A DNA stretch of 64,000 nt. Origin: Eledone cirrhosa (lineage: Eukaryota). Location: positions 331,080,001 through 331,144,000 of the forward strand of contig OZ024740.1 in the NCBI GenBank assembly GCA_964016885.1, read 5' to 3'. Below, in pieces: positions 1 to 64,000 of the stretch (the first letter of the stretch is position 1; the number at the start of each line of letters is the position of its first letter). The notes beneath the pieces are model-generated. The model made no database searches. It was not told where the DNA came from and worked only from the letters and a program-made list of their open reading frames with translations. Both the position numbers and the translations under genes were made by a program.

Positions 1-348
1 CGAATTACTCTTTGTGGAGCTCATATCCTACGCAGCTCTGAACACATTCGATGACTTCGAGGAAAAGGAGAGAAAGAGATTAGAGATATAAAGTGAGAAA
101 TAGATATAGAAAAGCAATCCACATCAGTACTGGAGGCGTATATTTATATCGAACTTAAAGAGTTGAATATCAAAGTTGGTTCATCGAGATTTGAACTCAG
201 GGATAGAAAACTACAAAGTAATCTAACTAGAACACTACCGTTTCTGGCATTTGACTGCCCCGCTCCCACGCCTCCCTTTTTCTCTCTCTCTCTATATATA
301 CACACACACACACACATATATATATATACACACCCACACACACACACA

Positions 349-1405
349 CAGAGGAGCCAGAACCAAATGGGAAAACAATGGTAAATAATGATACAAATGG
401 GACCTGCCCCTTGTATAGGAGCAAATTTTGGAATAGAATAGAAAGAACTAGGAATAAGGTTAATAGAATAAACTCATGGTATGATAGCAATAAATACCAG
501 AGTGTAATGTTCATCGATACAAACCCAAGAGGTGAATTAGCTTACAAATTTAGAAGGGCCCTAGATAAACTTAAACTTAATATTAAGATAGTAGAAAGAC
601 CAGGTACCTCCATAAAAACACTTATTAGTAATACATACCCTTTTCAATGACCTCCCTGTGTAGATAAGAAATGCATAATCTGTAAACTAAGCCCCCATAT
701 TAACTGTAAAACTAGAAACATAGTATATAGCATAAGATGTACTGAAGGACAATGTACAGAAAAGAATATAATGTACATAGGTGAGACAGCCCGTAGTATA
801 GGATAACGGTTAAATGAACACGGCAATGGCGTCAAGATAGAAAAGAATCATGAATACTCCACCAACATGCTAAAATAGAACATAAGGGCAAATTAGAGAA
901 CATAGAAATAAAAATAGAATCTACACACAGAAAAGACGCAATGTTAAGACAAATCACAGAGGCAATAAACATAAATTAACTCCAACCAAAATTAAATAGA
1001 AAACATGAATAGAATAGCAACATCACAACTTACAATTAAGGACAAAATTAAAACACACACACATAGAACAACCAGTAACATGTAAATAAACAAATAAACA
1101 AATAAACACGCACACAGACACCCGGATGTAACACATGCGCAAACTAAGCACACAACACACACAAAAACAAGATGGCGTAGCACAGAACAAAGGAGAGGCA
1201 CAAAACAAAAAAAAGAATCCCCAGTCACTGAAGAGGTGACTGAAAGTGTGACGAAAGAATTTGACAATATATGAACAACCGTCCGGAATTTATTTTTTTT
1301 AAAATGTTTATTTTTTAAAGATTTTTTAATTTATAATAAATTGGAGTGAAATCTGGGGTGCGAGTGTTTCTTATTGGCAACATGACCCTCCCAAAGTAAC
1401 ACACT
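349..1405 (+). mobile_element. 5'-truncated Penelope-like element (RT C-terminus, Cys linker, GIY-YIG, 3' UTR); same family as 31712-33740
   Basis: ORF 378-650 is nearly identical to the C-terminal half of ORF 32486-32998. It is followed by a frameshifted KCIICK..NCK..IVYSIRC..MYIGETARS GIY-YIG. It starts in (CA)n and ends at (TA)n. Confidence 0.9.
1224..1265 (+). ncRNA. Minimal type I hammerhead ribozyme in PLE 3' UTR
   Basis: gtca-CTGAAGA-stem II-GAAA-gaa-TT-tgac; stem I gtca/tgac; stem III is vestigial. Confidence 0.6.
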
Positions 1406-1498
1406 ATATATATATATATATATATAAGTAGAACTGATAATTCATGAGTACTACTCAACACAGGTATATATGTATATGTAAATATATATATATATATA

Positions 1499-1760
1499 TT
1501 TCGTTATTCAATTTCTCTTACAAGATTTCTTATCTAAAAGAGTGTGTTGAAACATATACATATAAAGATATGCTTTGGGAGTGTCATGGTGCCAATAAAA
1601 GCACACGTCCCTGTTGATTGTCACTTGAATTTATTATAAAGTTTCGTTTGGTCGGTAGTTTTGATAACCAAATGTTTTTTCTTTATTGTCAATGCTCTTT
1701 GGTCACACACTCATTGAACTCCCCACTACTGGGATTTCACTTTGTGTCTATCCTTTGTTC
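1499..1760 (-). mobile_element. Diverged inverted pseudo-LTR/3' end of the same PLE family
   Basis: The reverse complement matches about 1215-1400 (ttattggca.catgac.ctcccaaag) and the terminal tail seen at 33738-33815. Confidence 0.75.
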
Positions 1761-2210
1761 TGAAACCGGTACAATTAAATGTAGATATCCCTACTTTGTA
1801 AATATATGTTTTGATGTTATACTGTAAAAATCCCTCTAGCATGTTCTACTGCTTCTTTTTTCCGTTTTACTATTTGGCAACATGTAAAACAATATAAGAA
1901 TTATACATACAAAAGACGGACACACAATTACAGAGTCATCGGTCGTTGAGATGGTTTTTCGCCGTTTCGACCACTACCAATGGTACTGCTGGACCAATAT
2001 ATATATATATATATATAGATAGATAATTTAATATATCAACTAACATAGGCGCACAGATGCACGTCCATGCCAGCAAATACACAGGTTATGTCATAGTACC
2101 TAGGTGGTTTAATGCAGGAGGGTGCAGAACAATAATATAAAAGACGTAAAATAAGAAAATATTTTTTTAAAAATTTTTAAAAATGTGTTTACTTACTTAC
2201 TTAAATTTTC

Positions 2211-2292
2211 ACTCCAACTAATTAGTTTCTGCAATGGGATAAAGACAGTTACGTAATCCAACTGTCGAGAATTCATTGCGTCATCAGGGAGT
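2211..2292 (-). ncRNA. Type I hammerhead ribozyme, intact core, extended stem II
   Basis: Reverse complement: actcc-CTGATGA-c gcaatg..gacagtt/aactgtc..cattgc a-GAAA-ctaattag-TT-ggagt; palindromic stem III, GUU site. Confidence 0.85.
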
Positions 2293-2765
2293 CTATTCTC
2301 AGCTGAGTCTCCAGGCAATGCGCGGACACTGGCGGCTCATATAAAAATAATAATAATTCGGTAGAAAGAACAGCTGGCGAGGACTGGATTCCATGTACTG
2401 AAATTCTCACTGCTTCTAGTCAAATGGCCGATTCTAAAGAATCAATCACGTGACACAGAGGCTAGTTAGAAGGAATGGGATGGTAAGATGACTGACGCCT
2501 ACTAACACCCCAAAAAAAATTTAGAAGTGGTTTTGGCAGGTTTGCTCGACAAATCAGTGATTTGGAGATAAATATAGATAATTTAATATATCAACTAACA
2601 TAGGCGCACAGATGCACGTCCATGCCAGCAAATACACAGGTTATGTCATAGTACCTAGGTGGTTCAATGCAGGAGGGTGCAGAACAATAATATAAAAGAC
2701 GTAAAATAAGAAAATATTTTTTTAAAAATGTTTAAAAATTTGTTTACATACTTACTTAAATTTTC

Positions 2766-2847
2766 ACTCCAACTAATTAGTTTCTGCAATGGGATAAAGA
2801 CAGTTACGTAATCCAACTGTCGAGAATTCATTGCATTATCAGGGAGT
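2766..2847 (-). ncRNA. Hammerhead copy with G8>A core mutation
   Basis: Same as 2211-2292 but the core reads CTGATAA. Confidence 0.7.
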
Positions 2848-3518
2848 CTATTCTCAGTTAAGTCTCCAGGCAATGCGCGGACACTGGCGGCTCATATAAA
2901 AATAATAATAATTCGGTAGAAAGAACAGCTGGCGAGGACTGGATTCCATGTACTCAAATTCTCCCTGCTTCTAGTCAAATGGCCGATTCTAAAGAATCAA
3001 TCACGTAACTGTCTTTATCCCATTGCAGAAACTAATTAGTTGGAGTGAAAATTTAAGTAAGTAAGTAAAACATTTTTTAAACATTTTTTAAAAAATATTT
3101 TCTTATTTTATGTCTTTTATATTATTGTTCTGCACCCTCCTGCATTGAACCACCTAGGTACTATGACATAACCTGTGTGTTTGCTGGCATGGACGTGCAT
3201 CTGTGCGCCTATGTTAGTTGATATATTAAATTATCTATATTTATCTCCAAATCACTGATTTGTCGAGCAAACCTGCCAAAACCACTTGTAAATTTTTTTG
3301 GGGTGTTAGTAGGCGTCAGTCATCTTACCATCCCATTCCTTCTAACTAGCCTCTGTGTCACGTGATTGATTCTTTAGAATCGGCCATTTGACTAGAAGCA
3401 GTGAGAATTTCAGTACATGGAATCCAGTCCTCGCCAGCTGTTCTTTCTACCGAATTATTATTATTTTTATATGAGCCGCCAGTGTCCGCGCATTGCCTGG
3501 AGACTCAGCTGAGAATAT

Positions 3519-3600
3519 ACTCCCTGATGACGCAATGAATTCTCGACAGTTGGATTACGTAACTGTCTTTATCCCATTGCAGAAACTAATTAGTTTGAGT
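3519..3600 (+). ncRNA. Hammerhead copy in the inverted arm
   Basis: CTGATGA at 3524, GAAA at 3582, GUU site; the first stem I pair is mismatched. Confidence 0.8.
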
Positions 3601-3666
3601 GAAAATTTAAGTAAGTAAGTAAAAAATATTAAAAAAATTTTTAAAAAAATATTTTCTTATTTTACG

Positions 3667-3699
<33 letters not shown>

Positions 3700-3702
<3 letters not shown>

Positions 3703-4618
3703 CCCCAGCTTACATAGGTAGACGTACCTCTTTTCTTTTCCTCTATGTTTTCTTCTTCCCCCCGTCTCATCCTATCACTTCCTTCCACACCCGATCTTCT
3801 TCCTCGTCTGTTTTTTTCATTTTAGCCTACCCCGATGCAGCCTATCGCTCCTCTGTAGGCCCAGTACTCCCACCCCTATAATTTTAAGATGTGTATCTTT
3901 TTTGTTACTACTCCAATTCTACAATTTCAACATTTCTTATTTAGTATTTTCTATTCTGAACTTATTAACCTGTAATTTTAAGATAGCATTGCCAGATTAC
4001 GCTTTACTAACTATTTATAGCAGCTGTGTTAGACGCCCTAAAAAGTTTGCATTATATTTTTCACTACCCATTTCTACAATTTCTTATTTAGTATTTTCCA
4101 TTCTCAACTTATTAAACTTTTCTGTAGCTTTGCCGTACAAGCAACACCTAATAATTATAGCAGCTGTTTCTAGACTCTACTGCTTTTGCTTTTTATTCAT
4201 TTCTCACTTTCTAATTTTTTATACATTTTTTTATATTCACTGTACCCTACTCTCATTTGACTTACCTATTCTTTAAACTCCCCTCCTCCTTTTTCTCCGG
4301 AACAATTTTTCGACTTTTCATACACTCTCCTTAGAATGTGGTGTATAGATTTCACTTTCAATACCTGACTAGCTTTACTCACTCCATCATTGTGCTACAG
4401 CCAAGTTCAGCCACCCCTAACTCCCACCAAATGCCATGATAGAATTATTTGTGTTTACAACACATTTTGACCAATTCTCTTGACAACTACAATCTTCCCA
4501 TAGAAGGAAGTACCCCTTGACAAGTTCGGGTATTTATTTACCAGGCTAAAAATTGTAATTTAGTCCAGAAATAGCCGTCAAAACGGCTTGAGCTCTGCCG
4601 TCGTGGTCATACCTTTTC

Positions 4619-4620
<2 letters not shown>
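3700..4620 (+). mobile_element. Solo 3' UTR/pseudo-LTR of a Naiad family (related to 18740-19500 minus and 20560-21119 plus)
   Basis: Shared blocks such as acactcc.ttagaat.tggtgta.aga.ttcac, ttgaccaat.cttg.gacaactacaatct and gttcgg.tattta; flanked by (TA)n. Confidence 0.75.
4512..4607 (+). ncRNA. Variant hammerhead (U3-A8 core), decayed
   Basis: acccc-TTGACAA-g ttcgggtattt..aaatagccg tc-AAAA-cggc..gccg-TC-gtggt; G12>A is consistent with CpG decay. Confidence 0.6.
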
Positions 4621-4692
<72 letters not shown>

Positions 4693-4695
<3 letters not shown>

Positions 4696-6190
4696 AAATT
4701 AAGATAAATTAAATGAATTTAATCTAAATCAAAATTATGGGTGTCATGCCAGAAAGACATGCGCCATAACACCCGGAAAATAAGCTCTAAGATTCTAACG
4801 AGTAGGTCCGAGCATTTTATAATAAGTAGAAATTGATTAACATATAAATAAACATGAAGAATCACAGGAGATAATTTTTACAAGTGTGTAACCACACATA
4901 GCTAGGTAGGTAACTAAATAAAGTTGACCAGAACTTATTTTTGAAGTTCTAGTCAACTTTATTTAGTTACCTACCTAGCTATGAGTGGTTACACACTTGT
5001 AAAAATTATCTCCTGTGATTATTCATGTTTATTTATATGTTAATCAATTTCTAGTTATTATAAAATACTCGGACTTACTCGTTAGAATCTTAGAGCTTAT
5101 TTTCCTGGTGATATGGTGCATATCTTTCTGGCATGACACCCATAATTTTGATTTAGATTATATTCATTTAATTTATCTTAATTTTGGATATAGATATATA
5201 AATACGGCTCCTTAATTGTAGAGCTAACTCTGTTGAAAGGAGTCGACTGCTGTTTCTAGTTGGCGATAAACCTATTCACGCCACTGGGACGAAGCTACTA
5301 TGATGTGTGTATTTATAGTCAATACAACACGGGGTGATGGCCAGTCGCAGGTTTGAAATTAAAGTGTAAACACGGATTGCTGGAATTTCTTCCTTGTTGA
5401 AAATCCAAGTCCCCACTTTCGTGGTTTACCATCCGATTAATTGGTTAAATATATTTCTTTAATGGAATATACACAGGGAAGATTAATCATATTAAAAGGT
5501 ATCTATTTTTGAAGTTCTGGTCAACTTTATTTAGTTACCTACCTAGCTATGTGTGGTTACACACTTGTAAAAATTATCTCCTGTGATTATTCATGTTTAT
5601 TTATATGTTAATCAATTTCTAGTTATTATAAAATGCTCGGACCTACTCATTAGAATCGAAGAACTTATTTTCCGGGTGATATGGCGCATGTCTTTCTGGC
5701 ATGACACCTATAATTTTGATTTAGATTAAATTCATTTAATTTATCTTAATTTTGGATATAGATATATAAATACGGCTCCTTAATTGTAGAGCTATCTCTG
5801 TTGAAAGGACTCGACTGCTGTTTCTAGTTGTCGATAACCCTATTCACGCCACTGGGACGAAGCTACTATGATGTGTGTATTTCTAGTAAATACAACACGT
5901 GGTGATGGTCAGTCGCAGGTTTTGAACTTGAAGTGTAAACACGGATTGCTGGAACTCTTCCTTGTTGAAAATCCAAGTCCCCACTTTCGTGGTTTACCAT
6001 CCGATTAATTGGTGAAATATATTTCTTTAATGGAATATATACAGGGAGGATTAATCATATTATAAGGTATCTATTTTTGAAGTTTTGGTCAACTTTATTT
6101 AGTTACCTACCTAGCTATGTGTGGTTACACACTATAAAAATTATCTCCTGTGATTATTCATATTTATTTATATGTTAATCAATTTCTAGT

Positions 6191-6193
<3 letters not shown>
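4693..6193. repeat. Non-coding 568-bp tandem unit (about 2.2 copies) with a 5' inverted segment, flanked by (TA)n
   Basis: gaagtt.tggtcaac recurs at 4943, 5511 and 6079; 4693-4937 is the reverse complement of the first ~250 bp of the unit. Confidence 0.9.
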
Positions 6194-6242
<49 letters not shown>

Positions 6243-6562
6243 CTGTGTGTGTGTGTACGTGCAAGTATGTATGTGTGTATGTGCGTGTATATATGTATAT
6301 ATGTATATATGTATATATATATATATATGTGTATGTATATATATATATATATTTGGGTGTGTATATTTATGTATGTGTATGTATATATATATATTTATAT
6401 ATATATATACATACATACACATCTCCGTGGTATTTTCTTCGGGGTTATAAGAGGCTTAGCTCTGTTTCTCGACCGTTATATCGCGTGACTATCTCCCCCT
6501 CCGCCTTTTGGGATTCTTTCTCACGTCGTGTAGACGCGTTCTTGAAGCTAGTAAAATGAGGT

Positions 6563-6653
6563 ATCCTCCTGATAAGTCGGCAGACCTCGCAAGGACTCTA
6601 TATCTTTATGATGTATTGTTTTTGTTTATGCCACGAAACTACGTAGTCAAGGA
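6563..6653 (+). ncRNA. Degenerate hammerhead
   Basis: tcctc-CTGATAA-gt.ggca..tgccac-GAAA-ctacgtag-TC-aagga; palindromic stem III, G8>A. Confidence 0.55.
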
Positions 6654-6716
6654 ATCTAGGAGCAGTTTAGGTATGTTACATTTTATTACTAATTATATCT
6701 AAATGTTTCTTCTCTC

Positions 6717-6798
<82 letters not shown>

Positions 6799-7263
6799 AA
6801 TATATATATATATACAGTTTGTATATATGTATGTGTGTATGTACCTTTATGTATGTTTGTTGTCTGTGTGGCTGCCTGTGTGTGCGTGTGTGTATGTGTG
6901 CGTACGTGTGTAAGTGGGCGCGTGTATGAATGTGCTTGTCAACACCTGGAATATATATTAAGTGAAACTTCACAATAAGGGGGTTTACCCCAGCACTTGA
7001 ATCTGTTGAAAGAACCCTTTCTGTCTTTGTCACCCTTATTTCAGCCGTAAATAATTAGCTTCTAAAAAATATCCCCTCTCTTTAAACCATTGAAACCCAC
7101 CCATCCTATAAACCTCTGCCTTGCCGGCATTGTTAGTCTAAGTGATAAACAAGGATTAGTATTCCAACTTTCAATTTGTTTACAGTAATTTTTCTGCCTT
7201 TGTTAATATTATAGCTTTAAAGAATTAGCTTTTAATGAATTCCCTTTTCGTTAAATACTTCAA

Positions 7264-7328
7264 CCAATGACCTCCACCCATCCCAACGTCCACACACTCC
7301 TACCACCAGAAAAGGAAAGATATAAATA
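7264..7328 (+). promoter_or_regulatory. Candidate Pol II promoter (CCAAT + TATAAATA) upstream of the HHR
   Basis: CCAAT at 7264 and TATAAATA at 7321; both conserved in the diverged copy (29708, 29762). Confidence 0.5.
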
Positions 7329-7350
7329 CTACCACTTATTTGGACAGCCA

Positions 7351-7399
7351 GCTTCCTGATGATTTGTCACAAATGAAACAGTTCTAGTCCTGTAGAAGC
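7351..7399 (+). ncRNA. Type I hammerhead ribozyme
   Basis: gcttc-CTGATGA-tttgtcacaaat-GAAA-cag ttctagtc ctg-TA-gaagc; perfect stems I and III, GUA site. Confidence 0.85.
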
Positions 7400-7401
7400 T
7401 C

Positions 7402-7489
<88 letters not shown>

Positions 7490-9001
7490 GTAGAACACTG
7501 GCAGGTAATATCCGTAGTGGTAGAGCACTCAGTCCATGGGACGAGTCAGGTAGAAGTGGTTACACAACAGTTAGTTCACCATACCGAGAACAATTGTTTC
7601 ACCTTAGCGGAGCCTCAGCTCGTAATGGACATTACATACCAATGTAAACAAAGACATCTAGAAACTGAAGAATCGATAATCCATGCACCTACAATCGACT
7701 TTATTGAGTAGTAACAAGCTGTTTAAGGAAGCGTTAAACCACGGAACTTTCTAAGCCGTCTCTCCACCCTTCAGACAAAACAAGAATCGACTTTTACCAA
7801 TTAATGTTATTTAATTTGTGCAATTAAATAATCTTCAGCAACTAATATTCAATTATGTAATTGGCATAGACATCACAAAAAACCATTACAACCATTCTCA
7901 AATACTACAGAGCAAAACCCCGTACAAATATGCCCCGGTATATAGACACATAGCAACGCTTAAATACCCAGGCAAACACAACCCAACTGAGATCTTGCAA
8001 TAGCCCGGAAATCTAATCGAAACTCTAACCCATTTAAAAAACCGATACCAGGAGGCTGGAAGGAAATGATTCCATATACCCAGCCAATAATTAGTCAAGT
8101 ATATACGACTATAATCTAAAATTAAAAAGTACAAATGTACCTGAATATGAAGATAATAAATAAAAAAATAAACATGATATCAAACTGTAAAACATTACTT
8201 AATATAGCACATATCCAACAAGGTAAAATGGCTGTAATTTTTAAATGATCGGACGAAACAATTGTGTATAAACAGAACTGATAATAGAATAAACTAACTG
8301 AAAAACAAAACTTGACTCTACTTGATTCTGTACATTGCCTAAAAAAACAATCAAAGGCTTAAAATACATAATCCAGTCTGAAGAAGAAGCCCCATAAGTG
8401 GGGGTGGCTGGTGTAGCCTGTGTCTCTGGTCATTATCCGCAGATTAACTTCTCGTACTCTTTCTTTCTTTGCCTAACAGTCCTTGCTCTTTCACTCCTTT
8501 CTCTTCCAATTATGGCATTTATAGTTCATTCCAAATCCTCTTTGAACAATATTTCATATCTGTTAAATGCATTAAATGTATTAATGTAATGAAAATATTT
8601 TAGATGTATTCTCAAGAAAAAAATACGTGTTCGTATCACCCAGCGAAAAATCCACCGCATTGTTATTTAAATAGTGTTGAGATAACCAGTTGCACAACTA
8701 GTCTTAGGTCTTTGAAGTGTGGTTGACTACCGTAATCAACATATTCCTGTCAAACATCTATCTAATATTGTGCGTTATAAGGCTCTTAACTACTTCTACA
8801 GAAATCCTTACCTGATTATTAATTTAACTCTATCTACATATCTGCCAAGTAAACACGCCATTACCCATTATCATGACGATATAGCTAGAGGCAAAGAATA
8901 TCCAAGCTAGTCAAAACTAAAGTCATTATTCGTATTGTAAACCCTTACTTGGAGATGCATACACACACACACACACACACACAGACATACACACAAACAC
9001 A

Positions 9002-9066
<65 letters not shown>

Positions 9067-9084
9067 ACACACACACACACACAT

Positions 9085-9125
<41 letters not shown>

Positions 9126-9922
9126 GGTACATTATGATCTACATAAATATTACTGATGTATAAATACCAAATACAAATATTACTGATGTATATATATTAC
9201 TGATGTATAAATATTAGTTACGTATAATTTCTAATGGTTTTCATATTTTAATATTATGCATATGTCATCGCCTTATATACGATATAACACCACACATTAA
9301 AAATTATATTATGATTCCTATGCTTTTTAATATAACTTCTCTGGGAAAATGAAGAATTTGTATTCTACAACAAATACTAATCTAAACGTTAATGGAATTT
9401 GACATCGTTTTGTGTAAATGTGCAGACGTTCTAGAAGAAATATATATTCTGTTTAAAAATTTCATATATTAAGCCAAATATTCCTTTAGGAACAATATAG
9501 CTAGGTATATTGAAAATAATGAAGCTTCTAATCTCGTTACTTGTGAAGATCTCATTCATTATATTCATGTTTGCTCTAGTTGTCTTTTTTGCGGGAGTGG
9601 GGGGGGGGGGGCACAATAAAGACTTTCTTCTTATTGCGTGTTAGTCACCAAGGTATCTTAAAGGCGACTTCAGAAGATTAGAACATTAAATATAATGAGC
9701 AGGGGAATATATGAATTATTTGATGAAATATAAGATCTTTATATGTTCTTAGAAACCATGGATTATTTCTGGAATATCTTAGAAAAATATCTGTATTCGA
9801 AAGAGCGGGAAGAAAAAATGCGATATGAAATAATTTTAGAATTTTAGCAACATAAAGTTCATTTATGATAACAACGATGTATCTCGGGAATTATATGAAC
9901 ACACACACACATATATGTAATT

Positions 9923-9999
<77 letters not shown>

Positions 10000-10147
10000 T
10001 ATATAAATATATAAATATATATATACATATGTATATATATATATAATTATGTATATACATATATATATATATATATGTATGTATGTAAATATATTTATAT
10101 ATATGTATGTATGTAAATATATATATATATATATATACACACGCAGG

Positions 10148-10181
<34 letters not shown>

Positions 10182-10329
10182 ATTATATATATATAAATAT
10201 ATGTGTGTGCGCGTGTGTATATATATATATATATTTGCATACCTACATGTATATAATCATGTGTGTGTTTATATACGATATATGTGTGTGTGTATGCATG
10301 TATATGAACTGGAAAAGTCAAAGAAATAC

Positions 10330-11400
10330 AACGCATAAACAAACGTGGGAGACAAATATACTACACAGTGCAGAATCAAACTGATTTTTAACAGAGACAG
10401 ATAGAGGCCTAGACGTAACGTTGGAGATATTGAGAGAACAGTTGACAACAAACTCGCACGGTGAAGAAGGAATCCTATTAGAGCAAATAGTAAACTTCAG
10501 AGCCAATAACTTGCTCTCTTTCATCCTACAAATCCTTAAAAGCTACAATACAGAATCATTTATACAACTATCGGGAAATATTCATGTTTTGAAAAAGTAC
10601 AAAAGAAAAGCTGAATTATCCTATAGGATCATAACTGTTTTTATTTTTGGCACAAGGCCATAATGATCAATTACTAATCAGAAAAGACCTAAAAATAAAA
10701 GAACGAAGGTTTAAGCATACATTTGTACGCCTCACCGAAGTTGCTTTAGTGTACTCCCCACGGATTGCTCCTTGGAATATGAGCCTCTAATGAGTTTGCC
10801 TCAATAAAATGAAGTAAAACTAATGTCACGACTATAGGTAGATACTTGTACAAAAATGAAACATATTACAGCTGAAGAAATCTCAGTTATACGAGAAATA
10901 ATCTAAAACGAATTATTTTCTCCCCTTCACTCTTGTTTGTCTGACAATGGCATTTAACCAACGTATTAAACAAAGTTTCAATTGGATATATACACACGGG
11001 GAAGATAATCAAATATCATTTGTATTTGCATAATCTAGTTTGTACGATGCCGACAACAAACACAAAGAAACACTGCCGGAGACAAGTACTAGGATTTACC
11101 ATATAAAAGGCTAATATATATAGATTGGTTTACCAAATCAAACTTGAAGAGAAGGATTTTAATTATAAAAACTAACTTCATGCTACATAGAGAAAATGAG
11201 ATCAGATACTTAGACCAAATTCAGACCTACACATACTGACAAATCAATAATCTCGGCAGCGTATATCACACACATATAAAAATAAATAAGAAAAGATTTG
11301 GAAGTAATGTTATAGATGCACCATTTTAATATCTTAAACTGAGCTAAATACGAAAGAAAGCTAATATACATCAATATTCCATCTCCTCGTATAATAATTT
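10330..11400 (+). pseudogene. Possible highly decayed PLE RT/endonuclease remnant
   Basis: Only fragmentary motifs across frameshifts (EDNQISF, LG.PY.KG, YKTN, SVY). Confidence 0.3.
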
Positions 11401-12399
11401 ATCGTTACAATATTCCTAATTGGACGATAAACGAACCCTCCAAACAAGAGACGAATCCAAGTATAATCATTATATTTAGAGTACATGAACAAAATTCCGA
11501 TAGAGAATATTTATAATTACCTCTCGTACAGGGAGCTAGAGCCATTATGCAATTAGACGATGGCTCTAGTATATATAGGATTTTCGGTAATGTCAATAGA
11601 GAATAATGAAAATCAATTCGAAATAAATACGAAGCACTAAGAGAAAAGTATATCTTTCTTCAAGATAACAGGCCGTAGGTGGCGAATAGCGATGTAGCCA
11701 CCAGATATGATAGTTAGTTGCGATAAAAGCGGTATCCTGCCGGAGGAATAAGCAGGATATCACTAACAGCGGTGACCTAATAGAAGAGATAGATAAATGT
11801 GAGACACTGTTAACTCCAAAGAAAATTCTAACAATCCGGTATAGTAGTTATTGCTAGGCGAGTAAAAGCCGCTTTAAAAAAGTCTATTCTTTGCGGGTTT
11901 AAGAAAAGTGAAAAATTGGTGACTGGTGCGAATGCGACCACCAAATCATATACAATTCGTAACAGTAAAGACATTCGTAGCACATCTTCCTTCGCGCGGG
12001 ATATCAAAGTACACGTTCAGGCCTTAGGATGAGAGGCCTCTTCGAAAAATATATTGCCATCTTCACCTGAAGCTGCAAGAAATGACGATGGGCCTTCGAC
12101 ATATCCTGCGAAGCACATGACGCAAGCACAAAAGTTACGTATCCCGAGACGTGAATGAGGGTCCGGAAAGGCACAAACAATGAAAATTCGGAACTGGAAA
12201 GTTATCACCGACAAGGATGAAATTTACCCCGCGAAAATAAAAGCCTTGGAGAAGATATTCTCTGGTTGCCGGGTGGCCTGGATATTTGGAAATGCCCCTA
12301 ATCAAGAGCAATCTATTTTCCAAACTGGAAATAAGTAATGTCTATGCTAAGTGCATGGAAAAGAGATGGTGAGCCATAGCTATCTGACGCACAGTGTGG

Positions 12400-12870
12400 T
12401 GTTCGGCCCGGATGTAGCACAAGCGTGGCAGATATTCGTGGTGTTTTCTTGTTTCGTAGACCTCGAAAAGGAACAAGACTGAGTCCTCGGAATCTGATAT
12501 GGAAGGTTATGCAGGAGTATGGGATCCATGGGCAGCTTCTTTTTGCCCTAACCTCCCAATACGAACATCCTCCCATATGTGTTCAGATAAATGGTGCTAA
12601 ATCAAAACCATTCAATGTATATGTTGATCTGCAGCAAGAGTGTATCCTATCACCTCTCATGTTTATAATCTTTATGGAACGGGTTTACCTGCTCAGCCGA
12701 GACAGAAATGGCATTGATGTTGGCAAGGTACAGCTTTACTCGGCAAAAGAGGATCTACAACATACACATCAATGGTTTGCTACCGAGTGCTGCTGGGTAA
12801 ACATGTAATATCAGTCAGTGATGAGAAGACCGAAACACACGTCCTCTCAACGAAGCCTGTGCAGTGCACT
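12400..12870 (+). pseudogene. RTE-type non-LTR retrotransposon RT fragment
   Basis: IWKVMQEYGIHGQLL..SKPFNVYVDLQQECILSPLMFIIFME resembles the RT GxxQGxxLSPLLF region. Confidence 0.8.
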
Positions 12871-12876
12871 CAACTT

Positions 12877-12908
12877 GAGAAGAAGAAGGAGAAGAAGAAG
12901 AAGAAGAA

Positions 12909-12939
<31 letters not shown>

Positions 12940-12960
12940 AAGAAGAAGAAGAAGAAGAAG

Positions 12961-13012
<52 letters not shown>

Positions 13013-13022
13013 ACAACAACAA
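12877..13022. repeat. (AAG)n(AAC)n compound microsatellite
   Basis: Directly visible. Confidence 0.95.
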
Positions 13023-14224
13023 ACGTAACAAAAGCACGAAAGACAACCTTATGAAAAAGGATACGTTGTAAATGGTACGGGAAAAAGAAACACATAACTA
13101 TATTGTGTCGTTGTTTTCTAGTCTTAGACAAGGACAAATATATCAAGGTACATGATAGTAATGGGACTTGGATAGTATAATAAACTAGAAAAGTCTGATT
13201 TTATGAAACGATAGCCATATTCTAGAATATTCCAATACATTGAGATAGAGAGATGGGAGCTAATAAAACAGATAATAATAAATACTAATCAAGAAAATTA
13301 ATACATTGTAATCAACATATCAATACCAAGAGATATATGTCAAACATGGGTGAGGTTTTCCAAACATTAAAGCATGAAAATAGACATGTGCTGAATAGAG
13401 GCATAAAAAGAAACAATCCTTGTAAGTCAGGGGCTTACATATATGTTCAACATAGCACTGGAATTCAGAAACATGATGTATTTGCAATACAAAAGAAAAG
13501 TGGCATATGGACTTCCCTCTCTGTAGAAGTGAAAGCATGCAGTAAAAAGATACGATTACAGTTTGACCATTCAAAAACCAGAATGAACAAAACTAAGGAG
13601 AGCACAAATAACTACAATGATCTAAAGTGGGAAATAAAGACGATGTTTAAATGTAGGGAGCCAATATTAATATTGTTATAAAAAGATCTCTAGATGTAGT
13701 ATGTGATAATAAAAAAGATAAGTCTGTATGTTCAGTTTATCAATAAAACTTGCAACACTGCAGCTAGAACATTAAGGTATGAGACTTCGAGTCGCTATCT
13801 GTATATATATATTTGAATAAAGTGAAGTAGGAATTATGAGATGTGATATATTACATAATCATTAGTATAAATTCAGCGATCCTTCCAATTTGAAAACCTA
13901 ATATTACTCTACGTGGATTTCATCATATTTGTTTATAGTATCTACTGGTAAACAAGTATCCAATCACATGAACCCTTAACAACACATGCATCATATATAT
14001 ATATATGTGTGTGTGTGTATGTGTGTGCGTGTGTATATGTGTGTGTGTGTGTGTGTGAGAGTGAGTGTGTGTATCAATCTCAATACCCACATAAAATCAT
14101 TTATCTCACTATTTAATGTAGAAGAGTGCACTCTGCTTTAAGTTTGGTTGATATTGTTCTAACACGGGCTTAATTAAAACGATCGAAGGTATTTCGGTCC
14201 TATCCAATGATTCTGTTTCAGTAT

Positions 14225-14410
14225 TATGGTGATTGGCAGTATCGGTAGAGGGTCGGACGCCATGCTTTGCAAGATAGTGTTACGGTCCGTTACTGTGTGA
14301 GATCAAATCCCGCTGAGGTTAAATTTGCCTTTCTTAAATCGATAAAATAAAGCACCAGCAAGCAATGCACTGGGATAATTTCTGGCCTTGTGCCAAAAGT
14401 AGAAACAATT
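14225..14410 (+). mobile_element. tRNA-derived SINE (cephalopod-like)
   Basis: ggtagag..ccatgctttgca..tcaaatcccgctgaggttaa.tttgcctttc..tcgataaaataaag; homologous to 25700-25890, 24860-24915 and 40715-40800. Confidence 0.75.
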
Positions 14411-14769
14411 ATTATTATATATATATACGAGAATGCAAATGTCTCTTGTAAATCTTCAAAAAGCAGCATCGCATAACTAGCAATGCCTATGCCTTTAGTA
14501 AATTAGACTAGAGTGCCAGATTTGAATTATGTACATCAGGTGCGTTATTCAACCATGAGCACTAACGGTTAATGCACACCAGCAAGTGTTATTCGCGATT
14601 TAATGTTTGATGATGATTCAACATTCGTTGTGAAGGTACGTTGACAGTAAAGCATTTGGATTAACAATCAGGATTTTAAAGTAAGAGATGCTACATCAAT
14701 CAAGTTCAACCAGCCCCAGACAAGTAGTAGTTGCAGGGCCATGACATCCCAGGCATCCACATGTTCCCA

Positions 14770-14885
14770 TCAGGTATTACTTACCTTGGCAGCAAGTTGA
14801 TTAAATCTGCATTTCTGGATGCTGAGATTGTCAATCACATCACTAAAGCAACTGATGCCTTTGGTAAACTAAATCATCAGATACA
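14770..14885 (+). pseudogene. RTE (BovB-like) RT fragment
   Basis: Translates to YLGSKL..LDAEIVNHITKATDAFGKL. Confidence 0.6.
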
Positions 14886-16208
14886 AAATGCCTCTCACTT
14901 CTCTTGAAGCCCTAGCTGCTGACCTTGGAAGATGAAGAACTCTCTGCTATGAATTTATAAAAATTATGAAAAGACTTCCATGATCAAATTTGTATTCCTT
15001 TTTTGCTCTGACCTGTTCTATTTACTCCATCTCTCTTGTTGTTATCATTAACTCTTTTCCTTCCCACATCTACCTTTCTTTCTTTCCCTTTCTTCCTCTC
15101 CGTTTCTCTCCCTCTCTCCCACTCACGTTGTCTCCATTTCTCTCCCTCTCCCACTCACTTGTCATCTCTTTCTCTCTGCTCCCTCACTACATCCGTTTTC
15201 TCCCGTCTCTCCCTCTTTTCACGATCCCTATCTCGCTGTTAATAAGGCCCCGGCATTCCCCCTCTCCCTCCCCTGTTTACTTTGCATATATGTGCGCTAC
15301 TCGTGTTCCCATATATCGGTATGTTTACTGCGTATTTATTTTCTTTTTTTTTTCTTTTTCTCCCTTCAGTTTAATTTATTTTCTACAATAACTTCCAAAA
15401 GTTATTGACGCACTGGGGGATAGACATATTGTCTTTAATGCCTTGAAACGTTCGGGACCACCAGCAGACAACTGAAGAGGGGACTGTCCCTTACTTGTGT
15501 TTTCCTTTCATTTCTAAATACAATTCATCAGTAACCACACAGCACCTTGTTTCTTCTGTGTATATATACACAGAGAAAGATAGAGAGAGAAAGAGAAACA
15601 GAGAAGCATATATATGTGCGCATGTGTGTGGGTGGGGGTTCATATTGGTATGTCTATACTTTTGTCTGTGCATGTATTTCTGTATGTATCTAACGATATG
15701 TATATACAGTCATTAATATATTACGTGTTATAAAATAATGTACTATAGAAAATGTATCACTAATTGATTCCTTGGATTAAATTAATGTCGCATTTTCTAC
15801 TGATTTCTACAAAAGATACTGTTTCATGCGATTAAAACTATCTTTGAAATTGCGTTAGGCAATTTCAAGCATTCTAATGTCTGTCATCTATTATAACTCA
15901 TGACGTACAAGACAATATCTGCTTTAATTTCATTCAACATTTTCTTAAAATAATATGGTAATTAACTTATCAACACCTAACTGTAAAGTACTCTATCGTA
16001 TGGTCTAACATGAAAGAAGAGAAATGAAATTAGTATTAACTGTAATAATGTGTATATGAAATCTTACTTTGAAATGATTGCGTATAATTAAATTTAAATT
16101 TTCGACACACGGGTAATAATCCATATATTATATTTGATTGAAACGTTTATTTATGACAGATATTATTATTATTGGTATATATATAAATAAATAAATAAAT
16201 AAATATAC

Positions 16209-16258
<50 letters not shown>

Positions 16259-16401
16259 TTGTGCATTTACTATATTCCATAATATACTGTATGTTTATTT
16301 AAAAATATTTTTAAGAATAATCGCTATGAATTTTAATGTAGTGACTACGTCGCCTACTTAGTCTCGGCAAATACACGCACACACACACAGACACAAACAC
16401 A

Positions 16402-16489
<88 letters not shown>

Positions 16490-16509
16490 GTATATATGCA
16501 TACATATAT

Positions 16510-16918
16510 ATGTATGTATGTATCATTATCTGTAAAAGGCAGATTGTTGTTGTATGTGTGTGTGCGTGAATGTTCCATGTTTATACATTTGCACAATTTC
16601 AAACCGATTCGGCTTAAAATCTGTATGAATGTTGTACATCGTCCAACTCAGGTCAACGACTATTTATCTTTTTTGAACTCATCCAGAGTTACCGAAATAA
16701 TCGATAAAACTAAATACATGACAATTTAACCCTCTAATACAATGTGATATCCTCTCCTCGCTCCCATTAAAATTTGATAAAACTATATACTTGCTGCAAC
16801 TTTCTCTTATATATGCTTAAACTTACAGACTTCCTTTAGGAACACGGAATAAAGAAGAGAGAAAGAAATGAAGGAGAGAGAGAGAAGAGAGTGAGAGAGA
16901 GAGAGAGAGAAAGAGAGG

Positions 16919-16964
<46 letters not shown>

Positions 16965-17543
16965 ATTTGTTTTTTAGTGTGGAACGTTCAAACATCTATT
17001 TACATCAATGACAACGAAGAAAACTTATTACGTTTCATACCAAACAACAATTATTCAAAAGCAACAGAAAGATTTATTGAACAACAAAAAAAATAGCGTT
17101 AAATCTTTTTTAAAACATCTCTCAGCGAATGTGAAAGAAAGAAGTATCAGTTTATTTACTATACACAATAATATCCTCTATGAGGTCACTAAACCTGTTA
17201 GAAACAGCAGTTAACAGTCCCCCAAATCACACCCCTCCCTACTGTCTTAAATTTAGAAAACACACATTAGACAACCATGCAGAACAACTCCATCGCAGCT
17301 CTGTTGTTCGCCTGGCATCGTCTACTGTGAGACAATACATTTCAACACTTTTTGCACAGAGATAATATCCATAGCCGAAACTACAATTGTCACTGCTGGC
17401 GCAATCCTGCTTCGGAAGTCCATGTCTGCAATTCATTCACCCAGTGCCTGACACACAAAAAAGTGCTGCCATAAAATGGGTGGTGCAACCTAACTTGGCT
17501 AATTTACTGACCCCGAGCAACGCCGGGCTTTAATGCTAGTATA
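16510..17543 (-). mobile_element. Helentron-associated (HINE/Lep1-like) non-autonomous element
   Basis: The reverse complement starts tACTAG..cccggcgttgctcggg (subterminal hairpin) and ends ..gccgaatcggtttg..cacacacataca; same architecture as 60105-60760. Confidence 0.5.
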
Positions 17544-17554
17544 TACTGTATATA

Positions 17555-18150
17555 TATGTATGGACGTTTATTTTTGAGACTCGAAACCGATTCGGTAAAG
17601 GTAACTATAGTAAGTAAAGTTAATTTTTTGAAATTTATTTTGAAACTTTTCTTATTTGCTAAACCTTGATTATATATGTTCTGGCTCGTTAATTTATTAA
17701 CCTGCCATTGAACCACATTGGCATATGGTTGGACAATACACGTGTCTCTTAGCGCCTTGTGCGTGTAGGAACATATACTCTATTATTACTCCTCTTCTCT
17801 TGGTTGAGAAAAAGATTTGGTCGTTCTGACTGCTGCTAGTTATAGTGGTAGCCGACTGACCCCCTGCCTCCGCCTCCATCTTTACACACGGCCCTTGAAA
17901 AAATTGATTCCACTTCATTTACTCTCATCTGGGGAACAATTTTGAATAGCGCCACTTCGTAATTTGAATTCGTGAATTTTATATTCTTCGAGTGAAAAGA
18001 TCCTTCTGACGAGAATTTTTCTTTGCAACGGATGCCGTATGGACTCCGTATATATTTGAGACTGAAACCGATTCGGTAAAGGTAACTATAGTAAGTAAAG
18101 TTAATTTTTTAAAATTTATTTTGAAATGTTTCCTTATTTGCTAAACCTTG
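17555..18150 (+). repeat. 481-bp HHR-bearing unit, about 1.2 tandem copies, flanked by (TA)n (retrozyme/pLTR-like)
   Basis: gaaaccgattcggtaaaggtaactatag.. occurs at 17583 and 18064. Confidence 0.85.
18002..18082 (+). ncRNA. Type I hammerhead ribozyme
   Basis: cctt-CTGACGA-51 nt (acgga/tccgt)-GAAA-ccgattcgg-TA-aagg. Confidence 0.75.
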
Positions 18151-18260
<110 letters not shown>

Positions 18261-18534
18261 CATGTATGTATATATATATGTATGTGTGTGGTTGATTATG
18301 CTGATTGGGAGAGTAAATGGTGTATATATCTCGTCAAATGATTCTATGGACATATTTTATAGTATATATATGAACGGAAAAAATAAAACGAAATGTCATT
18401 TATCACTCTTAGTACGGCTGTTACGGTGCCCCGGCCGATTAACCCACTCGATATAGAAATTAGGCTGCTCAGCCGTTAATATGCATGAGGAAAGTATATA
18501 CTTTCAGACGTTCAATCATCTGGCAGGAAGGTAT

Positions 18535-18596
18535 ACGTTGCTGACGATAGCTAATAAGCGTGACGATAGCAAATAAGCTTGAAACTAGTACAGCGT
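18535..18596 (+). ncRNA. Minimal type I hammerhead ribozyme
   Basis: acgttg-CTGACGA-..-GAAA-ctag-TA-cagcgt; palindromic actagt stem III; a ~19-nt tandem duplication lies in stem II. Confidence 0.75.
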
Positions 18597-18739
18597 TCCT
18601 TTGTCAGTGTTGAACAATATATGTATGTACGTATACATACATACATTCTTACATTTAAGTAAGTGCCGTACTAAGAGTAAGAAATGAAATTTCGTTTCAT
18701 TCTATTCTATTTATATATATATATATATTTATATATACA

Positions 18740-20560
18740 TATAAGGAAGGAAGTATGGTAAGGAACCAGGTGGGCCATAATGCACTAGAGTACTCAATAC
18801 TTAGGGTAATAGAGTAGGTAATAGAAAATTGTTCAAGCCCCCGACGGCAGAGTTCAAGCCATTTCGACGGCTATTTCTGGACTAAATTAGATTTTTAGCG
18901 TGGTAATAAATAGCCGAACTCTTCAAGGCGTAATTCCGTATATGGGAAGATTGTAGTTGTTACAAGGATTGGTCAACATTTCTTCTAAACTCAATTAAGA
19001 CTTTGATGGTGGTGGGTAGGTGTAGGGGTAGCTGAACTTGCCTGAAGAACAAAGAGGCAGCGGGTGGTGTCGGTCAAGCTTTGAAAGTGAATTCTATACA
19101 GCAAATTCTAAGGCGTGTGGATTAAATTAGGCGAAATAAGAATTCTTGAGGAAATTGAGAGAAGGAAGTTATAAAATTAAAAGAATGAAAAGTTAATAAA
19201 TTGAAATTAAAAAATTTAAAAATAATAAATAAAAATAATATTAAAAAATTAAATATTAGAAAATAATAAAAAGACTAGAGTCTAAAACATCTGCTATATT
19301 TGTAGCTGGTATTTTCGGCCAATGCTATATAGAATTTACTGGGGTGGTGGTACTGAAGCTATAAAAGCCCGTTGGGCTGCCTCAGTGTAAGCGAAGGAGG
19401 AAAAAGGAAAAGGCAAAAGAGAGGGAGTGGATGGAAGTGAGAAGAAGAGATAAAGGGAAAAAAGAAAAGTACAGCTACTTATGGATGCAGGGGTTTCCCC
19501 TATCTTGTTCGGCAAGTGGGGAAAAGAAGGATGTTGTCTACCCACCCGGGTCAGGAGAGGTTTTAAGGCGAGGTTAGTCCTACAATCGAAATTTACATGC
19601 AGTTACAAGTTCGTCTTTTTTGTTTAGGAGTTGGTCCTTCGTAAACAGCATTTATATTTTTTCCTCCGACCGTAAGTTACACGGACGGCGTCCTCCCGTG
19701 TAGGGATTAACCCTGGAAATTCAGCTACAAGTAATATGGTATGTGATGTTATTATCTTGGAGGTCCCAGGTGTGGCCCGAAATTGTAGTGGCATGTTGCC
19801 GGGCAGGGTTTCTCAACGTATGTCGGAGTTGGTAGTGCCGGGTCTTAAAGTCACAAGCGTTTAATCCTATATAGGCTTTGCTGGTGCTTTCCGTCCTCGC
19901 GTTGCATTGAGGGGGCACGTAGATATATCAGGGCAGTTACAGCTCCTGGTCGGCTCTCCACTAATGTCTAGGTTGTTTCGCTCATAAGAGTTTAGTTTAT
20001 TGCTGTTTGAGGAGGCGATGTTTTGTGCGAAGTTGGGTGTGCTGCTGTACGTGAGTTTGATAGTGTTTTTTTTTTATTATGCTGTGGTAGCGATGTTGTG
20101 GTGGGAACTGTTTTTCGAGGAGCCTAAAAAAGATTTTCCCGGTTAGTGTTGCAAGTTCGGCATTGTGGGGAGGGTTGAACCACGTTATGTGTCGTGAGAG
20201 GCGGTGTCCCCTGCTGGTTCCGCTAGGGAACCTGGGTAAAAGGAAATTTCTTCCCGAAAGCCGCTTCGCTTGAGGGCCTGATTGTAATAAGGTGCATGTT
20301 AATCGAATATCTGCTCATTAGCAGACAAACGAGATATGGGGAGGGAGTTGTTTTTAACGAGGTTATTTGTGATGTTTCTAGAATGGGTAGATCGCCGAAT
20401 GCAGGAAACATTTCGGTGAGTTTATGTAGTAGAAATAATACTATAAGATCGGTCACATCCGCCGAGTCGGTCGCGCCCATACTGACGTCGAAGGGGGAGT
20501 CGGGAGCTCTCTTTAGCCAATTGAAATTGTCGAAGAGGAGGACTTGCCGAACAAGATAGG
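18740..20560 (-). mobile_element. Decayed 5'-truncated Naiad-type PLE (RT, GIY-YIG, 3' UTR)
   Basis: PFDVSMGATDSADVTDL, ITWFNPP, CNCPDISTCPL and AYIGLNACDFKTR are homologous to ORF 21471; internal deletions and frameshifts. Confidence 0.9.
18837..18931 (-). ncRNA. Variant hammerhead (U3 core) in Naiad 3' UTR
   Basis: Reverse complement: cgcc-TTGAAGA-g ttcggctattt..aaatagccg tc-GAAA-tggc..gccg-TC-gggg. Confidence 0.7.
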
Positions 20561-21119
20561 GAAAACTCCAGCATACGTAGGTAGATGTACTTCTGTTTGT
20601 TTCCCTTTATCTGTTCTTCTCACATCCTTCCACCACCTCTACTCTTCCTTTTCCTTTTTCCTCTTTCTCTTTCAATCAGGCAGCCCATCGGGATTTGTAG
20701 GCACATTACCCCTACCCCAGTAATTTCTATATAGCATTGGCCGAAAAAACAATACCAGCTAAAAATATACCAGCTGTTTTAGACTCTAGATTTTATTATT
20801 TTTTATTATTCAATTCTTTTATTTATTATTTTTTAATTCTTTAATTTCAGTTTATTAACTTCTTAATTTTTTTATTTTATAACATCCCACTCTCAGATTT
20901 CTCCAGAATTCTTTTTTCGCCTGCTTTCTAGCTAGCCTAATTTCATCCACACTCCTTAGAATTTGGTGTAAAGAATTCACCCCACCACTACCCACCACCA
21001 TGAAATAGTTAATTGTCTTTACAAGAAATGTTGACCAATCCTTGTGACAACTACAATCTCTCCATATATGGAATTACCCCTTGAAAAGTTCGGCTATTTA
21101 TAACCACGCTAAAAATCTA
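20560..21119 (+). mobile_element. Inverted 3' UTR/pLTR copy at the 5' end of the minus-strand Naiad
   Basis: Reverse complement of about 18890-19480; truncated inside HHR stem II (core TTGAAAA at 21081). Confidence 0.85.
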
Positions 21120-21167
21120 CTCTCACAGAATGCATTCTGAATTCAAGAATTTGAAGACAATTCATTT

Positions 21168-21241
21168 TCACCTGATGAGATCAGTGATAATCGATCATGG
21201 ATTCACAATCGATCTCTCTCTTATTGAAACATGTGTCGTGA
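21168..21241 (+). ncRNA. Minimal type I hammerhead ribozyme
   Basis: tcac-CTGATGA-47 nt-GAAA-catgtg-TC-gtga; palindromic acatgt. Confidence 0.7.
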
Positions 21242-21282
21242 TTAAATGATTGGAATTTTACCTTGCCTTCGGATTTTCATTT

Positions 21283-21555
<273 letters not shown>

Positions 21556-23721
21556 TTAAATTCCGTAGAGTCACCACACCATTCCAGGCCTACTTAAATG
21601 CTGAATTGCGGAATATTAAAAAATCCCCTAATCTTTATGTCTCCTTCGATAAAACCAAAAACGTTTATGAGGTAGACCCACAGACCTACAATAAGCTGGC
21701 AAAAAATACCATCACGACCACCTACAAAAAGGCACTGACTGAGACAAACGCGGCCGGAAAAGAAATCGCCAAGTCCCTTAAATTACATGACCGAACCGAA
21801 CCTTTAAGGGTAAAGACCCCGCACTTTACCCTGAAGGACCATAAGGGAAACTTCCTCAACAAACCATCAGTCAGACTTATCAACCCCACTCGTTCTGACA
21901 TCGGCTCTATCAGTAAGAAGATCCTGGATAGAGTTCTACCATCATTGCGGGCTGCCTCACCACTTCCACTCTGGAGCAGAACATCTGAGGCAATATCAAG
22001 GTTCCAAAATTTACCCGACAAACACCACACTCGCTTCCTTCAACTCGACATAGAAAACTACTATGCCTCTATCTCGGAGCCCCTCCTGAAGGACGCAATT
22101 AACTTTGCCAGGAATTTTACCACCATTACCGATGCTGAGCAAGTTGTTATCCTCCACGCTCGTAAGACCTTTCTATACCACGATAGATCTTACTGGATCA
22201 ACAAGAAATCTCAGACCCCATTTGACGTTAGCATGGGAGCGAGTGACTCGGAAGAAATTAGCGACCTTGTGGGCCTGTACATCCTACATCACCTGAAGAA
22301 CCTCTTTACCGGCCTAACGGGAGGTTTATACCGAGACGACGGCCTCTTCGCCCTGCATAAGGTTAACCCCAGAACCACCGATGGGTTTCGGATAAACTTA
22401 AGCTCATTCTTCTCTAATCTAGGATTTAGTATAACTATAGAATCTAATTTGACTAGGGCCAACTTCTTAGATGTCACTCTCGACCTAGATACTTCCCTCT
22501 ATTACCCGTACCACAAACCTAACGAGTCCCTTAAATATATTAATGTTAATTCAAACCACCCCCAAAACATCACTGATAACCTAGTAAAAAGCGTCTCTAC
22601 TAGAATATCTGGCCTCTCCGCCAAAAAAGATATTTTTAACGCATCTGCCTCCTACTACAATGACGCCCTCGCCCGTAGCGGATTTAAAGAAAAGATAACA
22701 TACCTAGAAACCACTGCAAGATTGCAGAGGAGGAATAGACATAGGCAGATTAGCTGGTACAACCCTCCCTTCAATAGAGAGGTCTCTACTCCGATAGCTA
22801 GGATTTTCTTCACTTTGCTGAAATTACACTTCCCCATACAACATAGGTACCACACCATCTTTAATAAGAACACAATAAGACTCTCCTACTCCAACACACC
22901 TAACCTAGCTAGGAATATAGCCAACCACAATTCTAAAAAATTAAATAAGCCAACTACCTCCGAACCCAATCCCCGGACTGGGGCTCTGTGTAATTGCCTA
23001 AATAAGGAAGCATGCCCACTTGAAAACAAATGCCTCACAAATGATATCGTATACAAATGCGATGTCATCTCAGGCACCGATGATTGCAAAAAAACTTACA
23101 TCGGCATGACCTCCAACAACTTTAAGACCCGTTGGTATGCCCATACCCACTCCTTCAGAAGACCGGACAAATCAAACCAGACAACACACGCCTCCTATGT
23201 TTGGGACCTCAAAAGGAACTCCACCCCCTTCACGCTTAAATGGAAAATACTCCAGAAAGCACGCGCTTACGACGGAGGACACAATGGCTGCGACATTTGT
23301 ATCTCAGAGAGCTACGAAATTTTATTCGCCAAGGGCCCGCTACTGAACAAACTCTCTGAACACTGCCCGAACTGCATGCACAAGAAGTTTGCAACTTTCA
23401 AACACTTTAAGCCAGTGTTAAAGCCCGATGGCTAAAAACGACCTCCTCCTATTGGCCCCTATACCCCCTTCCCACCCTACCCCCACCCCTCCTCAACCTG
23501 AAATACGGCCACTATGATTATGTGAGTACCTTTTACCTATCTACATCTTCTGCCTGTAGAGGTGTTTTTATGTGCCTGCGTATATGCGTATATTTATTGA
23601 GTACTTATTTATTTGTATGTGTATATATTTGTGTGTATGTGTGTATATGTATGTGTATGTATATGTATGTGTATGTATGTGTATGTGTGCACTTGTGTAT
23701 ATGGGTATGTGTGTGTATATG

Positions 23722-23756
<35 letters not shown>

Positions 23757-23783
23757 ATGTGTATATATGTATGTGTGTATATG

Positions 23784-23824
<41 letters not shown>

Positions 23825-24620
23825 GTATATATATATGTATATATGTGTATGTATGCATGTGTATATATATATATATCTGTTAGAACACGAAAAGTGTGAA
23901 ACAACAGAATGTTCACTTTTCGTGTTCTAACATATATGCCTAGCTTTTATAAAAAATTTTCGGGGATAGCCGTGGTGGTGGTGATCGTATGTCATTGGCT
24001 AATTTTCAACCAATCAGAGTACCTCTCTCTATATCTCTTCCACTGTTACTTACGCCTGTTTCTCTCTATCTGTTCCGTCTCTATATATATATCTCTTACT
24101 CTTTCGCTTTGCACTCCTCCCCTTCAATACCATCTCTCCCCCTCTCTATATATTTGTTACTCTATTGCTGCACGCTCCTCTCCTTCAATATATCAATTAC
24201 ACACGCTTTACACTCCTTTATCCCCAGCGCCCCTATATATACACCCCCCCTCTCCCGCATCTATATTTTAATGTACCGTTGCACCGTGAATATATGTGTC
24301 TATATATATATACATATATATTGTATATACACATTCATGTATGTGTATACACACTCATGTATGTATATACACTGGTTTTATGTGTGTATTGTAAATTTGT
24401 ACTGTTAAAACACGAAACTAACATTCGATTGACACTTTGATTACCTGTACAGGCAATAGTTATTAGAATGCTGTTGAAGTGTGTATATATTTTTTGGGGG
24501 ACATCCTGTATATACACACATTATATATAATACAATAAACAGATAAATACACACATATATATATGAGCTTATTTAATTATAAATATTGTGAATTTTTAAC
24601 TCAGTTCAATTATATATATA

Positions 24621-24668
24621 AATGGCTTCTACAGGACTAGAACTGTTTCATTCGAAAGAAATCATCAT
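24621..24668 (-). ncRNA. Truncated hammerhead (7351 family)
   Basis: Reverse complement: aTGATGA-tttctttcgaat-GAAA-cagttctagtcctg-TA-gaagcc; the 5' strand of stem I and C3 are lost. Confidence 0.65.
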
Positions 24669-25283
24669 AATATTGAGAGGGGGGACTAGATAAAATATTT
24701 CAAATCAAATGTGTATAAGTTATAAGTTAAAATGTATAAATAGAGACGATAGTGGAGGTATATCTGTTTAGTGGAACAGTAGACGATAGAATTAAATACA
24801 GACGAGAATCTCCCTTTAATGAAACAGCAGACGATAGAATTAAGGCAATTTAAATTTTAAGCATTTGCTTTCATCGTTACGGGGTCGATAAAATAAAGTA
24901 CCAGTAATACACTGTCACTAGACGACTTTCAAATTGAATTGTTGGTTCCATTTCTTTAGTATTTTCAATTGTAGTTATCTACTTAAAAAGCGTTACACGG
25001 TTAGAGACATAATTGGTAAGTTATATCTTCCCTATTAAACCATTGCATTATTTCGCCTACAATAGAACAAAAATGAAATGCTCTTTAAAGAAACAGGAAT
25101 ATAACTTTATAAAAAAAAAAGTTGCATCCGCTTCTTTTATCATTGATAATTTTTTCGTTTTAATATTAATTGTTTTTTGTAGTTGTTTATATTAAAAATC
25201 TTACTGTAATATTTACTTAAACGAAGGCAAACATCTAAACTTATAGATTAATCTTGAGCGAAGGACTAGATAAATCTCTCTCC

Positions 25284-25318
<35 letters not shown>

Positions 25319-25699
25319 AACGAAGAATGATAAAATTTCAAGCAAAGAGTTGTTTAATTAGGTATATTTTGTAATATTATTAACTAATTATTATAATTAA
25401 CGCGCATATTTTGCTATCCTCAAACACGTTTTACACATGGCATGAAATATAACTAATCCGAGATGGCTAGGTTTCATCTTCTAACTGGATATACGAAATC
25501 CATTATGTCTTGACAACAACATGAGGTAACATTATGTTATTCACAGACACACTTTGTACACTGTTCCATATCAGAATGTATTTCCTTCGTCACATTCACA
25601 AACAGTATTGAAAATATGTTCTTCGGCAAATAAAAATGTTTTGTTCATAATATTTCAACTACCGATTGCTCTACTCCACGCACGACCACCATAAATTAA

Positions 25700-25890
25700 T
25701 GACCAGCTCAACACAAGTATTGGTAGAGCGTCAGACACCATGCTTTGCAGTATTGTTATGGTCCTTTGCATTCTAAGTTCAAATCCTGCCGAGGTTAACT
25801 TCGACTTTCATACTTACTAATTCGATAAAATAAAGTACCCGTAATGGACTGCCGTAATGGATTTGTGCCGAAAAATAGAAACACTATTAA
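25700..25890 (+). mobile_element. tRNA-derived SINE
   Basis: tggtagagcgtc..gttcaaatcctgccgaggttaac..tcgataaaataaagtac (A/B-box-like head). Confidence 0.75.
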
Positions 25891-26439
25891 TGTGCAATAA
25901 GAGCAAAATATAACGACATTGCTCAATTATTTTATCTAATGTTGTAATAACACAAGGAAATGTTGTTTGTGTATTTTTTTTTATATTTGCTCATAGGCTT
26001 TTACAATTTCGCTCAGCCAACAACTATTAAAAAGTGAGTTGCTTAAGATAACAATTTAATCACAAATTGTTGCTATCTTTTAATACACTCCAACAAGTCA
26101 TCAAATTATGTACAATAAAAACAAATCTTATTAATTTGTTCAGGGAATATAAAGAAAATGTATATACACTGATAATTGCAATTGTATGTAAATATTTTGT
26201 TTTTGTATTGTATATTTTATGTTTTCTATTATGTATAATATATTGATTTAATATTGATTGTTTTTTGTAGTTGTTTATATTAAAAGTCTGAAAATATTTT
26301 TATACATCTTACACTAATATTTATAAGATAATTTATAATAACAATCACATAATCTAATTACATTACAACGATAATTTATTATTAATATATATCCTGTTTA
26401 ACTAGAGTTATTACAAGCGTTGCCTTAAAAAAATATTAA

Positions 26440-27395
26440 ACTAGACATGAAAAATGCGCAAGCTCAAAAGTGCCACAGAATGTTATAATAAACCTTCAAA
26501 AGTGTGGGACTAGAGTTGTTGCTAAAAAATATTGTAATCATTATATATCGTACATTCTGTGGCATCCTTTATAAAAATAGCTTAAACCAACGAAGCCTTT
26601 ATTTTTACGCTATTTCACTTAGTTAATTCTTAGAGTGTAACATATAAAAATAAATACATCTATGTTTAATGTAATAACAGCTATAAATAATTACGTAATA
26701 TTATTATCATATACTCATAGTAAAAAAATAATTGTGTTGAAACTTAATATGATGCTTATATGAACGATCAAATCTATAATGATAATTTCTTAAATATACT
26801 AATAGTAAAATAATTTAGTTATCTATTGTTACATTTTCATAGAACTATAATATTAACAATCGTATTGCATTATCAAATTTTATCACTACAAACTTTCATA
26901 TTGGAATTACCTTAAGCCACTTATTATTACTTCGCTTTCGTACTTTTACAGCTGTAGATATTGCGCTGTATCTTATATCTAATATCAATATCTCGTGGTA
27001 ATTTGCATGAAGTGTAAAATAGGTTTATTAATAACTTTAATATGAAATGTATTATACAGGGCTGTGGAGTCGGCCAAAAATTGACTGGCTCCAACTCAGG
27101 ATCCGATACTCCATTATTTCCTAAATTTCAGCTCCGCAGCTCTGTTATTATATTAATTAATTTATTTTATAGTTGTAAATCATATTTTTATATGTTACAC
27201 TCTAAGAATTAACTAAGTGAAATAGCGTAAAAATAAAGGCTTCGTTGGTTTAAGCTATTTTTATAAAGGATGCCACAGAATGTACGATATATAATGATTA
27301 CAATATTTTTTAGCAACAACTCTAGTCCCACACTTTTGAAGGTTTATTATAACATTCTGTGGCACTTTTGAGCTTGCGCATTTTTCATGTCTAGT
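26440..27395. repeat. ~210-bp near-perfect inverted repeats around a ~530-bp AT-rich spacer
   Basis: 26440-26651 is the reverse complement of 27184-27395 (actagacatgaaaaatgcg.. / ..cgcatttttcatgtctagt). Confidence 0.9.
27057..27144. mobile_element. Small hAT-like MITE
   Basis: TIRs cagggctgtggag / ctccgcagctctg; 8-bp flanks gtattata / ttattata. Confidence 0.6.
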
Positions 27396-29300
<1,905 letters not shown>

Positions 29301-29539
29301 TATGGGTGCGCGCGAGTGTGTGAGTGATTGTGTTTTGTAACTGTGTCTGTTGATTTTTGGCATATAGTTGAATAGTTTAAGAGAAATTTGAAGATAATTG
29401 TAAGATATGCACTCAATATTTTGAATTTGTCTACAGAATTCTCTAAACCTTTGTCACTTAGTAGAACCTTAATGAATTTAGCTTTTAAAGAATATCCCTT
29501 TCCTTTAAATCTAACTACCATGACTGACCCCCCACTGAT

Positions 29540-29860
29540 CTTATAGACACCTGGTAGCTTAAGAGAAACTTAATAATAAGGAGTGGCATGCCATCCTGAA
29601 CCTGTTTATAGAATTCTGTCTGCCTTTGTTACTCTAAAAACAAAAATAAATAAAAATAAACTATAGCTTTGTAGAATTAGCTTTTAATGAATTCCCTTTT
29701 CTATCAACCAATGACCTACACCCATCCCACTCCCCAACCTCTCCTACCACTTGTAGAGACCTATAAATACCATACATATTTTTTGATACCCAGATTCCTG
29801 ATGATTTCTAAAGAATGAAACAGTTCTAGTCCTGTAGAATCTCATCTATATTAAAACTAT
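29540..29860 (+). mobile_element. PLE pseudo-LTR with CCAAT, TATA and HHR
   Basis: Homologous to 6930-7404 and to the reverse complement of 21460-21555. Confidence 0.8.
29792..29842 (+). ncRNA. Type I hammerhead ribozyme
   Basis: agattc-CTGATGA-tttctaaagaat-GAAA-cagttctagtcctg-TA-gaatct; stem I covaries relative to the 7351 copy. Confidence 0.88.
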
Positions 29861-30080
29861 ATATAAAATATATATATATATAAAATCCAAAGAGGGCTAG
29901 ATAAGGATAAATATATTTCAAATATATAAGAACCGTAGAGCAAATATTTATTAAAATAACAGATAAAAGTATAAGCAAAGCATCGCTGCTTCCACCCTTA
30001 ACTTTAATCTGTTATTTTAATATATATATATATAAACATTTATCGTACTGCCTCTCTGTTCTGTCCCTGTTCAATTTTTC

Positions 30081-30119
<39 letters not shown>

Positions 30120-30122
<3 letters not shown>

Positions 30123-30598
30123 AGAGTTATAGAAGGTTCAATGAATACATCAAATAATGAGTTTTACAATAGATTGGAAACACTCAACAACAGTCAACAA
30201 TTTTTTCCAGAGTTATTAATATTAATTCAGAATATTAACAACATAGATATTCTTGTGATCAATTATATTTTATTATACATATTTCAGAGGTACTGAGTTC
30301 AAAAGTACGTCCTCATCATATAAAATAAAATGATACATGACATACCCTGACATAGTAGATGGTTAAGATTGAATTAATATATATATATGTGTGTGTGTGT
30401 ACGTATCCATATTTACATTTATGTATCAGAGAGTTAATGGGAGAGTGAGTGAGGGAGGGAGGGCGGAAGACAGAGAGAGAAATAGAGAGGGAAAAGAGAG
30501 GAGAGAGTAGAAGAAGTGGGGAGCGAAACGGCGTTCTTCCTTGCTGATTGCCTTCCTAACCTCCCCACCAAACTCTTGCATGGACCCATACACCACAC

Positions 30599-30648
<50 letters not shown>

Positions 30649-30722
30649 GTATACCCCGAAAAAATATTTATAATAAAATATAAGATCATAAGAATATCTA
30701 TTTTGTTAATATTTTGAATTAA
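30120..30722. repeat. Composite block duplicated at 33835-34450; contains a C3>A hammerhead on the minus strand (30266-30327; second copy 33978-34039)
   Basis: Near-identical text in both places. Reverse complement: tattttat-ATGATGA-..gtact/agtac..-GAAA-tatgta-TA-ataaaata. Confidence 0.8.
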
Positions 30723-30744
30723 TATATATATATATATATATATA

Positions 30745-31444
30745 TAATTTAGCCAGATTGAAATACCTTAATTCAAATACATATAGTCTGCCTGTATCGA
30801 TCTAAAAAATAATAAATCTATACTCACAGACGTATATCGGCAACTGCTCTGGTGCCTATACAAGTTTAAATTTCAAAATTCAAACCTTTTCAGCAGATCA
30901 GTCCAAACTTCAAAAAGTAAACCTGTTTCACAAAGGATGGTATACTATTGAAATAACTAATTAATTGTGGAATAACTATTTATGAATTAATTATGAGCGA
31001 AATAATCAATTTTCTGTGATTCTCAATAGGCACCCAGAAAAATTAGAGTTACTTCACCTAAGAGAAATATCTAAGGACTGGTTTGTCGTATGCTAAATAC
31101 ATGTGCTTTTGCACACTATTTTTCCCAGCGTTCTGGCTCATACTCATGGCGCTAGAAATAACAGCCGTTTATATGGGATTACGAATTCAGCTCGACGAAA
31201 GGAACAGATATAATATAATTTAGAGTTTTCACTCGGGAGTCAAATACAATTATTTAGCTCTAAGAAATATTTCTGAGCAGTACAATACAAGTTAATATAA
31301 AAAATATATGATCAACACTAATGTGTTTTTATTGCAAATTGACAATAATTTAGCCAGATTGAAATACCTTAATTCAAATACATATAGTCTGCCTGTATCG
31401 ATCTGAGAAATGATAAATCTATACTCACAGACGTATATCGGCAA
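30745..31444. repeat. 601-bp unit, about 1.2 tandem copies, flanked by (TA)n; related to palindrome 35039-35550
   Basis: agccagattgaaatacc.. at 30751 and 31352; shared gagcagt..aaaatatatgat.aacac.aatgtg. Confidence 0.8.
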
Positions 31445-31677
31445 TATATATATGTGTGTGTGTGTGTACGTATCCATACTTACATTTATGTATCAGAGAG
31501 TTAATGGGAGAGTGAGTGAGGGAGGGAGGGAGGAAGAGAGAGAGAGAAAGGGGGCTAGATAAGGATAAAAATATAATAAATATATAAGAACCGTAGAGCA
31601 AATATTTATTAAAATAACAGATAACAGTATAAGCAAATAATCGCTGCTTTCACCCTTAACTTTAATCTGTTATTTTA

Positions 31678-31711
<34 letters not shown>

Positions 31712-31719
<8 letters not shown>

Positions 31720-33740
31720 ATACTTTGGGAGCGTCATGTTGCCAATAAGAAACACACGCAACAGTTGATTCACTTCAATTTATTATAATAAATTTATAAA
31801 TATAGGAATTTACAAATTTATAAATTTCTGGTTGGTTGGTTCCACAACCAGATAGTTGTTTATATATTGTCAAAATTGTTTCGTCACACATTCTGTGACC
31901 TCTTCAGTGACTGGGGATTTTTTTCTTTGTTTTTGTGCCTCTCCTTTGTTCTGCCCTACGGCATTTTGTTTCTGTGTGTGTGTTGTGTGCTCAGTCTGCG
32001 CATGCGCCACATCCGGGTGTCTTTTTTTATATTCGTTTATTTATTTGTTTATTTACATGTTACCGGTTGGTTGTTTGTTCTATGTGTGTGTGTGTTTTCA
32101 TTGTGTCCTTAATTGTAAGTTGTTATGCTGCTGTTCCACTCATATTTTCTATTTAATTTTGGTTGTAATCCTTTTATGTTTATTGTCTCTGTGATTTGTC
32201 TAAACATTGCGTCTTTTCTCTGTGTAGATTCTATTTTTATTTCTATGTTCTCTAATTTACCCTTATGTTCTATTTTAGCATGCTGGTAGAGTACAGATAA
32301 TTCTTTACTATCTTGAAGGTCTCGCCAGTGTTCATTTATCCGTTCCCCTACACTACGAGCTGTCTCACCTATGTACACTATATTTTTGTCTCTACATTGT
32401 CCTTCAATACATTTTATGCTATACACTACATTTCTAGTTTTACAGTTAATATGGGGGCTTATTTTACAGGTTATACATTTCTTATCTATACAGGGGGTCT
32501 TTGAAAAGGGTATGTCTTGCTAATAAGTGTTTTTACGGAGGTACCTGGTCTTTCTACTATCTTAATATTGAGTTTATGTTTATCTAGGGCCCTTCTAAAT
32601 TTATAAGCTAATTCACCTCTTGGGGTTGTATCGATGAACATTACACTCTGGTATTTATTGCTATCATACCATGAGTTTATTCGATTAGCCTTATTTCTAG
32701 TTCTTTCTATTCTATTCCAAAATTTGCTCCGATACACGGGGCAGGTCCCATTCGTGTCATTATTTACCATTTTTTCCCATTTGCTTCTGGCTCCTCTATA
32801 CACTCTGATTTTATCTCTCTGATTGTAACCAGAGAACTGCATACGGTGGATGAAGTGTTGTATGTGTCTCTCTAGTTCTTCGGGGTTGCACATGCGGGAC
32901 ACGTTTCTCATCACCCGTATCAAATCCGCAATCACTATGTTGATTTTGGTATGGTCCGAAACAGCCGAGTTTCGGTGGATCAGATGTTTGGAAGTCATGG
33001 GTTTGGCATAATGGGAATGGAGGATTTGTTTATTTGTAATTAATGGTATCTAACCAGAGCTCTGTGTCTAGTACAGGTAATCGATGGTTGGGGTGTTTAC
33101 TTGGGTAGTCTATAGTAACTCTAATACTATGGTGGATGGAGTTAGCTATTTGCTGGATGCTTTCCATTGTGTGTTTTCTCTAGTTCCTGACTGTTCTCTA
33201 GTGGGGGTATCTTAACTACGATGTTTATATCATCAACGTAGCGGGAGTACATTATCAGGGTTAAGAGGTCTTCTAATTGTTCTTTAAGTTCAAGTTTAAG
33301 TCTACTGTCCCACCATACCATGAATAAGTTAGCTATGTCGCGTGCAATGCTAACACCAATGGCTGCTCCTTCCTCTTGGGCATATGTTTTTCCATTAAAT
33401 TTGAACATATGTTCCTTAAGGGTTAGTTTTATGCTGGCCCCTACCGGATGTGCATTCATTTTCTTCAGTTCATCGTGGTTTTCGGGTGTCCGTATGGCTC
33501 TGGTCTACCCGTTCCATCTATCTGTGTGGGTTTTCTTGCTGGTCTTGTAGGGTACAGGTTGGTAAGGTCATATGTGTCTAGGTAATTATTACTATAGGTA
33601 AGTTTAAGTAGGAGTCCCAGCTCACTGGTATCAATCCCACGGAACTCAACATTGCTCTCACTGATCATTTCTTACGCATTTCTCCACAGCAAAATCCACG
33701 TCAATAGATGGATACAGGGACACAACATCCATACTACCCT
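31712..33740 (-). mobile_element. 5'-truncated, frameshifted PLE (non-Naiad; Neptune/Nematis-like assignment tentative)
   Basis: GSMDVVSLYPSI, QEEGAAIG, YSRYVDDI, KKCITCK..NCK linker, VYSIKC..VYIGETARS..RINEH; inserted in (TA)n. Confidence 0.92.
31869..31911 (-). ncRNA. Minimal hammerhead in PLE 3' UTR
   Basis: Reverse complement: gtca-CTGAAGA-g gtcac agaatgt gtgac-GAAA-caat-TT-tgac. Confidence 0.7.
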
Positions 33741-33815
33741 CCCAAAGTATAACAATATCGGTTTCAACACACGATTTCAGATAAAGAATCTTGCTAAACA
33801 AATTCAGAAACGAAA
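33738..33815 (+). mobile_element. Inverted terminal tail of the PLE at its 5' junction
   Basis: ctcccaaagtataacaatat is the reverse complement of 31712-31731, then continues with a tail homologous to the reverse complement of 1499-1580. Confidence 0.8.
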
Positions 33816-34278
33816 TATATATATATATATATATTTAAGTGTTATAGAAGGTTCAATGAATACATCAAAGAATGAGTTTTACAATAGATTGGAAACACTA
33901 AACAGTGAACAATTTTTTGCAGAGTTATTAATATTAATTCAAAATATTAACAACATAGATATTCTTGTGATCAATTATATTTTATTATACATATTTCAGA
34001 GGTACTGAGTTCAAAAGTACGTCCTCATCATATAAAATAAAATGATAAATGACATACCCTGACATAGTAGATGGTTAAGTTTGAATTAATATATATATGT
34101 GTGTGTGTGTGTGTGTACGTATCCATACTTACATTTATGTATCACAGAGTTAATGGGAGAGTGAGTGAGAAGAGAGGAGAGAGTAGAAGAAGTGGGGAGC
34201 GAAACGGCGTTCTTCCTTGCTGATTGCCTTCCTAACCTCCCCACCAAACTCTTGCATGGACCCATACACGACACTGCC

Positions 34279-34362
<84 letters not shown>

Positions 34363-34595
34363 ATATATATGTATGTATATCCCGAAAAAGTATTCATAAT
34401 AAAATATAAGGTCATAAGAATATCTAATTTGTTAATATTTTGAATTAATATATATATATATATATATGTAGATAAATCTACCAAGAGTTTACGGTAGTGT
34501 CCAATCCGTATGAAGAACTCAATGTAATCCGGATATCATGGAAAGAAGAGATGCAATGAAAAATCACTTTCGGTGAAAGATAATACAGAGTCAAG

Positions 34596-35026
34596 ATAAA
34601 ATATTAAAAGAATAATGAATAAAACAATGAAACAGTTCCTTATATTAAACAAAAAAAGTTCATTATTTAACGATCGTTTCTAGGATATATATGTGTTAGA
34701 ATTGGCATGCATATTCAACAGATCTATGTACAAAATTATACAAAATTATACAAACTATCAAGATTAAATATACATACCAAACACACATATATGCCGTCTT
34801 CAGAAATAATGATTATTTCTGAAGACGGCATATATGTGTGTTTGGTATGTATATTTAATCTTGATAGTTTGTATAATTTTGTATAATTTTGTACATAGAT
34901 CTGTTGAATATGCATGCCAATTCTAACACATATATATCCTAGAAACGATCGTTAAATAATGAACTTTTTTTGTTTAATATAAGGAACTGTTTCATTGTTT
35001 TATTCATTATTCTTTTAATATTTTAT
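34596..35026. repeat. Perfect palindrome (215-bp arms, 1-nt spacer at 34811) of a Naiad pLTR with two long-stem-II HHRs
   Basis: ..gaaataat-g-attatttc..; HHRs at 34660-34812 (-) and 34812-34961 (+); homologous to the 55-59 kb pLTRs. Confidence 0.92.
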
Positions 35027-35038
35027 ATATATATATAT

Positions 35039-35500
35039 ATACATTAAAATATATGATAAACACGAAATGTGTTTACATTGCAACAGACAAAGTTAGCTAT
35101 TAATGAAATAAACTAATTAAAATGAATACAATTTGTCTGTCTCGATATAAGTCAATAAAGACAAGCTTATATTGGCAACGGCCATGATTCCTGGACAGAT
35201 TTAAATTTCAAAATTCAAACCTGTTCTGTAGACGAATTTGAATCTCGAAACCTAAATAAGTTTCGCAACGTTGCGAAACTTATTTAGGTTTCGAGGTTCA
35301 AATTCGTCTACAGAACAGGTTTGGATTTTGAAATTTAAATCTGTCCAGGAATCATGGCCGTTGCCAATATAAGCTTGTCTTTATTGACTTATATCGAGAC
35401 AGACAAATTTTATTCACTTTAATTAGTTTATTTCATTAATAGCTAACTTTGTCTGTTGCAATGTAAACACATTTCGTGTTTATCATATATTTTAATGTAT
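35039..35500. repeat. Near-perfect palindrome (~230-bp arms, no spacer)
   Basis: Centre tttcgcaac|gttgcgaaa at 35269/35270. Confidence 0.92.
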
Positions 35501-35546
35501 TTAACTGCTCGGAAGAGCCCCTTTTCCTGGAGCTTAATTATTGTAA

Positions 35547-35622
<76 letters not shown>

Positions 35623-36224
35623 TGTGTGTGTGTGCGTGTGTGTGTGTGCGTATCAATACTTACATTTATGTCTCAGCTATGCTGGAGCGAGAAAGAAAAT
35701 TCTTAATTTAATTTTCATATATATATATTATAACAATTATTATACTGAAACGAAGTTTATTGAATATGACCGACAAATCTTCGATTGCTTTGCCACTCAG
35801 TCGATGTTTTATTTAAGTTAGTATCCTTAAGATACCAACCCAGATGAAAACAGAGAGCACACTAATACGTTCCCTAGTGTATGTATATTTACATGCAAAT
35901 ACATGTACTCTAATATTTCTGGAATATAATGGATAAAATAGAATATAATTCTTTGAAAAACGAGTCTTAGAAAATCACACGGCTGATTTTCTTGTCGCTG
36001 AGCGTATAGCCTTTTTAATATATATTATGTTACATGTAATAGTTTACATTTAATTAATTTCCGTGTATTGTGGCCCCGATTACTAACAAAATACTGATTA
36101 GATAATATATGTTTCTTAACATCAATTATAACATAAATAATATTTATTTAAATATGAAAACGAAAAATGAGTGTGATTGATACTTATCGTTCGGTAATAT
36201 GAAACAGGTATATAATTGTCTGCC

Positions 36225-36388
36225 ACAGTAAGTAACGTACTCAATACATTAGTAGAGTGTATACAACAAAATTAAATATAGAAATGGCTTTCATACGACA
36301 AGAACCGTTTCATTCGAAACAAAATCGTCAGGCTTTACTGATGATTTCTTTCGAATGAAACTGTTTCTTGTCGTGTAGAAGCCATTTA
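36225..36388. ncRNA. Back-to-back inverted pair of hammerheads (7351 family) with pLTR tail
   Basis: Minus copy at about 36284-36335 (CTGACGA); plus copy at about 36331-36383 (CTGATGA..GAAA..GTA gaagcc). Confidence 0.75.
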
Positions 36389-36453
36389 ATAGTATATATA
36401 TATGTGTGTGTGTGTGTGTAATGGTGAATCAACTGTTGTGGAACTACTTATAT

Positions 36454-36509
<56 letters not shown>

Positions 36510-36599
36510 GTGTGTGTCTGTGAGTGTATATGTGTGTGTATGTATATGTTTGTGTGCGTGTGTGTATATGTGTGTTTGTGAAAGTGTATGTACATGTGG

Positions 36600-36630
<31 letters not shown>

Positions 36631-38264
36631 CATTTTTATGTTTGTATTATGAATTAAGTAGAATCATGGAAAGAATATTCCTCTATGTGGTGAGGTTCCG
36701 TGTAAGTGGTAACGGTGTAGTTATATAATTATTTTACTCTGAAAACAAAACGAAAACCAGTTTTGATGATCTATATACCCCACAGGGGTTCTACAATAAA
36801 ATATCTTAAAACGCATACACACATGTCGCATAATATTTTCAAACATAAAAAACAATGTGTAAGATATTATTATTATTCCTGAAAGACACACTCCTAATTA
36901 GTTCATCCAAATAAATCGAATTTACAAAATCCAGAGTTAATATAAAGTTCCGTTTGTCAGAGATAGAATGTAGCTATGGTCCGCCACGTTATATTTTGAA
37001 GAAAATACATATCATATGTATATTATTATCTGTTGGACTAATCGAAATTGAAACATAGTCTCTTGGCATTATATATAGTAATAATTATAATATATAGTGT
37101 GCTTTGAATTAAATGAAATAGGTAATTTTTCCCGTTCACTATTAGTTTGCAAGCAATTCAAATGACACTCGTTTAATGTATGTACATGTTTATTTTTCCT
37201 ATGTTCTTTTGTTAGTTTTCTTCTATTCACATCTCATTTTGTTTCAAACATCTCATGGCGGTTTTTGACCAGAAACTACAGAAATGTAAATCGAATGCAA
37301 CTCACGTGTCTGATATCAACAAAACGGAAATAACTTCATATTTTCAGCATATTCTCTTTGGCTTTTATTCATTTCAACTATTTTTTACCATTTGTGTTTC
37401 TTTCATTTTTTAAATCATCATTGTGTTTTCGAATGTATATATTTTTTATATTTTTCTTAAACGATTCTCATACGTTCGCTTTTGTGTTATTTGAATTTTG
37501 TTTCTATATTGTTGTTTGGTATTTTTCAGCTACTCTAGTGCAATGTATTTCCTGTTTACTTCTATTACATTTCATTTTTATTCTATTTTGTATATTTTGT
37601 TTCAAATTAGTTTGTGTCACCTTGGTTATTGAAAAGCATAATAAAGAAACATATAATCTTGCTTTACACCTCTTAGACTGTTCCATGGGTCTTGTTTGTC
37701 AAACGAAAATGGAAGAATTAATATCTAAAGAATTTTGATATAATAATTAAAAAAATATTCTAAAACATATGAAAGCCAAATTTAGTACTATGTTTAGAAT
37801 CTATTTTCCACGTTGAAAAAAAATTATGCGCTGCTTATGAGACACACTAAACCTATATTGTAAGAAAACAACGAAAAGTTAGGCACATAGACCATTTAAC
37901 AATACATAGCAATATATATATATATAGATATATATATGCATTGAGCATCTCCAGCATTTGATCATCATGCAAAATACTATATAGTCTATATTATGTTCTG
38001 GGTGAGTGTTACTGATGAAAGATTACAAAACATTGACTCGGTGTTGTCTGATACTGCCAGAATATACTGGCATTTCTATGATATATTCATAGAAGAAAAT
38101 AGAAATATATATTTTTTCCTTGGTTTTAATTTCGTTTCGTTACGAAGAAATATTTTCTTCCACAGCATGGCCATCCATATGTCTATTGTATATAATCTTA
38201 TTACACATATCTTCACATACCCTTCTGCTATACTTATGATGTATTTTATTGCTACTGCCAATAA

Positions 38265-38359
<95 letters not shown>

Positions 38360-38779
38360 ATATATATATATATATACATATATATTTAAGCTTGGTTGTT
38401 CACCACTGGTTAGAACTGGTCATTCCGTATATCCAAACATGATGTTATGAAAAGCACTCGACGTTATGCAACTTATCCATCTTTGATGTTGAATCTTGGT
38501 GTTGATGTGAGAAATTAGTTAATTATTATTGAGTAAAATGACAGGAGGCCGGACTAATTCCTTCAAATATTTATTTCAGCAAACAATATGTACCTTTCAG
38601 TGGCCAGATTACGTAAGATCCTGGTGACATCATCAGGTATTTATTGTATAATAGTTATATGATAAAGGAAGAATGGTAAACACAACCCAAGCGGCTATAA
38701 TGAGGGAAAACAGATTTTAAAAAACAGAGACTCGAAGGCGACCAAGCGGGCCAGTTGTCAATTTCGCTGACCGCCTTCG

Positions 38780-40720
38780 AGTGAGAATTCTTATCAATTT
38801 TGTCATACCGGTTTGGTCCGGGGATTTTATGCTTCGTATGTTTATTACTACTACTCCGCCATTTACTGCTATTTGGACATATGCTAGAGGTAAAGGAGAT
38901 CGGGTTACAGAGAAATATGTTCTGTGGAATCAGCCTAAAGTTCTATAAAAATATAATGGACGGGGGTGAATTCAGAACTTAGAACTAATATAGTTTTACG
39001 GTTAAAATTAAAGATTAAAGATTAAAAATGTAAAAATTAAAGTTTAAAGTACCAACTCTATTCTTCTATCTTCTACATTTTCACATTTTTAAACTTATCA
39101 TTTATTGTTTATTGTTTATTTGTTACACTTTAATTTGTATTTATTTCTTAATTCTTAGATGATTTCTTATGTACTTCCATTTTTACTCCCATGATACCAC
39201 TCTGTGTATGATTACATTTCATATTCCGTATATACATATTCATGGTTTTTACTCAACTGTTACCTAAACTATTTCACAAGACTAGACTATTACTTTCTAT
39301 AGTGTTTCTTTTTTTTCTGAATTCACTTGTGCACGGCATGACCTTAGCGTTATCTAGTAACCCATACAAGATACCACACGTCCCCGCCACTATAAACGTT
39401 TCTTTTCATTAACTACGTTTACCTGTCTCTTTCACATATTTACCAACCATTTACTAGTTTTCTATATATGGTCATATATCTATTTATTTATTTAATTTTC
39501 CCCCACCCCTTTTGGATTCACGCAACATGTACCATGCTATATAGTTTCCATATTATAATAATTACATGGTGTATATTTATATATTACCGATATTTATTGT
39601 AGTGTGGGTTGAGGTGATATCCCATATAAATACGAAACCGGGCAACGCATGAAACACAGGTTAGCGTATAGTTTCTTTTCTTATTTCATTAAATCCTACT
39701 TTGATTTAATTTTACTACATTTAAGCTTTCCTGAGACTATTATTCACACCACTGATATCAATAACCAATAATCATTTGGTATATGTTGGATCAATGACTG
39801 GCTGTGACGGCTTTCCGACTTGCACTCACACGCCTGGCTCTTCTTTTTTTTTCGGTAGACGAAAATACACGGAACGGTTGGTATGCTCTTGAGCCATGGG
39901 TAGACCGGGAAATCGTCATTTCACTGGTTATTGAACGCCTACAACAATCCTTTTTATCATATAGTTCAGAACTATTTCATATCCCCTAAGAATACAGTAT
40001 CGTGCAACGCAAAGAACCCAAAGCTGAATAGTGATCTAATCTTGTTTAATTTTAGTTTTATTTTGTTTTTTACGTTTCAGGTTTTCACAACTCTATCTTT
40101 AGGATCATTAATATAACTAGTATTTGTAACTAATAAATGTCTGGCATATGATACTTCACCGGCAACGGTACTGACTCTCCTGGTCACGTGAAGCACGAGT
40201 CTGTGGACATTTCCTAGAGCGCTTGGAAGTATTAGAAATTTCCCTATTTTTGATATGAGATTTCACTCAACGTGTTCGTGTGTTTATGAACCAGCGGTGT
40301 CTGTGAAGCCATTATCTCAGGAGCTGACGAAAGACAAGCCACACTCGTTTCACTATATCACAAACACACAGTGATGTAACTAGACCTTTTATTATGACTA
40401 TCAAAGATATATTTAATGTTTATATACATGCACCCTCCTCCTAATTCTGTAATTATATCTTTAAATTTTAAACTTTATGTTTTACATTTTTAATCTTTAA
40501 TCATAACTTTAATTTTAACCTTAAAATGTTTTAAGTTCTAAGTTCAGAATTCACTCCCGTCCATTACATTTGTATAGATATATTTCTCTGTAATCTGATC
40601 TCCTTTCCACTAGCATGTGTCCAAATAGTAGTGAATGGCAGGGTAGTAGTAATACTCACACTCACTCTACAACCCACCGACCAAACCGGTAGACAAAATT
40701 GATAAGAATTATCACTCGAC
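38780..40720. repeat. Diverged inverted repeat pair (38780-39060 vs 40440-40720)
   Basis: gaattcttatcaattttgtc.taccggtttggtc and ggacggg.gtgaattc.gaactta are mirrored. Confidence 0.75.
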
Positions 40721-41061
40721 GGCGGGATTTGAATTAAGACGTAAATGGCCGTAACTCTATGCTGCAAAGCATGGCCGATCCTATACCGATACTGCGATTG
40801 AAATGAAGTCATCTGATATAACCGATGTACCTTCCCACCCACTCAATTCTTTCGTTAAGCCAGTGTCATTGAGATACCAACCTAAAAGAAAACAGAGTGC
40901 ACACTAATAAGTTAAATAGTGAGAAAATCGATTTCGTGTAGGTAGCGAATTTGATCCTCTGACCTCGGACTAATGCATTAATTCCTGCTACTCCATCTGC
41001 TGGCGATTGTCTGTATTGAACTGACGTGCACAGAAATGTTGTGTACTCACACACACACACG

Positions 41062-41171
<110 letters not shown>

Positions 41172-41211
41172 CGAAACATTAGTCAATTGCATGAACTGAT
41201 AATCCTTTATT

Positions 41212-41269
41212 TACTGCTATATATATTTCGATGAAAGCCATTGAATGGCTATGGCCTCATCAGGCAGTT
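41212..41269 (-). ncRNA. Minimal type I hammerhead ribozyme
   Basis: Reverse complement: actgc-CTGATGA-g..agccatt/aatggct..c-GAAA-tatata-TA-gcagt. Confidence 0.8.
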
Positions 41270-41904
41270 AGTCAGTTCTTAGATATGCCAGCTCTGTGTT
41301 TATAGTGTTGATGGTATCAAAGCCTTAGGACATATTAGCTTGTTAGGGATAATTTAATGTTGTCAGCAGGAATAGTCTTAATTCTCATTGGTCAGTTTGT
41401 AGATGCTAGTAGGGTTGGTATTTGACCTCAAAGAGGCAGGTGGTGTTGTAAAGTTCAAACCGTCAAGCAAGATGACAATAGTTCCATATGACTGGTTTTC
41501 ACAAAAAGCATTCCTGGTCAGATATATATTCAATTAAGGTTAATAGTATGAAATAGATACTACAGGTCATTCTTAAATTGAGGAATTTATGTGGAGTGGT
41601 GCTACTGAAAATTATGGTTAGAGTAGAAAATTTACAAATAAAAAGACTTAAGTTGGTTGGCTTGCACGTACACTCACACCCACCTCCACATACACACATA
41701 CAAATTGAGGAATTAATGTGGGGTGGTAATACTTAAAATAATGTTTAGAGTCCAATACTTAGATAGTTTAGAAACATTTAGAAATAAAAGGCTTATGTTG
41801 GTTGACTTGTACATACACTCACACTTAACCCATCAGACACACACACATCTACACACACAAATCCATACAGGTGTGTGTATATATATATATATGTACGCAC
41901 ACGT

Positions 41905-41946
<42 letters not shown>

Positions 41947-42099
41947 AATATATATACATAAAATATACATATACATAAAATATATATATATAAAATACAT
42001 ATATATAAAACATACACATACACAAAATATATACACATATAAAATATACATACATATATATATATATATAAAATACATATATACATACATATATATATA

Positions 42100-42315
42100 T
42101 AAAAGGAACGATCGACTTTCGTCAAATCGGACCGAGGGAACAGTGTTTCCGTTGGACTTTCCAATTGCTAATACTATCTATCGGTCGCAACTCCAGGTAG
42201 AATTTGCAACGTGAAATAAAGTGTCTTGCTCAAGGACATAACGCATCGCCTGGTCCAGAAATCGAACTCACAATCTTACGATTGCGAATCCAATTCTCTA
42301 ACCACTCAGCCACAC
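42100..42315 (-). mobile_element. tRNA-derived SINE
   Basis: Reverse complement: gtggctgagtggttag (A box), gagttcgattt (B box), gtccttgagcaagacact. Confidence 0.75.
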
Positions 42316-42484
42316 ACATATATATATATATGCATATAAAATACACATATATACACACATAAAATACATTTATATATACATATAATATATATATGTAAAA
42401 GTATTATTTAGATTGTTGGGATACAACAAGCAAATATTTTTTATAACTGATATAAAGCACTCAACAAATAATTGGAGTAAAAAT

Positions 42485-42850
42485 ACGATATTAACAAATG
42501 GAAACTATATTTATAAAACCATATTTATTTCATTATACATATTTCAAGGACACCAAGTTAGATTATGGTGTGCTTTCATCAGATGAAATGTAACATAGTG
42601 CAGTTTTATAAATAAATATTGACATACCCTTAAAGAATGCAACTATTACTGTTCGAAGCTTTACTATCCGGGAGCTTCCAACAGTAATGGTTGCATTCTT
42701 TAAGGGTATGTCAATATTTATTTATACAACTGCTCTATAATATATTTTATCTGATGAAAGCACACCATAATTTAACTTGGTGTCCTTGAAGTATGTACAA
42801 TGAAATAAATATGGTTTTATAAATATAGTTTTCATTTGTTAATATCGTAT
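42485..42850. repeat. Fold-back repeat with an HHR in each arm
   Basis: Arms meet at about 42660-42672. Intact HHR at 42527-42589 (-): atttcat-CTGATGA-aag cacacca..tggtgtc ctt-GAAA-tatgta-TA-atgaaat. Mutated copy at 42744-42806 (+). Confidence 0.85.
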
Positions 42851-43049
42851 AATATATATATATATAAAAAATCAGGTTCAATAAAATGTGATTTTGATGA
42901 CTCCTAACCAGTAGAGGATCCGGTGGACCATCCACCATAGGGACCACAAACTATGGGTGATTGTTGTTGTCCATTGGTCATTGATACGGGGTGTAGGGGG
43001 CCTACAGGGTGGGGGGCGTTGTGGGAGGCCTTCACCGGGGTTTATCCAT

Positions 43050-43442
43050 ATAGCTTGAGGAAAGTTCCCGTCCTTAGGTGTCTGCAGGCACCGAATAAGT
43101 CGGCCCTTCTGTTTAATAGCTTGGTTCCGCCATGAAGAATGTCGAGTGTCTCAGTAAGACAGAGGTTGCAAATACCAGACCCGCCTCAGTCTGGGGGAAC
43201 CTTTCTAACCACGGACCAGACCGGAGAGTGCGGGGTCTTTTCAAGTTTGAGCTTCCAGATCAATTCAGAAAGGGCCATACATTTCCTCCTATCTATTCTG
43301 TTAAAGCAATGGCGATGGTTATTCTACCGACCTTTGAAGCTCGTCGCTGTGGATCCTATGTAGTGGTGCTCCGAGTTAGGGGTTGTGACCTTGCCCCTGT
43401 AGACTACGTTTTTCGTCATGCATTCATTACTAAGGGGGCATA
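43050..43442 (-). pseudogene. Naiad GIY-YIG endonuclease fragment
   Basis: CPLSNECMTKNVVYRG..HYIGSTATSFKGR*NNH..CNLCLTE..LLN..CRH. Confidence 0.9.
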
Positions 43443-43467
43443 GTGATATATATATATATACATAGTG

Positions 43468-43513
<46 letters not shown>

Positions 43514-43636
43514 TAAAATAAGCAAAGAATCGCTGCTCTCCCTCTTAACTGGATTTTCTGAAACTCTCTCTCTATATATATATATATTATCCTCATCGAG
43601 CCCTCTTCGTATTTTTGTCTTCACATTTATTATTAT

Positions 43637-43702
<66 letters not shown>

Positions 43703-46609
43703 GTGTATACATACATATATATATATATATATATATTGCATTGAAAGCTGGAACACTGTTGCTATGCGTAATAATCAGAATTGTGCATTCTCTTTATAGA
43801 CATAATAAAATAAAACCTGATATGAACTCCGTAATAAACTGTCGTCCTCAATATTGATTATCTTGTTAGTTGGCCTGACGTGAAGTGTATATATTAATTT
43901 TCATTACGATAACATCTGTTAGGAAAGATAACGGAGTTAATTAAATTTTATAAATATTTGACTCTTGAATAATTAAATTTTAAACAAGAATTCTAATAAA
44001 TATATGTCCTCCACTCAGCAGACATTTTCTCAGGTTAACACGAGTTATTTATTAACTGGTATTAAGACCATACACTAATTTAATTTGATATCATTTGTTT
44101 CCATTATGAACTAATCATATTGATCCGTATCTTGAATCCAATAATATCGCTCTCAGGTTAATAATTTATTGAAATACCCCAGGAAAACGTTTCTGTTGAT
44201 TTCTCACAAATACTTCATTCTAATAATAAGTTATATCATTTAACCATAGGATACACTGCACCTAGGATAACACTCTGTTATACTAAAATGCATAGCGAAT
44301 AGTTACGCTGATGAATATTGCTTATATCTGGGGCTGGGATATTACAAATCAAACATTTCTGTCTACAGACAAAAGAAAAGAATCCAACTAATTATTAATT
44401 GCCCTCTCATTAATATAATCAGTTGTGACATATAGACATGCTTTTTTCCTTCCCATATTACTAATATGCCTATAAACCTCTAGATTTCTGAATTACATCA
44501 ATAAAAACGTGATTCTCGTCAGCTCCTTAGTCACACGTTATTCAAATACTATCAATCGATTGCCTTCCCTCAAATCTTCAAAGATCTGGAATTCATTGCA
44601 GGTAATATTATGCCATTTATAGGTACATATTCAAATGCCTAAATGGAATGTCTAATGATTGAAATTAATCATTCTCAGAAGAATTGCGTTTGTATATTAG
44701 TAAACATTTTTGACAAAATATTAATGTTTTATTTTCTATACTGACTTTTAATTTATCGAATTAAGATACGTAATACGATGATGTTCTTGATCATATAGCT
44801 GTTCTGGGACAGCACATATTTAGAAAATGTCCCTGGCCTGGCTGAATAAGTGGTATTAAATCAGTATTAATGCGGAGTCCTATCAGCGGTTCAGCGTCAC
44901 ACAGATGATGATCGTGTAGTTCATCGTACCAAAGTTTTCTTATATACATATATAACTATATATATATATATCATGTGAAGGGGACATGCGATTTATGGCT
45001 CCAGTATTTAGTTGGTTCTTAAGATAACTGAAGCTATCTTCACCAGAAATATAAAAGCAAATATCCAAACACAACGGAAAATAACTGTTTTTTTCTGATG
45101 CTGTAGGAATTTTTATATTTCCCTGTTTCAGCAATTTCTTTTCTTCCATATCAAATGGACTACTATATTGTGGAGCATGGAAAAATGCCAAGAATATTCT
45201 GACAAAGAAATAATGTGACCAATAAATGATATATTTTTAGAATCTTTCCCTTCAAAGAAAATCGATAGCTTAAAACATACTACTAGGAAGCATCAACTTG
45301 GATTACGCTGAAAGTTATACTATTGAGAAACATGTGATTTTATGTAATGAACAAGCGAAGTGAAGTAATTCCTGCACAAATATTTACATATAATTGAAGG
45401 TGAACTATTCAAAGCCTATCGAATGCATTCCCTTAGTGCGTTTGTTAGATCAATTGCCCAGCTAATGTCGTCATGCACAAGAACTAGATTAATTAAATAT
45501 TTATTTCGCTTAGCTTTCAATACAGTAATTTTAATAATGGGCGTACAGTAATAATTATTTTAAAATTAAAAATGTACGTACAATTGCCATTATCTTGCTT
45601 TTAAATGCTTAAATACAATATTTTCATTTTATTTGGATAGCACAAAGCGCCTTTAGTAAATGGAAGCAACATCGCTAATATTATTAATATTAAAATCAAA
45701 GCATTTTGCTCCCGTTTTAGAACTAGCTTTGACTGACTCACTGCTTTACTACTCACAGCGAGAATATGTATGAGACATTTGAATAGTGAACAGGGTTTTC
45801 AGTCATATGTACTGTCGTGGGAAAGCTATATAATCAGGAACAAAGCATCTGAATACAAATGTTGAATCACCAAACCAAAAAGCGATATCCAATATTTTGG
45901 TAAAATGGTGTAATATATATATGTAATGCATTCAAGATGTTTGAAGATTTGGGTAATGTAATAGGGAGTAGTTTTAGTGAGCAAGGTTGAATAACGTACG
46001 TTTGAGAAATGATGAAAATCAGGAGTTCCTGGGTGTAGTTGCTAGTTCAGGAATGTAGAATACTAATTCTATAAAGAGACAACTGGTTTATAGGTCACAT
46101 ATTGTATTGTGCTGCTAATTAGAGATCATTTGGAATCTTTCGTGTGTACATCGACTAAAATGCGTGTTTATTGTGGCATCCCTCATGATGTAGCGATCGT
46201 GAAATATTAGTATATGGGATTTTCACGCAAATACTGAGGTATCTGTGCCACGATCACATTTTAAACACCCACAACGAGACTATACTTCTTTATTAAACGA
46301 CACCATATTGTATACAATTCCTTATAATACGCTGTTATTGATGTTCTTAATCAATTTATAAACATGAAAAAGAAATGTTTACAATATCTTCCAATTTCTC
46401 TGACATATCTCTACAGAACGACATCTCCAAGATATCACAGGGCATCAACATTAAATCGTAACGCATCTTCAAGTATACGTTTTATGGCAATAGTCGAAAA
46501 AGCAATGCTAGTAAAAAGCACACTTTATTTGGAAATATGAGAGTAATCAATGTTAGTATGTTAACGCAATGGATTAAAGTTTGGACTATAAACATGAAAA
46601 TGAAATAGA

Positions 46610-46956
46610 CCATGAAATTGGAACTATGTAAATCCGAAGGCTCTTTGAAGTAACGTTACTTGATAAAGTGCGTAACTCGGAGATCAGAGAATCACTCCAG
46701 GTAGAGCCGCTATTTCTCGGAATTGAAATCACAGCTCCCATACTATGGGCACGTCTCACGGGAAACCCAAGTGTAGACCCCGAGCAAGATGGTTGGATAA
46801 CATCCATGAGCTGGGCTGGTTACGCAGGAGGATCCAGCCAGATCAGTTGGCGATGGTTGCTTCTGACAGGACATGCTGGAAGGAGTGTCTGAGGAATCTG
46901 CCACCGTGACCCACCCAGAAATAAGTGGTCAAAGAAGAAGAAGAAGAAGAAGAAGA
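46610..46956 (+). mobile_element. RTE-type LINE 3' end with (GAA)n tail
   Basis: TLLDKVRNSEIRESLQVEPL followed by gaagaagaag. Confidence 0.7.
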
Positions 46957-48694
46957 CATTTGTTTATGTAATCTGCAAAGGAAAATCCAAACGGAACAAC
47001 AAGAGTTTTGATCTGTGATGACCCTGAAATTTGAATTATGATGGCATATGTAACGCCAGCAGAAAGTCGAAATCGCATCGTGCAAAACATTTTCAAAATA
47101 GATAATCGTACATATGCAAACGAAACGTATTACGATATATTTGGTACTGTTTTAAAGCAATTTCGCAAAAGATATATCCCTTTTTTAGATTTTAGTTAAA
47201 TATTGAGTCTTTACTTAAGCACATAATGAATGCGTATTGAAATTCGAACAATACAAATTTGATTAAAACTTGAGAGCCTTTTGGATCTAAACAGACGCCG
47301 AAATAAGCAATGAGATATGTTTTCTGAAACCTACTATTTCAACCCATATTGCAAACATAACAGGGCACTATTGTAAGTGATTGAAACGAACTATAATAAG
47401 CAATTAAAGCATCATATATCGATTAACACTTAGTTTATGTGTGTATGTTGCCTGAGGGCACTTCATCAATATTGGAGAATGGTCCGATCGATACTTAGAT
47501 TAGAACAGGAACAAAACAAATAACAAAATAATATATCCTCAAGAAACTTACGATTATATTATCAGTATTATATATATGTACATATGAAATTTATAAATCA
47601 TACAGACATTAATCAATAGGCATTTACAAGTAGTTCAGATTACTATAGTATATCAATGCCCAGATTCCTAAAAATAATAATACTCAGGTCATCTGAAAGC
47701 ATAGGTTAGTATGAAACTATTCATTTTTAGTATGCAACTATTCATTTTCCTTATTTTCGTAGTGAAATGAATCATGCCCTAAAACTATTTCAATTAGGTA
47801 TATTATGGCAACTGGTTTAAGAGTGACACAGCATACTAAAACTATGAGATATCCCAAGATGCATATAACATGTTTCACAATATATAGAGCAATACCTTGA
47901 TCAAGTTGTCAGAGTGCTCTTTGCTCACCAATTACAAGATGTATGATGCTGATTGTCGATGTTGCAATGAAACGCTTCATATTATATATGGCAATAAGTC
48001 ACGATTTTTCACCAGAACTCTTTAGAAATGCATTTGTAAAATGTATGTCATGTACATGTGTTTACAAGTTTCATAGCATTTCGATACGGTTTCTCTGAAC
48101 CTACCATTCATGAAACCAACTTTACTTTATATTCATCTTAGAAGCTTAATTCTAATCATAACGATATTTTTATCCAAATCCTCGTACATCATCTAATAAT
48201 TCTTCATAAGATTGGTGCAATGCCAGCAATCTTTTGAAAAAAAATTGTCGATTATATTAATCCAGTACTTAATTGCTACTTTATCCGGAATATTAAAAGT
48301 CAAAATTGGTTTCACCGGGAATTAAATAAAAAACGCTCTAACTACAGTGCCGAACGACCCCTACCTATGTAGTTATATTAACTAATGCCCTTACGTATAT
48401 TATATGACATATGAAAGAAAAACACAAACCATTGAAATTCGTTCAGATACTTCTCAACCTAAACTCTTTCACTTCTCAAAACGTATTGTGGCAATCGCAT
48501 GACACATTTTGGCATTGCACATTGAATACCTCAAAACTGATTATAAATAGTAAATTATCTGTCATCTACTAAAACATTATTGCAGAAGAAATAGAGAATA
48601 TATATATATATAAATGAGATGAGCGGAACAACCAAGCATTAAACAAACCTTTAAATAAATTAAAATACGATTTAAATATTCATCAGTTCAAAAT

Positions 48695-48773
48695 GCTGCT
48701 ACCGACGGTTTCGGTTCACAAAAGATTGCAAATTCTCTGAATTTCCAATGGAAAGATCAGCTCTTCAGACAGC
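48695..48773 (-). ncRNA. Type I hammerhead ribozyme
   Basis: Reverse complement: gctgt-CTGAAGA-g..c-GAAA-ccgtcgg-TA-gcagc. Confidence 0.8.
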
Positions 48774-48923
48774 TATTTCCATTCTATAGGGCATAAATCA
48801 GTTTGTAAATTTATCGCTTACTGCCCGATGTATGAGGTCGGGCCGCTAAAGTGACCCACACATAAACAGGCCTATAATAAAAGCGGGAATATTATAGACT
48901 GGTTGTCTGTCACGCTACTAATA

Positions 48924-48976
<53 letters not shown>

Positions 48977-48982
<6 letters not shown>

Positions 48983-50464
48983 ATAAATTATCGAGATTCG
49001 CATTTCGGCCCACGAAATAACGAAAAACAACCTCAGAGATGTGCAGCAAGTGCTCAATGATTCAGATGAACCAGAGCTATAACAAACGTTAAAGGCCAAA
49101 CACACTGAGACAATGGTTAAACAATCATTCGCATAGCCCAAAAAAACGATCAAGTAATTCGGGTATTGAAGATTACCCGGACCCCTGGAAGGTTGGTCAA
49201 ATCCACTATATGGGTTTCTGCGGATCCTAAATCAAGTCCCGTCCGCTTACATAAATAATGTCAGGTTTCTGGTAAAATGATTGAACAAGGAAGCCACTTT
49301 CTCAACAGGTTTTAGTTCAATGTTAATACAAGGACTGACTATTGCTGACCCCCACGTGGGGCACAGCAAGGGAGGCAACCCCTATATCAGGCGAATGAAT
49401 TCAGTTGTGTATATTTTTGCAAGAATGCAAAAACATCACAAATCGCATAGAGTTCTCAACAGAAGGGTTAAAATTAACATAAGCTATTCATCAGTCAATA
49501 GAATCAACTAAAAAATCAACAAAATTAACTGGTCAATAGCTAGAGTCTGGAGAATAATACAAACATAAATTATCGAGATTCGCATATCGGCCCACGAAAT
49601 AACGAAAAACAACCTCCGAGATGTGAGGCAAGTGCTCATTGATTCAGATGAACCAGAGCTATAACAAACGTTAAGGGCCAAATAACATTGAGACGATGGT
49701 TAAACAATCATTCGCATAGCCAAAAAAACGATCAAGTAATTCGGGTATTGAAAATTGACCCGGATCCCTGGAAGGTTGGTCAAATCCACTATATGGGTTT
49801 CTGCGGCTCCTAAATCAAATACCGTCCGCTTACATAAATAATGTCAGGCTTCTGGTAAGGTGATTGAAGAAGGAAGTCGCTTTCTCAACAGGTTTTAGTT
49901 CAATGTTAATACAAGGACTGACTATTGTTGACCCCACGTGGGGATCGGCAAGGGAGGCAACCCCTATATCAGGCGAATGAATTCAGTTGTGCATATTTTT
50001 GCAAGAATGCAAAAACATCACACATCGAATAGAGTTCTCAACAGAAGGGTTAAAATTAACATAAGCTATTCATCAGTCAATAGAATCAACTGAAAAATCA
50101 AGAAATTTAACTGGTCAATAGCTAGAGTCTGGAGAATAATACAAACATATATTATCAAGATTCGCATTTTGGCCCACGAAATAACGAAAAACAACCTCCG
50201 AGATGTGCGGCAAGAGCTCAATGATTCAGATGAACCAGAGCTATAACAATCGTTAAAGGCCAAACACACTGAGACGATGGTTAAACAATCATTCGCATAG
50301 CCAAAAAAACGATCAAGTAATTCGGGTATTGAACATTTACCCGGATCCCTGGAAGGTTGGTCAAATCCAGTATATGGGTTTCTGCGGCTCCTAAATCAAA
50401 TACCGTCCGCTCACATAAATAATGTCAGGCTTCTGGTAAGATGATTGAACAAGGAAGCCACTTT

Positions 50465-50467
<3 letters not shown>
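48977..50467. repeat. Non-coding 582-bp tandem unit (about 2.5 copies), flanked by (TA)n
   Basis: acata.attatc.agattcgcat recurs at about 48981, 49563 and 50145. Confidence 0.92.
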
Positions 50468-50510
<43 letters not shown>

Positions 50511-50512
<2 letters not shown>

Positions 50513-51390
50513 AAGGCGGGTAAAATTCCCGAGATCCATGGACGAGTTCTCTCCAGCCGTCTCTGTCCCTCATTATCGCTGCCATATCCTGCATCTTCAA
50601 CAGACCAGTGTCTGTCCTTAGGGCATCAACATATGTTAACCTTGGTCTTCCTCTTCTAGTGTGTCCGTGTAGGGGCTCCCAAAGGAGCACTGAGTGCAAT
50701 GTCAACTCTGGATGTCGGTGAGCATGTCCAGCCAACCTCAGTCTCCTCTGTGTCACTTTTGAGCTGACTTTTGGGATGCTCCCATACAGCTCTGAGTTTT
50801 TCATCCTCAGTGTATACTGATTAATGTTCAGAGCCATCCTCAGCATTCTCGTGTAGCACCCAACGACCATCTGAGTGAGTCTCTTGGTCAGTGTCCAAGT
50901 CTCAGACCCATACAGCAGCACAGACTCCACAACAGCAATGATGAGGCGGGTTTTCAGGTCTCTGCGAAGGTCCGACTTCCACACCGATCTCAAGCCGTGA
51001 CACGCCGCCCAGGCCTTGCTCTTCCTCTCAACCACATCATCTTCCGTATTCCCAATCTTTGCTCCCAAATACCTTTTTATCATCGTAGTGGACTATTGTA
51101 TGCGCCTTGCACTGGAGAAACACCAGGACTCTGGCTTTACTGTAACACCGGCTCAGAGCAGGAGAGTTCGGGCGAAAAAGGTATCGGATGCTGAATTTGC
51201 CGACGACATAGTTTTGGTGACAAATACAGTGAAGGAGGCAGAGGATTTGATGCGGGAGGTTGAGACTGTGTCGATGAGTGTGGGGCTGAGAATGAATGAG
51301 ATTAAAACAAAATATCTGGTAGAGAATGTTGAGAAGCCAGAGGGATCACTAATGTAGGCGGGAAGCCGCTGGAATTGGTTGAGGACTTCC

Positions 51391-51395
<5 letters not shown>
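50511..51395 (-). mobile_element. RTE-type LINE 3' portion with inverted 5' segment
   Basis: Minus 50511-51075 reads RYLGAKIG..LLYGSETW..RLRLAGH..GRP; plus 51070-51395 reads LFIIVVDY..EFADDIVL..VEDFRY. Confidence 0.9.
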
Positions 51396-51455
<60 letters not shown>

Positions 51456-52354
51456 TAAAATAACATATTAAAGTTTAAACAAAGAATCGCTGCTTTCACG
51501 CTTAACGGGATCTTCTGAAACTAACAATGTCAATCTGTAAACGCAGAAGTGGATATTTCAAAAAACGTTGCAACCGGAGGAAGATAGGAAGACGATACTT
51601 TGGTTCGTGGAAACGTACGCTGGCAAAGAACGGGAAAAAACGAATATAATACGCCATTAATAGGAGCGGTGAAAAACAATTACACGCAAAGACAGAACCA
51701 CGTTTATGGTATAAAAGATGTCGTAGACTAATGTTCTCTTATGTGGTGCATAGAGACGTTCTCTGGCAGACGTTCTCTTATTTATCCTTATCGAGCTCTC
51801 TTTGGATTTTAGTCTTCAAATTTATTATTATTACTGTATATATATATATATTATATATATATATATATTATATATATATATATTATATATATATATATAT
51901 TATATATATATATATTATATATATATATATATATGAGTGTGTGTGTGTGTGTGCGTGTGCATGCGTGCGTGTGTGTGTATGCTTATTAATTTATTCTCTT
52001 AGCCGTCAATCACTTACGGAATATATCTATATATATAAGCGAGCAAACTACGTCACGCTGTCAATTTGATTTCACGATGATGCAATATGTTATCAAAAAA
52101 ACAGAAATACTGTAGGGGATATTAGTAACTTCGTTAATAGTCTTTTAAAATGTAAGCTCTCTATTGTTTGAATAATTTCCTGCGTAATCAAGGCATATCT
52201 CACTATGCAAATAAACAATTGCTCGGATAAGACTAAAAGACCCAAATTCATTTCTAAGAAATGTAATTGAATAAGGTGGATGGAATACTTTCAGTCTGAA
52301 ATATATAACCAATTTATAAATATTTGACGCTTTTGAAGATTTTTAGGTGTTTCC

Positions 52355-53060
52355 ATATAGAGGGGAAGAGATTATTGGTGTTAGATATATAGAGGGGGAT
52401 AATGAGGGTGTGCCGTGTGGTTGATATAGAGATGTAAAGAGTGTGAAGGTAGTAACAATAAAGAATGGTTTTGTTTGAGAGAGAGTGTTGTACGGTAGAT
52501 ATAGAGAGGGGGAGAATTTGATGGTAGTAGATATTGAGAGGGATTAGGGGAAAGAGTGATGTACGGTAGATATAGAGGGAGTAGAGTTTTGAGGATATGG
52601 ATATAGAGAGGTGTGTTGGGAGAGATAAGTGTAGATAGATAGAGAGAGAGATAGGATGCTGGTAGTAGATATAAAGAGGGGTGTTGAGAGAGAGTGATGT
52701 ACGGTAGGTATGGAGGGGAGAAGAGATTATATGTGGTAGATATAGAGAGGGGAGTTGGGAGATAAATGTGTATGGTAGATATAGATAGGGGAGAGTTTAG
52801 CGGTTATGGATATAGAGAGTGAGATAATGAGAGAGTTGCATGTGGTAGATATAGAGAGGCTTTTGGGAGAGATAGTGCCGTAATGGATATAGAGAGATAG
52901 TGCCGTGTGGTTGATGTAGAGAGATTTCGAGTTCAGGGGTAATGAATAGATTGAGGGGGATTAGAAGAGATTTTAGTATGGTAGATATAGCGAGGGAGAG
53001 ACGTTGGTGGAAGTAGATATAGAGAGTGGTGTTGAAAGAGAGTGTTGTACGGTAGATAAA
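52355..53060. repeat. Degenerate purine-rich minisatellite (tggtagatatagagag core, ~30-bp period)
   Basis: Recurrent gatatagaga(g) motif. Confidence 0.8.
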
Positions 53061-54533
53061 ATATAATGTGTTTATAAAGCGAGGCGATTTAGGTCCCTCA
53101 CAAAAACAATGACATTCAATAGATGTTTATCAATAAAATTATTATTGGATATATTTCTAGCATCACCAAATTTGACAAACACAAATAAACGTTATGTTTT
53201 AGCATAATGTGAATTCACTGATATAAACGTCTTAATTTAATCAATAAATGTTTTAGGTCTTGAAATAATACCTATATGAGAAACAACCTTCCATTTATAA
53301 TAGATTGATGTAGCCGATAAGAAGTATGAAACAAATCTAATGTTGCACCTCAACAATATACAATGATTATTTCTGTAGTGGTGTAGTCGTTCGTATCGTT
53401 TAGACGTACGGGAGATTTGGTCGCACTAATATATAATAAGGATTATTCTAAAATAACCATCCAATTATTTTCATGCAACATGAAAGTTGGACAACTGTGT
53501 CCAATTAGATTTTATTTAGAAGGATATGATATGTTCCTGAGAAAGAGGGGCTGTTAAATATATCTGCTCAAACTACAAAGGAGTCTTCTATTCCAGCTCC
53601 TTTCAGATATCATTGAATATCAGATTAAATAATACATATATTTTTTTCAGATACCAGCAATCAGGAACATTTAGATCAAATTGTCTTGAATACAAAGAAA
53701 ATAGGACAATAGAATGTACACCATTTGGACCATCTTGATGCGAATCTTCGACGAAATACAATTACAGTAATGATGGAATGAAACAATATTATACTTTAGA
53801 TTGCTTGCAATCTATTAGTACATAAACACTACTCATAATCACGTCGTTGCAAATTTATCAGATAATAACTTTGAAAAATGCGACAATGCTGCTTTTCTCA
53901 AGAAACTAGATGTAATTATTGAAACATAAAATAACCGTTCAAGCAGAAATGATTGGAATGGGTTTATACATATTCATAGATAAATTGGAATTGCGTGTTC
54001 AATTGCATCTTAAATATATTACACGAAATGCTATCGTGATTTCACACCACCCTGGAATAATAGTAGAGAAAATCAGAATCATACATACCAAACGTTAATA
54101 TTGATTAGTTCTACACTAACGGAACCAGATCATCTGAATTAAACAGTACTTTGTATTCTTCGTTAACAACGGTGAAACTTTATGCGTTCCTCATATATTG
54201 ATATTATATTGCCGTCTCTTATTTTCTACGAATTATAATTCAACTAAAAATAAACACACGCAAGCACGTATGCATACACACACACGCACACACACACACA
54301 CACGAGTGTGTGAGTGTGTAGATATATATGTGTTGAAATCCCATTTGAGGCTTCTAATTGTTTTTGCTACCAATACATGTAATGATGAAACAATTTGAGA
54401 TCCTACCGGTATATGAAGCGTATATATACGCATATATATATAGAGAGAGAGAGGAGAGAGAAAAATCAAAAGGCTGAGCACTATCATATGTAGTGGATAT
54501 CATTTTTTTTTTTTACTTCAACATCAATTTTTT

Positions 54534-54600
<67 letters not shown>

Positions 54601-54651
54601 GATATAGATATATATGTATGCATATGTATGCATATGTATATATATATATAT

Positions 54652-54822
54652 TTAATATAGAAATGGCTTCGACAGGACTAGAACTGTTTCATTCAGAGAA
54701 AATCATCAGGAAAGCCCTTATTTCCTCAGAATGAAAGCCATTTCTATATTAAATATTTATACTCTGCTACGTATTGAGTACCTTACATACTGTTGTTACC
54801 ACCGATTGAACCCGGGATAAAC
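54652..54822. ncRNA. Minus-strand HHR (54665-54716, GUC site) plus an oppositely oriented pLTR tail
   Basis: Reverse complement: ggctttc-CTGATGA-ttttctctgaat-GAAA-cagttctagtcctg-TC-gaagcc. Confidence 0.8.
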
Positions 54823-55026
54823 ATATATATATATGTGTAGATAAATCTACCAAAATATACGGTAGTGTCCAATCCGTATGAAGAACTCAATGTAATCCAA
54901 ATATCATGAAAAGAGAACCTGTATTCAAAATGTTTTTTTCGCTGAAAAACACAGGAAAACAGAGTCAAGATAAATTAATAAAAATAATGAATAAAAACAA
55001 AGAAACAGTTCCTTATATTAAAAAAT

Positions 55027-55165
55027 TCATCATTTTACGATCGTTTCTAGGATATATATGTGTGTGTTGGTATGTATATCGTATAGATCTATGTAACATT
55101 TTTACAAACTATCAGAGGGAATATACATACCTACACATATATATGCTGTCTTCAGAAATAATGAT
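55027..55165 (-). ncRNA. Hammerhead with ~100-nt stem II (intact)
   Basis: Reverse complement: tcattattt-CTGAAGA-long hairpin-GAAA-cgatcg-TA-aaatgatga. Confidence 0.8.
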
Positions 55166-55456
55166 ATTTGTTTATTGAAAAAACCCAACAAAGATTTAAT
55201 ATAATAGGTCTGTTTGGCAACAGGTTTTGAATTGACCAATAGAAAGGTAATAAATGGTCAAGATGATAGAATAGTAGTAATAGGAATTTAATTTAGGGGT
55301 AGAGGAAAGCAGATTCAGTTTTGAATGGAAACAGTATTTTGAATGAAAAGATTACTTTGGGGATGAAAATAGGTCAAGCCGGTGAAAGGTACACGAAAAT
55401 TTGATGTTATAAAAGAATAATGCTAAAGTTAAAATTTTTTTTCAATAAACAAATAT

Positions 55457-55590
55457 ATTATTTCTGAAGACAGCATATATATGTGTAGGTATGTATATTC
55501 CCTCTGATAGTTTGTAAAAATTTTACATAGATCTATATGATATACATACCAACACACACATATATATCCTAGAAACGATCGTAAAATGAT
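55457..55590 (+). ncRNA. Hammerhead with 101-nt stem II (intact)
   Basis: CTGAAGA at 55464, GAAA at 55572, palindromic acgatcgt, GUA site. Confidence 0.8.
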
Positions 55591-55897
55591 GAATTTTTTA
55601 ATATAAGGAACTGTTTCTTTATTTTTATTCATTATTTTTATTAATTTATCTTGACACTGTTTTCCTGTGTTTATCATCTAGAAAAGAAATGTTGAATACA
55701 TCTTCTCTTTTCATGATATTTGGATTACATTGAGTTCTTCATACGGATTGGACACTACCGTATATTTTGGTAGATTTATCTACATACTTTGCTCCTAATT
55801 TTATAAAGGTATTCATATTTTTATATATATATATATAATTTTATAACTCCCTATATATATAGTTGAGCTCTTTTTCTTGTCCATTATCCATATCACA

Positions 55898-58399
55898 ATG
55901 GAAAAACAATAGTTGGTAACTTCTTTAAAGAATATACCAATACCTTCTAAGGATGAATTCTTACTTCTTATGATACAAAAAACCAACCAATTCATGAAAA
56001 GGGTCAGATGGAGAGCCTACCACTTTGATAAAAAACAAAATGTACTGATAAGAAATATTTATATGATTTCACTACATATAAGAACCCACCACACAACTCC
56101 TTGCTTGAAAACTTCGAGAAAGGCCTTTTTAACTTAATCAAACACCTCAAATTTAAGAAATATAAATCTAATTTTCAAAAGGATCTTGATTCTACCCTAT
56201 TGGATCCAAAAAAATCTAATAAAATCCATGTCCACTCTGACGAAACTGGAAATCTGTACCACATGGATATTGATAATTACAATGAGTTCATATATAAAGA
56301 ACATAGGAAAAATTATAAAAAAACAAACAATGCGGCACTTACCAATATCAACAACAAAACACACAACATAGTAAATAAACTCAATATTGAAGATAGAACT
56401 GAACCGTTGGCACTGAAAAAAACACATTTTAACCTGAATGATCGCAAGTCTAATTTTAACTCTAATCCTTCTATAAGACTTATATGCCCTTCCTAATCTG
56501 ACATTGGCATCATTAGTAAACATATTTTAGATAGAGTCATCCCACAATTAAGAAAACATGTTAATTTACCACTCTGGGAAAACACATCCCAGGTAAGTAA
56601 CTTGTTTACTAATATTAAAAATAAATCATCTACTTCATTTCTACAATTCGATATAGATGCGTATTATTCCTCTATATCACCCACACTCCTGAACAAAGCC
56701 TTGATATTTGCCAAAAATAGATCAAACTTAACTATGGATGACATTAATATTATCACGCATGCTAGACAAACACTACTAGAATTTCAGAAGGAATACTGGA
56801 CCAGAAATACATATAGTAATCTACTCGACATTACTATCGGCTCTAGTGATTCTGCCCAAATAACGATCTTGTGGGCCTCTTTCTTCTAGTTAACATAAAT
56901 GCTTCTTTTCCCCACCTTAAAGGTGGTTTATATCGTGACGACTGTCTTCTTCTTTCCACTAACCTTAGCCTATCAGAAATTGGAAAAATTAAAAAACTTA
57001 TTAGAACTTTCCGCAAAGACTATTATAGTCTCAATATTACATTTGAAAACACAAGTAAAGTAGTTAATTTCCTTGATATCACATTAGACTTATCTACGGG
57101 TATCTACCAACCTTACCATAAACCTAACCAAAACTTACATTACATATACTCTAATCACCCTAAATCTATCCTTAAAAACCTAGCATATAATATCTCACTC
57201 AGAATCTCTAACCTTTCATCTAACCAGGATGTATTCGATAAAAATGCGACCTTTTATAACGAAGCTTTAGCTAGAAGCGGCCACAAAAACAAATTAGTAT
57301 ATATACCTTGTACCAATAATACTACAAACATACAACCCAATATTACCAACAAACACCAAATGAAATATACACACCTAAATGCCACTCACACTATACCCCA
57401 AAATACCAACTTAAAACTTAATTTCTCTAACTCTTGTAATATACAATATAATAACTTTCAAAAAACCATTCATCCTAATATTCCATTATATGTTAATAAC
57501 AAAACTCCTAATAATCAGGCTAAAACACCTATATCAATGAATCTAACTAAAAATATGTGCAATAAAATCACTAATACTAATTCTCTTAGCAAACATCAGG
57601 ATACATCGTATAAAAATAAAAAAGAACATCGAAACTGTAATAGACGAGTTAATTGGTATAATGCTCCATTTAATCTACAAATTAAAGATAATATACCTAA
57701 AAAATGTTTTACTATCCTAGAGGAAAACTTCCCACCAAACCATAAATACCATCAAATTTTAAATAAATCAACAACCAAAAATATACAACACAATATAAGT
57801 GCCTATAATGCATATAAATGTAAAAAAAAAACATGAATATAACACCAATACATCAAACTAACCATAATACTAAAATAAACCACAGCAAACCACAATCTCA
57901 TTCACATACAACAAGTCGAGAAAATTCCTCACCTAATTTGACTATCTCCTCTCATAAAACATTCACGAAAGGTTGTAACTTTAGAAACAAAGCAAATTGC
58001 CCATTAAAAGGAAATTGCCTTATTAATAACATAGTATATAAATGTAAAATTAACACTAAGGACTCAACTTATTCATATATAGGAGCTAATTCTAAACAAT
58101 TTAAAGTAAGATTTAATACCCACAAACACAGTTTTAAAAATGCCGCATTAGCTAATACAACATGCTTAGCTGAAATTATTAATAATTATAGAAAAAAGAA
58201 TATCGATTATAACCTGATCTGGAGTGTACTCAAAAGGGCCACCCCTTAGCAAAATAATAGATATTAATGTAGATTATTTTCCCAGGAACTTTTTGAAATA
58301 ATGAAATCTAAGGATATCCTATTAAATAAGCGACAAGAATTAATTATATCATGTAATCATAAAATTAGAAGAACTTTTAAATATTATAAACCTCATTAA
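55898..58399 (+). pseudogene. Frameshifted Naiad RT + GIY-YIG ORF
   Basis: SLKNIPIPS, KRVRWRA, FLQFDIDAYYSSI, GLYRDD, NFLDITL, YHKPN, WYNAPF, CPLKGNC, IVY..YIG. Confidence 0.93.
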
Positions 58400-59131
58400 T
58401 ATACACTTTACAAATTATTATAATAAATTTTTTTTTTTTTAAATTAGTTAACCTATAATTAATATTCTACTACTAATCAACTGCATAATTTCATTTCCCT
58501 TTTACAGCTATCTTTTCCTAAAATGTATACCAATAAGTATACATATAAACTATTTTAATTTCAGGTTATGAATCTATATTCCTTGTAATCTATATAAATT
58601 TGTTATTTGTCACTAATACATTTACCCCCCCCCCCCCAAATTATTATTTTTTTTTTTTCCCTTCGTGTTTAACAACATTCTTCAATTACATCTAACTCTT
58701 ATTTATCATATCTATATGAATTAATATAAATTTATCAATATAATTATACCTATCAATTAAATTAATTTATTTTCTTTTTATAGATGTAAATTTCTTATGT
58801 TTTAAATAAGATTGATATTTTTCTCTAACACATTTATCGTAAAATTTTATTCTCCTTAGATTTTAACATTAGAATTATTATTTTATAACATCAAATGTTC
58901 GTGTACCTTTCACCGGCTTGACCGATTTTCATCCCCAAAGTAATCTTTTCATTCAAAATACTCTTTCCATTCAAAACTGAAGTCTGCTTTCCTCTACCCC
59001 TAAATAAAATTTCTATTACTACTATTCTATCATCTTGACCACTTACTACCTTTCTATTGGTCAATTCAAAACCTGTTCCCAAACAGACCTATTATATTAA
59101 ATCTTTGTTGGGTTTTTTTCAATAAACAAAT

Positions 59132-59271
59132 ATCATTATTTCTGAAGACAGCATATATATGTGTAGGTATGTATATTCCCTCTGATAGTTTGTAAACATT
59201 TTACATAGATCTATATGATATACATACCAACACACACATATATATATCCTAGAAACGATCATAAAATGATG
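59132..59271 (+). ncRNA. Hammerhead with long stem II (stem III G>A mutation)
   Basis: CTGAAGA at 59142, GAAA at 59252, then cgatca-TA. Confidence 0.7.
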
Positions 59272-59324
59272 AATTTTTTTAATATAAGGAACTGTTTCTT
59301 TGTTTTTATTCTTTATTTTTATTA

Positions 59325-59382
<58 letters not shown>

Positions 59383-59460
59383 CTTTCTTATATATTGCTC
59401 TGATTGTTGATTATCTAATTAATTAATTCGTGATTGAGCCACACCGTGAATGCTTGCCAA

Positions 59461-59496
<36 letters not shown>

Positions 59497-60104
59497 GGCT
59501 CTGTTTAATTTATGTATATGGAAACCTCTATATTTTATATGCTCTCATAAGGTTGAGTATAACACTTTAGGCAGTATTCGGCTGCGCTTTCTAGCAACCA
59601 GACTAATCGCTGTCAGGCACCAATGTTAAGCTATCTAAATTGACATGTGACAATTCTAATCCATTTTGAACTCGTTTCTGGCGGGGATATTTAAGAAAAA
59701 TCTTTGTCCAATAGAGTTTGTTTCCTGGTGATTTTGAAACTCGTTGATTTATCCATGATCGGATATTTCCAAAAAGTAAATGAAACCTTCGGGAGTAGAA
59801 ACATGATTTTGGTATGTTTATGTACATACTTTCTTCTAACTTTGATTTTGTACCTAATTGTGTATGGTTAACTATATGTCTAGTCAATTTCTACGGGCTA
59901 TTAGAAATACTAGGTAAATCTTCTGTGGCTGTGGATCGCGGATAAAATAGCTATCATTTATTTATCTATTTTTTCTTCATAGGTACATTTTAAACTTATA
60001 GCCTCGTTTAATTGATTGTTTATGTGGTTGATTATGCTGATAGGGAGAAAAAATACTGTATATATTTTATCAAATGATTCTATGAACTTACTTTCTTATA
60101 TATA

Positions 60105-60755
60105 TACTAGCAGTGGTACCCGGTGTTGCATGGGATAAGGTATTGTGAAATACATAACCGCCTTAACTAAGCTCAGTATTGCCACAACCACTGCTGGCAA
60201 AGAAGTAAGGGTCAGGTGGTACGTAAGTAAGCAACACCGTGGCTTAAGACGTGAGGAAGAAGTTGTGTGCACTTACCAACTGTTTGGGGAATGAGTGTGA
60301 GATTTGTCTTGAGCAAGGGTGGCAGAATAACCAGAGGCAGCAGATAGACAGACAGAAATATATTATAAGGGCGCGTTCTGGACGGAGAGGGAATTATAAG
60401 AAGTGACGTTATGCAGACAGACAGACATACAGACAGATATTATAAGGGCGCGTTCTGGAAGCAGAGCGAATCGTAAGAAGTGACATAATGCCGACAAGCA
60501 GACATACAGACAGATATTATAAGGGGGCGACGTTATATGTATGTATCTATCTAAAAAGAGGAAGACTAAGAATTATAGAGAGATATCACTAAATCACCTA
60601 ATGCGGTCCCTAAGGCATTGTAAATTCGAAATTCTTTTTGCTCAGGACACTCTGTAAACATAAATATTACATGTGTATAGTTTGAAAACAGTCGGTTGGG
60701 TGGTTCTCGACTTTTAAGGATTCGAACTCACACACACAAAGACAGACATCCTCAG

Positions 60756-60760
<5 letters not shown>
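60105..60760 (+). mobile_element. Helentron-associated (HINE/Lep1-like) element with internal ~70-bp tandem repeats
   Basis: tACTAG..cccggtgttgcatggg start; 3x cagacagatattataaggg; ..gtcggttgggtggttctcga..acagaca end in (TA)n. Confidence 0.55.
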
Positions 60761-60800
<40 letters not shown>

Positions 60801-60939
60801 TATATACATATATATATGTTATATATGTATGTATATATATATAAATATATATATACAGATCTATGTGTGTGTGTGTGTGTGTCTCTGTCTGTCTGTCAGT
60901 GAGGGAGAGATAGAGAGAAAGAGTGAGAGAGGGAGAGAT

Positions 60940-61007
<68 letters not shown>

Positions 61008-64000
61008 GTCATCTGTGCGAGTATGTGTGTTTGGTATAATTTATTCTAAGAAATCACTTGAGTTTAAATAGAGAGTAGTAGTGAAAAAGCTTTTACTTGG
61101 TAATCGTGTCCTTGAAAAGGATATACAATTTATTTGATGTTACTTTGCATGTATCATGCAATGCTTTTTATCCATTGACGTAATACAGATTGTTTTCAAT
61201 CTTTATATAGCTTTGAATATTATGTAAGATACTATTCACGTTTGGCTATTGGGGCAGGATATTGCAAATCATTCACAGTAACTTAGTTGTGTCAAACCAC
61301 TCTGCGTGTAAAAGCCGTTTGTGTTTTCCAATGTAATAAATTTAAATTATTTACATATGTAATTCCTTCTGCATATGCACGTACGCACATGATCAAGTGC
61401 GTATGCAGAAAATAGATCTCTGCTATGGTTATATAATATAATCTCCTCTCTAAATGCGCAGTGAAACGCGAGCATTGTATAAAAAGCTTCCTTTTGTACT
61501 GATAACAAATACTTTAGGACACGGCAATTCCTGAACATACACCAAGCTACGACAATTCATGGATCACACTAAACATATCTATCAGTAGTGATTGATTTAA
61601 CACTTTCATTCGTTTGTAAAGATTATTGAATATTTTCTCTTCGAACAGCACTGTTCTCCATGAACTATATAAATACAATTCATTCCGTAAAGATATTACT
61701 AAGTTACATCTCTCTGTACGAATTTTTATTTATAGTGCAACTAAAACGATGTATATATACGCAAAATTGCAATATAAAATTGAATATTGTCTTTGACCTT
61801 ACACAACTTACAGCTGATTTGTTGTGCGTGCATCAAGTTAACGTTAATGATATGTATCCCAAATTTGTGTCATAATACTATTAATTATGAACACGTTTTT
61901 ATAACATGATCACTTTCTATATAAACAATCTTAAAATCCCTTTCGTGTATTTTGTTTCACCACACTTCTCTATTAATTTCTATTTTGGCACAATATTTAA
62001 CTGTAGAAATTCTCTATCGCATATGGATCTGCTAATGTATTATACCTTTAGAATTAACTCGTTGTATTGCGTAACTGTATTAAATATGTAAAAAGGAATT
62101 TCGTGTTATAACCGAATCGAAAAGAAATCAAATAGGTCATCTCCGACACAATCTCTTCGTGTGATATCTTTCAAAATAATATTAAGATTATGTGTCTGCG
62201 AGTTCGAAAACTCTAATGTCGAACATATCAATAGTACTGAGATATCAATGTTAGAAATGAGCGTTCATATTACACTAGATGTTTGAAATATTGTTCCGTA
62301 TTATATGTCATCTTGATCTTAGCATGTTTCTCTGTTATTTTGAAAACACAAAAAAAAGTATGTAATACATGTTCTAATGGAAACATTATCTCTTTATTTA
62401 TATTTGATATGTATGTGTTTCACAAATATTTCATAAATAGTTAGTGCTAAGTTGAAATGTATATCAAAAGCTAAGGAGTACTTGTCAAAGATTACCACTA
62501 CCCTTTGTGCCACATCATTGTAATATCTGAACATCACACCTTGAATTTTATATATTGCTTTTATGCTAATACTCTGCATTGAAATTCTTATTAAACCTAC
62601 TGAAGTAGTTACATGCATCATACCATTTACTTTTTAATGCATATATATTTATGAAAATATAAGATGTTAGTCTACGATTCTGAAAATAAAATGAAAGTTA
62701 TGGGTGTAATCATGAAGCAATTTACACAGTTGAGGATATTCATAAATTAACAATCGATATTAACGTTTTTACTTGCAGTGATGGATGGAAGAATGTGCAG
62801 AAGGTTGAATAAATTGTTTCAAATATTCTCTTCAAACGTCAATTATGTATAATTTGAATTACATCTGTGGAGTTGATGTATTTTGGGGATGTCATGCATT
62901 CGAATAAATTGAATTCATTTGTTTTTATACGGATGTATTTTGGTTTAAAGATTATAAAGGCAGATGAAAAAAAACCCGCTAAATGGAAAGAGAAACAAGG
63001 ATTGATGGATAACGTGCAATCTTATCCATCATACAAAACATTTAAATCGCAACTGAATACATATCTCTCTAGCAACCGATAGCAAGGAACAGCATAAACT
63101 ACAACAAATGCTGAGACTGCAGGCATTAATTCACTGGCTCTCGAACAGAGGGTAACACGTATAACGAAAAACTAGCACCATTTGTAAAAGGAAAAAAAAA
63201 ACATTTGACTACTTTACATACAGAGATTAGTCGCATAAATCACAGTCCATTCAACTCTAAGCCAACGCTACCGTAGCTTTAATCGTAACCCTGACATTAT
63301 CAAGGTTTTAGCAAAATATATTATATCATACTGAAATAAATATGAATCGGATGATTATAGGAAGAAATTAGGTGCAATTGCCCAACAGTTCAATATTATT
63401 TTATTGATTCTCTTTTACCTATGAACATATTAATATTTGTATGGGTATTATTGCAATGTAAGATGCCCAGTTAATCACATCAGCATTTCGTTTTAATGTT
63501 TCGATTTTGTAATGCCATGTACGGCCCAGGTTTTCAATTTCCTACTGCTTAAGAAGACGGTTTCTTCAATAACATTTTATTCAATAATTAAACGGCTTCA
63601 ATTGATGGAATAAGAGACATCAATATCAGGCTGTGATTATAATAGAAAATATATAACAGAAACGTGTGAAAGAGTTAACCTTAACGTATCTAAAACAGTT
63701 GGATAAAGACTGACAAATTATTCGATAACTTGCAGAAACATTCATTACTCAATTTAAGTATATCAATGTAATATTTAAATATATCAATGTAGTAGTATCA
63801 TGAGAAATGAGTAGTATTTTCCAAATGTATATCCTTTGTCGTTATTCATAGAAATATATTTCCCTGCAAAGTGAATCAACTAACCTAATTAACTACAGGA
63901 ATTTCATTAATTCTCTCCCCAAAGAAGTTTGGGATCACAAAGAGATCATCTAAAAGAGGAATGTCAATCAACTCTGAGGATTTAGAATATATCGTTTTTC

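Follow-up and report, generated by a model that had tools for sequence, protein, structure and literature searches.

Hammerhead motifs in a 64-kb window of the Eledone cirrhosa genome as probable 3' terminal-repeat hammerheads of PLEs inserted into TA repeats

The type I hammerhead motifs scattered through a 64-kb stretch of Eledone cirrhosa DNA (hereafter the window) are very probably the 3' terminal-repeat hammerheads of at least 12 families of Penelope-like element (PLE) and of tandem elements that lack an ORF and likely descend from them, all piled up by genome-wide insertion into TA repeats. The observations that carry this reading are family membership, the place of the motifs at PLE 3' ends, their TA junctions, their genome-wide abundance and covariation in their stems. 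The window itself, whose features are collected in Table 1, is an ordinary sample of a genome that holds more than 100,000 PLE ends.

The original prediction of more than 20 hammerhead motifs was sound in number, as inspection identified a type I hammerhead-derived motif at each of the 28 predicted coordinates, though 15 of these are damaged and the motifs sort into 12 families (A-L) where about ten had been expected. Lesions are present at 1224, 2766, 3519, 4512, 6563, 18002, 18837, 21475, 24621, 30266, 31869, 33978, 36284, 36331 and 59132. By descriptor scan and inspection, core and stems look intact in the other 13 and also in an unlisted motif at 5965+ with a U3-A8 core, which was recovered by a scan that includes such cores; further unlisted motifs at 5397+, 7618-, 42751+ and 21081+ are damaged or partial. 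A strict scan (CUGANGA, GAAA and UH; stem I at least 4, stem III at least 3, stem II at least 2 and stem II no longer than 140 nt) returned only motifs that had been predicted, with 48695 constituting a 13th that has an intact core. The U3-A8-inclusive scan is noisier, giving 70 matches of which 10 come from one tandem repeat (locus L100), and density figures therefore rest on the strict scan. A first scan that demanded a 10.1-11.1 pair yielded four motifs and was dropped as too strict, and inspection of a 582-nt tandem at 48980-50466 revealed no convincing hammerhead. Stem III had been described as mostly minimal and palindromic. This is true of 17 of the 28 motifs, which carry palindromic or near-palindromic 6-11-mers, but not of two family A motifs with a minimal non-palindromic stem III nor of nine motifs in families C and E, where stem III is a full hairpin with a palindrome in its loop (CUAG, GAGCUC).

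Table 1. PLE-derived, hammerhead and neighbouring features of the window
Position	Strand	Feature	Remarks
351..1406	+	Neptune-type PLE remnant (GIY-YIG end and pLTR)	85% identical to 31721-32796
1228	+	Family A hammerhead core, damaged (missing base in stem III, mismatched stem II)	In 351..1406 remnant
2019..3671		Family B ORF-less 555-nt tandem unit, inverted arm	9,077 exact 23-mers genome-wide
2211-2292	-	Family B hammerhead, intact, C10.1·A11.1	Strict scan
2842	-	Family B hammerhead, damaged, C3·A8	Inspection
3524	+	Family B hammerhead, stem I lesion	Inspection
4153..4621	+	Family C pLTR stub	U3-A8 core at 4517 lacks G12
4696..6193	+	Family N 568-nt tandem unit, inverted arm
5956-6050	+	Family N hammerhead, intact, U3-A8	Unlisted earlier; damaged copy at 5397
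6563..6655	+	Family D hammerhead, damaged (C3·A8)
7350..7400	+	Family E hammerhead, intact, U10.1·U11.1, 4-bp stem III	Strict scan
18002..18082	+	Family F hammerhead with intact core and a base missing from stem II
18535..18596	+	Family G hammerhead, core intact	Stem II holds a 19-nt duplication
18839..21119	-	Hydra-type PLE remnant, family C pLTRs	ORF pieces at 19595-20552, a damaged core at 18926- and half a motif at 21081+
21168..21241	+	Family H hammerhead, intact by descriptor	Strict scan
21384..21548	-	Family E pLTR stub in inverted orientation, fused to 5'-truncated ORF	Damaged hammerhead at 21532
21549..23435	+	Hydra-clade PLE ORF (RT and GIY-YIG-like nuclease; DKT, CxCX5C)	Open, 5'-truncated
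23620..29300	+	Compound TA/TG array, 3' UTR of 21549..23435 PLE	Split by 3.5-kb insertion
23876..27394	+	Helitron-like insertion	Truncated family E motif inside at 24668-
29300..29860	+	Family E 3' pLTR of Hydra PLE	Intact hammerhead 29792-29842
30258..30327	-	Motif like family I, core disrupted by A3·G8	Duplicate at 34031-
31716..33800	-	Neptune-type PLE remnant	RT pieces, CX4CX2C linker, GIY-YIG
31907		Family A motif, stem III broken	In 31716..33800 remnant
34599..35023		425-nt palindrome	Two family J pLTR stubs
34660-34812	-	Family J hammerhead	Stem II 116 nt
34812-34960	+	Family J hammerhead	Stem II 116 nt
36282..36387		Two family E stubs, head to head	Both damaged
41213..41268	-	Family K hammerhead, intact by descriptor	Strict scan
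42483..43440	-	End of a Hydra-type ORF (43060-43440) and a family I pLTR palindrome
42527-42589	-	Family I hammerhead, intact	Damaged copy at 42751+
48695..48773	-	Family L hammerhead, core intact
54667..54713	-	Family E hammerhead, intact (GUC)	Strict scan
54830..59327	+	Decayed Hydra-type PLE, family J pLTRs	ORF pieces 55922-58393
55027-55164	-	Family J hammerhead, intact	101-nt stem II
55456-55591	+	Family J hammerhead, intact	101-nt stem II
59142	+	Family J hammerhead, damaged	In 54830..59327 element

Rfam hammerhead models produced no match over the window at the gathering score, and Rfam matches at E<=10 were limited to chance miRNA and simple-repeat matches among the matches listed (150 of 246). 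None of 13 scan matches satisfied a canonical rule of our own (not RNAmotif) that combines C3-G8 with four perfect stem II pairs. Many of the motifs had been anticipated to escape standard descriptors, and Rfam does miss them, with standard Rfam annotation reporting none. The G10.1-C11.1 pair is absent from families B (C·A in 16/16), E (U·U in 13/13) and G (U·U in 6/6) and absent or rare in J (C·A in 23/24) and I (G-C in 2/35), with U·U, C·A or A-U occupying 10.1/11.1 across families B, E, G, I, J and N. Compensatory changes occur in family B at stem II pair 3 (A-U, U-A, C-G, G-C) and pair 6, and in family I at pairs 2, 3, 5 and 6 and in stem III (A-U/G-C, with the palindrome preserved), as counted among matches that the scan had preselected for pairing. 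Families E, J, C, D, G and A are too uniform to reveal much covariation. Folding predicts a stem III self-duplex for all 12 motifs folded and a monomer 15.1-16.1 pair (P>=0.45) for two of them; so few monomer pairs are expected of dimers but also of inactive RNAs.

An origin from PLE pseudo-LTRs, also part of the original prediction, agrees with the presence of five ORF-bearing PLE remnants in the window. The (TA)n target site that the elements were thought to share is likewise evident at their 3' ends, with (TA)n located within 350 nt downstream of 28 of 32 motifs versus upstream of 9 of 32 and near 40% of random positions. For example, family C ends exactly 27 or 107 nt past the pattern, at a TA run, in 22 of 30 loci. 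The parent of family A appears to be a Neptune-type PLE, judging from a CX4CX2C linker (which fits CX2-5CxxC) before the C-terminal GIY-YIG of 31716..33800 and a GIY-YIG profile match of E=2e-4 that is just under the cut-off. We suggest that the GIY-YIG nuclease nicks (TA)n and that reverse transcription begins at the RNA 3' end, such that almost every insertion, however truncated, would retain part of a hammerhead, often as a head-to-head pair. Most pLTR stubs would be dead on arrival or would decay. Cleavage would take place in transcripts that are full-length or tandem, where the hammerhead probably acts as a dimer via its palindromic stem III. A point against dimer cleavage is that, in the available text of Li et al. 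2026 (bioRxiv 10.64898/2026.07.22.740005), eight of nine predicted Xenopus retrozyme dimers did not cleave in vitro.

The parent of family E is probably a Hydra-clade PLE. Translation of ORF 21549..23435 gives DKT, a CxCX5C linker and, at the C terminus, a GIY-YIG-like domain without CCHH, RWR occurs in a 713-aa ORF at another locus (L065), and the family both inserts into (TA)n and carries a hammerhead in its pLTR. A Pfam search with the protein gave no match, and 381 homologues exist at 36-52% identity. The ORF has 68 scored matches, 89-96% identical to it, and in many of these the frame is open over 758 codons. A same-strand family E core lies ~400 nt upstream of the match in 12 of 20 full-ORF loci, and in 17 of 20 other loci sampled downstream a family E core is found 2.2-9.0 kb past the stop (2.2-4.1 kb in uncomplicated copies). 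At ~4.7-6.5 kb the unit is not of the short (<3 kb) Hydra type, length being a descriptive trait and not a clade marker. Its 3' UTR is a TA/TG array of 1.5-3.4 kb that receives further insertions, including one in the window that we take to be Helitron-like from its ends (5' TC and 3' CTAG, between A and T). Each long family E insertion consequently adds dozens of likely target sites, which leads to local nesting such as that at 21384-29860, and the separation of ORF from pLTR by the array causes breaks in repeat annotation. Only some 1,000 copies extend as far as the array, judging from 671 and 1,025 matches to landmarks in it, and these amount to roughly 2 Mb. Given that alternating simple repeat constitutes about 8% of the genome sample, family E is a small share of TA targets and is ruled out as the source of most genomic microsatellite.

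The anticipated non-coding partners are present as families B, D, G and N, which are ORF-less tandem units with one type I hammerhead per unit. A same-strand neighbour at 420-600 nt was found for 14 of 42 copies of B, 4 of 9 of D and 4 of 9 of G, and for none of A, I, J and K; family G is tandem at other loci with a spacing of 421-435 nt. All seven family D copies other than the damaged one in the window have U3-A8. For B, D, G, K, H, F, L and N the 1.4 kb upstream contained no parent ORF, and no second copy of family L was found among the loci examined. For the one stretch sought in sequencing runs, no RNA data set was listed as containing it. The tandem families may be mobilised by the PLEs described here and, as known from their DNA, B, D, G and N resemble non-LTR retrozymes.

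Genome-wide, five family patterns have 122,537 exact matches in total (E 27,663; C 52,024; J 9,184; B 9,077 with a 23-mer; I 24,589) and reversed control patterns have none, while Hydra-type ORF pieces occur in 11 of 59 random loci. That the motifs are chance matches in DNA rich in AT and palindromes is scarcely conceivable. Allowing U3-A8 cores does admit the 10 false matches from the L100 repeat and four matches per 590 kb in shuffles, but the strict scan finds 12 motifs in the window against a mean of 0.13 (maximum 1) over 30 block-wise dinucleotide shuffles, and 44 in a 590-kb genome sample against 0, 2 and 0 when shuffled. Families also recur and stems covary, and a chance origin of the C3-G8 motifs is refuted. 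A special hotspot, or a cluster of ribozyme RNAs that co-operate, is likewise a very improbable reading of the locus. Although strict density falls from 188/Mb in the window and 145/Mb in 200 kb of flanks (29 matches) to 75/Mb in 59 random 10-kb loci, the excess is only 2.5-fold, several random loci hold 3-5 matches, and one insertion can contribute its matches as an inverted pair. TA runs are no denser than average (7.7 per 10 kb in the window, 7.4 in the genome sample), more than half of the motifs are damaged, and head-to-head pairs lie on opposite strands and so are unable to dimerise within one transcript. The exceptional locus implied by the original prediction is therefore not borne out, and a new "ecosystem" is not supported either, as most motifs are 5'-truncated pLTR stubs and not partner RNAs and the PLE, retrozyme and (TA)n scheme is already published.

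A different alternative is that the hammerheads are largely dispensable passengers, with PLE lineages multiplying whether or not the ribozyme cuts, an idea raised for Naiads in the available text of Craig et al. 2021 (PMC8557442). We regard this as rather unlikely. In its favour, exact family C copies with a CUGAGAA core (C3·A8 mismatch) number 1,446 versus 1,507 with U3-A8. C3·A8 is present in both arms of inverted insertions at 7 of 20 loci and a same-strand Hydra ORF lies upstream in 11 of 20 C3·A8 loci, so that the mismatch was likely already in the template RNA; a Hydra sub-lineage probably multiplied with this predicted-broken core. However, stems and cores are conserved, with the compensatory changes in B and I, and a 40-copy tree places a group with U3-A8 and G7 inside the C3·A8 copies (support 97/91), suggesting that pairing was regained, provided that midpoint rooting is correct. 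Additionally, CUGAGAA could be a register-shifted active core (a C3-G pair, no N7 and an extra A after A9); G7 is found in 96 of the first 100 listed C3 copies, versus a mix in U3 copies.

Much of what the terminal-repeat origin entails is already in print: PLE hammerheads and their targeting of (TA)n, cores with U3-A8, U·U or C·A at positions 10.1/11.1, and a Hydra family in octopus. Some variants may already be covered by Lünse et al. 2017, a study discussed in a review (PMC6765202). As far as the available text and supplement (Files S1/S2) of Craig et al. 2021 extend, Hydra-clade PLEs share with ours DKT, RW(K/R), the CxCX5C linker, a C-terminal nuclease without CCHH, (TA)n insertion and a 3' hammerhead. 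File S2 has U·U beside the core in most Hydra magnipapillata families, C·A in a Chara PLE-X, and an Octopus bimaculoides family, Hydra-1_Obim, of 2,507 bp. The families listed there measure 1.1-3.0 kb and have a short stem II, whereas here family E is longer through its internal TA/TG array, stem II spans 51-116 nt in B, C, D and J, a Hydra lineage includes U3-A8 and C3·A8 cores, and families run to tens of thousands of copies. A second published hammerhead set is alike in its type I motifs with palindromic stem III, in copies that are for the most part solo and truncated, in pairs on opposite strands spaced by 100-700 bp, and in having a U3-A8 variant and an extra base after A9 (here family A), but it describes G10.1-C11.1 as "highly conserved"; its highest count is ~9,000 (Xenopus). 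Within the parts examined of Cervera and de la Pena 2020 (PMC7229834) and Li et al. 2026, non-LTR retrozymes are ORF-less, AT-rich tandem units with one type I hammerhead each that co-occur with PLEs, are proposed to be pLTR-derived and reach up to 120,000 copies in axolotl. The units here differ in being 420-600 nt with (TA)n ends and PLE-like inverted arms, and in the use of U3-A8 by families D and N. Those same parts mention no cephalopod, and the word "ribozyme" is absent from the parts examined of an O. vulgaris repeat paper (PMC13282606). In the literature searched, which lay outside subscription papers, Repbase and bioRxiv supplements, we found no report of 100-116 nt stem II insertions, of the CUGAGAA (C3·A8) sub-lineage or of an intact Hydra family with a 1.5-3.4 kb TA/TG 3' UTR.

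It is possible, and we propose it tentatively, that this genome is among the most hammerhead-dense of animals (~200,000 intact-core motifs, extrapolated), driven by Hydra-clade PLEs of which one brings its landing site along in the form of a kilobase TA/TG array. The ~1,450 CUGAGAA copies of family C would then represent either an inactive ribozyme in an element that prospers or an active core of a new kind, and family C would be a natural experiment on whether PLE hammerheads matter. An array of target sites carried within a retroelement would open a feed-forward route to nested insertions. Direct tests of what PLE hammerheads do could draw on this genome for autonomous elements that are intact, for their tandem partners and for natural variants of core and stem in the thousands.

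Scanning the window with a descriptor that tolerates a mismatch at 10.1/11.1, the stem II pair beside the core, and a stem II of up to 140 nt returned 12 hammerhead motifs against a mean of 0.13 over 30 shuffles, so the motif density withstands comparison with shuffled sequence. When each of the 28 sites listed in the original prediction was read by family, all 28 proved to hold a hammerhead-derived motif, with core and stems intact at 13 and lesions at 15 (3-8 pair broken, G12 lost, stem I or III broken, or truncation). BLAST against other loci sampled from this genome places these motifs in 12 families, all having copies elsewhere except L. An additional intact U3-A8 motif, missing from that list, is present at 5965. 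As anticipated, the motifs escape standard models, with Rfam giving no matches at gathering score. At least 15 more families that are absent from the window occur in loci L020, L046, L057, L114, L130, L140, L143 and others, some with U3-A8 and some with a stem II of 80-97 nt.

The original prediction also proposed an ecosystem of autonomous Penelope-like elements (PLEs) and non-coding ribozyme partners sharing a TA target, and these components are borne out. The window contains a PLE frame whose DKT, CxCX5C and C-terminal YIG nuclease are marks of the Hydra clade as described in Craig 2021 (PMC8557442). Its protein has at least 68 other genome matches at 89-96% identity, many with open frames; the translation at locus L065 is 713 aa. 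Three further Hydra-type remnants each terminate in a pseudo-LTR (pLTR) whose motif is of family C, I or J. Family A motifs sit on two remnants of Neptune type. Families B, D and G form same-strand tandems of 420-600 nt without an ORF in sampled loci and family N is tandem inside the window, while such tandems were never found for A, I, J or K in sampled loci. Motif 3' sides adjoin TA runs, and family C has alternative 3' ends at fixed positions 80 nt apart; both features match the PLE "tail" and inverted-arm anatomy in Craig 2021 (PMC8557442).

Features of the window
Feature	Position	Description
Hydra-type PLE remnant	19595-20552	ends in pLTR
Family E element	21384-29860	array interrupted by Helitron-like unit
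PLE frame	21471-23435	654 codons
Helitron-like unit	23876-27394	3.5 kb, young; 5' TC, 3' CTAG, AT sites
Short repeat	25716-25883	copies in most random loci; presumably resembles octopus SINE
Inverted repeat of Helitron-like unit	26441-26652 / 27183-27394	perfect, 212 nt
Relatives of palindrome	30759-30933, 31245-31402	
Palindrome	35044-35495	near-perfect, 452 nt; no hammerhead seen
Hydra-type PLE remnant	43060-43440	ends in pLTR
Tandem	48980-50466	582-nt unit, 2.5 units, flanked by TA runs
LINE-type reverse transcriptase pieces	50511-51392	head-to-head, within TA run (RVT_1 E=1.7e-5)
Tandem array	52355-53058	71-nt, degenerate, purine-rich, strong GC skew
Hydra-type PLE remnant	55922-58393	ends in pLTR

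What does not stand is the view that this locus is special, which we reject as strict motifs recur across random stretches and flanks. Fifty-nine random 10-kb stretches from 20 contigs contain 44 strict motifs, or 75 per Mb (0, 2 and 0 in three shuffles of this sample), and the 200 kb surrounding the window contain 29 in addition to the 12 in the window itself. Extrapolation from this small and clumped sample would give a genome total of approximately 2 x 10^5. For five families, an exact pattern of 23-27 bases lying over the motif's 3' half was counted across the genome (E 27,663; C 52,024; J 9,184; B 9,077; I 24,589). These counts measure remnants and not working ribozymes, since 25 of 30 sampled C matches lack a parsable first core box, being mostly truncated, and 6 of 30 sampled E matches are a truncated passenger within the Helitron-like unit. 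The window's own copy of that unit, 95-99% identical to copies in L021, L025, L026, L027, L033, L041 and L042, carries this family E cargo. The window is AT-rich animal DNA (24-41% GC; assembly size 3.0 Gb), with alternating TA/TG/CA repeat occupying ~9% of the window versus 8% of a genome sample.

Local nesting is explained by an array within the family E Hydra element. In 20 full-ORF loci, taken from the best-scoring genome matches to the PLE ORF, a compound TA/TG array begins no more than 200 nt past the ORF and leads on to the E pLTR, with landmark order constant; the distal array landmark is present in 18 and a hammerhead is reached within 10 kb in 17. Insert-free arrays (n=9) span 1.5-3.4 kb, and each contains 14-41 stretches of (TA)6 or longer. 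Non-simple blocks interrupt the array in nine loci, some carrying other hammerhead families; L071-L073 are complex and the automatic array rule overshoots there. The array landmarks have 671 and 1,025 matches genome-wide, so the array is present in no more than a few percent of E insertions and does not account for the genome's microsatellite load. The window's 582-nt tandem, in which no convincing hammerhead was found, has diverged relatives in L189, L088, L115 and L083, the last within an E array.

Predicted monomer folds seldom close stem III, although every stem III could self-pair, consistent with the published dimer model of minimal hammerheads. Fold matches had been preselected for pairing, and therefore only two-sided changes count as covariation. 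By this measure family B varies at stem II pairs 3 and 6, and family I covaries in stems II and III. All 16 distinct family B matches have C·A as their 10.1/11.1 combination. A conserved C·Y mismatch at stem II pair 4 in I, J and K may reflect a tertiary contact with stem I. The U3-A8 core is already in Cervera 2014, and File S2 of Craig 2021 (PMC8557442) lists U·U and C·A adjoining the core.

In family C, exact genome-wide matches number 1,507 for the core UUGARAA (U3-A8) and 1,446 for CUGARAA (C3·A8). The C3·A8 sub-lineage (core CUGAGAA, 1,446 exact copies) has intact stems and is represented by L230-L249. A broken 3-8 pair would be expected to cripple hammerhead cleavage. When 20 loci per core type were compared, the C3 copies had kept all stems, included inverted insertions with an identical core on both arms and frequently had a Hydra ORF upstream. 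A midpoint-rooted tree of these copies, in which 22 of the 37 inner branches are weak, shows the A7 copies to have diverged furthest and nests a U3/G7 group among C3/G7 copies. The window's C copies belong by sequence to the older A7-type group; the C3 lineage is a genome-level finding.

The motifs are thus real and their biology is known: earlier papers already describe pLTR hammerheads of PLEs, targeting of (TA)n and partners of the retrozyme kind (sources include Craig 2021, PMC8557442; Cervera and de la Pena 2020, PMC7229834; Li et al. 2026, bioRxiv 10.64898/2026.07.22.740005). Searches of the openly accessible literature found no report of such a motif density, of the array inside the family E element or of the C3·A8 lineage, which are therefore the candidates for novelty.
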